Shown here one piece after another: positions 1 through 64,000 of a stretch of 64,000 nt of DNA. Origin of the DNA: a virus. Lineage: Duplodnaviria; Caudoviricetes. Under the pieces are notes generated by a model that had not been told where the DNA came from, ran no database searches, and saw only the letters and a program-made list of their open reading frames with translations. The position numbers were made by a program, and so were the translations under genes. How positions within the stretch are numbered: the first letter of the stretch is position 1; every line of letters starts with the position of its first letter. The stretch is from the IMG/VR virus record IMGVR_UViG_3300037484_000435, positions 288,001-352,000 of that record, one strand, 5' to 3'.

Positions 1-1
1 T

Positions 2-388
2 GGGTAAACAATACTGTACATGAGCCAAAGTAAATATATCAGAGGAGGAACTACTACCCTGCAAGACTTTTTGAAAACGAGCGAACCCAAATTCATCCGC
101 AAAACATTCCCAATATTCCCCGTCCAACAATTTAGCGGAAAGGGACATACGTATACAGGCATAGGGGTCTTGATTGAGTATGTCGAGGGGACAGCAAGAA
201 GAATACTCATTCTCAGGAACGGTACCTCGGATAGGTATATCATATTTCTCTAACACCTTACGTGCTAAATTGTTACCTTGTTTACGGCACTCTGCTGTAG
301 TTTTGTCCCACGCAGGTTGAGCACAGGGGTCCCCATAACGTAATTTACCTTCGTCCTTTAATAATCGTCCTTGTGCAGATAATGTCAT
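2..388 (-). CDS. Partial ORF (runs off the window edge) immediately downstream of the giant tape-measure gene; probable baseplate hub / distal tail protein
   Basis: My translation from ATG at 388 is open to the edge: MTLSAQGRLLKDEGKLRYGDPCAQPAWDK...EYWECFADEFGFARFQKVLQG. It starts 7 nt after the TAA of the giant ORF. Position after the TMP and the 'W..FADEFG..RF' segment resemble hub/late-control-D-like proteins. The product call is inference. Confidence 0.55.
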   Translation of the reverse strand, partial: MTLSAQGRLLKDEGKLRYGDPCAQPAWDKTTAECRKQGNNLARKVLEKYDIPIRGTVPENEYSSCCPLDILNQDPYACIRMSLSAKLLDGEYWECFADEFGFARFQKVLQGSSSSSDIFTLAHVQYCLP

Positions 389-394
389 TCGTTA

Positions 395-3300
395 TTAATC
401 TCCAAATTCACTATTAGGTGTGCGAGGTACTGCTGACGGAACTTGCTGCTGACCAGCAGACGATTTAGCCTGATTCGCTGCTTCTAATGCATCTTTGGCT
501 ATCCTCTCCGCGTCGGTAGCTTTCTGTACTGCAGTGTCTACACTAGTCTTCAAACCTGATGTGTCTTTTTCCTGTAGTTTTGCCTGATCTTCCAGTTTTG
601 CCAGGGTCTCTTGAGCCCTATCCACTATACTTTGTAGTTGCTTGGTTAATTCTGGGCTAGCAGCATTTTCAGCAGAAGCAGCAACTCCGGCTGCACCCTT
701 AACTGCATCTAGGGCCTCCTTAACTTTTTCTGTAACTGTGTTTTTAAATTCCTCTTGTGTTAGGAACCCACTTTCTTTAACTTGATTCGCTATAGCTCCA
801 ACTGACCCCTCTGCCAAGACTGCTGTAACTTGAGCACCTGGGGCCAACTCAACTTTGATACCTTGGAGTTTCTCAGCGACCGCACTACCAATGTTACCAC
901 CAGCAGCATTTAAGGCTTCCACTAAGGAATTTATAGCGGTTTCTAAAGTCGAACCCTTCTCCGTACTTTGATTCTCCAACTGCCTAAAATTACCTTCAGA
1001 CGGCGTGGCATACGGTGAAGTAGCAGGGGGTACCGCTGGAACTTCCGTACCTGCTGGTTTAGTTTCAGGTACTGTTGGATTTACTGGTGGAGTAACTTCT
1101 TTTGCTTTCTCCTCTTGTTTTGAATTTTCTAGAGCGGTCTTCACATCTTGTACCGCTTTTAAGATACCTTCCTCAACTGTTTTTGTCTCTAAAGCTTTCT
1201 GGATGGCCCCAAGTTTCTCTTCCAATGGACCTAGGGAGGCTCCCATTTTATCTGTATTAAAAACCCCTTCTTTTGTGGGTGTTGTGGGATTTACCCATGC
1301 TTGACTAGGTTCCATTCGTAGTGGAGTCATTGCAGATGTCACCCCATCGCCTGCTCTGTAGGGGGAGGAATACTTACTGGGGTCAGTCGACACAACAACT
1401 TGAGACTGTGTAGATGCTGTACTAGGTTGAAAACCCCTATAGTCGTAACCTTTATTACTCTGTGCTGTATCTGGGTTTATCCCCGTGCTAAGCATTCTGT
1501 CTCTCTCTTCGTTTAACGAAGCTCTAGTACGCATAGCGGCGGCGTCACCTGCATTGGCTCCTACTTCATCAATACTACCAGCACGATTAACTCTACCCAT
1601 CATTTGAGCGTCAACAATATGTGTTCCCCTACCCCCTAACATTTCAGGCCAGTTAGTAACAAATACTTGAGTAATCCCCTCGGCAGCCTTTGCAGCTGAA
1701 ATACCGCCTGCCTGTCCAGTTTTAGGTCCTCCGTAAACTGGTCCCACACCAACCTTATCCGGAATAGAGTCTGAAGCAGCTTTATAGTAGCGAGGATCCA
1801 CAATACCCTTTTCTTGATCAGCATAATAGTTAGGAACTTCCCCGCCCGCGTCTCTAATCTTTTGTTTTTGTTTCTCATAATAGGACCATGCTTCTGGTTC
1901 TAATTGTACACCTGCGGCTATATGTCTTTGAGTTCTATACGCAAGCATCTGGTCTCTTGTCCACGCACCACCAGTAGCAGGTTTTCCTTGATCGGCTAAA
2001 CCACCAGTACCAGTAGCAGGACCCTCAGCAGGAAATAATCCTCCCTGTGGCATTACCATACCACCAGATAGACCAGCATTCATAAAATCACCTTGGTTAG
2101 GAAACGCTCTAGTAAGATCACCAAAATTCTTGGGCATAGGTAAAATATTTGGCTGTGTGGCGGCATCTACACGAGCCTGTTCTTCCCCAGGAGTTCTTAA
2201 AATAGAAGGTTTTTCGTTTGGTACTTGAATACCAGCAAGTCGCATATTGGCAGCTTGAACACTAGTACCCATAGTTCCTGGCATAATAGCAGGGCCTTTA
2301 AGCCGAACCTTTAGAGCTAATTGTTCTTCGGGAGTATTAGCCCCCTGCTTCATATAAGCTTGTTCTTCCCAAAGTTCCATATGCTCTGGTTTAATCTGGG
2401 ATTCTCTTTTATTAAACAAATTGCCCATATCCGCACCAGTCCAACCCTCAGGAACATTTCCTGTGCGTAACGTATCCTCTTGCTCTGGCGTTAACCCAGT
2501 AAGTCTAGACTCCCAATCTCGACCCGTCCCTGTGCGTGCTCCAGTAAAAGTACTTTTCATATAAGCAGGCATACCGCCCGTAATAATTTCTTTTTCGGAA
2601 ACTTGCTGATACTCTGTTAATTGTTTTCTTGCGGCTTCCTGCTTTTCATCAAACTCTTTTCCGCCCTTTCCAAAAAGACCCTTTATGCCTGTCCATCCTA
2701 TTTGCCCACCAGAAGATTTTGTAGCCATATCATACGCTTCTTGTCCGTGTTTCTCAACAAATCCAGCTTTTATTATTTCATCCATTTGGCTACGAGCCCC
2801 ACTATAAGTATGGCCCCTTTTGCCACCAGTAATAAATTCTTCAGCCTTTCCTATACCCCCCCAAATAGTTGGAGAGATCAATCCTTTGGCTCCCCCTAAG
2901 GCATACTCTGGAAGGAATTTGCTGACCACATTTTCTCCCATTTCTAGAGTTCCTCCTAGGGCCCCCATAATCGTTTCGGCTCCTTTCAACATGGTGTTAG
3001 GCACAACCCCCAAGGGCTCTACATACGGAGCAATTGCTTCTACAGCACCACCAAGTTTTCCTTCTTTTCCTAACCCCAAACCCTCTTTAACTTGCCCCCC
3101 TACTTCTCCCCAATACTTGGAGGCCATCTGTAAAGTAGGATCCAAGGCTAAGCCTTTTACACCTTCGTTTGCAAAATTCATGGCTATCTCACTAGCTAAG
3201 ACACCACCACCAAACCTCAATGGAACTTTAAGAGCACTCAATCCTTTTAGATTATTGAGCCCAGGAAGAGTTTCCGATACCATTGTTTGTCCCAGCCCAA

Positions 3301-6300
3301 AAGTCTTTGGCATAATTGTAGCATTAGCCGCTCCACCAGCAATACCAGAAAAATAATTAGGCCCCTCCATACCTTCAACTTTGGAACCCTGTTCGTAACC
3401 GTGCAGCCCCAAAGAGGCTAGCATCAAGGGCCCCATGACAGACATATTCCCAAACCTGTTCTTAGACAATTTCTCTGCTGTTCCCTTGGCACCTACAAAC
3501 TCGGCAACTTGTGCCAGAGAACCCCCGCCCGCTAACTTTTCCAACCCCTCTAGTTTACCACCAAAAGCCATGCCCGCTTTCGTAAAAATTCTAGCCCCAG
3601 CCATTCGACTGCCCAACCGCTCGTTGCCCAACGTCGCTGTTTGACCAGTTATAAACTCTTCTCTCAGGGGCTTAGCGGCCTTAGTACCTAACACAATGTC
3701 TCTCCCCACATCTGTCTCGGTTAGATGACTGACAGTTTCCAACTTCATCTGCTCAGATTGTTTTTGGGCCAAAGCTTCTCTAGCCACGTCATATTCCTTA
3801 TTACCTTCAAGACCCTGATCCCGATATTTATCGGCTAGTTCCACCTGCTCTTTTTCCCAGTCTTTCTGGTAACCAGTCTTTTCAACACCTTCAGGGGCAA
3901 CAACCGCTTCTTCAGCTGCTCTCCATAATTCTGGTTTTTCAGCAAAAGCTTCTTTGGACTGCTCGTATAGATTCTTAATTAATTCTGGTCTCTCCTCAGC
4001 AGGACGATTATAAACAGCCTGTTCCACCGCCTCATGAAGACCGACGTCCTTCCGATACTCCCGAACACTCTCGCTACCTGATCTACCGCGACGCTTAGCC
4101 GCTGCGTTCTCTTCCATGAATAGAGCATCATAAATTTGCTCTCCCATTTCTCCAATGCGGTATTCCGAGCCCCCGCGATGCTCAATACCAATCTCCTTTC
4201 CGCTCTGAGTTATTCTAGCCCCACCTTCGGTACCACGCTGTTGCATCTCACTCAATCTGCTTGTTAAATAGTCGACAGACTTTCCACGATCAAATTCTTT
4301 TGTCTCTTTAATCTGGCCAGTTCTCTTCATCATGTCTTCCAGTTGTCCTTCAGATAATTGAGAGACACCTCTACGAATAGCCTCTTCCCCTCTAAGTTCT
4401 TTATGGCCTTGTTTGATATTCTGCCACCAACTCCCTTTCTGGGTATCCGGGCGTTGACCAGTGTTATAATTATAGTATTCACCGAAATCCAATCCGCCCC
4501 GTGCTTTTTCTCCCGCGGTACGTAAATCCCGCGTAGCATAATCTTTAGCCCCGCGTGCTAAATCCTTTACATATTCCCACCTAGTATCGCCTTCCTTTCC
4601 TGTGTCATAGGTATCATATGTCCCTCCAAGTGGCCTCTTCACAAAATCTTTAGCCTGTTCCCACTGCTCTCTCCATGTTTTTTGAGGACTTGCGGATTCC
4701 TTTTGTCTACTAAGATTGTCTATTTGTTCCTCACGTTGTTTTATTGATTCTTCCGCTTTTCGTCTTTTTTGTTCATAGTTGACTTGATTAATCTCTGCCT
4801 TTTCATACCTTCTTTGCCCCCTTCTAGCTGTTCTATCCCATATACCAGGTTTTACCTCCTTATAGTCCTTATTTTCGTCCATAGTACGTTTTGCGTCATC
4901 AACTTTGTCTTTGTATTCCTTCTCAAGTTCCCTGTCCTTTTCTAATCTTTTGTTCTCTCTGTCAATCTCTTTTTGCAATTTTTCTTGTGATGGTTCCTGT
5001 CTACGCAGTTGTTTTACATAATCCCAACCTTCACCTGCTGCAGTGCCTGCGAGTCCCCCCAACACGGCTGGAACTAAACCAAGACCAGAAGCAGCACCAA
5101 GACCAAGAACTCCACCGATAACAGCCCTACGATGCTTTGAAGCAAAATCAAGCACTTTATTTCCTTTTTCATTGAAACTCTCTCTCCAGCTCCGCGCTTT
5201 TACCTCAGCAACCTTTTCAGCTTGTGGTTTCGCTTCTGGCATACTTTTATCTGCTGGTTCGCCTGAGAACTCCGAGAAATCTGGTAACTTATTGGTCGCT
5301 TTCTCTGGTTGAGGGGCTGTCCCACTCGCAGCCTCTTGCTGAGATCTTATCCACCAGTCCCTCGAACTCATCTCGGGAGAAAGGCCTTTACCACCAGGCA
5401 GAGACTCAACACCTTCGCCAACTGAACCGCGCATCGCTTCGCTTTGTTTTCGGAGGCCTGCCTCCATCCGGCTCTCTTTTGGGGCCTGCTCGGTTTCTAT
5501 TAGGGCTTGTTCAGCCCCCCCGACATCTCGGGTCTTTACCTCATTAAGGAGAGGTTCCTTTGCTTGCTTTTCCCATAGATCTGCTAAATTATCCAACCCA
5601 TATGCATGAGGGCTTTGGTAAATATCAGTAACCGCATGTTGCATCACTGTAGACCTTTGGTGCTTAGCTTCTATAGGGATGCCTGCCTCTAGGGACTCTC
5701 TGACTGCCTTGTGCACCGAACCCATCTGAACTTTCTGTATAGGTTTAACCCCCAGCTTTCTCTCGCCTTGTTTCTCATAATGAGCCAACTCAGCTTCCGC
5801 TTCAGCTAAGACATTTTCTACATTCACGTGGTGGTAAGCTGTGCCACCTCTCCCCCTAAACTCTGCGTCTAGTGCGTCAATTTTTACCTGATACTTACCT
5901 GCAACTTTTCCAGGAAAAACATTTTCTCCAGCCGCTTGTGCAATCTTTGCTTTATCCCGAGCTTCATTTCTCTCATTAACTAACTGTGCCCGCTTATCTC
6001 GATATTCTTGTTTGGCTCTTTCTACATCACTGAGTGTACCTTCTTGTGGACCCTTACTTTCCACTTTACTAGTCATAGCCCTAGCTTTCTCTTCTGCGAG
6101 TCTCTGGTAATTTGCTAATTCCTCCGCTTGTCCAGCTTTGTCAATAGCTCCACCTTGCGAAACCCTCTCGTTTGCTCTAGCTTGACGCTCTTGTCTAGCT
6201 ATTTCTTCTTGTTGTTGACGTTTTACTGCCTCTTCTGCTTGTTTTCGATTCTGCTCCTCTTGCATCCTAGCAGACTCTTCCGCTTGTTTACGTGCTAGAT

Positions 6301-9300
6301 CTTCCTTTACAGTGTCAGGTGTAGTAGGTTCTTTAGGAGCAACGCCCGCAAACTCGTCATACATTGCTTTAATTGCTATGTCAACTCCCCCTGTTTTATA
6401 GGCCTCCCCAGCACCTTTAGCCTCAAAGTATCTTTGGTTCCACTCAACTCGCTCTGGAGATTTCGCCCGCTCAGAAGCAGCTTGTTCTTTCTGTGTCCGT
6501 CCTTTATCTAATCCTTTATCTCTTCTCCATTTTATAAATACATCTTCATGTTCTTTTCCCCACGCCTTTTTATGTTTACGTTTCCATTCTTTCTCCTCAT
6601 CGGTTTCCACCCCTTGGCTAATATCCTCGTAAGCCTGATTGACTGCTTGAAAACGCTTGACAGCCTCATCCGGAAGAACCCCTTGAGCAACAAGTTTATC
6701 TGGGTGTGTTTGCTTAACTTGTCTCCTATAAGCCTTCTTGATCTCCTCTGGAGATGCATTTCGTTCTATCCCAAGTATCTCGTGCGGTGTTTGGCCCCCT
6801 ACTGCCCCATCCCACGAAGCACTTTCACTAAAACCACGACCACCCACATCTCTTACTTCTCTTTCCATATCCCTTAAACGTAGCATTGTTGGTGTGACAA
6901 CTTGTTCAGGAAAACTTTGCTTCATTTCTCTCTGGGCCCTACGTTCTGCACGTAGCTTTGCTCGGTCCTCTTTTCTAGGAGCAACTAATTCTGGGTATCT
7001 AGCACGGGTCTGTTCGGTAGATTTTCTAATAGCCTCAGCGAAATTAGGCGCATAACTTTCCATTCTATCAGCCATACTTTCCATCATACCCACAGTTTGT
7101 GGTTTTATATCTGTTCCCACACGTGTTATCTTATTTAAACCTTCGTCCCCAACAGTTTCTCTAAATTGCTTGAACAAACGCATACCCGCCGTCATCTTTT
7201 GTTCTGGCGATAAAGTAGGAGAGACAGTAAAACCTCTGAAAACACCGCCCCGCTCGCCCAACTTGTAGGACAAACTTGCCGCTTTCTCATGTTGAGGTGT
7301 AAACAAATCAAGTACATCGTAGCCACCCTCACGGCCCTTTGACGATATTTCCTTGTGATACCAGTCTGGGGCGGGCCTTCTCTGCACAGGTGTTTCGACC
7401 CCACCAAACATACCCTTTAGAGAACCAAGTAAACTAGCACTCTCGCTAAAGTTATCCTTATTAATTACAGGTGCGGACTCCCTCTTACGATTAAGTAACA
7501 TATAAGGATAGGCGTAACGTGCTTGGTTTAATGCTGGTGGTGTAAATCCCTTTTGGTCTTCTTCATCCTTTAAAACCTTTGGCTGTCCTTCTAAAACAGA
7601 CTCGAAAGCCGCTTGAACTGCCCCAGTTCTTTGTTGTGGTTGAGCAGTAGTTAGGGTGGGGACTTGTAAAGTTTCCTCGCCCACCGATTGAATCATACGT
7701 TCCTTTGCAGTTTGAATAAGTCTTCTATCTTTCTCTATAAGCTGCGGACTTTTAAGAATTCGATCAAGAATGGCGGCTCCCCCGCGAACCATATTCTGCA
7801 TACCTGGGTCGGTTATCTTTTCTCCAAATGCGACTTTAGATTGAATATACCTTATTATCATCTCTTCAATCTTATCTTGATATTCTTGTTTCTTATCCTT
7901 ATTTGAATAACTCCCCCCAGGACCAAATTCGGGAAGACTGGTATAAGCCTGCACTTCTTTTAATATACGCGAGTTGGGCGCAAAGTGTAAACGTTTATAA
8001 ATATCTTCTGTTGTTTCTCCCAAAGGTTTCTTATCTACTTGTGCGTTACGTAAAACTTTTGCCACAGGGTGCAGGCCCGCTTCATGCGCAACACTCAACC
8101 ACGTAGGAACGTCATACCCAGATTCACGCATTTGCCCGTTTTCTAAATCAAAACGGCTTCCTTTTCTAGATCCAGTAGAAACCATGGCTGCAGAACCCAC
8201 ACCACCATAAGTGCCTTTCTGTGCTGATATGCCACGAGTTGTTAAATAACCAGTTGCTGTTGGGACTTTCCCAATATCAGGATCGTCTGTGAATGAGAGC
8301 AATCCTCCCTCAGTATTATATACTCGGTCAGCCTTAAACCCTTTAGGGGCAAGATATTCCCAAGCTTCTCTATTCAACGAGGGCTTAATTGTGTTAGCAA
8401 TATTCATGGCCTGCTGCCCAAGATCTGCCAATGGGGGTTCCGTTATTTTAGTAGGTTGTCCACTCGGAGCCGTGGTAGGTGCTGGTAAAACAAAAGGAAT
8501 AATATTAGGAGATCCAGTGGGAATTGTTGCTGTTACTGGGGTCTCTGATATAATATTACGAGCGGGCTTAACTGGAGGACCCACTACTGTAGAAGTAGCA
8601 GCGTAGACTTGTCCTGCTTGATAACTCCCTGTGGATTCGATAGCAGATTGAGCAGTGCCTCTTGATACTTCTGGTGGTGTAGACGGCACCGCAGAAGAAC
8701 CTCCACCACGTTCATCCTTACTGGTTCCCGTTCCCTTATCCCCACACAAACACTTTTGTATAGTAAGTAATGTTTCGGATATTTTATTCAAAAGTTTGGA
8801 TTTATCTAGGCTCTCCTTCATAGCTAAATCCATAACCCTGACCATTTCTCTACCTTGAGCCGACTTAATGCCTGCATCATCGGCCTTGCTCATAAGGTCC
8901 CTCATTTCTCCGCCTTCAGGCCCTAACCCTTTTAAATAAATCTGTTCTTGTTTTAGGTCCATCGCTGGTTGATAATTAACAACACGCCACATCTCTCTGC
9001 CCTGCGACGATCTAACCCCGTGCTCTGAGGCCATCTTCATATTTTCAGCTTCGTTTAAAGCAGACATTTCTGCTACAGGATTTCCTTCTGCGCGTTTTCT
9101 TATCCCAGATAACCACTCGGCTTCTTCTGCCCCAGCCATCGGTTTCAATTGCCCAAACATACTCCCGCCCAGTATGCCAGGCGTTGTTTCAGAACCATAA
9201 ACATTCTTCAAAATCCAAGGGTCTACACCAGCACCGCCACGGGCGGTAGACGCTAAACCTTGCTGCAAAGATTGCTCTTTCCACTTCTCTACGTATTTTT

Positions 9301-12300
9301 GATAAACTGTATCTGATGTTGTATCAGTTACACTAACATTCCTGCCCACATTTATATCTGTCCAATCTTTCCTTTCATTAATGGATTTTAACTGGGCTTC
9401 TTCTTGTTTTTTTCTTACTTCTTCTGTTGTGAAATTATTAGTTGTTGTTGTCGAGGTTGACGAAGTAGCCCCGTAAGTGGTCTGGCCCAATACACCTGCC
9501 TGTAATTGTGCCAACATATCTTTGGCGTAACCTGTAGGATCCATTACTTGTTTAAAAGCGGCCTTTTGGTCTTCAGTTAGGTCTTTTGTACTTCCAGTAA
9601 GAGCTTCTTGAAGATTTCTGATCGCATCTACAATAGGAACCCAAGTGAATCTTGCAGTTTGTGCTGAATCCTCCACTTTTATAGCCTGCTTGAGGATATT
9701 GGACATTTGTTTAAACTCTGAGAGGGACTCAAACCCACGACGTGTAGCAACCCCACCTCTGTTATCAACTATATCCGCAGCCTTCTCCATATCTTCCTTA
9801 AGTTTAGATTTCATAGGTGCAAACGTCTTTACGAGATCAGGAAACTGACCCCCATACATAACTTCAGTTTCTTCTATCGTCTTTTCTGCTTCTTGTGCAA
9901 CCCCTTTTTGTCGTTCAAATTTTTGATCTTCGCGTTTTTGTAAGTAATTAATCTGCTCTTCTTTTGCAGTCCACGTTATACGTTCTTTTTGTGCTCGATA
10001 CTCCCCAGGTTTAATTTCACCAGACCGATTCTTCGCGTCTAAGGCAGCCAACTCCTGTGCTTCCTTGCTTCCTTGACGAAAAGCCACCGGTACTTTTTCC
10101 GGGTATTCCCTGTCGAATTCTTCATAGTCTGAGCTTTGGGTACGGTAATCTGCCCCCATACCCGGCATAATTACATTCTTCCCACCTATAGTTTCCATCC
10201 TAGCCCGCTGAACTGAAGATGGGTGTTTACCCATCTCTGTGTCCATACGAACCGTGTCTAGACCCCAGCGAGTGCGTGCCATAACTTCTAGTTGCACTGC
10301 GAGTTGCTCAAATTTCTGGGCAACTTGTGCTACCTTTCCTAACATATTAATTTTCTCAATAAGGGGTTCGAGTGCTTTACGGGCCTCCTCAGCAGACCCC
10401 TTGAATACAGTAGACGCCTTTCCAAAAATTTCTGCTTGCGCCAGATACTTTTCTTGTTCCTTGCCTGTTGTGATACCGCCCATAAGTCTGGCTTCAACTT
10501 CTTTCTGCTGAAAAGCCCCAGCTTTCTCAGCTAACGTATTCACCGTAGCGGTGCCCATATGTGCCTCAGCTGCTAGATTAGGAGCATACTTTGTGACAAC
10601 CTCCCTCGGGGTTAATTCGTGTTCAGCCTTAGTCTCTTGCCATTGATACTCAGCAACGCCCTTAGCTGCTCCCGCCACAGGGGACTTTAGTTCTCGGGAA
10701 AGCATGTCTCCAGAGATTCTAGCTAGGTCTCCCATCGTCTGCTTTAACAGTTGCATCGATTCTTGTAATGCTTCCATCTTGGCCAAAGTAACAGCAAATT
10801 GCTGGGCTAAACCCTCAAGGGCTTTCATCTGCCCCTTGTATGCCTCGGTAAGTCCTTCATGTTTTTGCTGTAAAAAGGCTAGTTGGCGATCTAATTCTGC
10901 TACTGACTCCTGATCGCCCGAAGCCGCAGCCATAGTCCTCTTTGCTTGTGTTGCTTGAACTTCCCCCGCCGACCTGCCAAGTTGCTCTTTCCATTGTCTT
11001 TCCAATTCTTGGGCCTGCATCCCTGTTTCATACATCTTCGGAGCATGCTTCGCCATGAGTTGGCTAGGGCTCATCTCATAGGAGTACCATTGTGGGCGTT
11101 GGGTCTCCCCCATATACCCAGACTGAGTAAAAAGACTCGCGTTACGACTATCACTAATTTTTTGTCCGAGAGTTCCCACAGCAGTCGTAATATCCACGAT
11201 CATCTTTTTAGTTTCCATAACTATCTTGATTTCCCACAACTTCTGGGATGCTTTCTTGAGAGTTTCATCTAGGGTAGACACTTCTTGGGTCAATGCTTCA
11301 ATCTTAGCTTCAGCAGCTTTCATCCCTTTTTCATATTGATCCGCACGGTTCTTATCCCCACCAGGTTGTTTCTCCTGTGCATATAATGAAGCCATTTTCT
11401 GTAATTCAGATTTTGTAGCATCTATTTCACTAATAACCTGATTACGTCGCATTTGGGCTTCCTGAGCTTGTTTAGCTTCAGGACCACCAAACTTGGCAAA
11501 ATATTCTTGTGGATTGAGATCAAATTGAGTTCTTGGTCCTTCTTGAATCTGTGTGGGCATCGCTATCCCGGCCATAATACTACCAGGAGCCTGCTTTAGT
11601 GCAGATATATTAAATTCATGGGGAAGGGCTACTTCGAATTTAGCACGCATCCCTACCAACATATTATTCAGCTGCTTAACAAAACCTTCGGCTAAAAGTT
11701 TTACAACCTTACTCTCTTCCGCCTTGAGTTCCCTGATTAGCTTATCTAGCTCCTCTTTTGTTTTAGTTGGAAGGTCTTCCTTGGCTAATTTCTCCTCAAG
11801 ATCTTTCAACATTTCTGCAGTTCTCTCCAGATTATTCTTTATCCCCTGTAGATTAATGGAGCGACCCGCTTCTAGGTCACGTTTAGTTTGCTTTAGTTGG
11901 TCTAACTCAGTATTCCACTTACTTTCGTTAGATGATGCCGCCGAATAGTTACTTTCTGCACTATTCAACTCATCAAATCTCTGCTTAGCCTCGTCTACCT
12001 TCTTTTTAAAACTAACTGCCTCAGGAGTACCAAAGTTACCCTTGTATTTTTCACTGTACTCCCCAGATAGCTTAGACCACTCTTCACCTAGATTTCTATC
12101 TTTATATTTCGCCTTAACTTTTTCAAGTTCCTTAGCTGCTTTTTCTCTTTCAGGAACCGCAGATTTAAGAGCCTGCTCTGCCGCAGGGATACTCGTTTCA
12201 ATAGTTGTTTTTAACTTTTCTCGTTGGCTAGTAGTAAGCTCCGCTTCTTTAGGTAACTTGTTTACCCGACTCTGCTCGTTTGCGACAGCTTCTCTCGCTA

Positions 12301-15300
12301 TCGCTGCGGAATCCATTGCTGCTCGGGCCTGCACGTCAGCTTTTTGAGCCTCCTCAACCATGGCCCGCTTCTGATTAATCTTCTCTATATCACGTTTATT
12401 GTCTGGATTTAAAGCAACTAATTCTTCCGCCGTCATCTCCGCAATAGGTTTGGGAAGTAGATTTTGTGTTAAAGGAGCTACCTTTCCATAATTAGATGAC
12501 ATTGGTCCCCACGAATAAGTTGCTTTTTGTAGTTCGGCACCAGCAACCCCTGTAACCTCATTACGATTCCATCCGAGTTCTGCACGTTTTATTTCCAACC
12601 TCGCCCTCTCAACAGCCTGCATCTCTTTGAACAGTCTCATCATTGCTTCCCCAGCTGTGATGATACCGGCGTAATTATCACGTAATTCTTCCAGTTTCTT
12701 GTTAAGGGCATCATACTGCTTAACACCAGCATCAATTTCTGATATTCCTCGTGCAATCTCATAACCTGCCGTTCTTGCTGCCCTTAACGGAACCTCCGCT
12801 TGTGCTTTATCACGCAAGGCGTTTAACGCCTGTTCAATAGAGCTAAGCCTATCTATTTGTGGCCCTAATTCCTTTTCACTTATTTTTCCGGCCTTGCGAT
12901 CTTCTAGTAATTGTTGTCTGCGCTTCGCAACAGCTGTTAGCTGCTCCTCAATCTCTGTACCCGCGGCGGACACCTTTTTAGATTTAGTTTTTCCCTTTAG
13001 ATCTTCCAAGTTATCTAGAAAAGGAATAGTTTCCTCCATATTTTTTAACTTGTCATCCTGTGCACGAGTAATCTTACCACCTAAAGCTAGAAAAGTTTCT
13101 CTCATCCCCACTGCTTCCGCAGGAGTAGCACTAACTATTCGTTTTGCTTGGTTTTGAAAATTTATAAAATCACTATACTTTCCACCTTCATTTTTTGTAA
13201 CTTCTTTTTGGAGCTTAGGATTATTTTCTAAAGTAATAAAACCCAGTTGTTGTTGTAATTTAGTTCGCTCACCTACACTCTTTTGTGATATCTCTTGCAT
13301 TTGTGACTGGTAGGCCTTTTCTTCAGATTCAAAACGGGTCCATGCTTGATAAACAGCTGGTTGTTCTTGCTTAAACCGATCCATGGGAGTAGCTTCTGTT
13401 ACATCCCTCATCCGTTGTTGTATATCTGGTCCACCAAAACCTCTACCAAATCCCATATTTTCTTTTGAAGTTTTAAATGTTTGGGCAAGCTCTTCACTGG
13501 CGGCACGAGCTTTTGCAAAAGCGGCTGTTAAAGCAAGAACTTCGGCATTATCATTCTTCAACGATTGCCTCCTTAATTCCATTTCCTCCAATTCCTGCTT
13601 GATTTTTTCTGGATTATCAGAAATCTTCAATGCTTGAGCCTTCATCTTATCTCTGAGCGCTTCTATTGCTTTTTCCAACTCTTGGGTAGGTGTAGGACCG
13701 ACACCCATTGCTTTTAATGGACTAAATCCTAACAGGGGGTCAAACCCCAGAGTGTCTTTAGCACCTTTTCCCAAACCAGCAGCGATATTTATAACTTTAT
13801 CAATGCCACCTTCTTCTTGTGCCTGTCTTTTTAACATCGCTATTCTTTTATAATCTCGGTCTAATTCTCTGTAACCACTCTTATCCGTAGACTTTAGGTA
13901 CTTACCAAATTCAGTTTTACTAAGTTCGTCAAACGTACCTTTATCCCCGCCAATAAGCTCAGACATGTACCCTGTTTGTGACCTCATTCGGTCCTCCAAC
14001 ATTTCACTGTCCATCTTTTCATTAAAAGATTTCATACCAACCATCATGCCACCAGCACCAAGCAAAGGCACTAGAGCACTTGTTAGTTGGGAAGGAACAC
14101 TTACTGTAGATTGTTTTCGTAGATCTTCTAAGTCTTTATTCGCCCTAGCAAATTCTGACTGCTTTCTAGCCGCAGGGCTAAACGCGGACATATCGACTAC
14201 TGGATTAGCTTTACCAACCAATTCTATACCCATAATATTTTCATATATAAAATCTTTTATTTTGGTTCCCAAAGGCTTAACTAAATCATACGCTAAAGCG
14301 GATGCGGCTGCACCAGCAACAGTTCCCAAAGGACCCGCAAATACAGACCCCACAGCACTGAAAATCCCCATAAGTATACCTTGTAAGCCAAGGGCACCCA
14401 CCAATTCAGGGACAATAGATGTTAGACCACCAACACCATATTTTTCTTTTGCCTCAGTTACCCCAGAGATAGTTTCCGCTACAACCCCAACAGCTGGAAG
14501 GGCGTGTCCGACACCCCTTAATGCCGGTAAACTTTTTGCAACACTTGGAAATGCAGTAAGAATTTTTCCTGTGGCAGTTTTCCCCAAATGACCAAACTCT
14601 TCGGCCACAGGTAAACCCTTATTAAAATCAGCTATTGCTCGTTCTAGTGCGGCGGTCTCAGCTTTAGCCCCTCCCATGATTGTCTTTAACGTGCCACCCT
14701 CACCGAAGAGATTGCTTTTCCAAGTCATACCTTTCCCAGCGGCCCCTCCTATCTCTTGTGCTACCATTACATCTGGTCTTATTACTGACATCACACCTTG
14801 CCCAAAAGCTCTTGGCATTGCACCAACGTTTCCTAGAGCAGGTTTTCCACCACCTACATTCATCAGTATAGAGCCAAGTCCTGCGACACCAGCAATACCT
14901 CCGTAGGCTTGTGCATGTGACAACTTAAATGTCTCTTCCAACTTAGAAGCAGCATACTCAGTCCCCATCATAGTCAGCATCATACCAGTCATTCCAGCAC
15001 CTTTACTCGGAGAAAGTCCTGACGGCCTCGGCATACCAGTTCTCTCCAACTCTTGAAAGGCCAAACTCATACCACGTATATTTGTTCGTATATCTCGATT
15101 ACCTTCCGCCAAGGAAGCTGAAAATCTCTGGATTTCCTTTCCAGCTTGGCTCATAGGGTCTATCATCTCAGCTTTAAGGAAGTCATTTATTCTTGCTTGT
15201 AAAACATCACGTGTTAATGGCTGTTGCACTGTACCAGGAGCCCCTTCAGTTTGGGTCAATGTCGCGTGGAGTCTCTGGGTAATTTCTCCTGCATTAATTG

Positions 15301-18300
15301 GTCGTTCCGTTCTAATCATCTCAGTTAAATTCTGCAGTGGTTGCACAAATCTATCCGACCCATGAGACACATATTCACGAAGTCTTTCTGCATATATAGA
15401 GTAATTCCTTTGGAGTTCAGGAGGAAGTGTTTCGATCGCCCTGCTGAGTTCTGTGTAAGTAGTATTTACATCCTTACCAGCCCCCGTTTTCATCTGATTT
15501 AGCATTTCATTCAAACGTTCAATTGTACTATAAAGACGAGTTTGGCCAGACACAGTTTCAAAATAATTAGCTTTACCCGCCTCAACATCTGTTATTAGTT
15601 TTTCATGGGTACCTAGCGTTTGTGCTCGTGTCTGTAAATCCGTATAAACTTCAGCGACAGGCTTGTTTCTGTAGTAACGCCGCATTTCAGGGTCCATCTT
15701 TACCTGACTTAGACGACTAACATTCTCTGCTCCCTGCTGCGTAAATTCTTTAAGCACCTCGGAAACTCTCCGCATCTCCGCATTTACGCGTTTTAATTCA
15801 GCCTGTAATTCGGTTCGTCGTACCGCCACATCCTCTGAGGTCCTAAACATTTCTTGGGGCTTCAAAGCAGTTTCTACAATAGTGTTCACTCTGTTTCGTT
15901 CTTGAACATGCCTTGTATAAAGTGGATCACCTCTACCCACATTATTCCTATCCATTTCTCTTATATTTGCTTCGAGTTCGTGCAAGCGGTGCCACTCTTG
16001 CTCTATTCCTAATTGTTTTAAAGGACTGACGAGAGAACCTTCCGCTGGGGTTCTTAACCCTTGTGTTAATGCTCCTCCACGAACAGCAAGATGCTCTTTT
16101 GCCACACCAGCCATAATAGTGTACGCACCCATAGGATCTCTAGGTAAAGCTGGTGATTGGATTCCTGAAGCAATCCCCCTGCGGTAGAGATTTTCTATGA
16201 TTTGCCCGCGGGTACGGTGCGTAGCAACACCTGGCCTCACATCGTCACCTAAGTAACTCTGTAAATCTTGTGGGCTCAATACATCACGAGCAGGGAAAAT
16301 GTCTGCGGCCAGTCTTTGTAACGCTCCCGCGTTATTTCGAGCTGATCTTACTCGTCGAGCCGATTCAAGAACTTCTGGGGTTCGCATGTCCACACGAGTA
16401 GAATCCACAACCCGTGTCGCCCTAGATCTCTCATCTAAGCCCCTTATAATATTTTCATACTCTCTATTGGCCTCTTCGGGCAATGGCGTGGTGTTCCCTA
16501 ATCCATGTGCCTCTCTAAGCATATTTTCGATTCCCATACGTCTAACACCAGGGGCTGGTCCACGTCGAGTTTGTCTGTAGAGGCGGTTCATTTCCCCTGT
16601 CATGGCTTCAGAACTTATATCAACACCACGCTCATTCACTATCGCTTCTGCCACTAAACGTCCCGCCCTATCCTGTTGTGTTCCGGGCATCATTTCTGCA
16701 TCAATAGCCCTCTCTCGTAATCTTCTGCGTAACTCTGCTTCAACACGGTTAGATACTGGTCTTAGTTGTGTTCCATTTATTTCCGGCATAGTTCTTGCCA
16801 TAATTCTATTTCGGGGAGCAAAGAATCCCCGATCTATCTGTTCCGTTCTAATTAAGGCATCGTGCAGTTCTTGTAGAGGTACTGTTGCTGCTGGGGTACC
16901 TGCGGGACCCGTTCTCCGTTTCATCGAAGCTTCGGCTTGATCTTGAGAAATTCTCCTATAAAGTCCTTCTTGTACATTTGCGGGTAAGGGCACATCTCCC
17001 TGATTTAAGGTGTAACCCTGTTGTTGCATATTTTGCCGTGCTTCATTAAGAACAAATCCAAGTTCTCCCCTACGGGACAATTGATTTTGTAATACATCTA
17101 TTCCTTGTTTTTCAGTAGCTATACGAGCATTACGCTCACGGCCAGTTTCTGCACGACCTTGTTGATTAGCAGGATTAGAAAGATTAGTTTGTAATGTTTG
17201 TAGTCTTCGGATCTCTTCATGTTGCGGACTCATTCCACCTTGAACTCTGCGGTCTATTTCATACTGTAATTCCGTTGCTAAACTTTGTCCTGATCGATCA
17301 GTCTTAGCTGCACTAGTACGTTTTAGGTATGCCTCCCGCTGTTGAATCTCTCGTTCAATGTCTGCCTCAGGAACTGTTATATCACCAACAGTAACTCTCG
17401 AACCCCCTCTTTGACGAGGAACTCCACCAGAAAGCAATTCTCTTATCTGTGCCAAACGCTTTTCTAATACACCAAACTTTCCAATATGTTTATCCCTAAT
17501 TTCTTCAAGCCTTCTTATCTCTGCCTCAAATTGCCCCGCTTGGCTAGAGAATAAAGACTCAATTCCAGCGCGTGCTCTCTTCAAATCATCTAGACGAGCT
17601 TCGAACTTAGCCCTGCTCTCTCCTAACTTCCTCATTATGTCGTTGTCGGTGGCCGACTCCAATGCCTGATTAGTGCTGTCTAACAACTTTTTGGTGCTCG
17701 CAATATACTTATCATTTCTACGTAAACGGCGTTCCTTAAGTTCAACTGACTCCATTAGGTGCTGTCTCGGTTCAGCAAGTTTTGCATCAGTATCCATAAT
17801 ATTACGAAAAGTGTCTTGATATTGAGTTCGCGTATTTTGTAAAATACCAAAGGACTCAATAATTGGTAATCTGTGTTGAACATCCTGGGGCGTCATACCA
17901 AAACGACTAGTGTTGGGTCCCCTTAAATTATCTATAGCAGACCCTGCATTTTGAACATTTGGCATCCCAACCATACGTGTAAAGAACTCAGAGTGATTTA
18001 GTGCATTAGGTCCCGCTGATATTGTAGGTAAACCAGTCTGTCCACGAGACCTACCTGCATAATACTGAGACATTAAATTGTCCATCCAAAATTGCTGAGC
18101 TCGACTCTGCACAATATCTAAGCCCCCCATACCAGGAAGTGTCCCTCTTTGCCTCATGAACTGTTGTCGCATGAATTGTTCTTCTAGTTCCGCACCAACA
18201 GGGGTGCCTTTACCACCCAATAACCCAGACATAAAATTCCAAACCTGTTTGTATTTAGGAGTAGCCACCGCACCTATCCCTCCAAACACAGCCTGTTCTC

Positions 18301-21300
18301 CAGAAGCTGTGGAAGGTGTTAACGACTGATTACCCATACCCAACTGGGCTAGATGAACTTGTTCGGCGGTCTGCATCATACGTTCCTGAATACCGCGACC
18401 AGTCATCCTCCTCGTGACTGCCCCATATATCCCACCAGCAGCCGCTACTCCAGCAGCAAGAGGTAAAGAGGCACCAGCTAATGTGGCCATTCCTCCAGCC
18501 GCCAACGTAGATAGAACTGGATGACCGGCAGTTAATCCTAGTATGGAACCTTTGATGCCCCCCAATCCGGTTAGAGTACCAATAGCACCTCCCGCCATAA
18601 AACGATTCCGAGCCCTAAATATATTTGAAGTTTGCCTATCCGTGCCAACCCCACTAGCTATCTCTTCCATTAGTCTCTGAGAATAAAATGGGTCAACACC
18701 ATAACGACCTTGTGCGGGCTTTGCCCATTGACCAAAAGCACCTGCTCTTATACCACCATAGGCCCCCAGAGCCGCACCAGCCTCAGGTGCAATGTGCATC
18801 AGTTCCCCAAACCCTGTTGGTCCCAATGCCCCTAGAGTTCCAGCAGCACCAGCAGCCATTAGGCCTGGCCTAAATCCGGTTCCTAAAGCGGCTCGATACC
18901 CAACGGAACCAAGAGCCCCTCCTATTAGTGTTCCAGGTAATCCGGTTCCTAATTCTAACGCGGACAGCCCAGCTCCCAACATAAAACCTCTAGTGCCTCC
19001 TCTCTCGGACAAGGCCCAAGGCATACGTTCTCCCGCCCTTACATATTGTGGAGCACCCGCTCTAGCCCAACGTTCACTTGCACGATCATATAAACCTTCA
19101 AGACGTCTCCCAGCAAAAGCTCGCCCTATAATTCCGGGTTGCCAAGCCCTAGCCCCCGTAATCTGGTCAACTACAGGTGTAGGTTGTAAAATATTTCTAG
19201 CAGCACTTACAAAGGGCGAAGCAACTCGGCTTATTGATTGAGTAGCCGAAACACCTATAGCGGATTCTACCCGTGCTCTTACATTTGTCCGGAGAAAATT
19301 AATGACGTTGTCAAATACACCAATAAACGATTGTTTACCTAGACCTTGTGTCAAACTTAATTCAATAAGTCTTAATGAATCAGCTAATTTAAGTGGCCAT
19401 TGGCTTAAGCGTAATGCAGTAGACACACCCAGATTATTAATACGGTCTGTAACAGTGGTGTCCGCAGCCCATGCTTGTAACCTATTGATACCATCTATCC
19501 AACCACGCATAGTCCTCCCTACTGCCCCCAATGCACCACTCAGCCCAAGTAAACTACGTTCAATAACAACCCCTGCAGTTGAGGACATACCCGGAAGACC
19601 ACCAATAGATGCTCCTGCGCGTCCTGCTAAACTAGACAATCCTTCTGCAGCCCAAGCGGTGGGACGAAGTGCCGTTAATTTTGCAGTTGTCCCAGTTATC
19701 GGAATCATCCTTTCTCTAACAAAACTAGTTATTCCCCCTAAAGCCTCACCTTTTCCCAAAGCCCCTGTAATTGCACGAACAAAATCATACGTCATCTGCA
19801 TATCTTTTTTAAGGTTACTCACATGGGGAAGTAAAGTCATTACACCCGCCAAACCACCTATAGCTGCCATTCCAACTGGCCCCAAAGCAGCTATTGAAAG
19901 AAGTCCCGCACCACCCAACATAGAGCCACCCAGCACATGCCCAGCCACACCAGTGCGAGGTCCCACAAGACCACCTAATGCAGAGCCTCCCCTAGTCCCT
20001 GCTCCAAGAAAACCACTAAACATAAGTGAGCTTATTACAGTAGGCATTAACCCACCTAAGGCGGCTCCTACTGCAAACCTGCGTAGTCCACTTCTCCCTA
20101 ATGTAGGACCTGCTGTCCCTTCCGGTTCTCCATTTACTAATCTCTGGTACCATCTGGAAGACTGTGCTGGAGTAGTAGCAGGAAGCAACTGCTGACCAGC
20201 CGAGGTTTCAAACTGCCGAGGGTCTCTCATAGCCCGTTTCCAAATATCACCTTGAAAATTAGGCTGAGTTGACCAATCGGCAAATCTAGGTTGCCGTTCT
20301 CCGTAGCGTTTTGCATCTGTTATGAGGTTCTCTAGAATACGAGGGTCGCCCAAATTTGTTTGTGTTGGAACTGGATGTGTTGCTAGGAAAGATTCGGGTA
20401 ATCCTTTTACCAATCCTCCCACACCTTGGAAAGCTCCAGGATAAGCCCGTGTGATCAATTTAAAAGCCATATAAGCAGCAGCAGCAGTAACCGCCGCACC
20501 CATAAAACTCATGCTTTGCGACTGCTCAATGGAAGCTCTAAGCAAACGAGAACGTGGGGCCAACTGGTCATCACTGCCTGAACCTATTACACCACCAGCT
20601 GGAGCTGCGGCCCGCATGACTGCTGTGTTGTCCGCGATTTGTCTTAACCAATCTGAGTGGTTCAACATAATACGTCTATCCCAATCCGCAGATTGTGATA
20701 AAGATTTTAAGAGAGAATTACCAGCCTCAGTAGCCTTTAGGATATTCCCACCAAAGAATTTCTCCGCAACTTGACTGCCTAGATACGCCCCAACACCAGC
20801 TTGTAGCGGTCGAAGATAGCGACTAGGCTCTGGCATTCCTCCTTCCATAATTGCTCTAGCCCGTGTAGCTTCTCTTTGTAACTTGTCTCGTTCAGCCTTT
20901 TCCTTTTTCCACTGTACCAGATCCCTTTTAGCCAAAAACATTGGATCAAATCTATCCTTCATGGAAATCTCTTCTATACCAATTAACTTAGAAAGCCTAT
21001 CCTCCCCAAACACGTTACCCAAGGCGTTGTTTATCCTTCGTCCTATATGAAGGTCAGATATTCTTTTGCTTATTCGACTTGGAAGATTATTAGTTAATGA
21101 GTTAATACCCTCCATCCAAAGACCACCCAAATCAAAATCTTTCCAAACTCTCTCGGCCATGGGAAACTCGGGTTCTGGTCGGCTAACGGCAGGCGGCCGA
21201 GGTATATTCCCCCATCGTCGTTGTTGTTCCTCCATAGGGGTTCCTAGTCTCCTATTAGCAGCGATTGTCGCGGTTTCTCTCTCAAAGTTTGGTACGGGCA

Positions 21301-24300
21301 TACCAACCGTTTGCTTGGCCCAGTCACCCCAACTGATAGGTTGTTCACCCGCTAACCCCATAAACTGTCTTAAATGAGTTCCCCAAGATGCTGTTGACTT
21401 TAACTTATCTCTCTCTGAAGTGGGTCCGCCGACGAGGGTTCTTCCAATGTCTGGAAGGAATGAAGTTAAATCATAAAGCGATCCCACTGTACCTCTCGCT
21501 GCCCATGCTGGAAAACTGTCTGGTTCCTTCGGTTGGCCCATCATTTGTAAGAAATTTTCTCTATCCTGTTCTCCCAATAAATCTTCACGTAATCCCGACT
21601 CAGGCATAAACCCTGCCGGTGTGAATCGCTTAGTCTTTTTAGCTCTCTCCGCTACCGTCCTTAATCCACGCTCTCGCTTATCAAAATCATAATAATTTTC
21701 TACCATTGCTTCTCTTAGTGGATCTTGATAGGGCTTTACATAACCGGCGTCTTCTTCAGCCACTCTCCAAAGAGGGGATGGTTTCTGCCAATCAAATCCC
21801 CTATCCTCCCTTACTCCTATCGCCCTAAGAAATCTATCTCCCAAATGTGAACCTTTATCCTTGTAGGTACTTTCATAAGAAGAAAAATCGGGGGATTTAG
21901 TTACGTAATCCATGGCCCCAACGATATAGTCACTTATCCCCTTACCTGTTTTAGAAATTGCTCCAGAAACTTTTGTTTCAACGGAATCAGAAAGACCTTC
22001 GGCATCTTTCCCCAAATCTCTAAACCAACCACCCAGATCGAGTCCAATAGTCATTTTACCCAAACCGATAAGATCAGTCCACGTCGACCAAAGTTTGTCT
22101 ATAGCTTTGGACACCACATCCGCAGCGGGCCCGACAGCTTCTAAATCCATACTAACCGGTTTCCAATTCTGTGATAAGTTAGACCATGCTTCAGATTCAA
22201 TATCTACTGCAGGGGTTTTTACTCCGATGTCCCCAGCCTTAGTCTTGGGGCCTAGTTTACTAGTATAATACTGTTGCGCTTTTTCAAGGAACTGCTGATC
22301 CCTTTCTTGTGGCGAAGTAAATAAATCTTCAAAAGCACCCATCCAACCAGACAAACCCTTTTTCTGTGTAAATTGTTTTCCTACAATGGGTTCCCATTTT
22401 TTGTCAAAATTGGTAATCTTTGTTTGTGCATATTCGACAAAGCCTGGAAGTGCATTAGATATGGCCTCCGACGGCACTTTTTGCTTTAACAAGTTAGAGT
22501 TCGGTTGCCCCTCGACAAGCCTTTGCCCAGAAGTAGAAGCCAGTTGTCTATACTGTTCTGCAAGCTTTAACCTCTGAAATCTTTCTGGTTCCGATAAGTT
22601 CTTCTCGTTAGCAGAAGCTAAAGTCTTCTTATAATCCGCTGTATATTTATCGTAATCTGATAGTAGTTGTTTGTCCGATTTATTCGCTGTGGCCGCAGAC
22701 CTATTTAAATCTTGTAATTCAGAAATAACTTTCTCAATTAAATGTAGTTGTGAAGTTTGTAAACCAACAAGTGCCGCATCCTCCTTCTTCCCTTCTGGAG
22801 CTGTACCTATAGATCTTAATATTCTATCCACATTTTCTTTACCTAAACTCTCCCCGAGTCTCCCACCCAATTGCTCCTTTAAGTCTTCTGCCATAAGACG
22901 GGTGCGGGTATCGGTACCAGCCAGAAGTTTCTCTGTTTGTATATAACGTTGGCCACGCATTTCAGTTTCTGACTGACGCTGAGTTACACGTGCGTACTCC
23001 GGATTAATGATACCTAGCTTTTGTTCTTCGGAAAGTTCGGCCCACGCTTTTGGTTTGGTAGGCATCTTTACAGGTAACCTATCCTCACTTTCAAAACCAA
23101 CTTTAACACGGCGTGCTGCTACCTCGGCCCGATCTTGGGCTATTGTTACTTGCTCATCAATTTTTGCTTTTGCAATAGTGTTGAATGTATTCTCCCATTC
23201 CTCTCGGACCTGTATTAAAAACTCTAACTTACGTTTTTTTACTAAAAGGTCCTGCATCTCTTTTATCTTACTAGCACTCTTATCAGCACTAGCCGTGTCA
23301 GAAGTATACAGTTTCCATTGCACATCCATATCCCTGATTGCTTCAGCCACTTCCCACATCGCATCTTGTGCTTTCCGGCTACCCTCCACTTCAAACAAGA
23401 ATTTTTCCCCCAGTTTTAAAGCCTCATGTCCCTGAAACTTAGGCATAAACATAGCGGCCCCACCACCAGCGTACTGTTTAGTTTTTTCGTACTCTTTGCC
23501 TATGTCAAACATACCAGCCTGTTTACGGGACCAAGTTTCGATTTTACCTTGTAAGTTTTCCCAACCAATTCTCCGTTCCTCTAAACCTCCGGGGGCACGA
23601 CCTTGGGCATAGGGAAGCTCGCCGGGCTCGGGCATAATCAACGGCATAGCTTTTTCCGGAGAAAGCGCACCTGTCTTATAGGCCTCTTGGGTTAATTGTG
23701 TCCACCCCATTGTGTCCCCTGGCTTAATACCCTTTGCTCTGGCTGATTCTACCTCTTGATAAGCTATCTTAGTCATAGTGGTCCAATCTTGTGGTTCTTT
23801 CGTGTTAAGGATTTGTTCATTGGCACCCTCACCAACAGCACCAACAGCCACATAATACTTACCCTCACCAGCACTAGTTGCAACCAATGCCTTAGGTTCC
23901 TGCATTGCCCCACGTGTAACCCCTTCAGTAATAACTTCTTTTGCTAAACCTTGTTGTTGTAACATCAAGTTCCAACGTTCTTGTCTAGCCAAAAAACGTT
24001 TAGCAACTGCAGATTCTTCTTCTCCCCCTGTTTTTGGGGTAGCAGCCTCTATCCGCTTAGCTTCGTCTTTAACCCACCCCATTACACCCTTAACTGTATT
24101 AGATAGAGTTGTAAAGGAACCTGTTATTACAGTTTTTATATCTGAAGTTCCTATTGAAGATAAGAATGAAAATGCGCCTTGCACCTTATTGGCGATGTCT
24201 GGGCTAACTGCTCCGATAGAGGAAACTATAATATTTGAGATGCCACGAAAAGCACTACTCAGACCTTCAGCTATGATGTTCCCCATTCCCTTGGTTGCAG

Positions 24301-27300
24301 AAACAAGATTTCCTAGTAATCCTCCAGTCAGTTCGTTATAAAAACCCCCAATAACCCCTAAGTCTTCTTTACCTACTCTTCCAAACGCATCCTTTAGATT
24401 ACCAAATATAGCGTCCCTGATAAAACTACCTATATCAGTAATAAAAGTGGCGGGTAATCCTACTGTTGTTAAGCCTGATTGAATCAATCGGTAAGCTTGG
24501 TTAGCATAATCCTTTACCCCTTCACCAATACCAGTCATTACTTTTATTAAATTTTGAATGTTTTCATTACCCAAAGACATCCGTAATGAATCCAAGACAT
24601 TATTTTTCAAATCACCGAAGAAACTCATTAATCCTTCGGAAATAGTCAAAGCCAAATCCTTTAATACTTTTTGTATATTAGCAGTTCTAGTCTCAGAAAA
24701 CATTTTAGAAATTAATGCTCCGCCAGATTCTGCTGAAGATATTAATGCTGCTGCTCCAGTGATGGTTTTGGCGTACCACTCGGAAATAACTCTTCCACCT
24801 GAATTTATCGCCGCATTAATTGCTCCTGTAAATTGGTCTGCTTGAGGTTGATACTGGTCAAGCATCCCATAAAGCTCTTTTCCTTGTGGAACCCCGAGTC
24901 TCTCAGGTAAATTAGATAAGGAAACATACTGTTTAGAAACCTGATAATTGCGACCTGTAAGCGCATCGTATCTATTTTCACGACCAAACATGTCCCCGTA
25001 ACTCTGCGCTGGTTTGGTGGTTATAGTTTCTTGGAGTTTCTCTAAATTCCCTCCAGTAAGCTGTTCAGCTACCTGCCGCATAGTGTCTAAATTCCTTCCA
25101 GCCTTTACTTCAAAAAATTTATCCAAGCCTTTGTCGCTAGTTAATTTCATAAAGTCACCAGCAGTAGTACCTTTTCCAACTCCTAAAATATCTTGCTCTA
25201 CTTTCATCATGGCGGCATCTAATTCAGCGTTAGCGTCATCAAGCTTCTTAGAGATATCTTTCATACGTCCGGATAGAAATGGTGGGATCATTCCAGTTTG
25301 TGCCCCACCTTCGTACCCAAACTTCCCAGTCACCCCTAGATAAGGAACAAATCTCTGAGTGTTTATAGTTCTTAGTGGTGTAGCTCCCAACATTTGGGCC
25401 TTTTCTTGCGCAGCTTTTAATTCGCCCATTTGTGAAAGCAATGCTTGCTGTTTTTCGTAAGGAGTTTTAGGCAACAGTGCTTCAGACCATTGCTTTCCGA
25501 CTACCGGTATAGTTTCAAGTGCTGATTGTAAAGAGCCCCTTACTTGATTCGCCCCAGTCCCAGTTGGAAATATAGTGCCTGCCCTAAGTTTTGCAAGATC
25601 AATTTTTTCCATGTTTTGTAAAACATTCAGCTGTGATTGAAAGACATCTAATAAATTACGGGCCTTAACAGTAGTGTCAAGTATTGCATTACCAAACACA
25701 TCATACCCTTTTGCTAGGGTTGGCACCATCTGAACACTAGCACGAGTAGCCTCATCCTCTGCCTTTTTAAACTCCGCTATTTTTGTCACCACAGACTTAT
25801 AGTTCTTTGACATGCCTTCGCTATATACCAGCCTATCTCGTTCCTTTTCTGCACCGGAAGGAAGGTTTGGGCCAGCGGCTGGTGTAGTTAATTGTTTTTC
25901 AGTTTCCAGCAATACCTGTCTTTTGGTTTCCGCGTCTGTCCATTTCTTTTCTAAATCCGACATTTCGGTAAATTGTTGCCGGATCTGTCCTGGAGCATTC
26001 ATACGTGTTTGGTAACGACGCAACGTTGATTCTGGTCCACCAGCCACATCTTGTATCTTTTCTCTGCTAGAGTAGGCAAATCCAGCAGCTAAACCTAACG
26101 GAAGTAGACTTCTTATAACTCCAGTCCCAGCCCCCGCAGCTGTCCCCATAACTGCGCCCATCACCTTTGACGCGAGAGAGATAGAACCTATTGCTGCAGC
26201 TAAGGGTAATAGTTTATCACCAGAGTCTCCCATCAACCCCAATGCTGCAGTAACACCAGCCAGAACGAGGCCAAGATTGCCAGCTGAGGACGACATAGAA
26301 GAGAACATCGAGTTAAACGTCCTACCTGTGGCCAGAGTCAAATAAGCCATCTTACCTAAAGTGGTAGAAGCATCCCCCAAACCTCCAATGTCTTTTACAC
26401 TTTCGACCGCCCCTAGTGTACTTCTAATGGGAGATACTGCGAATTGAGTAATACCAGAGACGGCACCTGTGGCACCAGAACTTAGTCCAAAATTCTGTAG
26501 TCCACTCATTACCTTCTCGATTTGACTAGAAAATGTTGCGAATGTACCTAGTCCTAAAATAATCTGTTTAATACGATCGGGAACCAATGTAAAAGCCCCA
26601 ACCAACCCTCTGGTAGCATCCGTTAAAACTTTCATTGGCTCAATAGCAAGCTTTCCGAAATCAGTGTACATTTCCTGCATAGATGCTCTTAATTGCTGAT
26701 ACTTTGTATTAAGTGTGTCCAACTGCAACTCCAACCTAGCCTCAGTAGCTCCTTGTGAGTTCATTGAATCAGAAACCGAATCTTGTGCTTCCTTAAAATT
26801 GTCCATCAAAGTAATAAATGCGTTATAATGACGGGCACCAGCAATAACGCTAGCATAATTTTGTCTTTGAGCATCCGACATTGTTTGCCATTTGACATTT
26901 AACTCCTCTAGGAAACGCATGCCGGGTTTTAATTCACCACTCGGTAACAGGGTGTCCATCTTAAGTTCATCTTTTAATTTATTTCTTACAGCTGAGGTCT
27001 GCAAATTTTTAAACATGAACCTTAAGGCAGTACCAACCTCCTCCCCTGTCTGACGTGTCACAACAGCAATAGCCGTGATTATACCATTAAGTTCGTGAAA
27101 ATCTACACCAGCAGTTCTAGCGGCGGATCCAGCTCGAAGCATACCACTTGCTAACTCCTTAGCTGTTATTGCGTGCTTAACGTCAACATTTATCCATGCA
27201 TCTAAATATTTTTGAGCGGCGCCCATCTGCTCACCGTATTGTTTTGTAGCTGCAGTCAAGTACTCAGTAACCTCAGCAGATTTCATGTCAGTAACTGTTG

Positions 27301-30300
27301 CCGCCATAACAGCCACACGAGTTCGGTCAATGATTTCAGCTTGTTTTAAACCTTGCTGACCAAATACTACCATAGCATCTAGAACATCTTTGACATTAAC
27401 CCCCATACCAGTGGCCATACCAAAGGCAGCATCTCTAATTTTATTCAAATTAGTAACTTGTGGATCTGTGACCTTTGCTATATTCATTATGGCCGTCTCT
27501 ACATCTGCCATTGTGGAGACCATTTTTTTGAATTCAGTCGCTACAGTACCTACAATTGCAGCGGCCCCGCCCCACTTGGTAATAGTTTCTACAGCCCCAA
27601 AAAATGTCTGTGACTCGGCAACTTGTTTATTCATGTCGGTAAAGTTTACTTTAACTCCGTTTGCCGCCAATGAAGTTTTAGTTAAGTCCGCTCGAATCTT
27701 TTCTAATACAGCCCCAGCCTCATCTTTAACCTCTAAGTTTAAAGACATTGCTTGGCCCTCTTTCATATCAGGACTAGTAGCAACCTTTTGTTTGTAGTAT
27801 TCTAGTAATTGCTTATTTCCAGAAACCTGTTGTGGAACAGACAGCCCCATAGGTATGATAGGGGCAGCCGCCTGCATCATCGGGTCAAACCGACCTGAGA
27901 ATTTCGTTTGTTGTGCGGGTCCTCGGAATTGTTCTTCAAGGGACTTCCAATATCGGAGACTCTCAACAGTAGTATTGGGGTCTCGACCTGCCTCGTGCAC
28001 TGTGGAACGTAAATAGCCATGAACACCAGATATATCTTTTGGTACATTGGTTGAGGTCTTTAAAATCCCACTCATTACTTCTTGGTAAATAGAAGTGGGG
28101 CTAATTCCGGTAGGCTCTAAACTCTGAAGAGCTTCTACTGCCTTCTTAGATACACCCTCTAACCCTTTGGACAGGAAACCCCCCACTGAGATTACATCAC
28201 TGAAAGCTTCAGGACGTCCGAGGGAAACATTCTCACGATCTCCAGCACCTAGGAAACCACCAGACCGGTAAGTTCTAAAAGGATCCGATAGAGGATGTAC
28301 AGCTGTTGAGGACCTAAGAGCAGTAGCAACATATTTGATGATATATTCATCGATTTCTTTACTTAAATGGGCAACAGTATTTTTGTTGCCGGCTTGTGCC
28401 GCGGTATTTAATTCATTCCGCAAACCTTGTAAATGGTTCAAATAAGTTTCAGATATATGGGCCAAAGTTGCTTTCTGGGATTTTGCGACCTTACTTTTAT
28501 CAGAAGTATCCACAGTCACAGTATTTTGTAGAGATTGGAAAGAACCCAATACTTGGTCTAAAGTTTTACCTTGCATGCTACTGGGCACTACATCTTTTAT
28601 CTCTGATGGTAATCTCCAAGGAGAACGAGCAGAAACAGGAGTATACCCCCGCAACGTAGGCTCCTCAAGCTCTGCTTCTTGTGCTGGACTATAAGAAGAG
28701 CTTCCCTCGTAATAATCAAGCCGTGCTCTTTCTCTTTCCTTTCTAAGTAAAGATGTTCCAACCTCTTTCCCAAAATATTGTCCTGCCAGTAAACCTCCTA
28801 TACCAAGACCTATCTTGCTTATGGGACTAACACCAGCCTTGAAACCTGCAATACCACCAAGTAATGCTCCACCTCTCGACATCCAAGTTCTATTCGTTTT
28901 TAATTTATCCACATATTCTGGGTCCATATACTCAGGGTAGAGAGATTCCATACTACCCTCATCTGCTAAATCTGCCCTCTCTTTGTCTGAAAGCCACTTG
29001 TCCACCTCGGCACCGCGTGGTCCCTGTTTACCGCCTATACCAAAAACTTTTCTTTCAATTTTCTCACCAATATGGCCCCCAACAACACCACCACCAAGAC
29101 TACCAGCCAGTGCACCTAGAACACGGACTAAGGTTGCCGCCTTAGGCCCGCCGCCGCCCATAGATCTTAAGGCCGTTGAGGCTGGAGCAGTTAATCTAGA
29201 ACCTAGAGCAGCCCCCATAGCAATAGTTGCGGCCTGAACAATCTGCTCAGGTATTTCGCTAGCTATAGCCCTAACGGGAGAAACCCCTTGCGCAACTTTC
29301 TCCTTTACATCGTAAGCCCCAACTGCAAAATGACCTAAAGCTGGAATCATCTTAAATGCGCCACCGGCCACACCTTTTAATGCATCAGTAAAATCACTTT
29401 GTCTCAAAGCTTGTCCCACATCAGACATACCCGTCCCGAAAGCCTCAATTGGCTGTGTAACTAGGCCCCTGAGCCCCCTAATACCACTTAATAAAGCACC
29501 AGGTCTACGTGATAAACCAGATACACCACTAGAAGCCATTACTCCAGACGGAACCCCCCAGCTTTCATTATAAGGCATACCTCCTAGACCAAGATGTTCA
29601 ACCGCAAATTTACCTATACCCCTATTTTTTGAACCCAATAGATTACCAGGACCGTAGATTTCTCCTACTTGTCTATTAAATTCTTCCATAAGACCTGTGC
29701 CAGTCACATCTCTACCGGGGAGCATTTGTTTTGCTGATTCATACACACTAGGTAGTATTTTGAATGATTTTTCTAAGCCTTCCTCGGTAAAATAGCGTCT
29801 AGCCATCAAAGCTCTGGCCCCCATACCCAGACCTTGGGCAGTTGATTGTGCAGCACTAACCGCCTGTGGAACACCATAGGCGAGCAAGTCTACACCACCG
29901 TGGGTAACGTCTGCCGTACTTCGTAAGAATTTCTGGGATACAGGGGGTGGAGCAGGAACCTGCCCAGTAGACATGTGGTAAACCATTCTATTTGCAGCTG
30001 CCTTTTTTATTGCATCTGGACTTCCTTTTTGACTAATAGCTTCCTGAACTGTTTTCTCATAATCTAACGCTGATTCAGCTGGGCCAAGACGCTGCGCGGT
30101 ATCCATCCATTTAGTGGTGTCAAAAGGTGACTCTTTAAATGAATCTGGATATTCCATCATCCTGCTAATCTTTTTAAATTCTAAATCGATTAATTCTCTT
30201 ATGTTTTTTTCCGTTAACCCACGAGACCTAGTCCGTCCTGCTTCCAAACCCAATCCTGTAGTACCCCGATATGTAGGAAATTCCTTTAGACCAGCACCTA

Positions 30301-33300
30301 ATCCAGACAGTTGTTCAGTAATCATATTTGACACATTTTCATCTACACCAGCAATGGATTTGTAAGCACTATAGGGAGATTTCATAAGGGTCCAAGGCAA
30401 GCGTAATCCGAAAGATGTTGCCCCATACCCCAATTGTGCGCCGCCTTTCGCAACACTTCCTAAGGCGTGTGTAAAACTTGGGGGAACTTCATTTCCCCTA
30501 GAAAATAACTTTTCTAACCCAGTGTCCTTCAAAATACTTTCAACAATATTCTGTGGTATACCGTCCTTACCCATCGTTCCTCTCGCCAGTGCACCTAAAT
30601 TCTGCCGTAATGCGAAAGCAAGACCCCTAACAGTTGATGGGTGCATACCAACATAATCAACTGGCCGATCAATAGATTTGGTTGGTTCAATCCTCATCCC
30701 GTAAGGGTCCTTATTCTCAAGAAGTGATTCTTTAGTATCAAACCTTCCCAAGGTTATGGGTTCTGGCATATTTATTGTGTAAGGGCCAACTTTAGCTTCC
30801 CCCTCTAAACTTAGTAATGCATTGCCGTGGGTTTTCTTTCTCAACAATCCCACCAAATGTGGGTCAATACCCTCTAGCATTCTCTGTGGGGCACCTAAAA
30901 ACCTCTTCTCTCTTACCCCAGGATGAGATAAGACTTCTAGTGCTTTACTTACTTCAGATGGATCAAACCCTAAAGCAGCGGAGACTAGCCCTGGGGTTCC
31001 AAGAGATACCTCAAATTTACGCGACTTGTCTTCTGCTTCCCACTCAAATGTTTTCTTCTTGAGAGATTTGGTCCCCTCGAACAAAGGCGAGTAGGCCTTC
31101 ATAGCCAAATCCTGCTGTAATCTTCCTTGCAAAGCCTGAATTTCTTGAGTGTTACTTTTCGACATCTTCATTTCTGGGTGTCCAGCAAGGATTTCTTGCA
31201 TGGCTTCCCAACGTGCGGCGGGGGATTTACTAAAAGGCTTCCCAACCTCCCCTGCCCTCTTCTGGGCCTGTTCAAACTGTCTTTGATAAACATCCTTAGA
31301 TGTACTAGACATTGCCTCAGAGATAAATTTATCTACAAGAGGACTCGATACAGCCCTAGTCTTCCACATTCCCTTGACAGATTCTGGGGCTTCATTAATA
31401 TCTAAGTGCGTTTTTTCATGTGCGTATGTTTGTTGGATTGACCTTCCAATACCTTCTTTTTCAGTTCCTTTAGCGGACATATAAGCCTTAATAATTTCTG
31501 GTGGCATGTATATCTTACCGCCCCCACCAAGACCCACAGCAAAACCTTGTTTTAAGTAATTAAGGTTACGGTCTTGTGACATACCACGCTGTCTAAAAGG
31601 TTCCGCTGATACCGTCAAGTTCCCACCCTTTAGGAGGTTAGCAACCGTGTCAGTTCCCTTGGCAGGAGCAAAAGACGGTAAACCTTCGAGAGAATTCTCC
31701 TCGGGCGTTCTAACAGACATTTGTTGAATTTTTGCAGCTGCTGCAGAAATACCCAAAGAAGCTGGAATACGCAACACCATTCTACTTACTTCCCCACTTT
31801 GGTCTGAAAACCATAAACCTAATTGAGAAATTTTATCTATAATAGCAGAGTAGTGTTTACCTAGATCTACACTAGGTACATTTTCAGATACGGCGTCATA
31901 TGTTCTGTATAAGCCCGACACGACATCATCATACATCTTACCAACACCACCATAGAAGTTACTCGCAAAATCCTCAACTTGTGGTCGTTTAGAGAGTATA
32001 CCAGGAACAGTATCCATAGCAGTTCCCCAGACCTTTTTAGTAACATCCGTTGCATAAGGAAAAGCGGACTCATCCCATTTTCTAAAGGTAGGTCGTGCAT
32101 AACCTTCAAAATCTTTCATACCAGACCAAGCTGCTGAACCAGCGGCATTTACACCACGCTTAGCCAAATTCGTAACACTATCAGGAATATATTCAGAAAT
32201 TTTCCCCACTAAGTCTTTTGTAGCTGACCAACCTTCACCTAAAAGAGCTGTACCCGACTTAACTATTTCTGAAGATCCTATAGTCTTTATAGCTCCCACA
32301 AGAGCTTCAACAATAGGAGCAATCATTGGGTAACCAGTATAAGCTGTAGCCCCAGCCATGGTTCCTGCGCCCAAACCACCAAGGCCCAGCATTGTCATCG
32401 AAGCAGGTAACGCATATGTTGCTGCAAGAGCTGCTCCGCCACCAATCAGGGCCGCTTTACCTAGCCCACCAGCCATGCGTCTCCATAAAGGCTTCTTTTC
32501 ATCAGCAGGAGCATTTAAACGAGGTTCATCGAGGTTTTCCTCTCCTTCTGCGGGCGTATTGCTACGGTAAGTTTTTTCAGATGGAGTAAATAATCCCCCT
32601 ATCCCACCAGTTACCGCACCCCATAGCGGGGCCGCTTTTATAACACTGGAACGAGAATCTAGAAAACTTTGTGGTAATAGATTGCTACCTTCAAGCAAAC
32701 TTGACGCACCATACCACCCAGCACCAGCAATTGAAGACACAGCAGCACCAGAAAGAGCACCTTTTAACATTTTCCATATAGGTCTTTCTTCATTAGTAGG
32801 ATTCAACTGTGGAGTTCTTGACACCCCCGCTGATGTTAATCCAGAAAGGGCCCCAACCGCTGCTCCCGCCCCCGTAGCTAAAGGTATGTGTTGGAGACCT
32901 AGTCCATAAGCCATACTTCCCACTATAGGGGCAACAGCTGCCCCTATCAAAGCCGATCTCCCTGCACTTTCTAAAAACCCAGTAGGTTCCTGACGTAAAG
33001 GAGCGTAAGCTTGGGTACCAGGTGTTAATCCTCTATTCATAGCAATGTTTGCTAGTCTATCGGCGGGCTTGTTTTCCTCACGAGGAACATAAGAGAAAGA
33101 CACATTGTCAAATTGTGCTGCTAGCACATCCGCCTGAGCCTTAAGTTCTTTTATCTGCTCATTCTTCACCTTGAACTCATTTCTCATCTGTCCTACCATA
33201 ACTTCAGAGTCTGATCTTACTTTTATGTTTTGAGCGGAATTCTTAAGAGCCTCCTGTAAACCCATAATGAGGCCTTGGTACTCAGCAGCCATAGAAGTCA

Positions 33301-36300
33301 TTTCCCCAAGATATTTATTGACTTCTGCAATAGTCTGTCCCTTAGGATTTAATAGGACAGCACCAGCACCAGAAGGTCCCGGATTACCACGGGACCCAGC
33401 ATCAGTATATAGTGTATAAGGTTGTTGTGCAGGGGAATAATTCTGTAGATTTTTTCGCATAAAGGAAAGTTCTTCTTGTGGGGATGTCCCGATGGCCTCT
33501 CTTCCGGCTTTTTCTGCTACTAGCTCTTGTACCTTTGCGAGTTCATCCAAAACTTCTTGATCCTCATCAGTACGGAGACCTCCAGCTAGAGCCTCTTCTA
33601 GGGCATTTGCTGGCTCTTCCTCCCCCCTATCTCCGTATTTTTGCATATAATAATTCTGTATTTTCTTTGTATCTATACCAGGAAACTCTTTTCCAGACAT
33701 GATATCCTGCGCGATAGTAGGAGCGGAATAATCTATTACAGCATGCCCTTTTTCATGTTGCATTACGTTCATAAAAGCACGCATCTCTGCTCTATTTGTA
33801 GGGGAGAATAAACGGATATTCCCATCTTGGTAACGGCCTTCCCCTGCACCAAGCGTATCGTCTATCTCAACGTTAGGACTAAAACCATAAAACTGTTTAG
33901 CCCTTTCAGGATCCCTTTCCTCCATTGGCCTTACTTTGGAAACTAGCCACTGTCCTTTTTTAGTATCTTCGCCCTTCGGCTCGTAATTAAGAATATTGTA
34001 AGTACCATCAACCAAACCTTTAACGCCTTCCAACCTTACTGTGACATACCCTTCTTTTACACTTTCCAAAGTAGCCTTTCCTGTATCATAAGTTGCCATA
34101 TGACCAGCTCCATAAAAACCTTTGGGAATATCATATTCTCCTTTCTGGTAATAATCTATTGCGTGGTGTGCTGTAGGACCAATTGCTAATCTAGGCTTTC
34201 CTTTTTCAGTAGGCATAAACTCTGGTACCGCCCATGACTGAAGCTGACCACCAACCTCAATTCTCATATCATGGTGTGGCCCTGCCCTAAAGGCATCGTG
34301 TTTATGAACTACAAATCGGCCCACATCCCCTTCTTTGGCTTCCCCAGGAAACATAAATCCTGCCTCTTTAGAAATAGGCACTGCCTCTGGGTACTTAGGA
34401 GCTTGTCTCCTTGTATTTAGAACTAGAACTGGATCGTAAGGTAACTCAGGCATTCCTTTACCAAATATGCCTTTGCGTAATTCCTCTTGTGTAGCTACAA
34501 CTGCATCTTTGGCAAATGAAGGTATTGGCTCTACACTGGGAGCCTGGAGTAGGAACTTAGTTCCTTTCTTAAATTCTCCTGCCCGCTCAGGGGGCTGATA
34601 GAATTTATCATCTAAACCTTTAAGGTATTCCTCCATACGCTTCTTAGAGGTTTCTACAACGGGCCAATCCTCTGGATAGAGACCTTCCTGCTTTTGGACA
34701 AGAGATGGCGAAAAATTCTTGTAAGAGTCCTGATCTATCTCTTCTTCAGTTTGATATGCGGGAGAATATGATCGCTTTCCTTCTAACACCCTCGCAAAGC
34801 GTTCTTCTATTCTCTGTTCCGCGGATTCTTGTGTTCTCCAAGGATAACGGTTTTCCTCATTAACCAGATAATCTTTGGTTTTGAGTTTAAGCATTCTTGG
34901 GAAACCTGTTTTTGGATCAATTTCACCCAAGGCTTTAGCAACTACACCCTCCTCTATGCCCTTAAATTGATCTTGTTGAGTATACACCTTTTGTGCTAGG
35001 TCTTTATCAACCTTACCACGATAAAGTTCATCTACAGTCTTCAACTTCAAGTCATCTGCTAGTTTTTTGAACTCGTCTACAGGGAGAGGTTTATTAGCAA
35101 CCTTGGCATCAAACCAAGCTAACTGGTCTTTCTTTCCTCCCCATTCACCAAACAAATCTACTCGATGTCCTATATCTTTTGAGTATTTCTTAAGTTCAGG
35201 AGCCAGCCCTTCTTCCATCTGTTCAATAAAAGGTTTGTATAGTTTATTAGCAGTATCGGGGTCTAATACTTTATTGCGTGTAGCATAGCCTATCTCGGTA
35301 TTTCCCCAACGTAGAGGAACAGCACTCATTTTGATTTGATGACCATGACTCTTATACTGTGCCGATCCCTCAACGTCTTGTTCTAAGAATTTTGGGTCTT
35401 CAAAACCTGTTTTAATATGGGGGTAATCGGCTGGACTAAACCCACGAACAGCACGCCTGATGTTTTCAGGTGCTTTTTCTCCAAAAGCTTCTCCAGGTGT
35501 AAATGGGGGTCCACCAAAAGGCCCTCCAGGAGATGGCATAGTAGTGGATAATCCACCCCTAACGGACTTCTCTTCTATTGCTTTAAGAAACTCATTTCTA
35601 GATTTCTGGAATCTCATTGTATAAAAGTCTGGTGGTTCTATATCCAGTTCCTTCAGAATATTCTCCATTCTCTTCTTGAATACCATATTAATATAGCGAG
35701 TGTAGCCACGATTCTCACCATATATTCCTTCAGCATAAAGGGCTTCCAGAGGCTTTTCAGATTCGCTAGTTATCTTCTTAGCCTTCTGATCAAAATGAAA
35801 TATACTCTGCCAATCTTGTGATGTTAAATCAAAGGCACTATTAAAAATCTTTTCAACATCATTTCTTACTTTATGTGTGGGTTTAGATAGAATCTCTTCA
35901 AGGTCAACACCCCCACCAGCACTTGGCCTAAAAGGCCACATGGACTGCTCAGCGGAACGTGGTATTGCGGTATTCACACGAGATTCAACTTGGCTTAGCC
36001 GTAGATCTTCCCAGTCCTTTGGTAATCCTGCTCCTATGTGTTCAAGAATCTGCCCCTGGCGTTCCTTTATCACATTATTTATAAAATGTGTAACTCCTCG
36101 GCTTCCTCCGTAAACGCCCTCATTGCGCAAGGAAGAAATGACATCCTGATATGGTGTATCCTCGGAAGGAGACTTCATCCCACGAAGAACTGGGTGTGCT
36201 TTGTACACGCTCTGCCAATCTTCTTGGCTCAGCGTTTCGGTATTTTCCTTTACCGCTTCCTTCCAACTTTCTTTAAATAACGGGGAGAATGATGCAACAA

Positions 36301-39300
36301 GGTCCTGAGTTTTACCCCTTCCTACAAGTCCCTCAGATATTTGTGCAGGAAGGTTGACACCAGTTAAACCAAAAAAGCCTGAGCGGGAAGCTCTCCTAAG
36401 TGGGCCAATACCAGAACCATAACCAGCTTCCCCCGCAATATAAGAAGCTGAGGCCTCTTCGACTGCTTGTTTTCTAAACGCCGGAATTTTACGCAAGGCT
36501 ACGGTAACCTCTATATTGCTCGAATCTTCCATAGAACCCAAACCCGCCCCTTCTAAGGCTTTCTTAACCATAGGGCCGTGCTCTCTGCTATATACTAGTT
36601 TTTCAATTAAACTATCTACTTCTTTTGCATGGCTTGACTTGGGATCAGAAACCCTGTCAATCACAGATCTTAAGTAATCAGCTTTAACTCCTTCCCCCAT
36701 ATCTATGTACTTCAGAGCAGTTCCTCTTCTGATAATCTCGTGGGCTCGATCCATAGCCTGTGTTAACTTGTCGTTGGCCGTAGACCTCTCATCTGGGTTA
36801 CGAGCAAGCATACGTTCACGGAGTGCATCTTCAAAGGCAGTTTTTATTCCACTATCAATATAAACTTGGCCAGTTTCTTTGTCATAAGAAAATTTTCGTC
36901 CCGCTTTAGATTGTTCTCCATAAATTCCTTCGGTCTGCTTCGAAAAAGTTTGCACCTGATTAAGTAAACCCTCCACCTGATACACTTCTTTATTCATTAT
37001 TTTCATCATCTGGTCATGTGCCACAACAAACTCTTCATAAGCTTTCATTGCGGGACTTTCAAAGGTGTATTTCTTCTGTTCAGTGGCCCCACCAAAAGTC
37101 CCTATCATTTCTGGAATTTCTATCCCTTTACCCTTTTTATTTCTTAATACATAGTCAAGCACTTCAGCTTGGGATAACGCAGGACCCCCAGGAGTGTATT
37201 CATTTTCTATATCTGATCGTTTAGCATAGGACCCTACGGCCATCGCGGCCCCACCGGAAGTTTTCATCTTATACATAGGTTGCAAACCCCTATATAAAGT
37301 AGAAGTACTTATTCCAGGTTGTATAATTTCCTCACTAATATTCCTATAATCCCCCTTCCTCACTTTCTCGATACCTTCTCCCATAGCAGCAATCCTAAAA
37401 CCTATTTCTTCTTTAGATAATTTCTTACCTGATGCTTTTCGCATCTCGTCTATTACCAGCTGTGTAATATCATCTTTTCCTACTAAAGCTTGGAAATCAC
37501 CTTCGTTAAATTTGAACTTGGTTTTGAACCCTAAAGTTTGGAGTGTTTCATCCTCATAACCTGGCTTCCCTGCAACGAATCTAGCAAGACCAAGAGATCC
37601 TTTTTTAGATAAGGTGGCGTCCCCCGCCAAACCTGTTGCGTAAAGTTCCTTTACATTAGCAACGGACATACGCATCATTTGGTCAAAAACATTTTCAAAC
37701 ATAGCACGGAAAGATGTTTTCTGTATAATATCTTCTATTAATTGCTCCCGATCTTTGCCCTTTGTGGATATACCGTATTCTTTAGATTCGCTCTGTAATT
37801 GTTCTAAAGTGAGAGGACGTAAAAACTTTAGTCTGTATTTACGCATTGATTCTTCTTGTTGTCCAAAAAGAGCTTCCTCACCAGCGCCTTGCATACCACC
37901 TTTATATTCTCCCCAGCCACCGTGACCGGCATCAAGAGCCGATGTTAGCTGATCCAAATTACCAGTGAAAAAAGCTTGTTGAACTTTGGGGCTTAAATCA
38001 GAACCAGCGGAACCATGCTTACCACCAATAACTCTCTGGATAGTATCCCTCAAGAATTCCCCTAAAAGAAGATTGTAGTTCTCATGCAACTTGGGGGTCA
38101 ACCCCAACCCCTTCGGGTCTGCCCCTCGATACAATAAACCTATACGGTTAAAGGCTTCATATCCTTGTCCCATATCAACTTTATGCACGAAATGTTTAAG
38201 GGAGTCTTCCGCAATTGTTGAGGGGTCTGTTTCATGTATATCTAGAAGATTTTTCTTGGCGGCTTTAGTAATCTCATCAACGTAGTTCATGCTCTTCCAG
38301 CCGGGAGACGACGCCGACAACCTATACTTCAAACTAGCAGGTAATTCCTCTGGAGATAGTTCAGCGCCCTTAACTCCCAACGAGACCGCAGATTCAGGAA
38401 CATTGCTCTTTTGAATATTTTCGTGCATAAACCTACGAGTTGTACCATAATCTTTTAGTTGCATCTCATGGATACGTTTGAGTTCTTCGTTAGCTTTCTG
38501 AGTAGTAGCGGCATGAATAGAAATCATATCACCATCAAAATCTAGCGTCATACTGGCTTCATGGTAAAGCGGTAATAAATCTTTTGAAACTTTATCGATT
38601 TTATCAATATCGTCTTGTAACTTACCGACCTTAGAGGTGAATTTACCTCCGCTAGTTTCAAGTTCATTTTCAATCTCTTTGACTTTCTTTTCCCTTAGTT
38701 CTTCCAAAGCGTCCCGAGTTTTATTCATTGTACTGATAACTGGGTAATCCCCGATAGGTAAACCAGGAACAGCAACAGACCCAGACAAATCTTTCATCAT
38801 ATCATCCACCGTTAATTTTAGAGAACGGTAACTAAATTCATCTGTAGTAGGTTGTCTATTAATAAGAGCATAAACATCATCAACCTTACTTTGTAAATCA
38901 GGGGTCGCCATACCTGCTTTTTGTAACTCCACCAAATCTTTTCTACCAATACGTACTTCCCCTTTACCGATCCATTGTGAGGGGTGTTCTTTTTTGAATT
39001 CTCCCACATTCTTGAGAGATTCAGACATTTGACCTATTAATTCCTCGGAGCCAGGTATTTCTTCTTTGAACTCTTCCAAACGCCCAATACCAGACCTAAT
39101 AGCCTCACTAGGGTCATAAGGCCTATGCTGTGCCGTCAAGTATAAGGCTGGTATCTTCTTCTTCATAATGGTATTTGAAATTAACCCACCTCTACCGTAA
39201 ACTGTGCCGGACAATTCTTCATAGTAAGCCTGCAAGTTTCTCATTATTTCGCCATATTGTAAATCCAGAGCAGTTTTTGATGTGAGACCAACATTTTGAC

Positions 39301-42300
39301 CCCTAGCATCAAGTTTTGGTTCATATAATCTGAAATCCTTCACAATCTTACTCAATAACTCTGGGCTAACCAATTCCTTTACAGCATAATTTGGATTACG
39401 CCCCTCAGATATATCTTCGGACACTGTTTTCCCTATCATATTTGTATCTTGGGTATAGATTACTGAACCAGAAAGGAGGTCCCTCAAAAGACGTGCTCTA
39501 AAGTTTAAATTAGACACATTATCTTCGAGCTGGGAGAAGTATTTTGTATAAGCTTCACTTACTGTTATGCCCTTCTTAAAATCTTCTTCCAAGGATTTAG
39601 CGTGCTCTTCTGGCAAGCGAGAATATAAAGTTGGAAACCATGTTTTTTCTGGATTTTGAGGATCAGCGATCAAAGAAGACTTTGCGGAAAATTGTGGCAT
39701 CGGCATGTTCCCAACTAACCCTAGAGCCTGTTCCTCTAATTTTCCTAGAAGTTCTTTTTTAAATGGTATATCACGAACAGGATGAATTCTATTATAGAAA
39801 TCCCCTAACATAGTATCTACAAAAGTTTTTTGTATTTCTTCCACTTGTGGGGTCTTAGCTGGTTTTTGTAAAAGAGAGTGTTTCCTTACAGACTCGATTA
39901 ATTCAGATAGGTAACGGGCATCCGGAGAAGGTAAGATTTCTCCAGTTTCTGAAGTTACATATTGCCTTGCTTTAATTTCTGGAATTTCAATTAATTTTTT
40001 AATTGGCACCACCTGCTTTCCCTCTTTAATTCCAGCCGCTACCTCTTCCTCACGAGCCTTGCTTACTTCTTCGGAAGGTTCTGGCAAACGAAGCACCATA
40101 GATGGCCCATACTTGAAGGCGTCAAAAATGGTTCGAGATAAATCTGCTACTGTAGCTTTTCGTTTTAGTGGCGCTATATACTTGTTGGAGCCTTCATCTA
40201 CCAAGTCTTCTGGAGTAATAACTGTTTTAGACCTATCGCGTTCTAACTCTTGGCTTCGTAATTTAGAGAATGACCTGAAAGCATTTAGGTAAGCCCCAGC
40301 TTCTCTGGCATCAGGAAAGGCCCTCATTGTAAATTCATGCTCTAACGCCCCGCCTTTGGGAAATAATTTTTTGAGACCAAACCAACCATGGGGATCAACA
40401 GTCATTTTAGATTCACCAGACTCTAATTCCTCTTCTCCTTTGGATAACCAAGTTTTTGGCTCTTTCATTATCATGACATGCATAGCCCCAGCTATTGCTT
40501 TCTCTAATTTACCTTCCTTATCCAGAATAAACTCTTCCCCGTATTTTCCTTTAAGCCCTAAAATATCTTTATATAACTCGGCTAACTTACGGGCCTCAAC
40601 CCCAGAAGCTGTATTACCTACTGCCACTTTTGCTAATGGGTCCCTTTTAATTTGGTCAATTAAAGTCTCATCAGGAAGAGCAACAGATCGTAGGTTACCA
40701 ATAATATTATTCGCAATCATTTCTGCTAAATTTCCACCAATCATGCGAGATTTTTTTCCTATTCCAGAAGCAGATACTTGCAAATCTACAGGAACATCTC
40801 TGGTCAAATCTCCACCAACAACTTCCTGATATGCTTTACGTACTTTACCCATATCAGCAGAAATAGTCTTCACCTGATCCGTAGCAGTCTTCGCACCCTT
40901 TAACACACTCGTCGGAGCTAGTCCTAATCCCAGCACTTTCGATACAAATTCACGCCTCTCGTCTACACTCGGGGCATCCTCTCCTGTGAGCTTGCCTGTC
41001 CCGTATTCGATCGGTGTAATCTTCAAATCCTTTAAATGCTCAGAAGACATCATAATAAGATTTCTTGTACCTTTTATCATTTCTAAGGCTTTCTTTGCTT
41101 CAGCGGGATCCACATCCTTCCTAGCCTTAATCATTTCAGATAAAAGTTCTTCAAATGTTTTTGGGACCTCTCTCAGCATACCAATATCAGAAAACTCTAA
41201 TCTTGGGGCCATGCCTTTCTTAGCCTTTTCCACAAGAGAAGATTCAGCTTCAGGACCCATTCTTCTGGCCACTGTTACAGCGACCCCCTTCATAACCTGT
41301 CCCGTTGATATCTTTCGTGTCTCATGGCCAAGGTAAGCATTGAGAAGCTCTACAATGTTTTCTTCCACTGGGCCTTTGGGTGATTGAGACCACCGTTTTA
41401 CTATATCTTTTACGAATGTCTGGTCCGCAAGCTCTTTGGATTGTATGGGTGCTCCAAAAATATCGTGCCCCACTTCCTCTAGATACTTTATTATACTCCC
41501 CTTTAACGCCTCTGGGGTAGATTTAAGTGATGGCACAACCATCTTCTTAAATTTAAAGGTGGCTAATTCCTGTAACCTCTTACCTATTTGGTATAAATCC
41601 TCGTACCCTGCAGAGACATCCTTTAACACAGTTGTTACATTCAAACCTGTTCCATAAGGCCCCCATTCTCCGCCCTTAATAAAGCCATGAGCTTTACGAG
41701 AACGAATAGCATTAAACTCTGGACCAGCTAGAGAATCCCAAGCAGCCCCAGTAGGACGAGCCGGATTAATAGAATAGCCAAAGGCCTCAGTTTCTCTGGG
41801 ATCGTAAGAAGCGAATGGTTGTAAACGTTTACTACGAAACATAGACTCCATGAAATGATCACCAAAATCTCTCTTGCCCGCTGCCGACGCTTCATTAAGA
41901 CCCACAGTTGCTAACTTCTCAATAGTGGGGCCCAACCTCCGTTGAGAAGCTTCGGTTTGCCGTAGAAATTCTTTCTGGACTAACTCTTCCATATCTAGAT
42001 TTCGTGTAACAATAAAACGTCGTAATGCTTGCAAATCAACAGGTACTCCGTAAGAACTTGGTCCCGCGTCTATACCAGGAATTTTTGGTTGAATAGTAGT
42101 AACTTTGGCCCTACCATACACTTCATGTTTTTGCATCGCCTCATGCTCTTCCGGAACCTTCTCTTTAATTGGGTCAAACACTTTCTTAAACCTTTGTGGC
42201 AGTAGCTCTTGAAAATATGATTCATTTCCTAGACGGCCAGCAGACGAAAGACTATTCCTAAGTTTCTGCAGTTCATTACTGTCAGTCTTAGAGTAAGTTG

Positions 42301-44530: not shown

Positions 44531-44552
44531 TATTTAAATTAACCTCATGAAC

Positions 44553-45647
44553 TTATTCTTTGGTGAATTTTTTACTCTTTGAAATACCCTTAGACTTTTT
44601 AAAAGTAACGCCGTCTTGTCCTGGGTCATCTTTCAAAGAGATATCGGCAACATTCCCAGCTTTAGGATTTGCCCGATCATACTGCCTATCCAAGTATTCT
44701 GGATGCGACTGCATAATTAATCTGGTGCTCATCTTCTCCGCCGTAGAGCTACCATATTTTTTCTCGGCCCGCCTTTCTGACCTGTCTTTCGATCTTTCCT
44801 TATGCAAGTCTTCCATATACTCGTCTAGTGCTCCATCATCTTGGATGACCCAGTCATCTGGCTGGTCCTCTGGAAGCATTTCATAAATAGATTGATAATA
44901 CCCTGTCCACCATAATAAGTTCTTTTGGTCAGGTGTCAATTCTATAGACGATTTTGGAAATAAATGAAGATTACCTTTCTGTGCGACTAAATAGTCCAAC
45001 CGCCACAAATTACTTCGGGCGATATACCTGATTTCTTCTGTCGTATGTCCAACTAAATATCTTAGAAACTCAGACAGAAGTTTGTTTTTGAGCTCAACTT
45101 TCCTTTCTACCTCCTTGCAATAGGTTAGGTAATTGTCCCATAATAACTCATCCGTTTCGGGGTCAAAACAGCAAGCCCATAACATGTAGTCATATTTGGC
45201 TTGTCGTGCTCTCCGTTCAGCAGTATTTGACATCATTATCTCGCGTTTCTTCTCGGCTTGAAATAATTCTTCCTCTAACTTATTTATACTCTCCTGAATG
45301 TAAGGCTTATAAGTAACATCAATATCTACGTCTGACATTTTTCTTTTATTCATGTCAAGTAATTTATGAATAGTTTCAACTTTTTTATCATCCTTTTCAG
45401 TCCAAATTCCGCGCTCACGCATTAGTTTGTCCATTTCAGATTCATTCATAATGTTGTCTTTTTTGGCACGGAACATAACACGGCGTTCCTCTAAATTCGC
45501 AAGGAGGGTGGTGTGACGGGAAGGATAACGGAAAATAACAAAAATAGGGAAATCCTCAGAGAAAAGAGAAACCTCAACAAGTCTTTGAGAAAAACATATC
45601 TGTTCTATTGTTAGTTGTAACTCGTCAAGAGTCCAATCAATAGACAT
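44553..45647 (-). CDS. Putative tail assembly chaperone, long paralog (G-T-like), directly upstream of the TMP
   Basis: Position immediately before the TMP. The N-terminal 2/3 is similar to 47859-48566 (MSNTAERRARQAKYDY...D.ETDELLWDNYLTY). It has an extra C-terminal domain (RYIARSNLWR...YYQSIYEM...PDDWVIQDDGALD). ATG at 45647 is preferred over the GTG at 45659. Confidence 0.65.
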   Translation of the reverse strand: MSIDWTLDELQLTIEQICFSQRLVEVSLFSEDFPIFVIFRYPSRHTTLLANLEERRVMFRAKKDNIMNESEMDKLMRERGIWTEKDDKKVETIHKLLDMNKRKMSDVDIDVTYKPYIQESINKLEEELFQAEKKREIMMSNTAERRARQAKYDYMLWACCFDPETDELLWDNYLTYCKEVERKVELKNKLLSEFLRYLVGHTTEEIRYIARSNLWRLDYLVAQKGNLHLFPKSSIELTPDQKNLLWWTGYYQSIYEMLPEDQPDDWVIQDDGALDEYMEDLHKERSKDRSERRAEKKYGSSTAEKMSTRLIMQSHPEYLDRQYDRANPKAGNVADISLKDDPGQDGVTFKKSKGISKSKKFTKE

Positions 45648-46542
45648 GCAAATCACCATACTTTATAATTCTATAACTACTCAATAGATCCCATTTTCTT
45701 GATAACCCAAACTGAACACTATTTCGACAGTCAATTAAAAATTTCTCGGCACGATTACCCCCTAGAGTATAATAACTATAAGTCCCAAAGTCTTTTACCT
45801 GACTAATCCGAGGAGCACCATAAGTGGAATCACAAAAATTCTTAATCCAAGCCAACAGATATCTGGTTCCACAAAAGCCTGTTACTAACGTGGGTATATT
45901 GTGTTTTTTATTCCAACCAAGGGAGACCCACCCATCACCATCAAGAAGTCCTTTAAGATAGGGCAGTATCAAATCATTATCTAATAACTTAGGGGGACGA
46001 AGTGTATAGGTCTTTTGCGGAGTAATAGAAAAATTGTTATTTAAATCTATATACCACCCCTTAATCCCAGAAATACGTATTTCAGCAAAATAGGAATTTT
46101 TACTAAAACCCCTACTTTTTCGAGAATGTATTTCCCCAGAAAAATGAGTCTCTGCTTTAAAAGATCCCAAAACAGAAGCATCCTTCTCAGCCAAACCTAT
46201 AGTTAATTGGTATCTATTTGCAGATAAGTTACCATCGGCAGCAATAAAGCCTGCCCAGTAAGAGTTGTGTGTATTCGGTTCGGAAAAGTAATCCAAATCA
46301 ACGGTTGTTCTGACTCGTCCTAAAGACAAGGTGTGGGAGGTATCACCTTTTATACCCAACCTCAGAAGTCTATTACTAACCGCACCTTTGCTCTTACCAA
46401 GTTGTTGTGAAATTTCTTTACGATTAACCTTTTCATAAAGAGATAATAGTAGCCTATCTTCTTCGGGAGTCCAATGTTTATACCCCTTAGTATTCTGAGG
46501 ATTGCGTGATTGGAGTTCATCTAAGGACCATTCTACTGCCAT
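45637..46542 (-). mobile_element. Free-standing LAGLIDADG homing endonuclease with one Myb/HTH-like N-terminal repeat
   Basis: SYWAGFIAADG and YLKGLLDGDG motifs; HWTPEEDRLLL repeat; C-terminal LSRKW. Confidence 0.88.
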
Positions 46543-46555
46543 CTATTTCTCCAAT

Positions 46556-46591
46556 AAAAAAGGACCTACTAACAGACGTTAGTAAGTCCTT
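46556..46591 (-). terminator. Rho-independent terminator
   Basis: Minus-strand RNA AGGACUUACUAAC-GUCU-GUUAGUAGGUCCU-UUUUU: a 13-bp stem with one U-G pair, a 4-nt loop and a U tract, between 46606 and 46542. Confidence 0.8.
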
Positions 46592-46605
46592 AAATTTAAA
46601 TATCG

Positions 46606-47748
46606 TTAAGCAGGGATACCTACTTGTCTTTCATATTCTTTTATCTTGCCCCATTTACGAGCAAGACGTGTTGGGGTTGGGACTTTTTGTAACTCTTTGA
46701 GGATACGGTAAGCCCTCTTTCCACCTACTTTATAAGTAAAAGCCCTTGAACCTTTTATAGGATGGACTTTAGCATTTATCCCATACATAGAAGGACAAAT
46801 TTTGTCAAATATTTCCTTCGCCCACTCAAGTAAATTTTGAGTCCCTGTGATGTTAATAATAGGATAAATATGGCCCCACTTATCGGGCTTACTAGGAAGA
46901 ATAATAGAACCGTCTCCATCAATAAGACCCACCATAAAGGCCAAACTATTTTCATAGTTAAGCTTGGTCGGTGGTTCTAATACGAGCGTTTTATTCTGTA
47001 CAATGTTAAAGTTGTTCTTTAGGTCCTGCACCATCTGTTGTGCAGAGGAAAACTCTAGAAAACTCATTGGTGTCTTACCTTTTACACTAGTTGTTAACCT
47101 AGTACGAATGTCACCAGTAAACCTAGACAAACTTGCAAAAGAAGTAAGAACCAGACTATCCTTCAAATGTAGAGAAATACGCACAGTGGCACGTTCTTCA
47201 TCAACAGACCCATCTGCCGCAATAAAGCCCGCCCAGTAAGAATTACAAACATTTGGTTCCTTAAAAAATTCTCTATTGTAATCATAACGTCTACGGTATG
47301 AAGACGGGTCTTTCTTCAAACCCAACCCACGGGCATGGCTTGTAATTGTCCGATAGTCTTTGTCTGGTATCAAATCTCTAAGCTCTGATACGGGTTTTTT
47401 TAAATAATTACTAATTAATATCTGCTCTTCACCCTCAGACCACCGAGTACGTTTTTCTAAACCAAGGGTTAAGATTTTTTTCTTAATCGCTGTTTTGGAA
47501 CGAGCAGAACAGAGACCTAGAGAGACTATCTCGTCCACTGTAAGATATTTATAATTTTCTATTAGGGAAGCAATATCTTCCTGAGACCATTCGGACTTAA
47601 TGTAGCCCCGCAACCCCAGTTGTTCTGCTTTTTTGTGAATTGATGCTTTCTTACGTAACGGTAGAAGTTTTTCCATATCTATTGCTGGTATCCTTGAATA
47701 GTTAATCATCATAATTTCAATTTCTTGTGGTGTCCATTTATTTGCCAT
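46606..47748 (-). mobile_element. Free-standing LAGLIDADG homing endonuclease with three Myb/HTH-like repeats
   Basis: SYWAGFIAADG and FMVGLIDGDG; repeats KWTPQEIEIM, EWSQEDIASL, RWSEGEEQIL; C-terminal LARKW. AGGAG RBS. Confidence 0.9.
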
Positions 47749-47858
47749 TATTTCTCCTAGAAAGAATAGTTAAGGGATGCTCATTGAATGAAACACCCCT
47801 TTGCTGTATTAAGACACCTATTTAGAAGTTAGGTTCCCAGAAATAAAAATATGTTTAA

Positions 47859-48566
47859 TTATTTCTTTTTAGAATTTTTTACTTCTTTTTCTTCAACTTT
47901 TGCTTTAGGTTTTGCTTCTTCTATTTCCTTTGTACTTTCGGCTTCTTCTATCTCTTTGCGAGCAAGTGCCTCAGGAGTAGTCTCAAGAAAATTTTCTGCC
48001 AGACCCTGAAGTGCCAACATTACGGAGTAGCGTGAGCGCATTGCCAATGTGGGGTTGGAAGTAGTTTTATATTCGTCATAAGACTCCCAAACCTTGTCAC
48101 CATTTGAGTCTTTGACCATTGCAGAGGTAAGGTATTCTATTCTAGCATCCTCTGCCAATTGTTCTACGCTGTTAGACATAGGGCTAGAAGCTCTTTGGTT
48201 CCACCTAAAGAGTCTGTTTCTCACGTCTTCTACCTTCTCTGCACACACTTTCTTTTCATCAAGAGTCTTAGCACTATTAAGTTCCGCAATACCTTCGTCT
48301 AACTCCTTAATAAGAGCCACACGTTTTTCCTCGTACTTCTTACCAATGATATCCCTTTCTTCCAGAATATCCTGCATCTGAGCCATGGTAGTAACACCAG
48401 CCAAAAGTGCCTCATTGTAAGTCTTGCTATAGAACCAATCTGCCTGACGTACTTCGTCAATGCCAGCATTGTCAATAAAATACTTCTCTCCGTCGTGAAT
48501 AAACGTTCTTTTGTCCTCAAAGATATCCTGAAGAGTTTGTTCATCCTTTTTAGTTTTATCAGCCAT
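47859..48566 (-). CDS. Putative tail assembly chaperone, short paralog (G-like)
   Basis: Acidic, helical protein between the tail tube and the TMP; paralogous to 44553-45647 (MSNSVEQLAEDARIEY...DSNGDKVWESYDEY). GGAGG RBS. Confidence 0.65.
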   Translation of the reverse strand: MADKTKKDEQTLQDIFEDKRTFIHDGEKYFIDNAGIDEVRQADWFYSKTYNEALLAGVTTMAQMQDILEERDIIGKKYEEKRVALIKELDEGIAELNSAKTLDEKKVCAEKVEDVRNRLFRWNQRASSPMSNSVEQLAEDARIEYLTSAMVKDSNGDKVWESYDEYKTTSNPTLAMRSRYSVMLALQGLAENFLETTPEALARKEIEEAESTKEIEEAKPKAKVEEKEVKNSKKK

Positions 48567-48582
48567 TTCCTATTCCTCCATC

Positions 48583-48858
48583 TTATCGCTTTACCGTGAT
48601 AATATCTTCAGCGGTAGCTTCATATTCAACGATATAAGATTTCTCCAGCTCCTTTTCCAGTTGCCGGATGGCGTCATTAGACGCCCTCAATATTTTAGAA
48701 CGCAGTGGCTTAAAAGCCTCTGGGTTACCTGCTAATGCAATAACTACACTTTCTACCTGATCCAGAATATGCGAATATGCTTTCTTCTGAATCTCTTGCA
48801 TTTTCCTTACAAATTTATCTCTGCTTTTTTTTTGTCGGTCTGATTCTTCTTGGGCCAT
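48583..48858 (-). CDS. Hypothetical 91-aa protein in the tail operon
   Basis: Clean ORF with GAGGA RBS, tightly packed between its neighbours. Confidence 0.7.
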   Translation of the reverse strand: MAQEESDRQKKSRDKFVRKMQEIQKKAYSHILDQVESVVIALAGNPEAFKPLRSKILRASNDAIRQLEKELEKSYIVEYEATAEDIITVKR

Positions 48859-48887
48859 TTCCAGATCCTCCTTTACCCATTATTATT

Positions 48888-49820
48888 TTAAATCTCTGTC
48901 TCCTCATCACTTTCTGAATTACCTTTGCCAAATATCTTTTTGAGCCAACGTCGAATTCTAAGAAATCTAAACCACTTTCTCTTTTCCATTTTTTCTTCTA
49001 CAATTACCTCAGCATCAATAGGCTCTATCTCCTTAACAACCACAACCAAAGGTGGCACCTCAGTAGTTTCTCTTTCTTCAAACAAGTACGTGTAGTTACG
49101 CATTTGTTCTTTGTAGAGCTCTGTTGCATGTTGGTATAAACGTAAGTCTAGTTGATTGCGGTCCTCAATTAACTTAATTACTCCTTTTGGTAATTCTTCC
49201 TTAGTTAATCTGTCAGAAACATTAACCATAGGGAGGTTAACTTCCGGCCACCCTAATTTATGTGAACAAATTTTTATAAAACTCGGTAACTCCTCATACA
49301 AACTGAAAAAGGTAAAGGCATCTGATAGACGGGCTTTAGCATAAGCAAACATCAATTTTTTACTACCCGCCCGTAAAAAAGAGGAAAGAACTTGCGTTTG
49401 AAAATCAGACATGCCCATCTCATACACCATATCCTCACTACGCAAAATTTCCTCTAGTGAAAACTGTAGAGCTTTCTGGTGTAATGCATGATCCTCTCGG
49501 CCTCTCAAAAAATAATACTGAGAAATGACACGGTCAATGGGCTCACGAACCACTACATATTGATTTATAGTAATTTTTAAACGGCTATAAAAAGGGTCAC
49601 AAAGCCGGTAATGCCCCAATAAAGCCTTATAATTTCCAATTGTCCCCTGCTCAATAAGAGAAAGCACTTCTCTAGCTGTAGCTTTCTTGTAAGCGTCCCC
49701 ATATATACTCCCGAGTAACTCAGAGATGGAATTCCCCGCGGTTTTCGGCATGTGAAAAAATAATTGTAAATTGTTAGAGTTAAACTGCTTAGACACAAGA
49801 TTAGTAAAATTGGTTGGCAT
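48888..49820 (-). CDS. PAPS-dependent sulfotransferase family protein
   Basis: 5'-PSB motif FFHMPKTAGNS and 3'-PB motif VVVREPIDRVISQYYF, plus DF(N)FQT and NQLDLRLY motifs. The ATG at 49820 has an AGGAG RBS; the ORF track extends it to 49889. Confidence 0.85.
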   Translation of the reverse strand: MPTNFTNLVSKQFNSNNLQLFFHMPKTAGNSISELLGSIYGDAYKKATAREVLSLIEQGTIGNYKALLGHYRLCDPFYSRLKITINQYVVVREPIDRVISQYYFLRGREDHALHQKALQFSLEEILRSEDMVYEMGMSDFQTQVLSSFLRAGSKKLMFAYAKARLSDAFTFFSLYEELPSFIKICSHKLGWPEVNLPMVNVSDRLTKEELPKGVIKLIEDRNQLDLRLYQHATELYKEQMRNYTYLFEERETTEVPPLVVVVKEIEPIDAEVIVEEKMEKRKWFRFLRIRRWLKKIFGKGNSESDEETEI

Positions 49821-49923
49821 CTGCCCTCTCCTTGTATGATCCCCATCTACCCTTCCTTTAAAAGGTGGGATGATACTGGAGACCAACATAGATCCCCAGT
49901 ATCAGTTAAATTACAACCTTTAA

Positions 49924-51609
49924 TTAGAACTGGTTGGCTGCACTATTACGCTCAAGGCAGGCGACGTCATCTATATGAACATCACCCTTAACAACAAACA
50001 ATTTGTTAGTTGCCCGGAAATTCATTTCCTGAGTTGCTGATCCACCACCGCCTCGACCACCACCAACTGCGTTATTGTAGTTCTCGGCTTGGATTTTCAA
50101 CCCCTGTACGACCACAGTTTTCAAAGCACGCTCTCGTGGAGACGTACCACAATCTGTGACAATATCATAGGTTCCCACACCATCCCAGTCATAATACTCG
50201 TCCCCGTCCATGCTTGAAAGCATTGCTAGACGATTAAGACCGTTCTTTTGACCAGCTTCCTCATCAGTCTGCTGATATACTTTAACAACCATCAAGAGGT
50301 TCTGTTTACTCATAAGGTGATTAAGAGCGATATCAGTTCCACTTCCACCAGCCTCGTAATCTGCAATGTCTAGACCAGCAGCAATTGCCCATCTATCCAA
50401 ATCAGACGCCATAGAGGTTGTGGCTACAGTAATCTCAACAGGAAAATTCATTGGGCGAGCAAAAGGCCTTATATGACCGAGCTCGTTCAACGGGGTCCTA
50501 GTTGGAGTCGCTGTAATTGTTACAGTCTGCATCCTCAGCGTCATGTCCCACGTAGTGGTCAGATCAGGGTCAACAATGTAGGCCTCAATCTGTCCTTGTC
50601 GAACAGCGCCCAAGTCTTCTGGAAATTGGAGCGCAGGATTTTCTGGACCAGCAGTAGTAGTTGCTGGTTCAAAATACTTCGCAAATATACGATCAGCATC
50701 ACTACTACCAACACTTGAAGAAGCATATGCACTCGCGGCATAAATTACAATAAACTTATACCCACCATCAATGCTCGGCCACAAAGTAGCTGCGTTAGTA
50801 GGTAGAGTGATAGTATGACTAGTAGTGTCATAATAAAATTCATTAGCTGCCGCAGCAGTTTCATTCATTTTATAGACCGTGCCCTCACGCTCGCTTGGAG
50901 CTCTTACAGTGACACCAACGTCTCCTGTAGCAGTCCACGCCAAAAAGGCTCTTTTACACGAAGAAAGAACAGGTATGACAGCCGCATCTGCAAGGCCAAG
51001 GTTTAGTACCTGACTGTTAGACGGGGCAGCGATGTCCCACTCTTCTTGGGATACAAACTTTGCGTTGTTGACCAACCACATTTTGTTGTCAGTTTCTGCC
51101 GCATAGTTTTCCGTAGCATTGGCACCAACATTATAAGTTAGTGTAACACTATTAACATAAACCTTATCCATAAACAGAGTCATCTGGATATCATCATCTT
51201 GGGTTCCAAGAGACGCTTCGTTCTGCACAGGTGCCCAAATTTTAACACCGTTGCACAGAGTGAAATCTGCCAAAGATACCCCGTGGTAATATCGAACTCC
51301 AGATCCGGTACAAGCAGCATTAGTTCTGAGGTATGCACCACTTACTGTGGGGTCCCCTTGCATCTGCAGGGGATTCATACCAGCCAGAACAGCCATGGAA
51401 TTAACAGCGCCCCATTCGTTGGTGTCTAAAGCGACCGCAACAGCAGGAACGTCGTCAACCACGTCTACCCTATCGAGGGATCCGAGTTCAAACACGTCTT
51501 CGGCAGTGAACGTAGTATTACTTCCCAAAGTCTGTACTCTATAAAGCAAATGCCCATTTGCACGAACTGATTGGGAGGCATACATAATTCTGGTTCTTTT
51601 TTGTGCCAT
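49924..51609 (-). CDS. Major tail (tube) protein
   Basis: Follows the tail terminator-like gene; AGGAGG RBS; beta-rich, with two 'ELG' segments (VFELGSLD, LNELGHIRPFAR) typical of tube proteins; C-terminal ATQEMNFRAT. Confidence 0.65.
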   Translation of the reverse strand: MAQKRTRIMYASQSVRANGHLLYRVQTLGSNTTFTAEDVFELGSLDRVDVVDDVPAVAVALDTNEWGAVNSMAVLAGMNPLQMQGDPTVSGAYLRTNAACTGSGVRYYHGVSLADFTLCNGVKIWAPVQNEASLGTQDDDIQMTLFMDKVYVNSVTLTYNVGANATENYAAETDNKMWLVNNAKFVSQEEWDIAAPSNSQVLNLGLADAAVIPVLSSCKRAFLAWTATGDVGVTVRAPSEREGTVYKMNETAAAANEFYYDTTSHTITLPTNAATLWPSIDGGYKFIVIYAASAYASSSVGSSDADRIFAKYFEPATTTAGPENPALQFPEDLGAVRQGQIEAYIVDPDLTTTWDMTLRMQTVTITATPTRTPLNELGHIRPFARPMNFPVEITVATTSMASDLDRWAIAAGLDIADYEAGGSGTDIALNHLMSKQNLLMVVKVYQQTDEEAGQKNGLNRLAMLSSMDGDEYYDWDGVGTYDIVTDCGTSPRERALKTVVVQGLKIQAENYNNAVGGGRGGGGSATQEMNFRATNKLFVVKGDVHIDDVACLERNSAANQF

Positions 51610-51771
51610 ATTATTAGGTCCTCCTAAATATAGTGAAAGAAATCCTTAGTAAAAGTTTGGTGCAAAATGACAGTTTCTACTGCTGTGGGGGCGTGAAACA
51701 CACCAAACAGGAAATTTAGGTTTCATCCTATCCCTTCCATATTACATATTTCACTCATGTTATTAGGTCAG

Positions 51772-52593
51772 TTAATTCCTATAGGTTTTTGTATCAAAAG
51801 TTATTTCAGCACGATACCTGTTTATCCGCTCCTGTTCATAAAAACCCCACTGTGGTAGGCCAGAAAGTCTTTTCTTCACGTTCTCAAAAAATATTGAAGT
51901 ATAGACATCATGGAGGGAGGAATCAAATATTTGGTTGTATAGGCCATTTTGAAGTGGTAAACCACTAGGAAGTAGATAGAGAGGACAACGTCGCATATGT
52001 AAGTTATCGTAGACCAAGTCCATCAAATCATCCCTTTCCCCTTTGTTGTTAGCAAATATCTGAACATTCCAATAAGCGTCTCTTATATCCCCACCACCCA
52101 ACTGTAATGGAGATTTTTTACCTGTCTGCATATCAACACATACTATAGGTAAGGCTGGAACATCCTCGTAAGGCCAAGAATCTATTACCGATACATAATT
52201 CCACTCATAATCAACTAAATAACTAGATAGGTCTGAGGAAGAAATTACTTGGCCTGTGATATAATTAACAGAATACCCCGAGGCAACTGTGGAACCATTA
52301 TAAACTCTTATAAGGTTCTGTTGTTCAGAACCAAACAGGCACGTCTCACCAACATAATCAAAATACAGCAAGCCCCGCCCTAATCCAGAGTAATCCGTAA
52401 AAGACCCATCGGGATTGGTAACCCGCCTTTTGAATGGGTGAAACCCTAAACCTTCATCGTAGCCCATGTCCCAAACACCGGTAGAAGCCTGAGTTAAGCT
52501 TTCTCCTGTAGAAATCTCAGAATAACGCGGACCTATCACTGTGTCCTTTATATATAGATAAACACTAATGTCTTCCTTTCTTGATAATTGCAT
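51772..52593 (-). CDS. Putative tail terminator / tail completion protein
   Basis: The C-terminal half (LPIVCVDMQTG..PLQLGGG..DAYWNVQIFANNKGERDDLMDLVYDNL) resembles terminator-type proteins, and the gene sits just before the tube gene. Confidence 0.55.
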   Translation of the reverse strand: MQLSRKEDISVYLYIKDTVIGPRYSEISTGESLTQASTGVWDMGYDEGLGFHPFKRRVTNPDGSFTDYSGLGRGLLYFDYVGETCLFGSEQQNLIRVYNGSTVASGYSVNYITGQVISSSDLSSYLVDYEWNYVSVIDSWPYEDVPALPIVCVDMQTGKKSPLQLGGGDIRDAYWNVQIFANNKGERDDLMDLVYDNLHMRRCPLYLLPSGLPLQNGLYNQIFDSSLHDVYTSIFFENVKKRLSGLPQWGFYEQERINRYRAEITFDTKTYRN

Positions 52594-53210
52594 TACAACC
52601 CTCTCTCAGCTTTATAATTAGCAATCGCCTCACCAACGATTCCCTCTATATCTACTCTATCCATAGCATTTTTCCCAAAAGGTATTGGCGACGCACCACT
52701 TGCTGGATGTTTATACCGAGAAAAGGGCCCAACAACATTCCAACCTTCCCGCTCCCAAGCACCTTTACTGATGAGAAAACCACCATAGTATACGGGTGGC
52801 ATTGGCTCACCCTTCTTCTTAAAATAAGTCTCTGGGTTTACAAAAGCATACTGCCCGCCTATTCCACGTATTAAATAGACGGCCCATAATATAGGGCTAG
52901 GATTGTGCTTCAGCTTCATATTGTCTTCTTTGAAACCAAGCGTTTCATCAGTACAGATACCTATCTCGATATTTCCGTCCTCTGTGACCTTTAAACTTTC
53001 ATCCCACGTTTGTTTAATATGAGAAACTACAAAATCCATATGATTTTTAATATTGGTTGGGTCATCCTGAGGAGATCTCTCTGAGAGGCTTTCAAACTCT
53101 TCCATGAAAGACGTAATAATCTGCTTACCGCCCGGACCATCCGACCTCATATAATCTCTGATAGATTCCCGTAATTCGTCACTTATCTTCTCTACTATCT
53201 CTTTACTCAC
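52593..53210 (-). CDS. Putative neck / tail completion protein
   Basis: Synteny between head-closure-like and terminator-like genes; translationally coupled at both ends. Confidence 0.45.
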   Translation of the reverse strand: MSKEIVEKISDELRESIRDYMRSDGPGGKQIITSFMEEFESLSERSPQDDPTNIKNHMDFVVSHIKQTWDESLKVTEDGNIEIGICTDETLGFKEDNMKLKHNPSPILWAVYLIRGIGGQYAFVNPETYFKKKGEPMPPVYYGGFLISKGAWEREGWNVVGPFSRYKHPASGASPIPFGKNAMDRVDIEGIVGEAIANYKAERGL

Positions 53211-53767
53211 CTCGCGGTCTCCTTCCCTTGCTCATAGGTTCTACAAACTATCTCTACAATACCATCAGTCTTTGTGCCCATAACTCTAATAATAGGAACC
53301 GAATTAGGCACAACCTTCACACCATCAACTAAAAAATACTTTGCATTTACGAAATCAGGATAATATCTGGAATCCGTTTTGATAATCAGAGCGTGTTGGC
53401 CTTCTTGGCCCACTGGAGTTATCGGTAAAGACTCGCCGTCCGCGATCTCCCAGTGGTAATTTGCTACTATACTTTTTTCTGTAGGAACACTTAACTTCCC
53501 CTCTCCCCGACAAATAGGACATACCTGTTTAAATGGGGTAGCTGTAACAGACCTTGAATAGGCGGTGCCCTCAAATAAAATTTTCGTGCCACTAAAGTTA
53601 CTAAAGGTCGCGGTAGAAGATCCAGATACAAAATCATGGAAACAATTAGGGCAGTCCTCCTCCAGAAGACTGCCCATACCTATCACGATAGGTCTACTCA
53701 AGTCCTTAACCAACTGTTTTTGGTCTTTAGTAAAATCTTTTAACAGTTGTGTAGGCACCAAAACCAT
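53207..53767 (-). CDS. Putative head closure protein with CxxC zinc motifs
   Basis: DCPNC...VCPICRGEG plus a beta-barrel-like C-terminus (YFLVDGVK); position in the head-tail joining cluster. Confidence 0.5.
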   Translation of the reverse strand: MVLVPTQLLKDFTKDQKQLVKDLSRPIVIGMGSLLEEDCPNCFHDFVSGSSTATFSNFSGTKILFEGTAYSRSVTATPFKQVCPICRGEGKLSVPTEKSIVANYHWEIADGESLPITPVGQEGQHALIIKTDSRYYPDFVNAKYFLVDGVKVVPNSVPIIRVMGTKTDGIVEIVCRTYEQGKETAR

Positions 53768-54351
53768 TACGCAACTCCTAGCCTATCTGACAATTCTATC
53801 AGACGTCTCTCCAGAAGATCTCTTACACGCTCTTGCCCAGCAATATTCCTAGCTAACTTTACGGCGTGTTTTATGAGCAATGCATTATTGCAGTTATCGA
53901 TAATCTTCTTTGTCTCCTCACTCATCTTTAGCCAAGCCAATTCTTTGGGTGTCATTTCACCCTCCATAGCTCTCTTGATGTTCTTCTTAGAAGTTTGTGT
54001 AGCACGTGTCTTCTGCTCTTTCCTTTTCAACCTGCTAACGTCGTCTTGACCAGAAACTACCTCGTCTGCTTTTTTCTTGGCCATAGCCCCTCTCTTAGGC
54101 CTAGGGCCCTCCGAAAAATCTAATTGCCAAATACCACGATCCCGAGCGTATTCACTTTCTACTTTCTCTAAGAAATCCTTAAATTGTTCCGGTGACCACT
54201 CAGAATGCTTTGCTTCGACAGCTTTCTTACTGCGCTTTGGTTCACAAAATCCCTCAAACACCTCCTCTAAATCTAGAGACCCTCCAGGTGGAATCTGGTG
54301 TTTCAATAAAATTTTGTAGCCTCCGCTAATGTTCCTTGCTATGTATGGCAT
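53767..54351 (-). CDS. Hypothetical head-completion-region protein
   Basis: Clean 194-aa ORF with GGAGG RBS, coupled to 53207-53767; basic middle region and helical C-terminus. Confidence 0.65.
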   Translation of the reverse strand: MPYIARNISGGYKILLKHQIPPGGSLDLEEVFEGFCEPKRSKKAVEAKHSEWSPEQFKDFLEKVESEYARDRGIWQLDFSEGPRPKRGAMAKKKADEVVSGQDDVSRLKRKEQKTRATQTSKKNIKRAMEGEMTPKELAWLKMSEETKKIIDNCNNALLIKHAVKLARNIAGQERVRDLLERRLIELSDRLGVA

Positions 54352-55900
54352 GATAATGTCCTCCTTTGCCTACCTGTGTTTCAGCACACGGAAATGTTAA
54401 ACAAAAATCTGTGTGCCCGGGAACGCTCTTATATGAAATTTCGCCCCCGTATGAAGTTACCAAATTTTTAACAATTGATAACCCTAAACCGTGATTAACC
54501 TTATTTTCCTCAGCTTTTGTGGACACATAGGGAACAAAAATTTGATCTCCTAATTCAGGGGGGACTCCCCTCCCATTATCCACAACATGCACCTCAATAC
54601 TGTGATTGACCTCCATTACAGCGACAGTGATCTTGGGCTTGTCGTGATCTATAGATTCAATAGCATTCGTGCAAAGATTTATAAGTAACTGCATAAAATC
54701 AGACGAATTTATACTAATTTTGCACTCAGACTCTTGTTCACTACTCAACACAAAGTCATCCTCTGATAAACATTTAAACTTATCAGTAATTCGTAATGTT
54801 TTCATCACGGTCCTAATCTCAGATACAACGTTGATTAAATGTGCCTCTTTTCTAGACTCTGCCTTGGTAAACTTTGATAAAGATTCTAAAACTGACATTG
54901 AATAATCTGCTCTACCCTCGGCGTCGGAAAGTAACTCAAAAACGTCTGCGATTTCCAAAGTTTCTGTCCACCCCTCCTCCTCAGTTCTTCCAGTAAAATG
55001 TGTCAACCACTCCTCGATTAATTCTACAGTGTTGATAATAGACTGCATAGGGGTACGTAACTCATGAGCAATACCAGCATTAAGTGCTCTAGCAATTTCT
55101 AGTAAATCTTGGATCTTAGCATTCTCTAATTGCATCACTTTATCTCTTTTCTCTCTAAGCTGTTCCTGTACTCGGGTGAATTCGCTTACATCCCTAGATA
55201 TATGTACCGCCCCAACCGTTTTCCCCTCTTTAGTAATAATTGGGTGCACACTCAATAGAAAGTCCCCTTTGAGGTTGTAGATATGGGCGTGGGCGGTGTG
55301 GGATTGACTATCTTGTAACAAAAGTGTGTGAGGACAAAACTTTGGAGGAGCAGTAGAATTATGTATAAGATGATAACATTTTCTACCAATTAAATTTGTA
55401 GGCTCACCACCCAAAGCCTGTGCCGCAGCTTTATTTATGCGGACTATATTAAAGTTAGTGTCCAAAAGCATTATGTGATCTGGTACTGCGTCAAACGTAC
55501 GCTCCCACTGTTTTTTGGCCTTTTGCATCTTTCGAAATACTTCTTCCAACTGGGCGGTTCTGGATACCACTTTGGCCTCTAAGGTATCTGTTAACTCTTT
55601 GTTGTCTCTTTCGTAAGATATTACCCGTTCTATTAATTTATGTATCTCTACCAAAGACCATAGAAAAAAACTTGAAACAACCAAAGAAAAAATCTCATTA
55701 TAAAATGGCCAAGGGTCGACACCCAACCAATAAAAAGACAGAATGCGACGTATAAGCATTAGGGACAAAGGGATTAATAGAATAAGCCAAGTAGACCTAG
55801 AACACGGAGTCCTAGACAAGGAGACGGTATACCCAACTACAACAAGTTGAATTACAATGGAAACGATGATTACGACTTCCATTAGCATCATCAGCCCCAC
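54326..55900 (-). CDS. Membrane-bound PAS-domain sensor histidine kinase
   Basis: About 3 N-terminal TM helices, a coiled coil, PAS (WERTFDAVPDHIMLLD..NIVRINKA...PPKFCPH...VHISRDVS), H box AGIAHELRTP, N box LINLCTNAIES, G1 DNGRG, F box IFVPYVSTK and G2 GLGLSIV. Confidence 0.95.
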   Translation of the reverse strand: MGLMMLMEVVIIVSIVIQLVVVGYTVSLSRTPCSRSTWLILLIPLSLMLIRRILSFYWLGVDPWPFYNEIFSLVVSSFFLWSLVEIHKLIERVISYERDNKELTDTLEAKVVSRTAQLEEVFRKMQKAKKQWERTFDAVPDHIMLLDTNFNIVRINKAAAQALGGEPTNLIGRKCYHLIHNSTAPPKFCPHTLLLQDSQSHTAHAHIYNLKGDFLLSVHPIITKEGKTVGAVHISRDVSEFTRVQEQLREKRDKVMQLENAKIQDLLEIARALNAGIAHELRTPMQSIINTVELIEEWLTHFTGRTEEEGWTETLEIADVFELLSDAEGRADYSMSVLESLSKFTKAESRKEAHLINVVSEIRTVMKTLRITDKFKCLSEDDFVLSSEQESECKISINSSDFMQLLINLCTNAIESIDHDKPKITVAVMEVNHSIEVHVVDNGRGVPPELGDQIFVPYVSTKAEENKVNHGLGLSIVKNLVTSYGGEISYKSVPGHTDFCLTFPCAETQVGKGGHYHAIHSKEH

Positions 55901-55902
55901 TT

Positions 55903-56313
55903 TTATTCATCAAACAAAGAGATGTCCCTCTTTATCATGTCATCTAGGATACGAGCCAATTCTCTAATCCTGACGGGCTTTTTAACCAAAATGGTAAATA
56001 AACATTTTTCTCGATCTTCACGAGTAGCTTGGGCTGCCTGTTGATAAAGGTCAACATTATCCTCCAGACCAGTTATAAAAGCGATCGGAATATCACTATT
56101 CATATTATTTCGTATATAACTGTGCACTTCCATACCACTGGGCGAGGGACCGTTGAGGCGAATGTCGAGAATAACTAGGTCAATACTAGTGTTTTGCAAC
56201 ATCCCAATCGCCTCGGGAGCATGGTATACTTGAAAGACATTAAATTTCTTCCCAAAAGTTTTCTTCCATACTTTAGAAACTACTACATCATTTTCAACTA
56301 TCAATAGGTTCAT
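55903..56313 (-). CDS. Single-domain response regulator (receiver only)
   Basis: LIVEND acidic pocket, phospho-acceptor VILDIRL, FIT (Thr) and VKKP (Lys-Pro); no output domain. GGAGG RBS at the 3' end of the upstream endonuclease. Confidence 0.92.
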   Translation of the reverse strand: MNLLIVENDVVVSKVWKKTFGKKFNVFQVYHAPEAIGMLQNTSIDLVILDIRLNGPSPSGMEVHSYIRNNMNSDIPIAFITGLEDNVDLYQQAAQATREDREKCLFTILVKKPVRIRELARILDDMIKRDISLFDE

Positions 56314-56315
56314 AT

Positions 56316-57116
56316 TTAATGCACCTCCTCACTCAGTATTAGCACCTTCTTAAACAAGTCTTTTTTCCTATCCAAACGTGGGGTATCCAATTTAAGCATA
56401 TCCTTAATAAATAATAGTGAGCGAGTATGGCTGAGGCGGTATTTCCCACAACCATCACTATTGCAGACACTTGAAATGGTTTCAGCAGGATACCACCTAT
56501 CACAACATCCCTTTACAAAATTTAGAAAGTCTACATTCCCCCTGAAGGAAATTCTCCAATTTGGCTTACCGTCATTAGACAGACAACCATCACCATCAAA
56601 ATATCCAGTAATAAAGTATTTTAACAGGACGTCATCAGTGATATTGGGTGCCCGAAGAGTTAGTGATTTTTTAGGAGTAAGTGAATAATAATTATTTAAG
56701 TCCTCAAACCACTGACTAACGCCTGTAATCGCAAGAACCGCATTATCGTATCTTCTTCCATTTAAAGGTGTATTCCCAAACCTGACCGCCCCGCTATACC
56801 CACACGCTATTCGAAATTTCTCTAATTGTTGGTAATCAGTTCGTTGTAACATAAAAGAAACCACGAAACTTCTCTCGTACAAGCAACCGTCCGCAGCAAT
56901 AAAACCAGCCCAATAAGCTCGTTCGGGGTTTAAAACGCTAAAGTAATTATAATCTACGTCATATCTCCTACCTCTTCCCTTGTTAGATTCTCCTAACATA
57001 GATAACCGTGTTGTTACTGCATCTGTTGTTCTGCCGATCAGTTCCCCAATCTCTTTACAAGTGTGTGTTTTATACAATTCAACAATCGAACATTTTTCTT
57101 CTTCTGTCCACCTCAT
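56316..57116 (-). mobile_element. Free-standing LAGLIDADG homing endonuclease with one Myb/HTH-like repeat
   Basis: AYWAGFIAADG and FITGYFDGDG; MRWTEEEKCSI repeat. The ATG at 57116 has a GGAGG RBS; the track start is 57134. Confidence 0.9.
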
Positions 57117-57133
57117 TTTATCGTCCTCCCCCA

Positions 57134-57589
57134 CTACTTCCTACGCTGTTCTAAAATGTATTTAATGAGTTCAGCTTTGGTTCTTTCTAAATCTTTAATC
57201 GTAGCCACATCTTTCATGGACGACTCTAGTAATGTAAAACGTTTCTCAATCGCTGTAATCAGCTCGTGTTTGGTAACTTGGTCCCGATTTTCGGCCTCTA
57301 CCAATGATACCTTTCGACTATTCTCGTTAATACTGGTCTGCATTTTATCGGACACTAGATACAGTATTGGGATCATTACACTAAGTAAGAGTATTATACC
57401 TCCCACAAACCATTGAAAAAAAGACCATCTTTTCTGATCCCGAAGTTCTAATTCAGATTCAAACTTTTCGAATTTAGACGCCAGATTAATAGCAGTGGAA
57501 TCAGACGTCTGAGCCAATAAAGAGATTAATTCCTCTAAATCGGTTTGTATTTGTTCTAAACTAGGTTGATGTTGTTGTTCTTCTAACAT
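57134..57589 (-). CDS. Single-TM coiled-coil membrane protein in the lysis cassette (possible holin/antiholin)
   Basis: One TM (FFQWFVGGIILLLSVMIPILYLV) flanked by coiled coils; follows the spanin-like genes. The ATG at 57589 is chosen from the GGAGG upstream. Confidence 0.5.
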   Translation of the reverse strand: MLEEQQHQPSLEQIQTDLEELISLLAQTSDSTAINLASKFEKFESELELRDQKRWSFFQWFVGGIILLLSVMIPILYLVSDKMQTSINENSRKVSLVEAENRDQVTKHELITAIEKRFTLLESSMKDVATIKDLERTKAELIKYILEQRRK

Positions 57590-57606
57590 ACATGGTGAAC
57601 CTCCAG

Positions 57607-57984
57607 TTATTCCCAGAACCTGTACCAAGAATGTTTCTTCTGTGTTTCCCCCTGCTTACCAGAGTTTGTTGCGCCCTTATTATAGATTTCGAGCGTCTTT
57701 TCTACTTCAAGCCCCCAATTGGGCCATTTAGTTAATGCGGTACTGATCTTCTCAATATCCTCAAAGCTCCAGTAAGCTTTTCCATTCTTTAGATCAACCG
57801 TTGGCTCTTTAACCCAGTCAGTATCTGGGTATTTTTTCTTATCAAACTTTCCGTTATCCATTATAACTACTTTTGGCGGGCTAGGGATAGTTACTTGTTC
57901 CCTTACTGGAACATAAACGTATTTCACTGTCCCGCACCCAGATAGCAATAATACAAAAAACATTAGCAATAAAGTTTTTTTCAT
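57607..57984 (-). CDS. Lipoprotein, putative o-spanin (Rz1-like)
   Basis: MKKTLLLMFFVLLLSGC lipobox; Pro-rich N-terminal mature part; directly after an i-spanin-like gene. Confidence 0.65.
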   Translation of the reverse strand: MKKTLLLMFFVLLLSGCGTVKYVYVPVREQVTIPSPPKVVIMDNGKFDKKKYPDTDWVKEPTVDLKNGKAYWSFEDIEKISTALTKWPNWGLEVEKTLEIYNKGATNSGKQGETQKKHSWYRFWE

Positions 57985-57992
57985 AACCTCTC

Positions 57993-58328
57993 CTATCTTG
58001 GTGATACCATAAATAAGTTCTCGATGTTAAACTTAGTGCCCGAAACAACAGGTGGTTTCGGCTTTTGTTTGTAATACTCTTTCAATCTCCGAATATTTTC
58101 ATTCAAAAAAGAGTTGGAGCTTTCCAGTTTTATTGTCGCGGCTCTACACTCCTCAAGGCTTTTATTTAATTCAGAGATATTAATTTTCTGCTCAGTAATA
58201 GTGCTGTTCAAATCTCGTATCTCCATCTTTAATATAAAAACTCTTATGCCAAAGTAAGTTAGACCTCCGATAATAGCTAAGAATATCGCGGTATAAATGA
58301 ATTTTGCTATTGGGTCCATTACAAACAT
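57993..58328 (-). CDS. Putative i-spanin (Rz-like)
   Basis: N-terminal TM (FIYTAIFLAIIGGLTYFGIRVFIL) followed by a long coiled coil and a Pro-rich tail; lies between a peptidoglycan hydrolase and a lipoprotein. Confidence 0.65.
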   Translation of the reverse strand: MFVMDPIAKFIYTAIFLAIIGGLTYFGIRVFILKMEIRDLNSTITEQKINISELNKSLEECRAATIKLESSNSFLNENIRRLKEYYKQKPKPPVVSGTKFNIENLFMVSPR

Positions 58329-58340
58329 ATTATTAATCAC

Positions 58341-58874
58341 CTACAAAGCCAGAGTTTTTGTGCCTAATATCGCCTTATACCTCGTATCCCCTTTTATAAT
58401 GGTAGTCCTCTTAAAATATCGTGCACTCGAAGAAGCCTCCGCAAAAACCTTAGTTTCCTTTTTTATCTTCTTAGAGTAAGCCTCCTCTTCAACACTTTTC
58501 TTACGCCATGTTCCTACATGACTAGCAATCTTACCACCGTAGTTAAAGAACACTATTTTTGGGAAATCGCCAGCCTCAAACCCCTTTTCTGGGCCCTCAA
58601 TATTATTCTTACCCCAGTTACCATACCCCAACCACATTCTAAAGGCGGTTGTACGTTTACCCGGAAAATCTGGGGTAAAACCAGCATAGGTTTGACCGCT
58701 GCAATCGCCCCCGAGTAATCCCCAAAAACCGCCCCAAACATAAGTAGGAGCCAGTTTCTCCAGAAGTGTAAACCTTTGGTCGATGTTCTTTAATTTAACG
58801 TCGAGGCTAGGTGTGGTGACCACAGCGGTAACCACAAAACCTAAAAGAATTAACGTGGCGAATAGATTAGTCAT
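58341..58874 (-). CDS. NlpC/P60-family cell-wall peptidase with N-terminal signal/anchor (putative endolysin)
   Basis: PTYVWGG..GGDCSG (catalytic Cys), IVFF and SHVG (His), then F.EASSS. Hydrophobic N-terminus MTNLFATLILLGFVVTAVV. The ATG at 58874 overlaps the upstream stop, so it is preferred to the track start at 58967. Confidence 0.75.
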   Translation of the reverse strand: MTNLFATLILLGFVVTAVVTTPSLDVKLKNIDQRFTLLEKLAPTYVWGGFWGLLGGDCSGQTYAGFTPDFPGKRTTAFRMWLGYGNWGKNNIEGPEKGFEAGDFPKIVFFNYGGKIASHVGTWRKKSVEEEAYSKKIKKETKVFAEASSSARYFKRTTIIKGDTRYKAILGTKTLAL

Positions 58875-59163
58875 CCCCACCACTATCACTCTCAGTGTAA
58901 GATAGGTATTCCTCCAGTGTGCGTAAAGCTGGCTCCAACATAGATACAGCATCCCGAACAAACCCAATCTGCATAGCTATCACTGGGCGACGAGACATGA
59001 TAGTATCTTCATCTAACCCCACTAATCCAGAATACATCAAGTTATCCAATAACCTATTTAAAACTGCGAGCAACTCCAAACTTGCTAACAATTTGGGGTC
59101 AGGCTTCTCACACTCACATTCCCCAAAATAAGCAACTTCTTTTTTCAAATCTTTTAGTGACAT
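58867..59163 (-). CDS. Hypothetical 98-aa protein in the lysis cassette
   Basis: Clean ORF with AGGAG RBS, coupled to the NlpC/P60 gene. Confidence 0.65.
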   Translation of the reverse strand: MSLKDLKKEVAYFGECECEKPDPKLLASLELLAVLNRLLDNLMYSGLVGLDEDTIMSRRPVIAMQIGFVRDAVSMLEPALRTLEEYLSYTESDSGGDD

Positions 59164-59176
59164 TTCACTCCTCCTT

Positions 59177-59560
59177 CTAACGTATACCTGCTGAAATAAT
59201 CATGGCCCCAGCCAACGCTAGGAAACCCCAAAATATATAGCAGGCCGCTTTTTCAATCGGAGTGCCTGCCTGTAATTTTTTATATGAAAAATACGGAAAA
59301 AACCACGATACCAAAGTAAGGAAAGCAACTTCTGAAAATACTCCCCATACAGTCACCCACATGGAAATATTAAGAGTCATATCTCGATTACTCACCAACT
59401 CTGGGTTCTGACTAAAATATGTTAGGGCAAAATATGCGAAGACGCACCACACTACTATTGGTATCCCGTTCACTATTCCAAAAAACAATTGTTTGTACCA
59501 AGGCCAATTAGGGTCTATGTCTATTATTGCACGACTACTTTCTTGCTTTTCTTCTTTCAT
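59177..59560 (-). CDS. Putative holin (about 3 TM helices)
   Basis: Small protein with three hydrophobic segments; first gene of the peptidase/spanin cluster; GGAGGAG RBS. Confidence 0.55.
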   Translation of the reverse strand: MKEEKQESSRAIIDIDPNWPWYKQLFFGIVNGIPIVVWCVFAYFALTYFSQNPELVSNRDMTLNISMWVTVWGVFSEVAFLTLVSWFFPYFSYKKLQAGTPIEKAACYIFWGFLALAGAMIISAGIR

Positions 59561-60211
59561 TTACTCCTCCTCACTGCCACAATGAATTATATTATGGCAA
59601 TTAGCACACACCAAATCACACTTTTCTAATTCTTTTTTTAAATGCTCCCAAGTCAGAGTTCTCTTATTAACTAAATAAGAAATCTTAAACTCCTTCTTAC
59701 TGGGGTCTCTATGGTGAAACACCATTGCAGCATAATGAAAAGTCCCACCGCACACCTTGCATTTATTCCCCATATACTCTATAGCTTTAATTGTCCACTC
59801 TCTTCTGCTAATCCTCACCTTCTCCAAACAACTATCACATTCATAAGTTTCTCCAAACCAGGGCTGTAAACACCTAGGACATAGACCCCTATCTTTGAGT
59901 CTTTTCCTCCTTTCTTTGGCTTTCAATCCGCTACATCCCTTACACCAAGAAATAGAGTTTTTATGTTTACTATAATACTCATTTAGTGGTTTATCTTCCC
60001 CACACACCGAGCAAACTTTATGACCCAACTCATTAATTTGTTTACGCCTAAACACAGCTGATAAATGATAACCTTCACTCTTCGTACGTTTTTCACAGCC
60101 AGATTCTAAAATGACTCTTTCTATATAAGACCTACTTCTTCCAGTCATCTTTGCCAAGGTCACAATACCAGCACCCCTTTTATAATTACAAACAATTTCT
60201 ATCTTTTCCAC
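59561..60211 (-). mobile_element. HNH homing endonuclease with N-terminal HTH and CxxC zinc ribbons
   Basis: CSVC/CKGC, CPRC/CDSC and CKVC motifs, plus MVFHHRDP...CDLVCANCHNIIH (HNH). Confidence 0.88.
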
Positions 60212-60218
60212 CGTTACA

Positions 60219-60281
60219 CAATCCTCCTGTCCTTTAAGATAAACCTACAGATTTGTGGTCTACTAAGAGTTAGGAGGATGG
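60219..60281 (-). promoter_or_regulatory. Hairpin able to sequester the AGGAGG RBS of the HNH endonuclease
   Basis: Minus RNA AUCCUCCU (60279-60272) is the exact complement of AGGAGGAU (60228-60221). An inner stem UAGACC/GGUUUA plus ACA/UGU closes the loop. Confidence 0.55.
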
Positions 60282-60320
60282 TTATTTGAAATATTAGGGG
60301 AAGTTAAAAGGGAGGAGGTG

Positions 60321-60345
60321 GAACCCCTAAGCGGGTTAGGGGTTC
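60321..60345 (-). terminator. Strong 10-bp hairpin just downstream of the LAGLIDADG gene (possible terminator or processing site)
   Basis: GAACCCCTAA-GCGGG-TTAGGGGTTC is a perfect 10-bp inverted repeat. There is no immediate U tract on the minus strand, so function is uncertain. Confidence 0.45.
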
Positions 60346-60358
60346 GTAGGAGAAAGGA

Positions 60359-61525
60359 TTAAGAAAGGGGATTGGATTGGAGGTAAGAGATAACTGGGTC
60401 CCATTTACGTTTTAGGTAAGGGGTTTTAACGGAAAGAAGTTTTTCTATAATACGGAGGGCACGTTTACCGTGCACTTTATAGTAGAATATCTTAGTATTA
60501 TACGGACCACAAACATTAGCAGATTTATAGTTAGATTCATTCGGTGGGGCCCACTTCTCAAACCAAAGTTTAACCCACTCCATCATTTCGTGGGTCCCGC
60601 AAACTCCGATTAAGCATTTCTTGGAAGATTTAAAAACTACGGACCCGTCGCCGTCAACAAAACCTCTAATATAACTTTTAATTTGTTCTTCATCAACAAT
60701 CTTTGGGGGTATTAATGTCAAAGACTTCCTTGGGACAATAGAAAAATATTTTTCTAAATCCAAGAACCACTGCCTTACACCCCAAATGAACATCGCTACC
60801 TTGTCGTACCCATCCCCATCTGTAAAATAACGAACGGTTCCCGAATACCCCACATCCTCCACCAGCTGTTCTAAGTGATAGCCATCTCGGGCTTGTAGGC
60901 CGACAGAAAATAAATGCTTCCCTTCGGTTAAGCAACCATCAGCAGCAATAAAGCCTGCCCAGTAGGAGTTCAAAATACTCGGAGTAGAAAAGAAATCCAT
61001 ATCTACAGCATACGTTCGTTGTTCTCGCTTATCATCTTCTGGAACCAAAAGTCTCCAACGGTGGTGAATCGCTTTCCTGCTTCTGTGCGGCAATAGCCTT
61101 TTAATCTCGTTAACATCCTCTTGATAATTATTAATAAGTAATAAATCTTCGTCCCCCGCCCACAGTTTCCTATCAAATTTGTGTTTAGCTATTATTCCCT
61201 TTTTCTTCATCCTATCCAACTTTGAGGCAACAGACGGAAAATTACGACCGACTATCTTCGCAATTTCTTGGATAGTAGTTTTTCCTATATTGTTTAATAA
61301 GAGTTGCTCGTCGTCTTCGCTCCATTTTTCCGTGGTAATTTGATTCTTGTGAATAGTTTCTAATCCTAATTTACGCCTTCTATGTTGTACAGACTGGTTA
61401 GTTCTGCCAAGCAAAAGGCCACAAATTTCATCATATGATAATTTTCCATAGTTACTCCTGATAATATCATCTTCCCATTCTTCCCACACCTTATTGTCTT
61501 TAGCACAGCCTTGTAATTTTGTCAC
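60359..61525 (-). mobile_element. Free-standing LAGLIDADG homing endonuclease with three Myb/HTH-like repeats
   Basis: SYWAGFIAADG and YIRGFVDGDG; repeats VWEEWEDDII, KWSEDDEQLL, LWAGDEDLLL; C-terminal LKRKW. Confidence 0.9.
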
Positions 61526-61621
61526 AGATAGACCCCCTAAGTCTAGTTTTTTCCATCACCTAATTAGACACCGAACTGTATAAAAAGTTTCAAATAATAA
61601 TACGTGTTGTGTATTTTAGAC

Positions 61622-61652
61622 AAAAAAAAAACGGGAGTATTACTACTCCCGT
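61622..61652 (-). terminator. Rho-independent terminator ending the capsid operon
   Basis: ACGGGAGTA-TTAC-TACTCCCGT is a perfect 9-bp stem with an A-run on the + side (U tract on the minus strand), about 30 nt after the stop at 61686. Confidence 0.9.
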
Positions 61653-61685
61653 TAACTTTAACAAATACAAATAACTTACTGTTAT

Positions 61686-61910
61686 TTATACAGTATCGGC
61701 ATCCCATTTAATGTGCCACGACCACGACTGGCCGTTTCCGGCATATAAAGGCACATCCGTTATGGTTGTGGTTCTCCAAATGGGTTCGATGTTGAACATA
61801 CACCAGTAGCCATAATAGCCACGGGATCCGTCCCATATCTTATTTTTCCATCCGGGCACTTTTACCGCACGGGTTTTTCCACTTCTATCTAGGTATATCA
61901 AAGCTGACAT
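61686..61910 (-). CDS. Small Trp/Tyr-rich protein following the major capsid gene
   Basis: 74 aa, with a strong AAGGAGG RBS, between the MCP and the terminator. Confidence 0.75.
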   Translation of the reverse strand: MSALIYLDRSGKTRAVKVPGWKNKIWDGSRGYYGYWCMFNIEPIWRTTTITDVPLYAGNGQSWSWHIKWDADTV

Positions 61911-61937
61911 TATATGTGTTCCTCCTTTTATACCTTA

Positions 61938-63023
61938 TTAGGGTGTGTACCTATCAATGATTCCCAAGGCTATGAATCGGGCATCGAGGCATGCGAAGCC
62001 TAACTTGGCCCACCCATAAAAGCCTTGTCTCTGACGTCTGTGTAGGTTAGGATCATCGAAGGCCTGATACTCTTGGCGGATCATCATAAGTAATGAAACG
62101 TCAGTCTGATCAAACCCGTAGATCTGTGTCTCGCCAGCAGTTACTAGGCTTCCATTTTCATCCAACACGTTACCATGGGTCAACGCATAGTCGTTGAATT
62201 TGTTGTCACTAGCATTACCAACGAACGGACCAAACTCAGAAGTTCTGTCATTGATATTAAACTTACCCCTGACACCCAAGCAGTTAACGACTCGGAAATT
62301 GATTCCCCAAATACTACCTAAACCAGCAGCAGTGAAGATCTCCCTACGAGTAATTGGATCCACATCGGTATCAGTATACTCTCTGATGTCTGCCATATCT
62401 TCAGGCGAGATCCAGAGAAGGCTAAGATTTCGTCTAGTTCTTTCCATACCAACGATCATACGGTTGATTAGTTCTTTGGAGAAATAACCAGCGGCTGCGT
62501 CACCAGCAGGGAGTTCATAAATTGGAGCAGGCCTTGGGGGAAGAATACCAGCACCTGTGAACGCTGTAGTAGCGGCAGGAATAATGGTTCTCCAACCAGC
62601 CTCTTCCTCATACTCTGCAATAGCCTTGGCTACAGCTTTCTGAGCTTGCTGAGGAATATCCAAACGGCCCTCTTCGGCGTACTTCAGCGGCCAATCTTTC
62701 GCAGCTTGAATCTGGAAAATTGGAATGCTTACTTCGTCCGCCCCGAGTTCCATCTGGTCTTGGGCAACATAACCCAGACTTGGAAGTGTCCAAATGGGGC
62801 TATCAAAATCATCTGCTATCGGAAAAGTTGGCTGTTGTCCTGGAGCCAACCTAATTACCTGAAAAAGGTCCCGCATATACGACTGCTCTTCGACGGCCTT
62901 AAGAATAGGGCCATTTAAAGAGGCAGCGAATGCCCTGTAAGCTCTGTAGCCTTCAGGGGTGTGCATGGCGGCGGTGGCCTTAAACAGTTCGACAGCTTTT
63001 TGCTCTCTTTCTTTTTCAGTCAT
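61938..63023 (-). CDS. Major capsid protein (HK97-fold, inferred)
   Basis: About 361 aa; follows scaffold and decoration genes. It contains the typical segments IPIFQIQAAKDWP, LLWISPEDMADIR, IWGINFRVV and RQRQGFYGWAKLGFACLD. GGAGGT RBS before ATG 63023. Confidence 0.8.
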   Translation of the reverse strand: MTEKEREQKAVELFKATAAMHTPEGYRAYRAFAASLNGPILKAVEEQSYMRDLFQVIRLAPGQQPTFPIADDFDSPIWTLPSLGYVAQDQMELGADEVSIPIFQIQAAKDWPLKYAEEGRLDIPQQAQKAVAKAIAEYEEEAGWRTIIPAATTAFTGAGILPPRPAPIYELPAGDAAAGYFSKELINRMIVGMERTRRNLSLLWISPEDMADIREYTDTDVDPITRREIFTAAGLGSIWGINFRVVNCLGVRGKFNINDRTSEFGPFVGNASDNKFNDYALTHGNVLDENGSLVTAGETQIYGFDQTDVSLLMMIRQEYQAFDDPNLHRRQRQGFYGWAKLGFACLDARFIALGIIDRYTP

Positions 63024-63042
63024 TGTAGTGCCTACCTCCACC

Positions 63043-63570
63043 TTAAATTAATAACAGAATATGCAGTTGTCTTCCCGCGGCTGCTTGCGTGGTAGTACGA
63101 GTATTCATTGCGATAGCAACAGGAACTCCTGAGGCGGTGGTGCCATCAGCACACATGCCCCATCCTGTACTCTTTACTAGTGTTCCACTTGCAGACGCAT
63201 AAAGCACGTCACCTGCATTAATCTGTACATCAGTATCATAAACCGTAGTGGACCATAATCCACCGTGAGCCACTGCCACAGGTCCACCAGGGAACTCGCG
63301 GGTCGTGCCTTTATCACGGGGATGTACTCCACCCCAGGAAATATATCTACGATCATATTCGGAAATAATCTCCTGCATCAGAAGCCCAAATGGACGTTGG
63401 GTACACGCAGTCATACCTTTGACAACTGTCGTTTCTCCATCGCACCCAGCCACCGTAACTACAACACCGGCTGGTAGTATAACTGGACTCCCGGTTACAA
63501 AAGGCGTAGTTTGTGTTCTATCATGCTTGCAAAAAGAATTTTCAAGCACGGGTTGTCTGGCTGTTAACAT
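63043..63570 (-). CDS. Putative capsid decoration / cement protein
   Basis: 175 aa immediately upstream of the MCP; beta-rich, with GLWSTTVYD..INAGDVLYASASGTL..PVAIA, a pattern seen in trimeric decoration proteins. TAATG overlap with the upstream gene. Confidence 0.6.
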   Translation of the reverse strand: MLTARQPVLENSFCKHDRTQTTPFVTGSPVILPAGVVVTVAGCDGETTVVKGMTACTQRPFGLLMQEIISEYDRRYISWGGVHPRDKGTTREFPGGPVAVAHGGLWSTTVYDTDVQINAGDVLYASASGTLVKSTGWGMCADGTTASGVPVAIAMNTRTTTQAAAGRQLHILLLI

Positions 63571-64000
63571 TATTTACTCTCCTCCTTCACTGGCCACATA
63601 ACACTAGCGTACTCCTGAATCAAAGCTTGATCGTCCTCTGGGCTACTAATAGTAGTCTTCAGGTTCAAAGCAGCTAGGTCCTTCTTCAGTTGTATAAGCT
63701 TTGCTGCGGTCATCTTAGCAGATTCTGAATCAGCAACGCTACCATCTACTACTGCGGCTTCATCAGGTTCAACTGGTGTAGCAGGAGTGTCTGTTGCAAC
63801 AACAGGCTCAACTTTTACTACCTCTGGAACAGCTGCGATAGTTGGTGTATCTACCACAGGTGCAACAGGAACGTCAGCCACGACAGGTTCAGGGACTGGA
63901 ACGTCCTTTAACCAGTCTGCCTTAAGAGATTCGAGTTCGGATTTATACTCAGTGTATTCCTCGTCATCCATACCCTTAATTCTAGACTTAAGTCGGTCTG
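63570..64000 (-). CDS. C-terminal part of a putative scaffold / prohead protease protein (5' end outside the window)
   Basis: The frame is open to the window edge (..DRLKSRIKGMDDEEYTEYK..). Acidic, Pro/Val/Ala-rich low-complexity C-terminus; upstream of the decoration and MCP genes. Confidence 0.6.
   Translation of the reverse strand, partial: DRLKSRIKGMDDEEYTEYKSELESLKADWLKDVPVPEPVVADVPVAPVVDTPTIAAVPEVVKVEPVVATDTPATPVEPDEAAVVDGSVADSESAKMTAAKLIQLKKDLAALNLKTTISSPEDDQALIQEYASVMWPVKEESK

Follow-up and report, generated by a model that had tools for sequence, protein, structure and literature searches.

A 14,711-residue tape-measure protein of an uncultured 545-kb phage with a predicted polymerase module and an RNA-repair cassette

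Introduction

What does a phage gain from a single protein of 14,711 residues at the place where its tail ruler should be encoded? The locus that raises this question lies in the window, a 64,000-nucleotide stretch of the IMG/VR record IMGVR_UViG_3300037484_000435. A preliminary description of the sequence had proposed that the tail ruler, an early-transcription RNA polymerase (RNAP) and a set of enzymes share a single gene, so that all of them are delivered together. The answer that we consider probable is that the tail tape-measure protein (TMP) of this uncultured phage with its 545-kb genome has grown to 14,711 residues and become a delivery vehicle with a polymerase and an RNA-repair cassette.

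Results

The giant ORF is a real gene

The giant ORF (395..44530, minus strand; the coordinates of all features below are on this strand of the window) was read with translation table 11 as 14,711 codons from a GTG start with no internal stop, in agreement with the single 44.1-kb stop-free ORF previously described at the TMP locus, and a GAGG Shine-Dalgarno sequence was found about 12 nt 5' of the start codon. The genome that hosts it is a single IMG/VR contig of 545,322 bp from an uncultured sediment phage, which CheckV rates as complete. An independent 211-kb IMG/VR phage contig from another sample (G001) has a 13,616-aa ORF that is collinear with the giant ORF, its parts following in identical order within one frame at 24-63% identity, and a third relative (P0001) is collinear as far as the end of its contig. 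The N-terminus MAE(D/E)YTFNIK is common to the three relatives. The region was also tiled by short contigs (0.7-2 kb) of one public run, with no joints, loose ends or differences, although these Logan contigs come from one metagenome run of about 5x depth, probably the source sample, and give weak read-level support. Because of the collinear ORFs in G001 and P0001, the giant ORF is a real gene and no misassembly, and the chimeric origin that had been named as a risk was not borne out by tiling or relatives; a 44-kb open frame by chance is impossible. No internal repeats were found as an origin of the protein length.

The ORF is flanked by the major head protein (upstream) and tail-protein domains (downstream), all on one strand. 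The tail sheath families PF04984 and PF17482 are absent from the phage genome, which is suggestive, not proof, of a non-contractile tail.

Tape-measure core and the regions around it

The tape-measure core (aa 5576-6283; 25682..27805) was recognised by PF10145 (PhageMin_Tail) at aa 5701-5898 (26837..27430) with an E value of 3e-26 and 92.9 bits against a Pfam gathering cut-off of 33.2, and by 12 PHROG TMP families (best E 4.7e-64), which agreed with the core that had been placed near aa 5650. It is the only copy of PF10145 in the whole 545-kb genome. The TMP cores of three distant homologues (P0010, P0014 and P0015) are homologous to it, with E values down to 1.7e-74. Hydrophobic hairpins, which had been noticed before, were located both after the RNase H domain and after the core (aa 6083-6125).

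The long post-core region (aa 6284-12581; 6788..25681) is helix-prone with Gly/Ala-rich hydrophobic stretches and has TM-like segments at aa 8152-8237 and aa 10036-10054. Its collinearity with G001, at 24-38% identity, extends to aa ~12020, it gave no family matches and no internal repeats, and we presume that it is the ruler or channel part. It is followed by a DnaJ J-domain (aa 12582-12638; 6617..6787; PF00226, E 1.6e-13, 51 bits against a cut-off of 27.8) with the HPD tripeptide intact at aa 12609, exactly where a DnaJ domain had been suggested. Neither J-domain nor HPD was found in G001, and the contig of P0001 ends upstream of the corresponding position. The variable C-terminal region (aa 12639-14711; 398..6616), with one TM-like segment at aa 13137-13155 and the motif VFVTNWPE at aa 14289, had no Pfam matches and no BLAST matches to the G001 C-terminus at E <= 1e-5; at a relaxed E <= 1 the sole match was a short NWP motif (E 0.001), which occurs three times in G001. 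At the other end of the chain, the N-terminal region (aa 1-930; 41741..44530) is charged, helix-prone and about 63% identical to that of G001; it had no matches in Pfam, PHROG or PDB.

A predicted polymerase module with a beta-prime-like half

Both a beta-like and a beta-prime-like half of an RNAP had been proposed near the N-terminus. The beta-prime-like half is composed of a clamp region (aa 1422-1791; 39158..40267), assigned from a structural match of the predicted model, and a predicted catalytic double-psi beta-barrel (aa 1885-2030; 38441..38878), which carries DFDGD at aa 1997-2001 (nt 38528-38542) and into which a coiled coil of about 60 aa is inserted. In pairwise tests against the real E. 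coli subunits, the DFDGD segment scored z = 9.4 with RpoC (beta-prime), and the NRQPT segment scored z 1.3 in the RpoC and RpoB tests, which is not significant alone. Pfam, searched to E <= 10, gave a sub-threshold PF00623 match of 25 residues (E 0.008). PDB phmmer and two profile searches with the polymerase returned nothing relevant, tblastn against 50,697 phage records returned nothing, and zinc-ribbon cysteines were not visible in the module.

Two AF2 models were compared with known structures. RNAP largest subunits made up 49 of the 50 best PDB second-look rows, aligned from residue ~15-25 to ~480-495. The clamp fitted with an rmsd of 2.7-3.2 Å over about 125 residues, and the barrel fitted the Pol IV/V barrel with 3.2-3.6 Å over 102-112 residues at 19-21% identity, with low pLDDT in the loop. 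The best match among AFDB clusters was 'DNA-directed RNA polymerase' (E 1.4e-3, probability 0.94), and the best row of the ESM Atlas was a viral Rpb1_1/Rpb1_2 cluster. Foldseek against PDB (model 1) and against BFVD (model 2) had no matches at E <= 0.001, and the RNAP matches came solely from the exhaustive and second-look aligners, the AFDB clusters and the ESM Atlas. The highest-Z rows of the wide structure search were generic helix bundles on the coiled-coil insert (554-743 of model 1 and 875-1087 of model 2) and were uninformative. Thus, profiles confirmed the TMP core but not the RNAP, for which the support came from the structural search with AF2 models and concerned the beta-prime part. 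We regard the predicted beta-prime-like half as well supported.

Eleven residues of this half (R1892, P1894, T1896, S1900, P1922, P1925, D1997, D1999, G2000, D2001 and H2006) do not vary between two families that are only about 20% identical, and they include the DxDGD triad (DFDGD or DYDGD) and the R-x-P-x-T...S barrel signature. Because the three metal-binding aspartates, the next histidine and the R-x-P-x-T strand are invariant at such low identity, the pattern speaks for selection on catalysis. In the distant homologues P0010, P0014 and P0015, too, the DFDGD region is found in combination with a PF10145 core.

The beta-like half (aa 937-1400; 40331..41722) is a candidate to which motifs point. 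K1073-x7-K1081-G-V and P1247-V-D...S-R1262-M...E1270 are present and collinear in a region where the AF2 models have low confidence, and P1247, G1256, K1259, R1262 and E1270 are invariant across families. The candidate half is homologous to family B (P0007, E 2e-14; in L012, a distant relative, a separate upstream 1,840-aa gene, E 2.6e-9). The family B motif GRKxxTR(Y/F)GxKGV aligns to E. coli beta GDKMAGRHGNKGV with z 2.0-2.5 only, and while family B keeps GRKxxTRYGxKGV, the canonical beta motif R(Y/H)G has decayed to TGQVMKGV in the lineage of the 14,711-aa protein. Alignment of the giant protein with RpoB was not significant, PF00562 had no matches in the candidate half, and in pairwise tests against the real E. 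coli RpoB and RpoC the PVD..SRM segment (z 0.9) and the beta C-terminal motif (z -0.3) were not significant alone. In the proposed RNAP, the DFDGD motif at aa 1997 and the beta-prime-like structure stood, and the candidate beta-like half has support only at the level of motifs.

An enzyme cassette between polymerase and tape-measure core

Between the polymerase and the TMP core lies a lineage-specific insert of about 3,600 aa, compared with about 1,450-1,650 aa in family B. Three enzymatic domains were found in it, close to the positions previously given for them. The first is an Rnl2-type ATP-dependent RNA ligase (nucleotidyltransferase; aa 3060-3216; 34883..35353; PF09414, E 7.9e-10, 39.6 bits against a cut-off of 27), whose motifs KSHG (I), FGEWGG (III), EGVVAK (IV) and KLKTK (V) are conserved in the three relatives. 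The second is a LigD-type 3'-phosphoesterase (aa 3409-3504; 34019..34306; PF13298, LigD_N, E 6.4e-16, 58.9 bits against 31.1) with PDB relatives 3n9b, 2lj6, 3p43 and 3p4h and with HxHD...PHxDxRI conserved in the relatives. The third is a type 1 RNase H (aa 3704-3829; 33044..33421), which scored above the gathering scores of RNase_H/RVT_3 (PF13456, E 2.3e-25, 89.3 bits; PF00075, E 1e-10, 42.4 bits) and also matched phrog_531 and, in PDB, 3hst (Rv2228c N-domain, E 2e-26); its D-E-D-D residues are conserved in the three relatives. The repeat noted upstream of the ligase (aa ~2758-3010; 35501..36259) proved to consist of two tandem copies, at aa 2768 and 2904 (pairwise z = 19.6), of a domain that is about 120 aa long and had no Pfam matches. 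The content of the cassette differs between close relatives; for example, P0001 has an additional PolyA_pol, a CCA/poly(A)-type nucleotidyltransferase, which fits the RNA end-repair theme.

Two HExxH motifs, HEKGH at aa 3592-3596 (33743..33757) and HEKTH at aa 4371-4375 (31406..31420), are conserved in the three relatives and are candidate metallopeptidase sites 1 and 2. In a language-model search, the HEKGH segment was nearest to LPD23/LPD1 polyvalent-protein clusters and the HEKTH segment to an LPD23 cluster, both with a score of 0.92; the Large Polyvalent-protein-associated Domains in the clusters nearest to the two segments are LPD23, LPD1 and LPD5. The HMMs of MPTase-PolyVal and LPD23 (PF18818 and PF18838) had no matches even at E <= 10. 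Thus, for the zincins proposed at these two places the motifs were found but the zincin fold was not (no Pfam match at E <= 1). A third 'zincin-like' site near aa 12149 was not confirmed: its sequence HEAGLH is HExxxH and not HExxH (language-model score 0.81, no profile match), and the HeH and GNAT-like calls had no Pfam matches at E <= 1.

Discussion

Proposed mechanism and alternative explanations

From N- to C-terminus, the chain would be composed of the N-terminal region, a single-chain cell-type (two-barrel) RNAP module, the cassette, the TMP core with membrane hairpins, the ruler or channel part of about 6,000 helix-prone, hydrophobic residues, the J-domain and the variable end. The cassette may serve RNA end-healing and sealing, with its ligase, 3'-phosphoesterase and RNase H between the two conserved HExxH sites. 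By analogy with gp96 of Thermus phage P23-45 and with other TMPs, we infer that the giant protein is packed in the tail lumen and ejected into the host envelope and cytoplasm before the DNA, with the C-terminal end leading. The N-proximal polymerase would then be the last part to arrive, beside the incoming genome, where it could transcribe the first phage genes. The pre-made RNA-repair enzymes could undo host attacks on tRNA or mRNA, or act in the processing of RNA-DNA hybrids. Host DnaK, recruited by the J-domain, may pull or refold the ejected chain, and cleavage at the HExxH sites may release its working pieces. The analysis directly shows the ORF, that it recurs in relatives, which domains were identified in it and that the predicted polymerase fold resembles RNAP; packaging, ejection order, enzyme activity, processing and a role in tail length are what we would expect from these results. 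Part of the chain is probably not ruler, because 14,711 residues at about 1.5 Å each would give a tail of about 2.2 µm. To our knowledge, this is far longer than any known tail. For the core inference of the preliminary description (one gene as ruler, RNAP and enzymes, delivered together), sequence and predicted structure thus spoke in favour, what fell away was its premise of separate virion RNAPs, and the zincin, HeH and GNAT-like calls had no profile support.

One alternative accepts the TMP giant as real and denies that the polymerase-like module is an early-gene transcriptase: it might be a catalytically dead structural remnant or a two-barrel enzyme with a different task, for instance primer synthesis or, like QDE-1-type enzymes, RNA-templated synthesis, and the cassette would serve genome-end processing rather than counter-defence. 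We think this unlikely. It would explain why no sequence profile recognises the polymerase, why the beta-like half is unproven (z <= 2.5) and why its motif decayed in this lineage and was kept in family B, and RNase H, LigD-type phosphoesterase and ligase also suit RNA-primed or ribonucleotide-terminated DNA ends. However, the aspartate triad, the next histidine and the R-x-P-x-T strand did not change over a divergence to about 20% identity, the predicted clamp and barrel resemble DNA-dependent multisubunit enzymes, and the sole characterised TMP-fused RNAP is an early-gene transcriptase (PMC10770324).

A second alternative, to which we give a similarly small chance, is that the protein is mostly a non-ruler 'polyvalent' cargo protein with a captured TMP core, which is cleaved before or during assembly so that the part from the core to the C-terminus, or less, enters the tail, while the enzymes are in the head or unpackaged. 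The implausible 2.2-µm tail, the lineage-specific cassette with its variation between close relatives, and the nearness of both HExxH segments to LPD clusters are in its favour, and cleavage of injected polyvalent proteins by zincins has been proposed (Iyer et al. 2017, PMC5512222). However, the LPD23 and MPTase-PolyVal HMMs had no match, the P23-45 polymerase stays on its TMP in virions (PMC10770324), and the fact that three lineages have kept everything in a single 44-kb frame points to the importance of co-translation and co-assembly. Finally, an artefact (chimeric misassembly, or several genes joined by sequencing errors) is so improbable that it is already close to refuted: the genome is from a metagenome, with about 5x depth and only short contigs in the one public run found, and L012 has the equivalent region as consecutive genes of 1,840, 311, 2,522 and >1,711 aa, but two further lineages have the same order of parts in one frame (P0001 up to its contig end), the tiling contigs are seamless and chance could not give such a frame.

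Significance

Fusion of a virion RNAP with the tail ruler has so far been demonstrated in one small Thermus phage family (PMC10770324). The giant protein, its two close relatives and P0010, P0014 and P0015 suggest that this strategy is widespread in uncultured phages, that it also occurs in a 545-kb genome and with a polymerase of another type, which bears a clamp, and that it can carry extra cargo. Delivery of ready-made ligase, 3'-phosphoesterase and RNase H would be a new counter-defence route against host RNA-targeting nucleases, and the presence of a J-domain in a protein that would be ejected points to the use of host Hsp70 in protein import. With about three times the length of the 'giant' P23-45 TMP, the protein raises the questions of how folded enzymes are stored in, and pass through, a tail tube and whether tail length still tracks TMP length, and it offers experimentalists defined fragments for expression and assay. 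As a more tentative and less probable reading, we propose that a clamp-bearing fused beta/beta-prime RNAP joined a TMP independently of the clamp-less P23-45 type and grew into the largest known viral protein in huge sediment phages, where it would deliver an RNAP, an RNA end-repair kit and a DnaK-harnessing J-domain. If this is true, tail-lumen delivery of folded-enzyme cargo would be a general, modular strategy of large phages.

Comparison with known systems

Polyvalent proteins of phages and conjugative elements are very large multi-enzyme chains thought to be delivered with DNA, and Iyer, Burroughs, Anand, de Souza and Aravind proposed that an embedded zincin cuts them into units after injection (Iyer et al. 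2017, PMC5512222). The giant protein is like them in stringing several enzymatic domains in one chain and in the language-model neighbours of its HExxH segments, and unlike them in having no match to their MPTase-PolyVal and LPD23 HMMs. The paper on polyvalent proteins never mentions TMPs and has no RNA ligase within them (PMC5512222), and the polymerase listed among them is of the N4 type (T7-like, single-subunit), whereas the predicted one of the giant protein is of the two-barrel type.

Compared with the non-virion and virion RNAPs of the jumbo phages AR9 and phiKZ and with cellular beta-prime, the polymerase of the giant protein is one chain inside a structural protein, shows neither similarity at the Pfam level nor visible zinc-ribbon cysteines, and has a barrel split by a coiled coil. 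The crAss-like phi14:2 gp66 and N4 gp50 are virion-carried polymerases in very large proteins, and their injection serves to initiate transcription (cited in PMC10770324). The giant protein, if it is present in virions as we infer, would be like them in this respect, but they are not fused to a TMP core, N4 gp50 is a T7-like enzyme, and no similarity of either to the giant protein was detected. Its cassette belongs to the same families as known RNA repair systems (T4 Rnl2-type ligases, LigD 3'-phosphoesterase, Rv2228c/archaeal-type RNase HI) with intact catalytic motifs; unlike those systems, the domains are joined in one virion structural chain and would arrive pre-made rather than be expressed after infection.

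The closest parallel is gp96 of P23-45, a 5,002-aa TMP whose N-terminal ~1,100 aa are a virion two-barrel RNAP, as shown experimentally (Chaban et al. 2024, PMC10770324); the type is also present in P74-26, G20c and TSP4 (Oshimavirus). Because this TMP-fused virion RNAP has been demonstrated, the concept of a polymerase-TMP fusion is not new, and the background statement that virion RNAPs are known as separate proteins was out of date. Both proteins are giant TMPs in which an RNAP, of the two-barrel type in gp96 and probably so in the giant protein, lies near the N-terminus and has the identical DFDGD metal motif, outside which similarity to known RNAPs is undetectable in sequence; both have membrane segments and peptidase-type motifs farther along the chain, and both genes lie between the head genes and those of the distal tail. 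Homology to the gp96 family was without support: hhalign of gp96 1-1200 with the family profile gave a probability of 1.6%, and the gp96 chain was absent from the PDB phmmer and profile results and from the structural match lists. We regard the giant protein as gp96-like in its presumed working. Unlike in P23-45, a second, non-virion RNAP was not found in its genome: PF00562 was absent, PF00623 had no additional match, and DxDGD did not occur in another large ORF. Literature searches turned up neither a TMP >10,000 aa nor an RNA ligase embedded in a TMP. New compared with gp96 are the size (three times longer, in a genome of 545 kb vs 84 kb), the polymerase type, which has a predicted beta-prime-type clamp where gp96 is described as flat and clamp-less, the inserted cassette of RNA ligase, phosphoesterase and RNase H, and the J-domain; neither the paper nor the GenBank record gives this cassette or a J-domain for gp96. 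The giant protein also differs in the coiled-coil insert inside its catalytic barrel and in its two HExxH motifs, of which gp96 has none.

Results

The minus-strand feature at 395..44530 appeared in the ORF listing as a single ORF of 14,711 aa with a GTG start, and our own translation (table 11) found no internal stops within it, which bore out the preliminary description of one uninterrupted frame. A GAGG Shine-Dalgarno sequence was located about 12 nt upstream of the start, right after the stop of the preceding gene. The genome is an IMG/VR virus record consisting of one contig of 545,322 bp (41.9% GC, 100% complete by CheckV), of which the window takes up bases 288001-352000. It carries 40 tRNA genes, one of them with a CTA (amber-reading suppressor) anticodon; this gene lies outside the window (47126-47202 in whole-genome coordinates, G000:C1) and was labelled tRNA-Pyl by ARAGORN. 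Since the giant ORF contains no TAG, recoding is unnecessary for reading it.

The structural genes form one minus-strand block from genome position 216 to 380 kb, with a major head protein upstream of the giant gene (window 61938-63041) and tail-protein domains downstream of it, in a neighbouring 5,054-aa protein. That protein (G000:C1 261888-277052, minus strand, downstream of the window) has two copies of the "tail protein" domain phrog_17517, and further very large ORFs are present on the same strand of the block, with 3,403 aa (228713-238924), 2,539 aa (241609-249228) and 2,161 aa (222243-228728). Between the head and tape-measure protein (TMP) genes, a 524-aa protein (window 54326-55900) matched the phage "kinase" family phrog_10912 (E 1.4e-29), and a 333-aa protein (window 48888-49889) gave a weak match to the sulfotransferase family phrog_3347 (E 1.3e-8). 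On both sides of the giant gene, the structural module also holds free-standing genes for homing endonucleases (HNH; phrog_4645 with a D5-like N-terminal domain), of which at least nine were found, at window 45637-46542, 46606-47748, 56316-57134, 59561-60211 and 60359-61525, and at L010 2819-3646, 3974-4900, 5266-6246 and 6985-7797. None of them interrupted the 44-kb ORF itself.

An origin of the ORF by misassembly was rejected, because a collinear giant ORF is present on an independent 211-kb contig and the close relative P0001 is collinear as well. The 211-kb contig (IMGVR_UViG_3300005077_000489) came from a different sample and has PF10145 inside an open frame of 13,617 codons. Its 13,616-aa protein (G001) was collinear with the giant protein, with 63% identity over aa 1-3844, 38% over aa 4280-6656 and 24-35% up to aa ~12020. 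The Logan-derived P0001 (6,667 aa on a 21-kb contig) was 54% identical over aa 1-3070 and continued collinearly through the enzyme modules to the contig end, and all three proteins start with MAE(D/E)YTFNIK. No internal repeats able to inflate the ORF were found. The one public run in which the sequence occurs, a sediment metagenome, yielded contigs that are 100% identical, cover 28 of the 30 bins between window positions 25000 and 44900 and show neither joints nor loose ends. Their support for the assembly is weak, as they are only 0.7-2 kb long at about 5x depth and probably stem from the source sample itself.

Domains were counted as profile-confirmed when they scored above the Pfam gathering thresholds. 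By this measure the giant protein has an RNA ligase (PF09414, aa 3060-3216), a LigD 3'-phosphoesterase (PF13298, aa 3409-3504), an RNase H (PF13456/PF00075, aa 3704-3829), a PhageMin_Tail TMP core (PF10145, aa 5701-5898) and a DnaJ J-domain (PF00226, aa 12582-12638), all five of which had been read from the sequence beforehand. The region aa ~5576-6283 was matched by 12 PHROG tape-measure families (best E 4.7e-64), and this is the only copy of PF10145 in the genome. The RNA ligase motifs KSHG, FGEWGG, EGVVAK and KLKTK, the phosphoesterase site HxHD...PHxDxRI, the RNase H carboxylates and two HExxH motifs were kept in all three relatives. Solved relatives of the RNase H domain were Rv2228c and archaeal-type RNase HI enzymes, and those of the LigD domain were the phosphoesterase domains of LigD from Pseudomonas and archaea. 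The predicted repeat was borne out as two tandem copies of a segment of about 120 aa, located at aa 2768 and aa 2904 (z = 19.6). The J-domain has an intact HPD. G001 lacks this domain, and its final ~1,300 residues bear no relation to the final ~2,700 of the giant protein. The sole feature common to these C-terminal regions was a V-F-V-T-N-W-P-E/G motif, present once in the giant protein (aa 14289-14295; window 1646-1666) and three times in G001 (aa 13102, 13185 and 13381).

Other calls fared less well. For the two segments described as zincins, the HExxH motifs stood, while the zincin fold obtained no HMM match: Pfam gave nothing at E <= 1, and PF18838 and PF18818 gave nothing even at E <= 10. 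A language-model search placed both segments nearest to clusters with the polyvalent-protein domains LPD23, LPD1 and LPD5 (score 0.92), and this possible kinship is a lead only. The third, "zincin-like" site at ~12149 reads HEAGLH instead of HExxH, and the region around it scored only 0.81 in that search. The GNAT-like call had no Pfam match at E <= 1. The HeH call was likewise empty in Pfam at E <= 1, but the HeH-like motif at aa 2236-2270 is visibly conserved among relatives.

Sequence searches for an RNA polymerase (RNAP) with Pfam and PDB profiles returned only a 25-residue, sub-threshold PF00623 match at the DFDGD motif. Such a failure is expected, because a similar one was reported by the authors who described gp96, the TMP of Thermus phage P23-45 with a fused virion RNAP (PMC10770324). 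An exhaustive search of 1.84 billion representatives gave only eight matches, and a further search seeded with the distant match P0007 defined a second family, of distant homologues (family B; P0007 and P0010-P0015), which are about 20% identical to the giant protein and collinear with it. Residues R1892-x-P1894-x-T1896...S1900, P1922/P1925 and L1996-D1997-x-D1999-G-D2001...H2006 were invariant in both families, and such a set is characteristic of the beta-prime catalytic barrel. The DFDGD segment aligned to residues 454-482 of E. coli RpoC with z = 9.4.

AlphaFold2 models of aa 1250-2449 (mean pLDDT 56) and aa 921-2120 (mean pLDDT 59) were both confident over aa ~1410-1850. With an exhaustive aligner this part matched the N-terminal clamp of RNAP largest subunits from plastids, phage AR9, archaea, Pol I, Pol II and Mycobacterium, and in the second model (aa 921-2120) the RNAP matches reached through the catalytic barrel. 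A second look at the full PDB found RNAP largest subunits in 49 of the 50 best matches, aligned from residue ~15-25 to ~480-495. Against PDB RNAPs the clamp alone gave an rmsd of 2.7-3.2 A over about 125 residues, and the barrel 3.6 A over 112 residues with 19% identity. The best match among AFDB clusters was "DNA-directed RNA polymerase" (E 1.4e-3, probability 0.94), and the best in the ESM Atlas was a viral cluster with Rpb1 domains 1 and 2.

The RNAP claim held for its beta-prime-like part, whereas the beta-like part stayed at motif level. The region aa 937-1280 was conserved with family B (E 2e-14), and K1073-x7-K1081-GV and P1247-V-D...S-R1262-M...E1270 are present in RpoB order. Family B has a near-canonical GRKxxTR(Y/F)GxKGV, which aligned locally onto RpoB GDKMAGRHGNKGV with z of 2.0-2.5 only; the giant protein's own segment gave no significant alignment to RpoB, and the models are unreliable there. 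This region is the probable but unproven beta-like half.

The fusion recurs beyond close relatives, as P0010, P0014 and P0015 of family B each carry the DFDGD region and the PF10145 core within one protein. On the 55-kb contig of P0010 (L012, JGI sample 3300009702), the equivalent of the giant protein is divided among consecutive genes: a 1,840-aa protein with the beta-like region (3455-8977), a 311-aa protein (9059-9994), a 2,522-aa protein with the DFDGD barrel and TMP core (10001-17569) and an overlapping one of more than 1,711 aa (17548-22680). Genuine separate subunits, frameshifting or errors in sequencing may account for this split. The distance from DFDGD to the TMP core is ~1,450-1,650 residues in family B versus ~3,600 in the giant protein, which indicates that the cassette of RNA ligase, phosphoesterase and RNase H is a lineage-specific insertion. 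Cargo is also modular between close relatives, since P0001 has about 800 extra residues (aa ~3071-3877 and 4556-4921), among which are a nucleotidyltransferase of PolyA_pol/CCA type (PF01743), a PF26128 domain and a further pair of HExxH motifs. Two family B members, P0012 and P0013, have database entries as partial proteins, one from a Bacteroidetes MAG and one from a "Candidatus Thorarchaeota" MAG. Because the two hardly differ around DFDGD, both probably derive from phage contigs that were misplaced in cellular bins. An RNase_T exonuclease domain (PF00929) is also present in P0013.

Discussion

Domain content, order, conservation and the status of the giant protein as sole TMP were established directly, and the preliminary interpretation of a tail ruler carrying its own transcription machine was partly supported. 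We are highly confident that the ORF is real, that it encodes the TMP and that it includes a beta-prime-like module, and moderately confident in a complete, active and ejected polymerase with the proposed roles.

TMPs lie with their C-terminus at the tail tip and are ejected before the DNA. By this and the P23-45 model, the giant chain would leave the tail C-terminal end first, and its membrane hairpins (aa 3861-3879, 6083-6125, 8152-8237 and others) would add to a channel. The N-proximal polymerase would emerge last, beside the incoming DNA, and begin transcription. Through its J-domain the chain could engage DnaK, which would ratchet or refold it, and the HExxH sites may release modules. The cell would contain ligase, phosphoesterase and RNase H as soon as infection begins. 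Their most likely job is the healing and sealing of RNA cut by host nucleases, which fits the 40 tRNA genes of the genome; processing of RNA-DNA junctions is the alternative. In the searched genome neither a tail sheath nor a second RNAP was found.

A rise of ~1.5 A per residue would give ~2.2 um for the full chain and ~1.4 um for the part from core to C-terminus. The P74-26 tail of nearly 1 um is described as the longest known (PMC10034513), so this tail must be exceptional unless a large part of the chain has no ruler function.

The central idea of a TMP-fused virion RNAP is already published, and the premise that virion RNAPs exist only as separate proteins is outdated. In P23-45, pre-early genes are transcribed by a virion two-barrel RNAP (779-DFDGD-783) that makes up the N-terminal ~1,100 residues of gp96, a 5,002-aa TMP (PMC10770324), and the authors proposed that this RNAP acts at the TMP pore during DNA entry (PMC10770324; Chaban et al. 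2024). The giant protein is not demonstrably a member of the gp96 family: profile similarity between the two was nil, and gp96 was absent from the structural matches. A clamp is predicted in the polymerase of the giant protein, whereas gp96 is described as flat and clamp-less. For such cargo the nearest framework is the "polyvalent protein" concept (PMC5512222); tape measures go unmentioned in that paper, and so do RNA ligases as parts of polyvalent proteins. The giant protein is distinguished by a size about threefold that of the published "giant" and by a polymerase with a predicted clamp, for which no kinship to gp96 could be detected. It is also set apart by its J-domain and by the RNA-repair cassette embedded in the chain.

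What the first reader, a model, noticed from the sequence alone, without database searches (positions are those of the whole stretch)
6618..6790. DnaJ J-domain near the TMP C-terminus: a built-in Hsp70 recruiter
Seen: a textbook J-domain with HPD at aa ~12609. Established: J-domains stimulate the DnaK ATPase and target DnaK to nearby substrates, and TMPs pass through the tail in an extended state. Inference: the domain recruits host DnaK either to refold or ratchet the ejected giant protein into the cytoplasm, or to help fold a 1.6-MDa chain during assembly. It might instead act as a DnaK decoy.
Basis: partly seen in the sequence, partly recalled or inferred. Interest (0 to 1): 0.72.

Follow-up and report, generated by a model that had tools for sequence, protein, structure and literature searches.

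The report
J-domain inside giant phage tape measure
A 545-kb uncultured phage has an intact Hsp70-recruiting J-domain built into the fast-evolving tail end of its 14,711-residue tail tape-measure protein; none of the related phages checked has this fusion, which suggests that this injected protein uses the host chaperone DnaK.

Summary
Window 6617-6790 (minus strand) encodes residues 12,581-12,638 of one uninterrupted 14,711-aa ORF. This stretch is a genuine J-domain: Pfam DnaJ scores 49.7 bits against a cut-off of 27.8, HPD sits at residues 12,609-12,611, the basic face of helix II is kept, and the AlphaFold core has pLDDT 94-97 and superposes on solved J-domains. An independent contig of the source run spans both junctions.

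The ORF is a tape-measure protein by its PhageMin_Tail core and by synteny. The J-domain is of the DjlA-like subtype, not a copy of the phage's own stand-alone DnaJ.

It is not conserved. The two closest positional orthologues (13,617 and 12,316 aa) align with this protein only up to about residue 11,963. Beyond that, all three have unrelated C-terminal tails. No J-domain lies in a giant ORF in any of 54 related virus records, in 22 giant tape-measure proteins, or in GenBank phages. Many relatives do keep the stand-alone DnaJ. The phage has no Hsp70.

Best reading (about 0.4): a lineage-specific module that loads host DnaK onto the ejected protein at the cytoplasmic side. An assembly-time role, a trans-acting takeover role, or a relic remain possible. 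DnaK binding is untested. An earlier scan note on this same stretch exists; its follow-up was withheld.

The parts
395..44530 (-). Giant ORF of 14,711 aa (stop at 395-397): tape-measure protein carrying enzyme domains and the J-domain
   Evidence: No stop in 44,133 nt. Pfam RNA_ligase, LigD_N, RNase_H, PhageMin_Tail and DnaJ. Flanking genes are syntenic with the giant ORFs of two kin phages.
26837..27430 (-). Tape-measure core (PhageMin_Tail), aa 5,701-5,898; the PHROG tape-measure families cover about aa 5,580-6,270
   Evidence: PF10145 E 3.3e-26, 92.9 bits against cut-off 33.2. Twelve PHROG tape-measure families, best 4.7e-64. 30-53% identity to 22 giant proteins and 61 IMG/VR loci.
398..8641 (-). 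Lineage-specific C-terminal tail, aa 11,964-14,711; no counterpart in the orthologues; holds the J-domain
   Evidence: BLASTP against kin tape measures stops at about aa 11,963. Exhaustive phmmer of aa 12,150-13,150 finds only J-domain-alone hits. No paralogue in the phage's own genome.
6617..6790 (-). J-domain, aa 12,581-12,638 (helices I-III)
   Evidence: AlphaFold pLDDT 94-97. Foldseek top hits are all J-domains, rmsd 1.0-1.7 A over 55-58 residues.
6698..6706 (-). HPD tripeptide, aa 12,609-12,611
   Evidence: Translation. The only invariant columns in a 50-sequence J-domain alignment. Aligned with H33-P34-D35 of E. coli DnaJ.
6791..6847 (-). Gly-rich linker before the J-domain, aa 12,562-12,580 (GGRGFSESASWDGAVGGQ)
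   Evidence: Translation. The only stretch with pLDDT below 50 in the model.
5921..6616 (-). Highly charged helical stretch after the J-domain, aa 12,639-12,870
   Evidence: 39-41% charged residues and the lowest hydrophobicity of the protein in aa 12,601-13,500. Predicted long helices.
5051..5125 (-). Gly/Ala-rich hydrophobic segment, aa 13,136-13,160; candidate membrane-inserting segment about 500 aa after the J-domain
   Evidence: Kyte-Doolittle 19-residue mean above 1.6.
14321..14416 (-). Gly-rich hydrophobic segment, aa 10,039-10,070; candidate membrane-inserting segment before the J-domain
   Evidence: Lies in a block that aligns with kin G001.
19820..19936 (-). Gly-rich hydrophobic segment, aa 8,199-8,237

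Best explanation
An intact DjlA-like J-domain was inserted into the hypervariable C-terminal tail of this phage's giant tape-measure protein. It is a lineage-specific add-on. Proposed mechanism (inferred): on infection the tape measure leaves the tail C-terminal end first, and its glycine-rich hydrophobic segments insert into the envelope. The stretch carrying the J-domain reaches the cytoplasmic side before any phage gene is expressed. There the HPD loop and the basic helix II stimulate ATP hydrolysis by host DnaK. DnaK then clamps onto neighbouring unfolded parts of the same chain. This would hold the chain inside the cell, as membrane-tethered J-domains do at protein-import channels. It would also help refold the enzyme domains carried by the N-terminal part (RNA ligase, 3'-phosphoesterase, RNase H; earlier notes also report an RNA polymerase). 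Shown here: the domain, its integrity, its subtype, its host protein and its absence from relatives. Inferred: DnaK binding, the time of action and the topology.
For: The J-domain is genuine and intact. The residues aligned with E. coli DnaJ R22, K23, Y25, K26, R27, H33-P34-D35 and F47 are K, K, Y, R, R, HPD and F. The phage has no Hsp70 or GrpE, so any partner must come from the host. The host protein is a tape measure by its core domain and by synteny. By established work on T5, 80alpha and P23-45, tape measures are trimers with the C-terminus at the tail tip, are expelled on infection and may need to refold; P23-45 delivers an active polymerase this way. A stand-alone DnaJ-like gene is present in this phage and in 15 of 54 kin records, so general folding help during assembly is already provided. 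That points to a role when no phage protein has yet been made. The domain emerges after 86% of the chain is translated but lies in the leading seventh on ejection. Its subtype is that of the membrane-anchored co-chaperone DjlA, with the shared HPDKLVAxG..P loop. It also matches Sec63, and it sits between two Gly-rich hydrophobic segments.
Against: There is no evidence of DnaK binding. There are no homologues of the flanking sequence, so purifying selection cannot be shown. The closest orthologues have tape measures of 12,316 and 13,617 aa and manage without a J-domain, so it is dispensable for handling a chain of this size. The helix IV consensus is missing (Pfam positions 2-54 of 63). The domain is about 500 and about 2,500 residues from the nearest hydrophobic segments, so its closeness to the membrane is uncertain. 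Whether any part of a tape measure reaches the cytoplasm is unsettled even for T5. The host is unknown.
Confidence: 0.4

Rival explanations
1. Assembly-time helper. The J-domain acts in the producing cell, recruiting DnaK in cis to keep the newly made 1.6-MDa chain soluble until it is loaded into the tail. It has no role after ejection.
For: J-domains are only useful where ATP and Hsp70 are present, which is certain in the producing cell. The chain is huge and rich in helical, charged and Gly-rich hydrophobic segments. Stand-alone DnaJ genes in jumbo phages are generally read as folding and assembly aids (PMC7824862).
Against: The domain is translated only after 12,580 residues have emerged. 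The phage and its clade already have a stand-alone DnaJ-like protein with a Zn-finger. Orthologues of 12-13.6 thousand aa lack the domain.
Confidence: 0.25
2. Trans-acting takeover effector. The J-domain is cargo delivered with the DNA to perturb the host DnaK network. It could stabilise sigma-32 as RB43 Rki does, or blunt defences that depend on DnaJ or DnaK. It need not act on the tape measure itself.
For: RB43 Rki is an early J-protein that acts on DnaK and stabilises sigma-32 (PMC3486835). The same chain carries other enzyme cargo. The tail that holds the J-domain is hypervariable among kin, as effector modules often are. TMP-like CIS effectors have swappable C-terminal functional domains (PMC13277306). 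A DnaJ-dependent defence sensor is cited in PMC12619734.
Against: Stoichiometry: tape measures are trimers in T5 and 80alpha, so about three J-domains would enter a cell that, from general knowledge, holds thousands of DnaK molecules. No substrate-binding or targeting domain is recognisable next to the J-domain. The variable tails of the kin carry no recognisable cargo.
Confidence: 0.13
3. Inert module. The J-domain is a captured helical bundle that now only adds length or structure to the tape. Its HPD survives because the capture is not old enough for it to decay.
For: It is a singleton with no conservation evidence. It is an all-helical domain embedded in helical sequence. The helix IV consensus is already lost. 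Other scan notes describe J-like folds without HPD in giant virion proteins (unchecked).
Against: All the functionally important positions that were checked are kept. Base composition matches the flanks and there are no flanking repeats, so the capture is not very recent. It shares only 30-36% identity with the phage's own DnaJ and at most about 55% with any database J-domain, yet remains canonical.
Confidence: 0.12

Closest known systems
Enterobacteriophage RB43 Rki (Perrody et al. 2012, PMC3486835)
   Same: A phage-encoded J-domain with a functional HPD that acts on host DnaK early in infection.
   Different: Rki is a small stand-alone protein expressed early. It is not part of a virion protein, and it acts in trans on sigma-32 turnover.
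Thermus phage P23-45 gp96, a 5,002-aa tape measure fused to a virion RNA polymerase (Chaban et al. 2024, PMC10770324)
   Same: A giant tape measure that carries a functional non-structural domain into the host.
   Different: gp96 has no J-domain and its cargo is N-terminal. The present protein is three times longer, and the J-domain lies in its C-terminal tail.
Membrane-tethered J-domains: E. coli DjlA; Sec63 and Pam18 at import channels
   Same: The closest J-domain subtype: the DjlA model's J part scores best, identity to E. coli DjlA is 38%, and the HPDKLVAxG..P loop is shared. Sec63 also matches. These J-domains recruit Hsp70 to a membrane face.
   Different: There is no DjlA N-terminal transmembrane or TerB-like region, and the DjlA whole-protein cut-off is not met (51 against 162 bits). 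Here the J-domain would sit on the translocating chain itself. A ratchet role is my inference.
Stand-alone DnaJ-like genes of jumbo and huge phages (Iyer et al. 2021, PMC7824862; moraphages, PMC12619734)
   Same: J-domain co-chaperones encoded by large phages that lack, or sometimes also carry, Hsp70.
   Different: They are separate genes of 250-370 aa. This phage has one of those as well.
Pseudomonas syringae type III effector HopI1 (reviewed in PMC8150971)
   Same: An injected protein whose J-domain hijacks the recipient cell's Hsp70.
   Different: It is a bacterial effector delivered into plant cells by a secretion system. It is unrelated in sequence context.
Sle1-type tape-measure-related effectors of actinobacterial contractile injection systems (PMC13277306)
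   Same: A tape-measure-like scaffold with variable, exchangeable C-terminal functional domains.
   Different: They are not phage tape measures, and no J-domain is reported.

Membership tests
J-domain (Pfam PF00226 DnaJ) | Profile match above the curated cut-off | tested here: met
   49.7 bits against 27.8, E 3.9e-13; 57 bits in the genome search.
J-domain (Pfam PF00226 DnaJ) | HPD tripeptide in the loop between helices II and III | tested here: met
   aa 12,609-12,611. Aligned with H33-P34-D35 of E. coli DnaJ. Invariant in the 50-sequence alignment.
J-domain (Pfam PF00226 DnaJ) | Helical hairpin fold (helices II and III, with helix I packed on) | tested here: met
   AlphaFold pLDDT 94-97. Foldseek: J-domains only at the top; 5NRO_B rmsd 1.7 A over 57 residues.
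J-domain (Pfam PF00226 DnaJ) | Helix IV with its consensus | tested here: not met
   The Pfam match ends at profile position 54 of 63. The KRxxYD-like motif is absent and is replaced by a long charged helix. From general knowledge, helix IV is not needed for ATPase stimulation.
J-domain (Pfam PF00226 DnaJ) | Basic face of helix II that contacts Hsp70 | tested here: met
   K, K, R, R at the positions of E. coli R22, K23, K26, R27; Y25 and F47 are kept.
J-domain (Pfam PF00226 DnaJ) | Stimulates Hsp70 ATPase | not testable with these tools
   Needs a biochemical assay.
Co-chaperone DjlA (NCBIfam NF006948) | Whole-protein score at or above 162 bits, with the N-terminal transmembrane and TerB-like region | tested here: not met
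   51.2 bits; only profile positions 203-262 of 267 (the J part) match.
Class A/B DnaJ (TIGR02349) | J-domain followed by a G/F region, a Zn-finger and C-terminal client-binding domains | tested here: not met
   47.4 bits against 377; only the J part matches. The phage's separate 272-aa protein has the J, G/F and Zn-finger parts.
Phage tail tape-measure protein | PhageMin_Tail / TP901-type core | tested here: met
   PF10145 92.9 bits against 33.2; PHROG tape-measure families down to 4.7e-64.
Phage tail tape-measure protein | Position in the tail module, upstream of tail-tip genes | tested here: inconclusive
The flanking genes are conserved and syntenic in kin but are not named by PHROGs.
Phage tail tape-measure protein | Present in virions, with length setting tail length | not testable with these tools
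   The phage is uncultured.
Polyvalent proteins (Iyer et al. 2017, PMC5512222) | Many conflict-related domains in one polypeptide delivered with the DNA, typified by specific LPD and anti-restriction domains | tested here: inconclusive
   Several enzyme domains sit in one chain, but no LPD or anti-restriction domain was found by Pfam. That paper mentions neither DnaJ nor tape measures.

The most novel reading that the evidence does not exclude
The tape measure carries its own channel-side J-domain and so turns host DnaK into an import motor. DnaK, triggered by the tethered J-domain at the cytoplasmic face, ratchets the rest of the 1.6-MDa chain, with its polymerase and repair enzymes, into the cell. 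This would work as Sec63-BiP or Pam18-mtHsp70 do at organelle channels. It would be the first case of Hsp70-driven import of a protein into a bacterial cell from outside. It would also show that a tape-measure C-terminal region reaches the cytoplasm.
Probability: 0.15. Interest if true: 0.85.

Novelty: new variant of a known kind. Interest (0 to 1): 0.57.

Why it matters
Tape measures are expelled into the cell envelope, but it is still unsettled whether any part of them enters the cytoplasm and how attached enzymes refold there. A J-domain can only work where ATP and Hsp70 are present. An intact one inside a tape measure therefore acts as a built-in marker: either this part of the protein reaches the cytoplasm, or the chain needs Hsp70 while it is being made.

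The idea can be tested with a 60-residue domain in E. coli, without culturing the phage. It also shows that the C-terminal third of these 12-15 thousand-residue tape measures is a fast-changing region where new modules can be captured.

Tried and rejected
1. Predicted complex of the J-domain (alignment A1, residues 92-196) with E. coli DnaK 1-605 and ATP. No verdict: score 0.17, below the mark of 0.32, and the controls were not run. This counts neither for nor against binding.
2. The search for related loci with single-protein queries (J region, tape-measure core, C-terminal 700 aa, downstream 832-aa gene) in viral contigs, and the J region in metagenome contigs. No relatives were found. Only the alignment query A3 reached kin.
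3. The search for homologous proteins on the J region among proteins of 5,445-17,325 aa gave nothing.
4. ESM Atlas feature search of aa 12,100-13,300 gave no usable hit.
6. Sequencing runs: one DNA holder, probably the source sample, and no RNA holder listed. This says nothing about expression.
7. Donor or host inference from the closest J-domains. Hits are spread over many phyla and were biased by the NASPEEIK search pattern, so no conclusion was drawn.
8. Recent foreign insertion. No GC anomaly and no meaningful flanking repeats.
9. Duplication of the phage's own DnaJ. Rejected: only 30-36% identity and a different subtype.
10. The top exhaustive hit, P0002, is a protein with six tandem J-domains, not a homologue of the flanks.
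11. A tail sheath (PF04984) was not found in the genome. This is a weak hint of a non-contractile tail and was not used as evidence.

Full report
**What is there.** The window is bases 288,001-352,000 of a 545,322-bp virus record. The record has GC 41.9%, CheckV completeness 100% and a 145-bp overlap of its ends. Window 395..44530 on the minus strand is one open frame of 14,711 codons with no stop.

HPD is at aa 12,609-12,611. Several results confirm a J-domain:
- Pfam DnaJ (PF00226) matches at E 3.9e-13, 49.7 bits against a cut-off of 27.8.
- 47 distinct PDB J-domain sequences match by phmmer, including E. coli DnaJ and the DnaK-bound J-domain 5NRO_B.
- An AlphaFold model of aa 12,480-12,760, built on a 50-row J-domain alignment, gives pLDDT 94-97 for the J core. 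A low-confidence Gly-rich linker precedes it, and long helices lie on both sides.
- The top Foldseek hits in the PDB are all J-domains, with rmsd 1.0-1.7 A over 55-58 residues.
- Aligned with E. coli DnaJ taken from the MG1655 record, the positions of R22, K23, Y25, K26, R27, H33-P34-D35 and F47 read K, K, Y, R, R, HPD and F.

Two features depart from the E. coli DnaJ pattern. The loop after HPD is four residues longer, and the helix IV consensus is missing.

A Logan contig of the only public run that holds this DNA covers window 6447-8042 with no differences. The domain is therefore contiguous with its flanks in an independent assembly. The one correction is that the domain lies 2,073 residues from the C-terminus, not at it.

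**The protein that holds it.** Pfam finds the following in the same chain:

| Domain | Residues |
|---|---|
| RNA_ligase | aa 3,060-3,216 |
| LigD_N phosphoesterase | aa 3,409-3,504 |
| RNase H | aa 3,704-3,829 |
| PhageMin_Tail | aa 5,701-5,898 |

Twelve PHROG tape-measure families match around aa 5,580-6,270, the best at 4.7e-64. Earlier notes of this scan also describe an RNA polymerase near the N-terminus. They point to Thermus phage P23-45 gp96, a 5,002-aa tape measure whose N-terminal part is an active virion RNA polymerase. I read that paper but did not re-test the polymerase claim.

C-terminal to the tape-measure core, the J-domain is the only domain that Pfam or PHROGs recognise in 8,600 residues. 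It lies in the most highly charged, least hydrophobic part of the protein. It also lies between two Gly/Ala-rich hydrophobic segments, aa 10,039-10,070 and aa 13,136-13,160. These resemble the membrane-inserting stretches of other tape measures.

**Other chaperone genes of the phage.** The genome has two more J-proteins:
- A 272-aa DnaJ-like protein with a J-domain, a G/F region and a Zn-finger (DnaJ_bact model, 178.6 bits).
- A 113-aa J-like protein that also has HPD.

There is no Hsp70 and no GrpE. Any Hsp70 partner must therefore be the host's.

**Which kind of J-domain.** Against NCBIfam, the embedded domain scores best on the J part of the DjlA model (51.2 bits), slightly above DnaJ_bact (47.4 bits). 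It is 38% identical to E. coli DjlA over 74 residues and shares the distinctive HPDKLVA(Q/K)G..P loop. Several of its best database hits are genuine DjlA proteins. Sec63 J-domains also match, through the same loop.

It shares only 30-36% identity with the phage's own DnaJ, so it is not a recent internal duplication. It lacks every DjlA feature other than the J part, so it is not a DjlA family member. Its closest genomic relatives are scattered over many phyla, and no donor can be named. Base composition matches the flanks.

**Is it conserved?** No. The evidence:
- An exhaustive phmmer search of aa 12,150-13,150 against 1.84 billion representative proteins found 1,419 hits. In the 150 best hits listed, the best-scoring stretch fell on the J-domain. 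The flanks found nothing, and the top hit is a protein with six tandem J-domains.
- 22 giant tape-measure proteins of 5,560-7,808 aa share only the polymerase region and the tape-measure core with this one. None has a J-domain.
- An alignment of the cores retrieved 61 IMG/VR loci.
- The two closest records, G001 (211 kb) and G002 (256 kb), carry positional orthologues of 13,617 and 12,316 aa. Their upstream and downstream genes are orthologous to those here.
- These two orthologues are collinear with this protein up to about aa 11,963. Beyond that point the three C-terminal tails (2,748, 1,348 and about 3,400 aa) are unrelated to one another.
- The tails of the kin contain no J-domain (hmmsearch --max) and no Pfam domain at all.
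- A DnaJ-profile search of 54 kin records found a J-domain in 15. Every one lies in a stand-alone frame of 250-289 aa, and none lies in a giant frame. The same search detected the embedded domain in this genome at 57 bits, so a comparable one would have been seen. Many of these records are fragments and may not hold the whole tape-measure gene.
- In 50,697 GenBank phage records, 37 have a similar J-domain. Where annotated, these are DnaJ- or CbpA-like genes. In the four unannotated huge-phage records I inspected, they are frames of 330-370 aa.
- I found no paper that describes a J-domain in a tape measure.

**How it most likely works.** Established knowledge comes from the T5 structure paper and the P23-45 paper. 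Tape measures fill the tail tube as trimers with their C-termini at the tail tip. They are expelled on receptor binding and insert hydrophobic segments into the envelope. They may need to refold, and they can carry active enzymes into the cell.

A J-domain is useless outside a compartment with ATP and Hsp70. It therefore acts either in the producing cell or, after ejection, on the cytoplasmic side of the new host. Three arguments favour action after ejection:
1. The clade already has a conserved stand-alone DnaJ for general folding. An extra copy built into a virion protein is most useful before any phage gene is expressed.
2. The domain is translated only after 86% of the chain has emerged. 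On ejection, however, it lies in the leading seventh of the chain.
3. With about three copies per virion it can only act locally, on what it is tethered to. This argues against a decoy or titration role.

Its DjlA/Sec63-like subtype and its position between hydrophobic segments fit a membrane-side Hsp70 recruiter, but only weakly. I put about 0.4 on this reading, 0.25 on an assembly-time role, 0.13 on a trans-acting takeover role and 0.12 on an inert captured module.

The main arguments against any essential role are that orthologues of similar size lack the domain and that no selection evidence exists. A predicted complex with E. coli DnaK gave no verdict and is not used.

**Novelty.** Phage J-proteins are known: RB43 Rki and the stand-alone DnaJ genes of jumbo phages. 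Tape measures carrying enzymes are also known: P23-45 gp96. A J-domain inside a tape measure is a new architecture. It is so far a singleton, within a group of phages whose tape-measure tails evolve very fast.

Other notes of this scan report J-like folds without HPD in giant virion proteins of unrelated prophages (unchecked).

Noticed in passing
G001:C1:74900-115750 and G002:C1:102047-138994 (loci L077-L082): Two related IMG/VR phages of only 211 and 256 kb carry tape-measure orthologues of 13,617 and 12,316 aa. Tape measures above 12,000 aa are therefore a trait of this subclade, while most other relatives have about 7,000-7,800 aa. The C-terminal 1,300-3,400 residues are unrelated among the three proteins, although the next gene downstream is 31-39% identical.
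   Followed up: partly
window 5051-5125, 14321-14416, 19820-19936, 20018-20077, 26147-26203, 32894-32953 (minus strand): There are six Gly/Ala-rich hydrophobic segments in the giant protein: aa 13,136-60, 10,039-70, 8,199-8,237, 8,152-71, 6,110-28 and 3,860-79. They resemble glycine-zipper membrane-inserting stretches. Kin G001 has eight such segments and G002 three.
   Followed up: partly
G000:C1:212133-212951 (L001 874-1692, minus strand): A stand-alone 272-aa DnaJ-like gene with a J-domain, a G/F region and a Zn-finger but a shortened C-terminal part. It is conserved as frames of 250-289 aa in 15 of 54 related records. The gene just upstream in L001 (1716-2432) encodes a 238-aa protein with an extremely Gln/Pro-rich N-terminal half.
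   Followed up: partly
G000:C1:116578-116919 (L003 1408-1749, plus strand): A third J-like gene of 113 aa with HPD. It falls below the Pfam cut-off (20.2 bits) and has no NCBIfam match.
   Followed up: no
window 45637-47748 (minus strand) and L004 9819-14797: Homing-endonuclease-like genes (PHROG 4645, with LAGLIDADG/HNH-type matches) sit on both sides of the giant gene: two just upstream and four interleaved with the genes downstream.
   Followed up: no
window 48888-49889 (minus strand): A 333-aa ORF with a weak match to a galactose-3-O-sulfotransferase PHROG (E 1.3e-8), three genes upstream of the tape measure.
   Followed up: no
G000 genome, about 222-277 kb: Four more very large ORFs on the same strand, downstream of the tape measure: 5,058, 2,542, 3,404 and 2,162 aa.
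   Followed up: no

What the first reader, a model, noticed from the sequence alone, without database searches (positions are those of the whole stretch)
26550..27580. Tape-measure core sits 5,650 aa into the protein: a tail-length paradox
Seen: the TP901-like core, usually near a TMP N-terminus, starts at about aa 5650 and is followed by about 9,060 aa. Established: the lambda-type ruler gives about 0.15 nm per residue, and the longest well-known tail (Thermus P23-45/P74-26, about 0.8 um) uses a TMP of about 5,000 aa. Calculation: whole protein about 2.2 um, core-to-end about 1.4 um. Inference: either this phage has a record-length tail or much of the chain is folded cargo. Since TMP N-termini lie at the head end, the RNAP half may be stored in or near the capsid.
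Basis: partly seen in the sequence, partly recalled or inferred. Interest (0 to 1): 0.72.

Follow-up and report, generated by a model that had tools for sequence, protein, structure and literature searches.

The report
Giant tape measure predicts micrometre tail
A 545-kb sediment phage has one 14,711-residue tail "tape measure" protein with the conserved ruler core in the middle and enzymes built in, which by published tail-length scaling predicts a tail of roughly 1.3 to 2.6 micrometres, well beyond the current record of about 0.8 to 1.

Summary
Observation confirmed. One 14,711-aa ORF (window 44530..395, minus strand) carries an intact PF10145 tape-measure core at aa 5,701-5,898, with 9,010 aa behind it. 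It is the only tape measure found in the 545-kb genome. No sheath gene was found, and the gene sits in the canonical slot.

The deep core is a family trait. More than 100 metagenomic relatives with a built-in RNA polymerase have the core at aa 2,400-4,100. The two nearest relatives have 13,617- and 12,316-aa tape measures with the core at 5,497 and 5,630.

The first 3,840 aa (enzymes) are conserved at 46-63% identity with almost no indels. The part behind the core is fast-evolving, varies in length (6.7-9.0k aa), is almost free of known domains, and is rich in helices and glycine zippers. The whole chain has 2 cysteines.

Two published cases suggest built-in enzyme segments count toward tail length: P23-45 (800 nm for 5,002 aa, polymerase included) and TM4. 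T4 structures place the N-terminus inside the tube with DNA pushing down, so capsid storage is unlikely.

Best reading: the whole chain lies non-native in the tube and the tail is micrometre-scale. This is not provable without virions.

The scan has already reported this protein's enzymes, and the same question on 7,618- and 8,234-aa relatives in other genomes.

The parts
395..44530 (-). Single ORF of 14,711 aa (1.61 MDa): the tape measure protein
   Evidence: Nearest relatives have 13,617- and 12,316-aa ORFs with the same N-terminus.
41981..44530 (-). aa 1-850: conserved helical N-terminal module, found only in the giant clade
   Evidence: 53-63% identity to G001, P0174 and P0180. No match in other tape measures.
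38048..41899 (-). aa ~878-2,161: RNA-polymerase-like part shared with the 6.4-8k relatives; DFDGD at aa 1,997-2,001 (window 38528-38542)
33044..35353 (-). aa 3,060-3,829: RNA ligase, LigD 3'-phosphoesterase, HExxH motif (aa 3,592) and RNase H
32309..32956 (-). aa 3,859-4,074: first glycine/alanine-rich hydrophobic cluster, closing the enzyme cassette
31406..31420 (-). Second conserved HExxH motif (aa 4,371)
   Evidence: Present in all three full-length giants.
24581..28333 (-). aa 5,400-6,650: conserved tape-measure core region; PF10145 proper is at window 26837-27430
18413..20077 (-). aa 8,152-8,706: long glycine-zipper, arginine-rich membrane-type region
   Evidence: AlphaFold2 predicts no secondary structure there.
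14033..14923 (-). aa 9,870-10,166: glycine-zipper cluster, conserved with G001
8651..10933 (-). aa 11,200-11,960: second conserved tape-measure module ('island'), ending in the chain's only two cysteines (CxC at aa 11,927 and 11,929)
   Evidence: 44-47% identity to G001. Shared with polymerase-free 3-5k tape measures, where it lies at ~aa 2,050-2,500. The CxC is conserved.
398..8641 (-). aa 11,964-14,711: C-terminal 2,750 aa without a detectable counterpart in relatives; holds the DnaJ J-domain (aa 12,582-12,638, window 6617-6787) and a glycine-zipper at aa 13,136-13,166
44553..45659 (-). 368-aa gene directly upstream, in the chaperone slot; syntenic in G001 and G002
   Evidence: No family match.
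47859..48566 (-). 235-aa gene, second chaperone-slot gene, syntenic in relatives
49924..51609 (-). 561-aa candidate tail tube protein
   Evidence: 58-64% identical in G001 and G002. Language-model features resemble tail-tube clusters at 0.80-0.90, which is a lead only.

Best explanation
This is the phage's one true tape measure. The conserved TP901-type core lies about 5,700 residues in because this lineage has built a roughly 3,000-residue enzyme cassette into the front of the protein, between a conserved N-terminal tip and the core. The cassette holds a single-chain RNA polymerase, RNA ligase, 3'-phosphoesterase and RNase H, and is followed by about 1,600 residues of tape-measure-like linker. 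The 9,000 residues behind the core are a fast-evolving string of helices, glycine-zipper membrane segments and a few conserved modules. I infer that the whole chain, enzymes included, is held as a multimer inside the tail-tube lumen in a non-native, cysteine-free, extended state. It would be expelled C-terminus first ahead of the DNA and refold in the cell, possibly helped by host DnaK recruited through the built-in J-domain. On that model most or all of the chain counts as ruler. The tail is then micrometre-scale: about 1.35 um if only core-to-end counts, and 2.2-2.6 um if the whole chain counts at 0.15-0.175 nm per residue. A trimer packed solid would still fill about 0.47-0.6 um of lumen. 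What is shown: the ORF, the core, its uniqueness in the genome, the gene order, the family pattern, the conservation pattern and the cysteine depletion. What is inferred: location in the lumen, refolding and tail length.
For: The gene is real and sits in the canonical slot. The order is 561-aa tube candidate, 235-aa gene, 368-aa gene, tape measure, then 832-, 354- and 240-aa genes, and this order is conserved in two relatives. It is the only tape-measure match in the genome, and no sheath family matched in it or in five relatives.

The deep core is a lineage trait. Polymerase-free relatives have the core at ~600-1,050. One polymerase-bearing class has it at ~2,400-2,580 and another at ~3,500-4,100. 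The giants have it at 5,497, 5,630 and 5,701.

The front is constrained and the back is plastic. Residues 1-3,844 are 63% and 46% identical to the two relatives, with an offset change of at most ~30 aa. Behind the core, similarity is 22-47% in islands and otherwise undetectable. The part behind the core measures 6,686, 8,120 and 9,010 aa in the three giants.

Behind the core, the only known domain in this protein is the J-domain, and none was detected there in G001 (Pfam) or G002 (PDB sequence search only).

The chain has 2 cysteines in 14,711 aa, against 0.9-1.8% elsewhere in the genome. Relatives have 0-4, and P23-45 gp96 has 0 in 5,002 aa. This trait covers enzymes and ruler alike, as expected if the whole chain shares one fate.

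Enzyme domains also occur behind the core, where the chain must lie in the tube. Relative P0172 has a PolyA_pol head domain about 3,640 aa after the core (E 7e-18), and this protein has the J-domain there.

Published precedents support scaling with the whole chain. The P23-45 polymerase is part of full-size gp96 in virions, and its 800-nm tail over 5,002 aa gives 0.16 nm per residue with the polymerase included. Deleting 114 aa that carry an enzyme motif from the TM4 tape measure shortened the tail by 20 nm. [quoted passage not shown]

The mass per unit length of lambda (my recollection: 853 aa, 150 nm) and of P23-45 gives 2.3-2.6 um for this protein.
Against: There is no virion image, proteome or expression data. 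No tail longer than about 1 um has been described in the papers I could search. The model requires a polymerase of more than 1,200 residues and other enzymes to refold after ejection. AlphaFold2 on two 1,200-aa stretches behind the core gave only low-confidence helices and coil (pLDDT 37-39), so a continuous coiled-coil ruler is not shown. Residues 8,001-9,600 lack helical periodicity. Two conserved HExxH motifs between the enzymes and the core could mean proteolytic processing. The P23-45 argument rests on rounded published tail lengths, and that protein is not detectably related in sequence. The copy number in the lumen (3 or 6) is unknown.
Confidence: 0.55

Rival explanations
1. Only the part from the core to the C-terminus acts as ruler. 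The enzyme front part is cut off, possibly by the HExxH motifs at aa 3,592 and 4,371, or it sits compactly at the top of the tube. The tail would then be about 1.0-1.4 um or less.
For: The length of the front part is conserved (5,497-5,701 aa) while the part behind the core varies. The back parts of polymerase-bearing relatives (3,000-4,260 aa) are about as long as those of polymerase-free ones (2,400-5,200 aa), as if the cargo had been added on top of an existing ruler. The HExxH motifs are conserved.
Against: P23-45 keeps the polymerase in full-size protein in virions, and its tail fits the whole chain. The TM4 enzyme motif counts as ruler. A folded 600-kDa front part times three cannot fit a ~4 nm lumen and would block the tube terminator and head joining (for the assembly order). 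The enzyme cassette is as cysteine-free as the ruler.
Confidence: 0.22
2. The chain lies in the tube but much more compactly than a single extended helix per chain, as hairpins, helical bundles or molten globules. The tail would be long but not far beyond the record, at about 0.5-1 um.
For: The volume calculation allows 0.47-0.6 um for a solid trimer. Large glycine- and proline-rich parts have no predicted helices.
Against: Lambda (recalled figures) and P23-45 both carry only about 1.8-2.1 kDa of tape measure per nm. The TM4 deletion follows the standard rate.
Confidence: 0.13
3. One reading: the polymerase half is stored in or next to the capsid, and only the rest lies in the tail.
For: The tape-measure N-terminus points toward the head. 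N4-like and crAss-like phages carry virion polymerases, as mentioned.
Against: Tails are pre-assembled and capped before joining heads. After joining, DNA under 25-35 atm pushes the tape measure down, not up. The enzyme cassette is internal and preceded by an 850-aa conserved helical tip. Enzyme domains also occur behind the core.
Confidence: 0.07
4. The giant ORF is an assembly or annotation artefact, or a decaying gene.
For: Read depth is only about 6x, and only one run holds the sequence.
Against: A 44-kb frame cannot stay open by chance. Two independent records carry 12-13.6k ORFs with the same N-terminus and the same neighbours, and three further fragments exist. Independent contigs of the run match at 99% or more, without indels or alternative joints.
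Confidence: 0.02

Closest known systems
Thermus phage P23-45 gp96 (also P74-26, G20c, TSP4): tape measure fused to a virion RNA polymerase (Chaban et al. 2024, PMC10770324)
   Same: A giant cysteine-free tape measure with a DFDGD two-barrel polymerase in its front part, in a phage with a non-contractile tail. The polymerase stays in full-size protein in the virion, and the tail is extremely long.
   Different: gp96 has 5,002 aa against 14,711. It has no PF10145 core and carries an M23 peptidase that is absent here. There is no detectable sequence similarity. In gp96 the polymerase motif is at aa 779; here it is at aa 1,997, behind an 850-aa tip. This protein also carries an RNA ligase, a phosphoesterase, RNase H and a J-domain.
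TP901-1-type (PF10145) tape measures of cultured siphophages, e.g. Bacillus phages SPbeta (YomI), Slash/Stills and PBC2/Thrax
   Same: The same core family, at 21-26% identity over about 400 aa, and the same gene slot.
   Different: In those proteins the core starts a few hundred residues in (PHROG profiles). None was seen to carry enzymes in front of the core.
Uncultured 6.4-8.65k-aa polymerase-bearing tape measures of 200-300-kb phages
   Same: Shared polymerase part and shared core at 27-37% identity, nearly no cysteine, and the core in the middle of the protein.
   Different: They are about half the length. The polymerase-to-core distance is about 1,600 aa against 3,700 here. They lack the N-terminal module.
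Mycobacteriophage TM4 gp17 tape measure with an embedded peptidoglycan-hydrolase motif (Piuri and Hatfull 2006, PMC1796659)
   Same: An enzyme segment embedded in a ruler. Its deletion shortens the tail at the standard rate.
   Different: The motif is small (a 114-aa deletion) and acts on the cell wall. It is not a cytoplasmic nucleic-acid enzyme.

Membership tests
TP901-type tape measure protein (Pfam PF10145 PhageMin_Tail) | Family profile match above the curated cut-off | tested here: met
   92.8-101 bits against a cut-off of 33.2, positions 3-201 of 201. Twelve PHROG tape-measure families also match.
TP901-type tape measure protein (Pfam PF10145 PhageMin_Tail) | Gene lies between the tube/chaperone genes and the distal tail genes | tested here: inconclusive
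   The gene order is conserved in two relatives and the major head protein lies upstream. The neighbours have no family match. The tube assignment rests on a language-model lead only.
TP901-type tape measure protein (Pfam PF10145 PhageMin_Tail) | Only ruler gene of the phage | tested here: met
   PF10145 matches once; PF20155 and PF06791 give no match. Of 113 other ORFs of 300-4,999 aa, only one (398 aa) is cysteine-free.
TP901-type tape measure protein (Pfam PF10145 PhageMin_Tail) | Protein length sets tail length | not testable with these tools
   This needs virions or a deletion series.
Tape-measure-fused virion RNA polymerase (P23-45 gp96 type) | DxDGD metal-binding motif of a two-barrel polymerase inside the tape measure | tested here: met
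   DFDGD at aa 1,997. The polymerase part is shared with 38 of the 150 listed relatives.
Tape-measure-fused virion RNA polymerase (P23-45 gp96 type) | Sequence relationship to gp96 | tested here: not met
   blastp and phmmer find nothing significant, and gp96 lacks PF10145. The resemblance is in design and may be convergent.
Tape-measure-fused virion RNA polymerase (P23-45 gp96 type) | Polymerase present in virions as full-size protein and active on pre-early genes | not testable with these tools
   Shown only for P23-45.
Capsid-packaged ejection or cargo proteins (N4 vRNAP, crAss-like cargo) | Encoded as a protein separate from the tail ruler and packaged in the head | tested here: not met
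   The enzymes are in one frame with the tape measure in all three full-length giants.
Contractile-tailed phage (myovirus) | Tail sheath gene | tested here: not met
   PF04984 and PF17482 are absent from the genome, and PF04984 is absent from five relatives. A very diverged sheath cannot be excluded.

The most novel reading that the evidence does not exclude
This phage and its 12-14k-aa relatives build non-contractile tails of about 2.2-2.6 um, two and a half to three times the longest known viral tail. The lumen stores about 4.8 MDa of unfolded enzymes (polymerase, RNA repair enzymes). These are threaded into the host ahead of the DNA and refolded or pulled in with host Hsp70 through a J-domain built into the ruler.
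Probability: 0.3. Interest if true: 0.9.

Novelty: new variant of a known kind. Interest (0 to 1): 0.66.

Why it matters
If the standard ruler rule holds, these sediment phages have by far the longest tails of any virus. They would also make one of the largest single viral polypeptides I know of, at 1.6 MDa.

If the rule fails, the tape measure is a storage and delivery device for folded or compacted enzymes. That would change how tail length is read from genomes.

Either outcome is directly testable by imaging. Either would show how a phage delivers a polymerase and RNA-repair enzymes through a 4-nm tube.

There is also a practical point. Both large protein collections searched here returned nothing above 8,000 aa, so this clade looks invisible to them.

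Tried and rejected
- **Single-protein search in viral contigs:** the core found no close relative. An alignment of cores was needed.
- **Self-comparison:** no internal repeats, so the length does not come from repeat expansion.
- **Composition-based helix/strand propensities:** they did not separate the crystallised polymerase of gp96 from its ruler part, so I dropped them.
- **Hydrophobic periodicity:** it separates the two only weakly, at 11% against 23-30% of windows. I use it as a hint only.
- **AlphaFold2 without an alignment:** two 1,200-aa stretches gave pLDDT 37-39. They were too poor for fold searches, so none was run.
- **Front length against back length in 65 relatives:** r = -0.26, with Spearman not significant. 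The data are truncated by the apparent 8,000-aa cap and are not phylogenetically independent, so the result is inconclusive.
- **Translated searches against GenBank phages:** aa 6,401-14,711 gave nothing apart from two J-domain-sized hits.
- **Atlas features of the aa 11,150-12,000 module:** uninformative.
- **PHROG and Pfam on the neighbouring tail genes:** no assignment.
- **Contig of P0172:** it could not be fetched. The protein is too long for the look-up, and two pattern scans found nothing, so its upstream context is unknown.
- **Sequencing runs:** no RNA holder is listed. The one DNA run is probably the source sample, and its short contigs show presence only.
- **gp96 against this protein:** no similarity, apart from a marginal glycine-zipper match.
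- **C-terminal 500 aa:** no homologue in the family.
- **Complex prediction:** no job was sent.


Full report
**The object.** The window lies in a 545,322-bp virus record whose ends overlap by 146 bp. One ORF runs from window 44530 down to 395 on the minus strand and encodes 14,711 aa, or 1.61 MDa. It starts with GTG behind a GAGG site. It has no internal repeats.

Pfam finds five domains:
- RNA ligase at aa 3,060-3,216
- LigD 3'-phosphoesterase at aa 3,409-3,504
- RNase H at aa 3,704-3,829
- PF10145 (PhageMin_Tail) at aa 5,701-5,898
- a DnaJ J-domain at aa 12,582-12,638

Twelve PHROG tape-measure families match aa 5,576-6,283. A DFDGD polymerase motif sits at aa 1,997.

**Is it the phage's tape measure?** PF10145 matches once in the genome. 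Two other tape-measure families give no match, and two sheath families give no match. The order of neighbouring genes is kept in the two nearest relatives. That order is a 561-aa tube candidate, 235- and 368-aa genes in the chaperone slot, the giant ORF, then 832-, 354- and 240-aa genes. A major head protein lies upstream. The tube assignment is only a lead.

The core is not degenerate. The Pfam match is full-length, all 31 invariant columns of a 41-sequence family alignment are present, and identity to the nearest relative is 55%.

**Family context.** A search of 1.84 billion representative proteins with the core found 13,644 relatives. The best 150 fall into three classes:

| Class | Polymerase motif | Core position | Length behind core |
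|---|---|---|---|
| No polymerase | none | ~600-1,050 | 2,400-5,200 |
| Shorter polymerase-bearing | ~1,270-1,410 | ~2,400-2,580 | ~2,000 |
| Longer polymerase-bearing | ~2,050-2,480 | ~3,500-4,100 | 3,000-4,260 |

The polymerase-bearing proteins share both the polymerase part and the core with this protein.

Neither protein collection returned anything above 7,998 aa, which looks like a length cap. IMG/VR records reached through a core alignment show open frames of 8,053-8,654 aa. The two nearest relatives have frames of 13,617 aa (G001) and 12,316 aa (G002). Both start with the same N-terminus, and their cores begin at aa 5,497 and 5,630. Three fragments of further giants exist: P0174, P0172 and P0180. 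The deep core is therefore a lineage trait that grew stepwise.

**Anatomy by conservation.** Residues 1-3,844 are 63% identical to G001 and 46% to G002, with almost no length change. The core region (aa 5,400-6,650) is 38-55% identical. Behind it, similarity survives only in islands: aa 6,812-7,303, 7,866-8,104, 9,622-10,245 and 10,590-11,963. The last 2,750 aa have no counterpart in either relative.

The island at aa 11,200-11,660 is a second tape-measure module. It also occurs in polymerase-free 3-5k proteins, about 1,400 aa behind their core. The part behind the core measures 6,686, 8,120 and 9,010 aa in the three giants, while the front measures 5,497-5,701 aa.

Glycine/alanine-rich hydrophobic clusters lie at aa 3,859-4,074, 6,007-6,130, 8,152-8,706, 9,870-10,166 and 13,136-13,166. 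Apart from the J-domain, no known domain was found behind the core in this protein. None was found in G001 by Pfam or in G002 by PDB sequence search. P0172, however, has a PolyA_pol head domain about 3,640 aa behind its core.

AlphaFold2 without an alignment gave 60% helix for aa 6,400-7,599 and 42% helix for aa 8,000-9,199. It predicted essentially no strands, but confidence was very low.

**Cysteine.** The chain has 2 cysteines, a conserved CxC at aa 11,927 and 11,929. The genome's other ORFs of 150 aa or more average 1.76%, and its other giant tail proteins have 0.9-1.6%. Relatives have 0-4, and P23-45 gp96 has none. The depletion covers enzymes and ruler alike. I read this, by inference, as one shared physical fate for the whole chain: passage in unfolded form through a narrow channel and the cell envelope.

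**What published cases say.**
- In P23-45 the polymerase is part of full-size gp96 in virions. Its 800-nm tail over 5,002 aa gives 0.16 nm per residue with the polymerase included. Without the first 1,200 aa it would be 0.21 nm per residue, which exceeds the rise of a helix.
- In TM4, deleting 114 aa that carry an enzyme motif shortened the tail by 20 nm.
- In T4 virions the tape measure spans from the baseplate hub to the DNA end inside a ~40 A lumen. Its N-terminus is inside the tube, and DNA under pressure compresses it downward after tail attachment.

Together these favour embedded enzymes counting as ruler. They argue against the front half lying in the capsid.

**Numbers.**
- At 0.15-0.175 nm per residue, the whole chain gives 2.2-2.6 um and core-to-end gives 1.35-1.6 um.
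- The mass per length of lambda (recalled figures) and of P23-45 gives 2.3-2.6 um.
- A trimer packed solid would fill 0.47-0.61 um of a 3.5-4 nm lumen, and a hexamer twice that.

Unless the protein is cut or partly lies outside the tube, the tail cannot be short.

**Verdict.** The deep core is a family trait, and the chain does not divide cleanly into cargo and ruler. My best reading, at about 0.55 confidence, is that the whole chain lies in the lumen in non-native form and the tail is micrometre-scale. Rivals are a processed or excluded front part (0.22), compact packing with a 0.5-1 um tail (0.13), capsid storage (0.07) and artefact (0.02).

The design has one experimental precedent, P23-45, which is unrelated in sequence. 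I found no paper describing tape measures longer than 5,002 aa.

This scan has already reported the enzymes and the J-domain of this same protein. It has also raised the same tail-length question for 7,618- and 8,234-aa relatives in other genomes.

Noticed in passing
window 395-44530 (whole ORF); CxC at window 8744-8752: There are only 2 cysteines in 14,711 aa, against about 1-1.8% in the rest of the genome. The two form a CxC at the end of a conserved module and are kept in both full-length relatives. Relatives and P23-45 gp96 are equally cysteine-free.
   Followed up: partly
window 33743-33757 and 31406-31420: Two HExxH zinc-protease-type motifs (aa 3,592 and 4,371) are conserved in all three full-length giants. 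They lie on either side of the RNase H domain and the first glycine-zipper cluster, and could be self-processing sites.
   Followed up: partly
P0172 aa ~3,404-3,522; P0174 aa ~3,071-3,877: Other members of the giant clade carry poly(A)-polymerase/CCA-type nucleotidyltransferase domains. P0172 has one behind the core. P0174 has extra sequence that resembles it inserted in the front part. Cargo content therefore varies between close relatives.
   Followed up: partly
Neither large protein collection returned anything above 7,998 aa, while IMG/VR DNA holds relatives of 8,053-13,617 aa. Proteins above about 8,000 aa, including this one, seem to be missing from those collections.
   Followed up: partly
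window 45637-47748: Two homing-endonuclease genes sit between the 368-aa and 235-aa chaperone-slot genes. G001 and G002 have these two genes almost adjacent, with no room for an endonuclease.
   Followed up: partly
window 398-8641: The last 2,750 aa, including the J-domain, have no detectable counterpart even in the nearest relatives. The C-terminal end that should dock on the tail tip is not conserved in sequence.
   Followed up: partly
G000 ends (genome 1-146 and 545177-545322): The record's ends overlap by 146 bp, although the collection classes it as linear without end repeats. The assembly is probably circular or complete.
   Followed up: no
window 48888-49889: A sulfotransferase-like gene sits inside the tail gene block, between the tube candidate and the chaperone-slot genes. 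It is only weakly similar in G001.
   Followed up: no

Follow-up and report, generated by a model that had tools for sequence, protein, structure and literature searches.

Enzymes that are delivered from the virion decide the first seconds of an infection. Most of those known are RNA polymerases, ADP-ribosyltransferases, or anti-restriction proteins, and tape measures enter the cell in few copies per infection. A precedent for the delivery of a tape-measure-fused enzyme is gp96 of Thermus phage P23-45 (Chaban et al. 2024, PMC10770324). The phosphoesterase (PE) of bacterial LigD is known for 3'-end healing at DNA breaks, and the residues essential in PaePE are His42, His48, Asp50, Arg52, His84, and Tyr88 (PMC3082917). 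Its archaeal counterpart CkoPE prefers single-stranded substrates (PMC3258152). Among the sealing enzymes, T4 Rnl2 and NgrRnl depend on RNA for the 3'-OH strand but tolerate DNA as the 5'-phosphate strand and as the template (PMC4408790), and T4 Rnl2 and DraRnl need two or more 3' ribonucleotides (PMC4408790, PMC5397189). The survey of polyvalent proteins, another group of large phage proteins, mentions neither LigD nor tape measures and states that an association of their 2H domains with RNA ligases had never been observed (PMC5512222). No description of a ligase-PE pair inside a tape measure was found in the literature.

In this study, we analyzed a window of 64,000 nucleotides, positions 288,001 to 352,000 of the IMG/VR record IMGVR_UViG_3300037484_000435, from an uncultured 545-kb phage (Duplodnaviria; Caudoviricetes). 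All coordinates are given as window positions. The original prediction placed an RNA ligase and a neighboring LigD-type PE at 33930-35370 and interpreted them as a virion-carried kit for RNA repair.

RESULTS

The ligase and PE domains lie within a giant tape-measure ORF

Both domains scored above the Pfam cut-offs (PF09414 and PF13298) on the minus strand at 33930-35370; the predicted pair is real. The two domains do neighbor each other, but they are not encoded by separate genes, since both are parts of one 14,711-aa polypeptide. The features of this ORF are listed in Table 1.

Table 1. Features of the giant ORF and their positions in the window
Feature	Position	Strand	Basis
Single ORF, giant tape-measure polyprotein, 14,711 aa	395..44530	-	Stop-free under table 11
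DFDGD motif, aa 1997-2001, putative virion RNA polymerase	38528..38542	-	Motif only
RNA-ligase-type nucleotidyltransferase domain, aa 3040-3225; motifs I, Ia-like, III, IIIa, IV, V	34856..35413	-	PF09414
Lys3060 codon; predicted AMP-accepting lysine, motif I (YKSHG)	35351..35353	-	Motif position, alignment
Conserved linker, aa 3226-3395, without recognizable family	34346..34855	-	Identity to 211-kb relative
LigD-type 3'-phosphoesterase (PE) domain, aa 3396-3543	33902..34345	-	PF13298, E 4.5e-16
HExxH segment (HEKGH at aa 3592), putative zincin peptidase, possible processing site	33551..33898	-	Motif only
RNase H domain, aa 3704-3829	33044..33421	-	PF13456, PF00075, phrog_531
Tape-measure core, aa 5634-6098	26237..27631	-	PF10145, phrog_4211

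The tape-measure core was matched by PF10145 (E 2.4e-26) in Pfam and, in PHROGs, by phrog_4211 'tail length tape measure protein' (E 2.9e-64) and 12 further tape-measure phrogs. The RNase H domain was likewise detected by PF13456 (E 1.7e-25), PF00075 (E 1.3e-10), and phrog_531 'Rnase H' (E 1e-15). The ORF additionally carries two HExxH motifs and a DnaJ domain. In the relatives, HEVGH and HEKGH stand at the same place as the motif at aa 3592; because no Pfam family matched the HExxH segment, the zincin assignment is at the motif level. The N-terminal enzyme block is ordered as putative RNA polymerase, ligase, PE, HExxH, and RNase H. Enzyme domains and tape-measure core share one stop-free frame, as they do in a 256-kb relative, and in three genomes all enzyme domains lie N-terminal of the hydrophobic segments and the tape-measure core.

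The DFDGD motif is conserved in the 256-kb relative. The RNA-polymerase-like region around it gave no match by Pfam, PHROGs, phmmer against PDB, a two-sequence profile against PDB, or tblastn against GenBank phages, and the best score in the Atlas search (0.78) gave no support for a polymerase. The upstream RNA polymerase is accordingly treated as a putative, motif-level lead.

The giant ORF contains 2 Cys in 14,711 residues. Cysteine makes up 1.76% of the ORFs of 200-1,499 aa in the same genome and 0.9-1.6% of four other giant ORFs, and the depletion, about 100-fold, extends over the entire chain, enzyme domains included. This fits a chain obliged to cross the envelope unfolded. Since the ligase and PE are located within a protein with a strong tape-measure core, carriage and delivery by the virion are reasonable to propose. 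From the tape-measure fusion, the precedent of P23-45 gp96, and the extreme avoidance of cysteine, we infer that the cassette is carried in the virion, which probably delivers a small nucleic-acid end-repair kit along with the DNA.

The ligase belongs to an RNA-ligase family

When the full piece was searched against Pfam, RNA_ligase (PF09414) was detected at aa 3060-3216 with 40.1 bits (cut-off 27, E 5e-10), and when the ligase domain was scanned alone, the score was 45.9 bits (E 9e-12). Barring one 15-bit match at the chance level, PF09414 was the only Pfam family matching the ligase at E<=5, it was likewise the sole family match of the ligase domain of the 256-kb relative, and the Atlas feature matches were PF09414 clusters throughout. 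PF01068, the ATP-dependent DNA ligase family, had no match at E<=5 in the ligase domain and none anywhere in the genome. All the ligase motifs quoted in the original prediction are present (YKSHG at aa 3059, FGEWGG at 3127, WFDAK at 3139, EGVVAK at 3194, and LKLKTK at 3214), with the nucleophilic lysine at K3060 as stated there. The motifs are conserved in all relatives and align with near-invariant columns of a 60-sequence family alignment; Lys3060 itself is invariant across all relatives and this alignment.

An AF2 model of the ligase, built on an alignment of PF09414 members, reached a pLDDT of about 90 in the core. Comparison with known structures by VIA-align gave Z scores of 13.8 for T4 Rnl2, 13.5 for NgrRnl, and 12.3 for trypanosome REL1. 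DNA ligases scored at most 10.1, below all RNA-ligase families (11.1-13.8), and the model ranked nearer to Rnl2 and Rnl5 than to Rnl1. Because the alignment consisted of PF09414 members, the closeness of the model to RNA ligases is partly built in. T4 Rnl2 and Naegleria Rnl5, both nick-sealing RNA ligases, are thus the nearest to the modeled fold, with DNA ligases more distant. A DNA-only ligase, which would have contradicted the original prediction, is therefore not what PF09414 as the sole family match and the closeness of the model to Rnl2 and Rnl5 point to.

Past motif V, the model contains one helix and then falls to low confidence. The Rnl2 C-terminal domain (Pfam T4_Rnl2_C) gave no match at E<=5 on aa 3030-3260 or 3215-3410, and the Rnl2 equivalog TIGR02307 gave none at E<=1. 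The Rnl5 N-terminal OB-like domain PF21189 was not detected in the giant ORF, though it was in a free-standing 364-aa ligase of the same phage, and the Rnl5 equivalog TIGR02306 did not match the ligase domain. The ligase thus appears to lack the accessory domains that define Rnl2 or Rnl5, both of which need theirs for full nick sealing. The domain is also divergent: phmmer against PDB gave nothing at E<=10, a word-indexed homologue search gave no homologue, and in a set of 1.84 billion representatives the only matches to the ligase half were fragments of close relatives. The domain shares only about 25% identity with the Rnl5-like ligase of the same phage. A recent duplication of the phage's own ligases was ruled out, with identities of at most 25%.

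The PE domain retains all essential residues

LigD_N (PF13298) was detected at aa 3409-3504 with 59.4 bits (cut-off 31.1), and solved PE structures were matched in PDB (3P43, E 3e-16; 3N9B, E 3e-15; 3P4H, E about 2e-13). TIGR02777 scored 79.6 bits against an equivalog cut-off of 144, and the domain is therefore a divergent member of the family. H3411, H3419, D3421, R3423, H3456, and Y3460 occupy the six essential PE positions and are invariant in five relatives. The nearest relatives outside phages are LigD proteins with primase-polymerase and DNA ligase domains. By tblastn, no PE-like sequence was found in 50,697 GenBank phage records, nor did the whole ligase-PE module match GenBank phages.

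Ligase motif V and the PE core are separated by about 185 aa, in agreement with the predicted spacing of ~180 aa. The linker had no Pfam family at E<=5 and no Atlas match; the part of it within the ligase model had low confidence except for one helix, and a single-sequence fold of aa 3030-3530 gave a pLDDT of 33.

The cassette is conserved in two related phages

The ligase, linker, PE, HExxH, and RNase H cassette occurs in the same order in the giant ORFs of a 256-kb and a 211-kb phage. The homologous ORF is 12,316 aa in the former and >4,154 aa in the latter, where it is open at both ends of the stretch examined. Compared with the 256-kb relative, the ligase and PE segments are 63-71% identical, and other 100-aa segments mostly have identities of 0.3-0.5. 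Synonymous sites are saturated, so that dN/dS is not computable and pN and pS were used instead. In comparison with the 211-kb relative, pN was 0.08 for the PE (identity 85%), 0.19 for the linker (identity 71%), and 0.24 for the ligase, with an overall value of 0.32. These comparisons indicate that the ligase and PE are among the best-conserved parts of the relatives' giant ORFs and that the pair is under purifying selection. With every catalytic residue kept, both domains look catalytically intact, in line with the original view that the ligase is not a dead enzyme.

Other repair genes of the phage

The genome holds 40 tRNA genes and RtcB. Its free-standing ligases include an Rnl5-like ligase and a nucleotidyltransferase-only RNA ligase, with two or three free ligases in all, and small P-loop kinases, an RNase H, and a DNA ligase are also encoded as separate genes. 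Ku is absent from the genome. A genome-wide search with PF09511 (Rnl1) was silent, as was its positive control. In the 256-kb relative, the cassette is kept, yet neither RtcB nor another RNA ligase was found.

Within the giant ORF, Pfam detected neither PF21686 nor PF01068 domains and no kinase domain, which agrees with the original observation that no 5'-kinase is visible. A Walker-A-like string at aa 2734 was considered as a kinase and rejected, as it is a single match, at about the chance expectation, and is not conserved. Without a 5'-kinase in the ORF, 5'-OH ends would not be joinable by the cassette.

DISCUSSION

The identity of the domains, their intact catalytic residues, the fusion to a tape measure, the conservation in three genomes, and the purifying selection are established; carriage in the virion, delivery, activity, and the substrate are what we infer. 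Our tentative preference is for a cassette that acts as an end-healing and end-sealing unit for the local repair of ribonucleotide-ended breaks on the entering genome or in RNA:DNA hybrids. The tape measure would exit the tail at infection, and its N-terminal cargo would arrive on the cytoplasmic side just before or with the DNA, as proposed for P23-45 gp96. There, the Mn-dependent PE would generate 3'-OH ends from 3'-phosphates or from short ribonucleotide tails at the 3' end, and the ligase, adenylylated on Lys3060, would seal duplex-held 3'-OH/5'-phosphate nicks with ribonucleotides on the 3' side. Few copies would enter, probably tethered at the entry pore, which makes local, single-copy substrates the likeliest: nicks, gaps, or ends in the phage DNA as it arrives, and RNA:DNA hybrids that form on this DNA. 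Such a unit would reproduce, with different parts, the scheme of bacterial LigD, in which ribonucleotides are added, trimmed by PE, and sealed. The two activities may fail to mesh in the manner of LigD, since PE leaves a single 3' ribonucleotide and T4 Rnl2 and DraRnl need at least two. Also counted against this reading were the single-strand preference of the archaeal PE, the missing accessory domains of the ligase, the partly built-in closeness of its model to RNA ligases, and the motif-level status of the neighboring RNA polymerase.

The interpretation originally put forward was an injected RNA-repair kit, in which the PE would heal 3'-phosphate or 2',3'-cyclic-phosphate ends and the ligase would rejoin tRNA or mRNA, of host or phage, that abortive-infection ribonucleases had cut, all of this before phage gene expression begins. 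We consider this rather doubtful. It is kept alive by the investment of the phage in 40 tRNAs, RtcB, and free-standing ligases (Rnl5-like and nucleotidyltransferase-only), to which the small P-loop kinases may be added, and it is consistent with a ligase of an RNA-ligase rather than a DNA-ligase family, with the substrate preference of CkoPE (PMC3258152), and with the common coupling of RNA ligases and end-healing phosphoesterases in jumbo phages (PMC7824862). However, breaks in loops are the task of Rnl1 and Rnl4, and Rnl2 and Rnl5 seal nicks in duplexes (PMC4408790). Action of PE on 2',3'-cyclic phosphate was not found documented in the literature, the RtcB of the phage would already be able to join 2',3'-cyclic-phosphate and 5'-OH ends, and the latter ends are not sealable by an ORF devoid of a kinase. 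In addition, the few tape measures that enter are too few for a cell-wide tRNA pool, and the 256-kb relative maintains the cassette in the absence of RtcB or another RNA ligase. The original prediction is thus partly supported: an intact pair in a tape-measure protein was confirmed, but repair of tRNA by a kit resembling T4 Pnkp and Rnl1, directed against anticodon nucleases, no longer stands as the preferred reading for a ligase of the duplex-nick-sealing type that comes without a kinase and in few copies. The alternative that it mentioned, in which the pair acts on the genome of the phage, is no worse a fit than tRNA repair.

A bolder form of genome repair, which we regard as unlikely, is a full LigD-like machine for break repair, assembled from non-orthologous parts and delivered by the tape measure, that re-seals the phage genome at entry. 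In such a machine, a two-barrel RNA polymerase would add ribonucleotides, the PE would trim them, the ligase would seal, and RNase H would clear the hybrids; the breaks would be either nicks already present in the packaged DNA or cuts inflicted by restriction or nicking defenses of the host. If true, this would amount to anti-restriction through repair, with the machine injected as cargo of the virion.

The same enzymes could serve in the maturation of RNA from a co-delivered polymerase rather than in damage repair. RNase H, PE, and ligase would trim RNA on the entering genome, whether transcripts or the RNA of R-loops, and join it, for example in making or removing replication primers or in joining RNA to DNA. 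The order of putative RNA polymerase, ligase, PE, and RNase H is fixed in three genomes, but the identity of the polymerase is only putative, and the proposal is hard to tell from our favored explanation by sequence alone. We know of no precedent for such a pathway of virion-delivered RNA polymerase, RNase H, PE, and ligase. Even though RNA 3' ends or RNA:DNA hybrids are the substrates of all three enzymes (PMC3082917, PMC4408790), we judge this quite improbable.

Slightly less probable still is that the enzymes do their work late in the producer cell, or while tails or heads are assembled, and do not reach the next host in active form; their fusion to the tape measure would then be incidental or serve localization. 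The folded domains are too big for the tail lumen, and delivery would therefore need unfolding and refolding. Against action in the producer cell stand P23-45 gp96, which shows that a tape-measure-fused enzyme can act after entry (PMC10770324), the finding that in three genomes every enzyme domain stands N-terminal to the hydrophobic segments and the tape-measure core, the roughly 100-fold depletion of cysteine throughout the chain, and the free-standing RNase H, RNA ligases, and DNA ligase that already serve intracellular work. That the domains are relics devoid of catalysis, kept as filler or structural length, might be suggested by the divergence of the ligase (no phmmer match in PDB, no Rnl2 or Rnl5 equivalog, no accessory domains) but is very hard to reconcile with catalytic residues of both domains that are invariant in all relatives and with a ligase and PE among the most conserved segments of the protein despite saturated synonymous sites.

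If a ligase and a healer of 3' ends do enter with the DNA, the activities of virion-delivered enzymes would extend to nucleic-acid repair, and the LigD phosphoesterase family would gain its first role outside cellular end joining. The cassette would also offer a natural setting for learning the purpose of the nick-sealing RNA ligases Rnl2 and Rnl5 (PMC4408790, PMC5397189), and its compact unit of 500 residues (ligase, linker, and PE) is a candidate tool enzyme.

Comparison with known systems

The T4 Pnkp and Rnl1 response to PrrC follows the same principle of healing and sealing as the present cassette: in each, a phage combines a phosphoesterase for 3' ends with an ATP-dependent RNA ligase. 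It differs in that the T4 enzymes are expressed after infection and not carried in the virion, whereas the cassette has no 5'-kinase, a different phosphoesterase fold, and a ligase of the nick-sealing type. With T4 Rnl2, trypanosome REL1, and the Rnl5 of Naegleria and Deinococcus, the ligase shares the nucleotidyltransferase fold and all motifs (PMC4408790, PMC5397189), but the Rnl2 C-terminal and Rnl5 N-terminal OB domains were not detected in it and TIGR02307 and TIGR02306 were unmatched. The resemblance to bacterial LigD of nonhomologous end joining (PMC3082917, PMC8656161) lies in a PE of the same family with all six catalytic residues and in the joining of a 3'-end healer to a sealing enzyme for ribonucleotide-ended 3' strands. 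The ligase here is of PF09414 and that of LigD of PF01068, and the phage pair resides in a structural protein with neither a primase-polymerase nor Ku.

Polyvalent proteins (Iyer et al. 2017, PMC5512222) are likewise very large and multidomain, contain HExxH peptidases, and are thought to be delivered with the DNA and then cut into separate effectors; their carrier is a portal- or MuF-linked head protein, in contrast to the tape measure found here. A further parallel was found in a 65-kb contig of an uncultured phage, L016 (Logan SRR24472968), which encodes a terminase, a portal, a 1,371-aa Topo IB and ATP-DNA-ligase protein, a 2,924-aa PrimPol, 2H, and PE protein, and then a DnaJ protein. This is an independent case in which a giant phage protein with a PE is encoded next to another giant protein that bears a ligase, in the structural module and with a DnaJ domain nearby. 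Outside the PE, L016 is unrelated in sequence, its ligase is of a DNA-ligase family and accompanied by a LigD-type primase-polymerase, and the parts are distributed over two genes after the portal rather than placed in a tape measure.

The last comparison is with P23-45 gp96, a 5,002-aa protein with an N-terminal virion RNA polymerase for which ligase and RNase H are not mentioned (PMC10770324). The protein described here is three times longer, and its RNA-polymerase-like region has no detectable similarity to PDB or GenBank phages. Nevertheless, both are giant tape measures with N-terminal nucleic-acid enzymes, both contain a DFDGD motif, metallopeptidase-type motifs, and membrane segments, and in both systems the cargo is proposed to act at the entry pore during DNA entry.

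Ligase and phosphoesterase domains within a tape-measure polyprotein

The region at window positions 33930-35370, in which an adjacent RNA ligase and LigD-type 3'-phosphoesterase (PE) had been predicted, lies inside a single minus-strand ORF (395..44530; 14,711 codons; the giant ORF) of a 545,322-bp IMG/VR virus record. Both domains were recovered by Pfam, but because they share this ORF with a tape-measure region, they are two domains of one polyprotein rather than two genes. The tape-measure region matched phrog_4211 (E 2.9e-64) and 12 further tape-measure phrogs, and the sequence case for the giant ORF being a tape measure is strong. The genes immediately upstream of it are interspersed with at least five homing-endonuclease-like genes. 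Outside the window, at 222243-277052 of the genome record, the minus strand carries four other very large ORFs (2,161, 3,403, 2,539, and 5,054 aa), which lie downstream of the giant ORF at a distance of 11-66 kb.

Domains of the giant ORF and homing-endonuclease-like genes upstream of it
Feature	Position in ORF (aa)	Position in window (nt)	Strand	Family or source
RNA_ligase PF09414	3060-3216		-	Pfam
LigD_N PF13298	3409-3504		-	Pfam
RNase H	3704-3829		-	Pfam
PhageMin_Tail	5701-5898		-	Pfam
DnaJ (J) domain, near tape-measure C-terminal end	12582-12638	6617-6787	-	Pfam
Homing-endonuclease-like gene		45637-46542	-	phrog_4645 or HNH
Homing-endonuclease-like gene		46606-47748	-	phrog_4645 or HNH
Homing-endonuclease-like gene		56316-57134	-	phrog_4645 or HNH
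Homing-endonuclease-like gene		59561-60211	-	phrog_4645 or HNH
Homing-endonuclease-like gene		60359-61525	-	phrog_4645 or HNH

Characterization of the PE and ligase domains

The PE domain was matched to the solved PE structures CkoPE (3P43, E 3e-16) and PaePE (3N9B, E 3e-15). Six residues are essential in PE enzymes (PMC3082917), and these positions align to H3411, H3419, D3421, R3423, H3456, and Y3460, all of which are invariant across five relatives. Outside close relatives, the best matches were LigD-type proteins, which also contain primase-polymerase and DNA-ligase domains. No PE-like sequence was detected by tblastn in 50,697 GenBank phage records.

All ligase motifs quoted in the original prediction were found in the giant ORF, and the lysine of motif I is K3060, in agreement with the numbering given there. 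When the ligase domain alone was searched against Pfam (E<=5), PF09414 (45.9 bits) was the sole match besides a 15-bit, chance-level one to an unrelated family; the DNA-ligase model, the Rnl2 C-terminal domain, and the Rnl5 OB domain were not matched. Neither the Rnl2 nor the Rnl5 equivalog of NCBIfam matched the domain, and its protein-language-model neighbours were viral PF09414 clusters only. A fold model was built from an alignment of the domain with 59 family members, and its core pLDDT was near 90. With this model, Foldseek placed RNA ligases at the top (E 8e-8 to 1e-5) and DNA ligases from 1e-4, and VIA-align gave Z scores of 13.8 for T4 Rnl2, 13.5 for NgrRnl, 12.3 for REL1, 12.2 for Rnl1, and 11.7 for Rnl3, compared with <=10.1 for DNA ligases, a ranking that is partly built in because the model's alignment consists of RNA-ligase family members. 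The most fitting description of the domain is a divergent nucleotidyltransferase of the RNA-ligase family without accessory domains, with a modelled shape nearest to the nick-sealing enzymes.

Conservation of the cassette

The order ligase, linker (aa 3226-3395), PE, HExxH segment, and RNase H (the cassette) recurs at three further loci: in a tape-measure ORF of 12,316 aa from a 256-kb virus record, in a giant ORF from a 211-kb record that runs past both ends of the stretch examined, and on an ENA contig, on which the ORF is called in pieces. Among the three genomes carrying the cassette, the present one is the largest. On the ENA contig (contig_78987), gene calling divides the corresponding giant ORF into six overlapping genes (758, 597, 587, 427, 696, and 1,965 aa), a split that probably reflects assembly frameshift errors and not true gene boundaries.

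Identity to the 256-kb relative was 63-71% in the windows covering ligase and PE, against fractions of 0.3-0.5 for most other 100-aa windows. Compared with the 211-kb relative, synonymous sites were saturated (pS about 0.8), and pN was 0.08 in the PE, 0.19 in the linker, and 0.24 in the ligase, with 0.32 overall. The linker belongs to no recognisable family; its conservation suggests that it matters. These comparisons, made at the sequence level, indicate that the ligase-PE pair is real and conserved, with a predicted function.

Directly before the ligase (aa ~2750-3000; window 35531-36283), a ~130-aa domain of unassigned family occurs twice in tandem, followed by a Gly/Pro-rich junction (…GGPFGG…GEAFGE.AP.NIRR). 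Because P0008, a fragment from a relative, carries this junction twice, on both sides of a ~300-aa insertion, it may mark a boundary between modules or a processing site. After the RNase H, a Gly/Ala-rich hydrophobic stretch of ~470 aa (aa ~3830-4300; window 31631-33043) is missing in the 256-kb relative, and in the 211-kb relative its position is occupied by another segment.

Virion carriage and predicted action

We infer that the cassette is carried in the virion because of its fusion to a tape-measure core, the precedent of P23-45 gp96, the N-terminal placement of the enzymes, and the scarcity of cysteine. In Thermus phage P23-45, the tape measure gp96 bears an RNA polymerase at its N-terminal end, by which the pre-early genes are transcribed once the phage has entered (PMC10770324). 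In three genomes, every enzyme domain of the cassette lies closer to the N terminus than do the hydrophobic segments and the tape-measure core. Only 2 of the 14,711 residues of the giant ORF are cysteines (0.014%), both near aa 11,900, compared with 1.76% in other ORFs of 200-1,499 aa and 0.9-1.6% in the four other giant ORFs of the genome; such scarcity is expected for a chain crossing the envelope unfolded. Upstream of the ligase, a single feature, a DFDGD motif kept in the 256-kb relative, points to a putative RNA polymerase.

Only a few copies of a tape measure enter per infection. For this reason, repair of the cellular tRNA pool by the cassette is less favoured, and we prefer a reading in which it would act locally on the entering phage genome and its RNA:DNA hybrids. 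Where DNA is broken, PE takes off 3'-phosphates and cuts back tracts of 3' ribonucleotides (PMC3082917). Duplex nicks with 3'-OH and 5'-phosphate ends are sealed by Rnl2 and Rnl5 when the 3' strand is RNA, whereas the 5' strand and the template may be DNA; breaks in RNA loops are the job of Rnl1 and Rnl4 (PMC4408790). Certain mycobacteriophages are described as circularising their genomes via host end joining (Pitcher et al. 2006, as cited in PMC7719229). Two points count against local action: PE leaves a single ribonucleotide where Rnl2 and Rnl5 require at least two, and the ligase is without the accessory domains that these enzymes need for full nick sealing.

Repair genes in the genome and its relatives

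In line with the earlier remark that no 5'-kinase was visible, the giant ORF contains no kinase; small P-loop kinases are present elsewhere in the genome. The genome's own repair set comprises RtcB, an Rnl5-like ligase, a nucleotidyltransferase-only RNA ligase, an NAD-dependent DNA ligase, and a free RNase H, and neither Ku nor an ATP-DNA ligase was found in it. By contrast with this genome, in which the cassette stands alongside a full free-standing RNA-repair set, the 256-kb relative has neither RtcB nor an RNA ligase besides the tape-measure one, which argues that the cassette is kept independently of a general RNA-repair system.

The stretch at 464001-476000 of the genome record looks like a loose RNA/nucleic-acid island, with RtcB, the Rnl5-like ligase, the free-standing RNase H, HU, an RRXRR protein, and YqeY-like and T4 gp30.3-like proteins. 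The 40 tRNA genes are mostly clustered at 2-82 kb and 515-545 kb; one at 47126-47202 of the record, outside the window, has a CTA anticodon that would read TAG and is a possible amber suppressor.

Comparison with known systems

In our full-text literature search, we found neither a ligase nor a LigD PE described as part of a tape measure or of an ejected phage protein. P23-45 already provides a case of a tape measure with enzyme cargo; the text of its paper mentions neither a ligase nor an RNase H (PMC10770324). A survey of polyvalent proteins mentions neither LigD nor tape measures, and reports that their 2H domains were never seen associated with RNA ligases (PMC5512222). A parallel arrangement occurs in an unrelated 65-kb uncultured phage contig (Logan SRR24472968; positions 3893-16775), where terminase and portal genes are immediately followed by a 1,371-aa Topo IB and ATP-DNA-ligase protein, then by a 2,924-aa protein with a LigD-type PrimPol, a 2H phosphoesterase, HExxH motifs, and a C-terminal PE, and then by a separate DnaJ protein. 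This looks like a LigD-like kit in the head module, a DNA-oriented version of the same theme as the cassette.

Follow-up and report, generated by a model that had tools for sequence, protein, structure and literature searches.

A LAGLIDADG endonuclease gene that may home without splicing by replacing the 5' end of a phage gene

The window analysed here, a stretch of 64,000 nucleotides, is part of a 545,322-base virus record from an uncultured phage. On its minus strand the genes follow in the order 561-aa gene, 333-aa sulfotransferase-like gene, 91-aa gene, 235-aa gene, HEG2, HEG1, 364-aa gene (hereafter the host gene) and a single open reading frame of 14,711 codons in the tape-measure position (Table 1). 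In relatives this giant reading frame is called at 12,526 and 16,603 aa. The sulfotransferase-like gene stands within the tail operon, where some relatives have it and others do not, and the 561-aa 'tube' gene gave no family match. A comparison with hhalign shows a distant paralogy between the 235-aa gene and the host gene (probability 91%, E 1e-6).

Table 1. Genes and sequence features of the locus, with their positions in the window.
Feature	Position	Strand	Remarks
Sulfotransferase_2-like gene	48888-49889	(-)	333 aa
235-aa gene	47859-48566	(-)	
HEG2	46606-47748	(-)	380-aa relative of HEG1, 32% identical to it
Hairpin (14 bp), then T-run	46560-46591	(-)	Terminator-like, z -5.3; belonged ancestrally to the host gene's 5' leader, now precedes HEG1
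GGAGA	46548-46552	(-)	Shine-Dalgarno-like; original ribosome site of the host gene, now that of HEG1; L013 and L015 have GGAG at this position
HEG1	45637-46542	(-)	301-aa ORF; one Myb-like repeat (residues ~23-61) and a double-motif LAGLIDADG core
Captured native host codons 1-11	46510-46542	(-)	In frame with HEG1; 29 bits on the host profile
Linker, HEG1 codons 12-22	46477-46509	(-)	Low-confidence, probably disordered; pLDDT <50 at residues 15-19
GGTGA	45653-45657	(-)	Shine-Dalgarno-like, within the last codons of HEG1; would serve the replacement start
Replacement host codons 1-11	45615-45647	(-)	First 11 nt overlap the last codons and stop of HEG1
Host gene	44553-45647	(-)	364 aa; tape measure gene directly downstream
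Giant ORF	395-44530	(-)	14,711 aa, tape-measure position

The host gene has 79 homologues with the consensus start MxIxWSxEELQ, and across loci it always lies directly upstream of the giant reading frame. Its product found no match in Pfam, PHROG, PDB or BFVD at E<=0.001, nor any fold match. A reading made from the sequence only had called it a chaperone. Neither sequence nor fold matches a known chaperone, and we refer to it, by its place upstream of the tape-measure-position ORF, as a putative tail assembly chaperone. In the predicted structure residues 7-19 form the first helix with high confidence, which suggests that the gene could not simply lose its first residues. In one relative only (locus L013, 4329-6794), an 821-aa gene separates the host gene from the tape measure gene.

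By its motifs and fold HEG1 is a double-motif LAGLIDADG endonuclease with predicted cleavage activity. The motifs end in D103-G104 and D203-G204, so that both catalytic aspartates are retained, and both are invariant in the three copies of HEG1 that we compared (64-75% identity). The structural model (pLDDT 89.5) places the LAGLIDADG helices at residues 91-103 and 189-203, and its top Foldseek matches are all LAGLIDADG nucleases (best E 6e-11). The best matches were I-Tsp061I (2dch, E 1e-14 in a profile search) and I-AniI (1p8k). HEG1 shares the two-motif monomeric fold and both catalytic aspartates with I-Tsp061I (2dch), I-DmoI and I-AniI; unlike HEG1, these are intron-encoded and have no N-terminal Myb-like repeat. 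The gene is under purifying selection, with differences of 0.18 at codon positions 1 and 2 versus 0.41 at position 3 between the window and a related locus, L001 (JGI 3300045429). It appears to lie outside any intron or intein: HEG1 ends in a stop codon of its own, and the complete host gene behind it has a separate start, which makes splicing unnecessary.

The N-terminus of HEG1 departs from that of its family. The Myb tryptophan lies 2-8 residues from the start in 156 of 198 family members, but at residue 24 in HEG1, and matches of the wider family to HEG1 begin only at about position 15-24; HEG1 therefore carries an extra N-terminal piece. As no other in-frame start codon occurs before residue ~60, the nuclease depends on the start captured from the host gene. 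The linker that follows is identical to that of L001 at 5 of 11 residues. In L001 the gene caller begins the nuclease at residue 62, cutting off the captured start.

Both reading frames lie where the sequence-only reading had placed them, and the resemblance it described between their starts holds: MAVEWSLDELQ of HEG1 and MSIDWTLDELQ of the host gene share 7 of 11 residues and 20 of 33 nt, and the host-gene start overlaps the HEG1 stop by 11 nt in all. An overlap of 11 bp with the upstream gene is also seen in segF of T4. The BLOSUM score of the two starts over residues 2-11 is 42; when the N-termini of ORFs across the genome were paired, none of 229,503 pairs reached this value. Additionally, when 241,219 ORF positions were scored with a profile built from 39 host-family N-termini, the two copies took the top two places (29.05 and 28.99 bits, the next position scoring 13.5). 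The resemblance is thus not due to chance. Along HEG1 the host profile is positive through Q11, ambiguous at residues 12-13 and negative at 14-15, and the join therefore falls at codons 11-13, in line with the earlier proposal of an insertion around codon 11. The longest identical run common to both copies in the window is at most 5-6 bases.

Endonuclease homologues elsewhere with the same start would have spoken against a capture, and the Myb-like repeat, which can begin W-S/T-x-x-E, had been raised as a caveat. None of the other family nucleases begins with the host peptide, the best N-terminal score among 185 being 10.4 bits, and anywhere in 303 other family proteins the host-peptide profile reached at most 16.2 bits against 29 for HEG1. 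On the other 32 family copies of the genome it reached at most 3.4 bits. A decayed Myb repeat that resembles the host start by chance is excluded on these grounds.

HEG1 is optional at this locus, given that cognate alleles without it exist. It is present in the window, in L001 and in an ENA contig (ERZ1426829), and absent in loci L003-L013, L015 and L024 and in three further contigs. Loci L003-L012 and L015 have no nuclease at all in the interval from the 235-aa gene to the host gene; in L013, L024 and two further contigs this interval contains a single gene, of HEG2 type or of similar size. L015 is the closest empty allele by sequence (81% over the called part), and its AINWSLDELQ runs straight into LRIEQICF, the very junction that had been predicted for empty alleles. 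The host gene of L015 has a 1-nt frameshift near codon 40 (~2810-2820) and is called from residue 54, probably owing to an assembly error at 5x coverage.

The non-coding sequence tells the same two starts apart. In L015 and L013 a homologous hairpin, T-run and GGAG precede the host gene, and these align with the leader ahead of HEG1. The working host gene of the window, in contrast, is preceded by codons of HEG1, with GGTGA five bases before its ATG. Since the host leader sits before HEG1 and not before the working host gene, the captured copy is the native one. On this alignment HEG1 has also taken over the host's hairpin and its putative ribosome site, which the earlier reading did not mention. 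The hairpin of L013 is split right after TTAC by an insert of ~145 nt (~2815-2960) with a GC-rich hairpin and then TCAA at its end; removing the insert restores a hairpin like that of the window. By its ends we take the insert to resemble a miniature element of the IS200/IS605 type.

The codons themselves agree with this polarity. Captured codons 2-11 match the empty alleles L015 and L003 at 23-25 of 30 nt, versus 16-19 of 30 for the replacement, and the captured copy is also the closer one to L007. The exception is L013, likewise free of HEG1, where the replacement matches at 18-20 and the captured copy at 15-17 of 30 nt. When the window is compared with L001, 2 of 20 first and second positions and 5 of 10 third positions differ in the captured codons, against 8 of 22 and 3 of 11, respectively, in the linker (contrast p=0.14, weak). 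Such third-position differences are as expected if the captured codons were host coding sequence until separate homing events, to which the pattern lends weak support. Taken together, the view that the nuclease became fused in frame to the start of the host gene and supplied a diverged duplicate is borne out by both the empty alleles and the N-termini of the family.

The same arrangement recurs in other phages. L001 has an identical layout, in which the nuclease begins MAIEWSLDEIQ and the host gene MSIEWGLDRLQ, and GGGGGT stands in the place of the window's GGTGA; an identical leader stretch is shared by the two loci. The ERZ1426829 contig has HEG1 without HEG2, with the same 11-nt overlap. 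A further host protein, P0006, begins MSIEW; as its gene overlaps an upstream gene by 11 nt, we infer a fourth carrier. Our DNA comparisons of carriers cover the window and L001. Locus searches with the host protein alone, in genome_contigs and with the HEG1 alignment yielded no close carriers. In a tree that used the host protein from residue 21 on, P0006 clusters with an empty allele (97/94), and a single clade of carriers is rejected (p-AU 0.014), a result that depends on P0006 being a carrier and otherwise has no force. Scattered carriers would be compatible with homing; repeated loss could also produce them.

One part of the sequence-only reading was not upheld, namely that the replacement had been recoded. 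It differs from the empty alleles no more than do neighbouring 30-nt windows of the gene. Four of the five degenerate codons shared by the two starts do differ, as had been noted (L7, D8, E9 and L10; Q11 is the same), and three of five differ in L001. However, between phage alleles the same codon is used at only 47-57% of identical degenerate residues, so the count is not above background, and we rejected a special synonymous recoding. Most simply, the replacement would be the 5' end of a foreign allele that arrived with the nuclease at its first insertion, rather than a purpose-made recoding. A hint of escape may lie in host residue 6: the five closest known alleles without HEG1 have Ser there, and three carriers have T, G and N. 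Two replacements carry residues at positions 6 and 9 that are unusual for the host family. Compared with a 22-mer that has the rebuilt junction at its centre, the replacement copy shows 4 mismatches and the nuclease copy 9.

HEG1 belongs to a large Myb/LAGLIDADG family with 3,298 representatives at E<=1e-10. The genome that contains the window (G000) holds about 31 Myb/HTH-LAGLIDADG ORFs, one of them split by a frameshift (388683-389515), and the 256-kb genome G004 (locus L008) gave 33 family matches. A genome-wide check of 33 family ORFs found a 5' duplicate only in HEG1. The neighbouring HEG2 is an ordinary intergenic insertion without a captured host start. We had considered that it might be an earlier, decayed capture of the same start, in a cluster like that of yeast WHO elements, and rejected this: HEG2 scores -3.6 bits on the host profile, and the HEG2 of L024 abuts the host start without any duplicate. 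HEG2-type genes occur without HEG1 in L013, L024 and others, occupying the same spot in several related phages; the copy of L013 is frameshifted. The HEG2 of L024 is 68% identical to that of the window and the host gene 56%, so that HEG2 identity does not track the host gene.

Elsewhere in the genome a Myb/LAGLIDADG ORF (G000:C1:191398-192390, minus strand) follows a 338-aa epimerase-like gene, the pair being also locus L025 (499-1491 and 1549-2565). Across the stop of this ORF lies a repeat, matching at 21 of 24 nt, of the last eight codons of the upstream gene, including its stop. Among 1,040 mismatched flank pairs used as a control the match was at most 19, apart from one of 24. This layout is probably a mirror image of that of HEG1, at a 3' end. 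The epimerase relatives that we compared are too distant to polarise which of the two 3' copies is native.

How could such an arrangement arise? We propose, with a probability of roughly two in three, that HEG1 and the 11 host codons behind it form a homing cassette that needs no splicing and replaces the 5' end of its target gene. The moving unit would be the nuclease together with the replacement start. In a mixed infection, the nuclease would cut an empty allele within the gene's first codons or close to them; the left end of the recipient would then pair with the captured 5' fragment and its leader, and the right end with the gene body, and repair would introduce the nuclease together with the replacement start. 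From then on the nuclease would be driven by the start that had belonged to the recipient, and the host gene would be translated from the overlapped start, probably by coupling. An intact site would be present in neither copy of a carrier, as the left one would lack the right half and the right one would have a diverged left half. Whether the family in these megaphages homes in general by swapping gene ends, at the 5' end for HEG1, which would renew its first codons from every recipient, and at the 3' end for the relative behind the epimerase gene, is a more tentative idea, to which we give somewhat less than an even chance.

The duplication could instead be a frozen accident. The nuclease would cut elsewhere, in the body of the host gene or in a neighbour, and an intergenic copy would have recombined once, by illegitimate repair, into a diverged phage, the 11 codons being kept only as a translation start. 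Free-standing nucleases of T4 as a rule cut hundreds to thousands of bases from their own gene (PMC2988022), so the site of HEG1 could likewise lie away from the junction. Moreover, plain intergenic insertions with overlapping stops and starts make up most of the ~31 family members in the genome. The replacement shows no excess divergence, and the leader stretch common to the window and L001 is compatible with common descent. Yet the captured codons show differences of the synonymous type and lie near present-day empty alleles, although the HEG1 copies are only 64-75% identical, and the atypical residues of two replacements also speak against a single accident. We consider this explanation unlikely, while giving it more weight than the remaining ones.

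HEG1 could also be an immobile, domesticated regulator that binds DNA through its Myb repeat and LAGLIDADG core, with the captured leader controlling tail-gene expression or self-repression at a half-site. The many family copies per genome (31 in G000, 33 matches in G004), the terminator-like hairpin at the start of HEG1 and the autorepression of I-TevI at its operator would fit such a role. It is nonetheless improbable in view of the intact catalytic aspartates, the patchy presence and scattered carriers, and the frameshifted HEG2 relative of L013; autorepression could well be an add-on to homing. Least credible of all is a coincidence in which the start of HEG1 is a decayed Myb repeat. Family Myb repeats can indeed read WSLDE or WSLEQ (o191, P0275), but the profile scores given above stand against it, the tryptophan spacing of 19 is not that of a full repeat, and the host's non-coding leader came along too.

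Replacement of gene ends is already known at 3' ends and, in phages, internally. The WHO elements at yeast FBA1, for which cleavage has been proven (Coughlan et al., 2020, PMC7282813), provide the closest comparison. They too have a LAGLIDADG-type nuclease (related to inteins in WHO) that homes without splicing, with the end of the gene replaced by a resistant version, and the displaced native fragment, from the 3' end of FBA1, adjoins the nuclease, where it is proposed to serve as a recombination arm. In contrast, HEG1 concerns a 5' end, in a phage, and only 11 codons, which are translated as the nuclease's own N-terminus. The WHO proteins are intein-zinc-finger fusions, unlike the Myb repeat and LAGLIDADG core of HEG1. 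A second parallel is found in the fungal mitochondrial mORFs, which have a foreign C-terminus, described for atp6 of Allomyces and for atp6, atp9, cox2 and nad3 of Glomus (PMC3630166). There, a mobile endonuclease ORF inserts along with a foreign version of the gene's end, so that a hybrid gene results, and the native end resembles that of relatives more than the inserted one does, as here; these cases are C-terminal and organellar with a silent native end, whereas here the exchange is N-terminal and the native end gives the nuclease its translation. HEG1 has in common with both systems that a version of the same gene end stands on either side of the nuclease, the gene remaining intact, and that the displaced copy is native and the functional copy foreign (L013 being the exception). 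The replaced 3' end with an unexpressed displaced piece has no counterpart in HEG1, whose displaced piece is the start of a reading frame.

In phages, the MobA nuclease of T4-like phages carries a replacement, homR, with 67-81% DNA identity to the target codons (10.1101/2022.08.31.505936). Like HEG1 it is a free-standing phage nuclease, and homR lies in an N-terminal extension, whose overlap with the nuclease ORF is out of frame and 8-32 nt long. Unlike HEG1, MobA is an HNH nickase inserted mid-gene that splits the gene, deletes a parental stretch and requires ribosomal bypass; in the case of HEG1 nothing is deleted, the host gene is whole (an unsplit 364 aa of normal length) and no bypass is involved. 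The polymorphisms of homR alone did not block nicking (10.1101/2022.08.31.505936), a warning for the idea that recoding protects. We found no paper on replacement of a 5' end with in-frame capture in a phage, although most subscription journals were outside our search.

A selfish nuclease thus appears to occupy conserved coding sequence with neither intron nor intein, gaining ready-made expression signals. It would also be hard to delete, because the ribosome site and start of the host gene lie inside the nuclease and the two copies have so few consecutive bases in common. For annotation the locus is a warning, as gene callers trim captured starts and the start and body of a gene can differ in history. 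Thanks to the duplication, the likely target of an uncharacterised LAGLIDADG family can be confined to a few dozen bases, which makes the specificity of HEG1 directly testable. If the gene-end mechanism holds for the family, it would be a general splicing-free route for phage nucleases into conserved coding sequence, and cut sites could be read from the duplications that they leave.

Follow-up and report, generated by a model that had tools for sequence, protein, structure and literature searches.

Lysis timing sets the burst size and fitness of a phage, and so far only a few control mechanisms are known: holin clocks, dual-start antiholins, and the lysis inhibition of T4 or ICP1. In lysis inhibition, phage-encoded sensing delays lysis. 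The T4 holin T is an N-in, one-TM protein whose cytoplasmic and periplasmic parts are each bound by a small regulator, the antiholins RI and RIII, without any use of phosphorylation (PMC8385771, PMC11413866). In staphylococci and Bacillus, the two-component system LytSR has a membrane-embedded kinase thought to sense loss of membrane potential, and controls holin/antiholin-like proteins encoded next to it by inducing the holin-like lrgAB genes (PMC2996381). Stand-alone receivers are found in class I two-component pairs such as Thermotoga maritima HK853-RR468 (PDB 2C2A, 3DGE). ArcB of E. coli is a membrane-anchored kinase with almost no periplasmic loop and a cytoplasmic PAS domain whose two cysteines sense redox state (PMC3364231, PMC11620690). 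A histidine kinase carried in a phage genome is also known: AgrC of Clostridioides difficile phage phiCDHM1, which has evolved there after acquisition (PMC4124054).

We analyzed a locus of a 545-kb uncultured phage in which a sensor kinase (HK-A, HK), a stand-alone receiver (RR) and a small membrane protein (tm164) are encoded beside a predicted lysis cassette. Like HK853-RR468, the pair combines a HisKA H-box (HELRTP with the E-x-x-T phosphatase motif) and a HATPase_c domain carrying N, G1, F and G2 boxes with a receiver lacking an output domain, and the two genes are adjacent; HK853 was among the best solved-structure matches to the kinase core (E 4.4e-16). Different from HK853-RR468, the pair is encoded by a phage and inherited vertically within a phage clade, the kinase core is a separate lineage, the receiver has E-N-D instead of D-D and about 9 extra residues between T81 and K112, and a third, membrane protein always accompanies the pair. 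tm164 has the same topology as T4 holin T and sits beside a small cytoplasmic protein, but there is no sequence similarity, and a role as holin or antiholin would be conjecture. LytR is a LytTR DNA-binding regulator acting on transcription, whereas the receiver here has no DNA-binding part; LytS has a 5TM-Lyt sensor and a GAF domain, not TM-PAS, and LytSR is cellular, not viral. HK-A has the same layout as ArcB, with invariant C175 and C189, although equivalence of the Cys positions is only conjectural; ArcB is a tripartite hybrid kinase with receiver and Hpt domains, and HK-A has neither. phiCDHM1 has no phage-encoded regulator and its genes are 60-70% similar to host genes, whereas here kinase, receiver and membrane partner are all phage-encoded, lie in the lysis cassette, and have no close cellular relative. 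Literature searches, in a library lacking most subscription journals, found no description of a conserved kinase/receiver module in phage lysis cassettes.

The kinase-receiver pair and its neighborhood

The window is a stretch of 64,000 nucleotides, positions 288,001 to 352,000 of IMG/VR record IMGVR_UViG_3300037484_000435. An earlier note, made from the sequence alone, had described a complete two-component pair with all catalytic boxes intact, packed between lysis and head-tail joining genes. This observation was confirmed: both open reading frames are present at the stated coordinates on the minus strand. HK-A (54326-55900, minus strand) is 524 aa long from GTG 55900, but more likely about 520 aa from ATG 55891/55888 behind a GGGG Shine-Dalgarno-like run. 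Pfam hits above cut-off were HATPase_c (PF02518; 71.8 bits, cut-off 26.4), PAS_9 (40.5, 27), PAS_4 (39.7, 23.1) and HisKA (PF00512; 29.8, 26.9). Catalytic boxes were read from the sequence and a 15-sequence alignment. The H-box GIAH279ELRTP was invariant in 15 orthologues; the N-box lies around N408/N412, with N412 invariant; and G1 (D441-N-G-R-G445; D441-N-G-x-G445 across orthologues), F455 and G2 (G471-L-G-L474) were conserved in every full-length orthologue. The PAS domain, predicted to be cytoplasmic, has invariant C175, H180, P185-P186 and F188-C189-P190. The N-terminus has at least two, probably three, hydrophobic helices, with no extracytoplasmic loop longer than about 10 aa.

RR (55903-56313, minus strand) is a 136-aa receiver (Response_reg, PF00072; 47.7 bits, cut-off 30.2) with no other domain. 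The phospho-acceptor D50, T81 and K112-P113 were invariant in 19 orthologues (19-25 sequences). The description of the pair as fully intact needs one qualification. The acidic pocket reads E7-N8-D9, and alignment to AdeR places Asn where CheY has D13 of its Mg2+-holding pair (D12, D13). E7 was invariant, and the second position was Asn in all but two orthologues (Asp in P0137 and L132), which may weaken Mg2+ binding and phosphorylation. No named subfamily (ArcB, AtoS, NtrB, PhoR, WalK, LuxQ; ArcA, TorR, CheY-like and others) was reached with the NCBIfam equivalog models: the best HK hit was the LIC_12097 family (115.6 bits against 500), ArcB scored 72.8 against 838, and the best RR hit was TorR (31.4 against 275).

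The pair lies in a 7.8-kb block from 59560 to 51772 in which no gap exceeds 17 nt; all genes described below are on the minus strand. The holin candidate (59177-59560) is a 127-aa protein with several hydrophobic helices and no family hit, so its function is inferred from these helices only. The endolysin candidate (58341-58874) has an N-terminal signal-anchor helix and an NlpC/P60-like domain with the motifs GGDCSGQ and HVG. This copy was not itself detected by Pfam, but it is 65% identical to the L007/L008 orthologues, and the orthologues in L008 and L049 passed the NLPC_P60 cut-off (27.8 and 26.3 bits, cut-off 23; L numbers denote contigs of relatives). It is followed by an i-spanin-like protein with an N-terminal TM helix and coiled coil (57993-58340; phrog_739, 2.7e-5) and an o-spanin-like lipoprotein with a signal peptide and an LLSGC lipobox (57607-57984; phrog_812, 1.2e-4). 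These PHROG hits are weak, but the topologies and the lipobox were kept in L047, L049, L132 and L133. The genes do look like a Gram-negative lysis cassette; the earlier note had spoken of a lysis cassette.

tm164 (57134-57589) is a 151-aa protein with a conserved acidic N-terminal coiled coil (probably cytoplasmic), one TM helix and a C-terminal coiled coil. The earlier note had listed it only as a holin candidate. It had no Pfam hit and one marginal PHROG match to a family of unknown function (phrog_33781, E 0.0076), and the XhlA model PF10779 did not hit it; no homology of tm164 or the RR to T, RI, RIII or XhlA was found. A LAGLIDADG homing endonuclease (56316-57134) is inserted between tm164 and the RR. 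It is polymorphic, being absent at this spot in L007, L008, L047 and L049, and is not part of the signalling unit.

The RR stop and the HK start are 2-11 nt apart. The HK stop (54326) overlaps the ATG (54351) of the next gene by 26 nt, as the earlier note had stated, but this overlap is specific to this genome because most orthologues lack the 9-aa C-terminal tail. That gene encodes p194 (53767-54351), a conserved protein of unknown fold. The downstream genes are neck/tail genes: p273 (51772-52593) is predicted to fold as a tail terminator (lambda gpU, T5 p142, T4 gp15 and others; Foldseek E from 4.5e-4, probability about 1.0). The model of p205 (pLDDT 76) had no PDB match.

Conservation in relatives with giant tape-measure genes

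The earlier note had held that its reading would fail if the pair were absent from all relatives and nearly identical to a host chromosomal locus. We looked at both points, and neither was the case. The order tm164-RR-HK between the o-spanin and p194 was kept in L007, L008, L010, L012, L013, L014, L047, L049 and L133, and in three contigs listed without DNA. L132 keeps the spanin-tm164-receiver part, but the contig ends inside the receiver gene. Orthologues of HK-A were found at 42-88% identity, and identities across the syntenic loci went down to 38-44% for HK and 35-44% for RR. The module was found in every relative inspected that has a giant tape-measure gene (11,000-16,600 aa) and was missing only from one more distant relative, L048, with a 3,980-aa one. 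L048 has neither lysis genes nor the pair at this site, so the module is not needed for this virion design.

The trio stayed in place when homing endonucleases came and went and when the endolysin and holin were swapped: NlpC/P60 plus a 127-aa holin (holin candidate orthologues in L013, L014 and L049) versus SLT plus a 100-aa two-TM protein in L047 and L132 (SLT 65.5 bits in L047). The frames of tm164 and RR overlap by 4-35 nt in L007, L047 and L049, and those of RR and HK by 0-4 nt. The tm164 family has only 32 clusters in 1.84 billion proteins, and the two remote members that we looked up again precede a receiver.

Synonymous sites were saturated (pS 0.7-0.86, against pN 0.17-0.19) while the proteins stayed 71-91% identical, and dN/dS of RR was 0.023 for L007 versus L008. 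The best match of the kinase in 185,579 cellular species genomes was 31% identical or less, and the search with the receiver returned only the phage-contig family. In the kinase tree, 24 phage kinase cores formed one clade (97/98 support, stem length 2.0), with profile scores of 274-488 bits against 82 or less for the other kinases, and sensor domains are swapped between its lineages, which the earlier note had missed. All phage-type cores share Q-[SA]-N-[TSCV]-[LIY] at the DHp positions that, by analogy with HK853-RR468, face the receiver, and the genome's unrelated hybrid kinase differs there. This is a clear case of a two-component lineage that diversified inside viruses rather than being borrowed repeatedly from hosts.

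The earlier note had also likened the style of the PAS motif to deltaproteobacterial and methanogen sensors, as a possible hint at the host. This hint is not supported. The PAS C-x4-H...C-P motif occurred in 47 of about 100 weak metagenomic kinase hits, including Chloroflexota, Sumerlaeota and Nitrospirota records, and the best genome matches were mostly Beta/Gammaproteobacteria and Acidobacteriota.

Possible roles of the trio

Our preferred explanation, held tentatively and at somewhat less than even confidence, is a phage-lineage three-gene signalling unit that is built into the lysis cassette of a clade of huge phages with giant tape-measure genes and gates lysis timing through protein contacts of the phosphorylated receiver. 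These phages would thus probably sense something before or while they lyse. In this view, the kinase would autophosphorylate on H279 and pass the phosphate to D50, and its HE-x-x-T motif suggests that it can also take the phosphate back. In this genome the input would be read by a membrane-embedded N-terminus with no periplasmic domain plus the PAS domain with its invariant Cys/His motif; because this layout resembles ArcB, it may report the redox or energy state of the infected cell's membrane. In sister lineages the same kinase core carries dCache or REC-PAS-GAF sensors instead. As the receiver has no output domain, it must act by protein contact, most likely on the co-translated tm164 or on the adjacent holin/spanin machinery, and the most likely effect would be to advance or delay lysis. 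What the sequences show is limited to the intact domains, conserved synteny, purifying selection, the phage-only kinase clade and the tight operon-like block; autophosphorylation, phosphotransfer, hole formation by the holin candidate, the signal, the target and the link to lysis timing are inferred. The precedents of T4 and LytSR favor the reading, but adjacency to lysis genes could simply reflect a shared non-structural island between the head and neck genes, and since the block also holds neck genes, guilt by association points two ways. Because the trio survives a change of holin and endolysin type, a specific holin cannot be its conserved target. Complex prediction of the receiver with the N-terminal 58 residues of tm164 gave a score of 0.06 (mark 0.32), which counts neither for nor against binding. 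The interpretation of the earlier note was only partly supported: its genomic context held, whereas its suggestions of lysis timing, of host motility or chemotaxis signalling, and of late expression remain conjecture. A search of sequencing runs found the locus in one DNA run, a sediment metagenome that is probably the source sample, and listed no RNA run.

Two other roles are possible but unlikely, and we rate them about equally. The pair may be aimed at the host, with the kinase phosphorylating host response regulators or the receiver draining phosphate from host kinases, to silence or rewire envelope-stress, motility, chemotaxis or abortive-infection signalling late in infection. Single-domain receivers can act as hubs or sinks (PMC5964349), and AgrC of phiCDHM1 is thought to signal to the host's regulator (PMC4124054). 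The phage genome encodes three kinases but only one free receiver and no Hpt domain, so the kinase outputs could go elsewhere. However, kinase and receiver are co-inherited and translationally coupled, and the constant DHp contact positions fit a private pair better than adaptation to different hosts' regulators. The cellular and receiver searches above gave no sign of mimicry of a host pathway, and no CheA, CheW or FliM link was seen. Alternatively, the trio may control another late process, such as neck/tail joining, assembly of the exceptionally long tail, virion glycosylation, or late transcription through contact with a phage polymerase or sigma-like factor. The pair shares its uninterrupted block with four neck genes including the predicted tail terminator, the kinase stop overlaps p194, the module is restricted to the giant-tape-measure sub-clade, and single-domain receivers can regulate enzymes directly (PMC12802240). 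On the other hand, tm164 and, in this genome, the kinase are predicted membrane proteins, whereas head and tail assembly is cytoplasmic, and in every locus inspected the trio sits on the lysis side, directly after the spanins.

That the pair is a recent or decaying passenger from a host chromosome, with no role for the phage, is very unlikely. PAS-HisKA-HATPase kinases and receivers are among the commonest bacterial genes and huge phages do pick up host genes, but the synteny, saturated synonymous sites, dN/dS far below 1, lack of close cellular copies and phage-only clade contradict it, and no frameshifts or lost catalytic residues were found.

A bolder version, possible but doubtful, is that these phages carry a private three-part lysis clock, in which a kinase core with swappable, lineage-specific sensors (membrane/PAS-Cys-His, dCache or REC-PAS-GAF) reads the state of the host or its surroundings and phosphorylates a dedicated receiver, which gates lysis by binding tm164. 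This would be the first virus-encoded two-component system shown to control a step of the viral life cycle post-translationally. A vertically inherited, phage-specific unit wired into the lysis cassette would add phosphorylation-based sensing to the known mechanisms of lysis control, and the exchange of sensor domains would show that huge phages, which invest heavily in each infection, make a late decision using information about the cell or its environment. With three small genes plus a lysis cassette, which can be expressed in a laboratory Gram-negative host, it is also a compact, testable system.

Other searches and signalling genes

Single-sequence scans of IMG/VR with the HK and the capsid protein found no relatives, and megablast of 14 kb against GenBank phages found none. 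Searching those phages with the HK by tblastn gave only matches of 27.5% identity or less, many in records that look like bacterial contigs. A search for p561 homologues gave 433 hits. Atlas look-ups of p194 and tm164 gave only unnamed viral clusters and generic coiled-coil look-alikes. No PADLOC defence family matched HK, RR, tm164, p194, the holin candidate or p98. The absence of an Hpt domain in the genome makes a multi-step phosphorelay through Hpt unlikely. Two further kinases and a PAS-only protein, not mentioned in the earlier note, were found elsewhere in the genome. Promoter and terminator consensus scans were at background level, apart from one strong terminator located after the capsid gene block (61653-61630).

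Coding content and genomic surroundings of the kinase and the receiver

To examine whether the two-component genes described in the earlier note were intact, the ORFs of the window and their domains were analyzed. The window covers bases 288001-352000 of the phage record, which is 545,322 bp long, and its first 145 bases (C1:1-145) recur exactly at its end (545178-545322), so the assembly closes into a circle, although IMG/VR lists the record as linear. All long ORFs in the window are on the minus strand. ORF 54326-55900 encodes a protein of 524 aa (HK-A) when counted from GTG, but a GGGG run precedes ATG codons 9-12 nt further in, and the orthologues start there. Pfam search gave HATPase_c (71.8 bits), PAS_9/PAS_4 (about 40 bits) and HisKA (29.8 bits), all above cut-off, and the H, N, G1, F and G2 boxes were all present and conserved. 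The N-terminal 90 residues hold two to three hydrophobic helices joined by loops of about 10 residues or less, thus there is no periplasmic sensor domain.

ORF 55903-56313 encodes a 136-aa receiver (RR; 47.7 bits) and nothing else. D50, T81 and K112-P113 were invariant. The acidic pocket reads E7-N8-D9, in which Asn occupies the position of CheY D13, and we therefore consider the receiver probably, but not certainly, phosphorylatable. The observation of the earlier note, that of a complete and tightly packed kinase-receiver pair, was confirmed. The packing that it described is correct, but the 26-nt overlap of the kinase stop with the next gene is peculiar to this genome, because most orthologues lack the 9-residue C-terminal tail of the kinase.

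Reading down the minus strand, a capsid-like protein (61938-63041; phrog_2522, 1e-8) is followed by a strong terminator-like hairpin and two homing endonucleases. Next come a 127-aa multi-helix membrane protein that is the holin candidate (59177-59560), a 98-aa soluble protein, and a signal-anchored NlpC/P60-like protein (58341-58874) with GGDCSGQ and HVG motifs, whose orthologues in the relatives L008 and L049 pass the Pfam cut-off (handles beginning with L denote relatives of this phage and their contigs). These are followed by an i-spanin-like protein with a TM helix plus coiled coil, an o-spanin-like lipoprotein with an LLSGC lipobox, the membrane protein tm164 (57134-57589), a LAGLIDADG endonuclease (56316-57134), the RR and the HK. 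The endonuclease sits exactly between tm164 and the receiver, where relatives have overlapping stop and start codons (L007 9445-9448, L008, L047 and L049). It has no intergenic leader of its own, and its 3' end carries the GAGGAGG ribosome-binding site of the receiver.

Downstream of the kinase lie p194, p186, p205 and p273. The conserved neck-block protein p186 (53207-53767, minus strand) has two CxxC pairs (CPNC and CPIC) that suggest a zinc ribbon, but only sub-threshold zinc-ribbon hits were found in Pfam. A structural model of p273 (51772-52593, minus strand; pLDDT 68) matched tail terminator proteins almost exclusively, namely lambda gpU, T5 p142, T4 gp15 and pyocin collar. The protein is about twice the length of typical terminators (130-160 aa) and only about 145 residues aligned, so it carries extra, unassigned parts. 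From 59560 to 51772, no intergenic gap exceeds 17 nt. After a 162-nt gap come the 90%-conserved p561, a sulfotransferase, p91, p235 and p368, and then a single 14,711-aa ORF (395-44530, minus strand) that follows the tail-chaperone-like genes and is read as a tape-measure protein; a distant homologue of 3,980 aa carries Pfam PhageMin_Tail. The sulfotransferase gene (48888-49889, minus strand; Pfam Sulfotransfer_2; phrog_3347) lies between p561 and the tail-chaperone-like genes. It is present in some relatives (L007 15953-16894), absent in others (L047 and L049), and moved in one contig. The placement of the pair between a lysis cassette and head-tail joining genes, as proposed in the earlier note, is therefore supported. 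The spanin pair also indicates a host with an outer membrane.

Conservation of the three-gene unit

We next tested whether the pair was a passenger, and the result indicated that it was not. The HK has 14 close relatives at 42-88% identity, after which the matches fall to about 30% identity or cover only part of the protein. The receiver search returned 15 relatives at 42-88% identity, all from metagenomic contigs of this family, and nothing else. A scan of one genome from each of 185,579 prokaryote species found nothing above 31% identity. Apart from one more distant relative, the order spanins-tm164-RR-HK-p194-p186-p205-p273-p561 was kept in every relative whose context could be seen: L007/L010/L011, L008 and L012 (HK about 72% identical), L013, L014, L047, L049 and L133, plus three further contigs. 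L132 keeps the spanin-tm164-receiver part, but the contig ends inside the receiver gene. Where the tape-measure gene is visible in these relatives, it encodes 11,249-16,603 aa. The more distant relative (L048; p561 43% identical, tape-measure gene 3,980 aa) has no lysis genes and no pair at this site, thus the module marks a sub-clade.

The unit was also kept when its neighbours changed. In L047 (2530-4986) and L132 (1150-2599), the signal-anchored NlpC/P60 endolysin candidate and the 127-aa holin candidate are replaced together by a soluble SLT transglycosylase and a 100-aa two-helix protein, yet the spanins and the trio remain, which is a clean example of holin and endolysin swapping as one unit. 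The endonuclease between tm164 and the RR is present here and in one relative, and absent in the others. Between the window and L007/L008, synonymous differences were saturated (pS 0.80-0.86) while pN was 0.17-0.19, and for the closer pair L007/L008 the dN/dS of the receiver was 0.023. These values match those of the flanking lysis and neck genes.

The third gene, tm164, encodes a conserved acidic N-terminal coiled coil (motif L..L..L.AQ.SDS.A.NL..K.EKFE), one TM helix preceded by Arg/Lys residues, and a less conserved C-terminal coiled coil. The positive-inside rule places the N-terminus in the cytoplasm. The gene overlaps the start of the receiver gene in L007, L047, L049 and L132. A profile search of 1.84 billion proteins found only 32 clusters, and the two remote members that could be placed (profile E 1e-12 and 2e-9) again lie between an o-spanin-like lipoprotein and a receiver. 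The conserved unit is therefore a trio instead of a pair.

Possible function and comparison with known systems

The analysis itself established that the catalytic apparatus is intact, that the genes have been inherited vertically under purifying selection, that they are tightly coupled physically to lysis genes, and that the receiver lacks an output domain. It is only inferred from these that the kinase phosphorylates D50, that the phosphorylated receiver acts by contact, most plausibly on tm164 or the neighbouring lysis proteins, and that the result is a change in lysis timing. The interpretation in the earlier note is supported only in part: the genomic context that it described holds, whereas its proposals that the sensor may tune lysis timing or rewire host signalling remain hypotheses. 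The layout of HK-A, a membrane anchor without a periplasmic domain plus a cytoplasmic PAS domain with two invariant cysteines, recalls ArcB, whose PAS cysteines respond to redox state (PMC3364231, PMC11620690). Holins fire on loss of membrane energisation. LytSR is thought to sense that loss and to control the holin-like LrgAB (PMC2996381), and T4 already shows that a phage can hold back lysis through small proteins bound to each side of a one-TM holin (PMC8385771).

We regard control of lysis timing as the leading but tentative reading. Signalling directed at the host and control of another late process are each less likely, and to about the same degree, while the passenger idea is very improbable; these readings do not together exhaust the possibilities.

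By domain tests, the two proteins belong to the two-component superfamily, but they reached no curated subfamily cut-off and matched no defence-system model. tm164 had no significant family hit, and the XhlA model did not match it. Among the phage examples examined, phiCDHM1 carries a kinase without a regulator, and its genes are close to host genes (PMC4124054). A survey of 224 jumbo phages mentions receivers only as a divergent type never linked to kinases (PMC7824862). No description of a conserved kinase-receiver module in a phage lysis cassette was found in the full-text literature searched.

Kinase cores, sensor domains and further signalling genes

To place the kinase among its relatives, we searched with a profile of the HK-A core (DHp plus catalytic domain). 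It scored 274-488 bits on 25 kinases, the HK-A orthologues and related kinases, and every one of these whose context was inspected lies on a huge-phage contig. It scored 82 bits or less on all other kinases sampled, including an unrelated hybrid kinase of this genome. In a maximum-likelihood tree, the 24 full-length cores formed one clade (97/98 support) on a stem of 2.0 substitutions per site, read as a phage-only kinase lineage with swapped sensors, although most of the sequences labelled as cellular in this comparison were unnamed metagenome proteins. The kinase occupying the syntenic slot carries different sensors in different lineages: TM-PAS in the window, L007, L008 and L047; dCache-PAS-PAS-GAF in L013 (1,044 aa); REC-PAS-PAS-GAF in L049 (841 aa) and L014 (956 aa); and a shorter REC-GAF form in L133 (707 aa). 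At the DHp positions that face the receiver in HK853-RR468, assigned here by analogy, all phage-type cores read Q-[SA]-N-[TSCV]-[LIY]. This fits one shared receiver for several inputs, which remains an inference.

Further signalling genes were found elsewhere in this genome, outside the window. HK-B (884 aa; C1:31186-33840, plus strand) is a paralogue 43% identical in the core, with a TM segment, a periplasmic domain, 2 PAS domains and a phage-type kinase core with a Cys-rich insert between the DHp helices. A three-PAS protein with no output domain (394119-395279, plus strand) shares the Cys/His motif of HK-A in its first PAS, and the unrelated hybrid (402963-404513, plus strand) combines PAS, kinase and receiver domains. 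The genome has no Hpt domain. In the genome of a close relative (L009, a 647-kb contig, ERZ28594402 scaffold_3), a 268-aa ion-channel-like gene (8652-9458; Ion_trans, RCK) lies just upstream of a REC-PAS-GAF kinase with the phage-type core.
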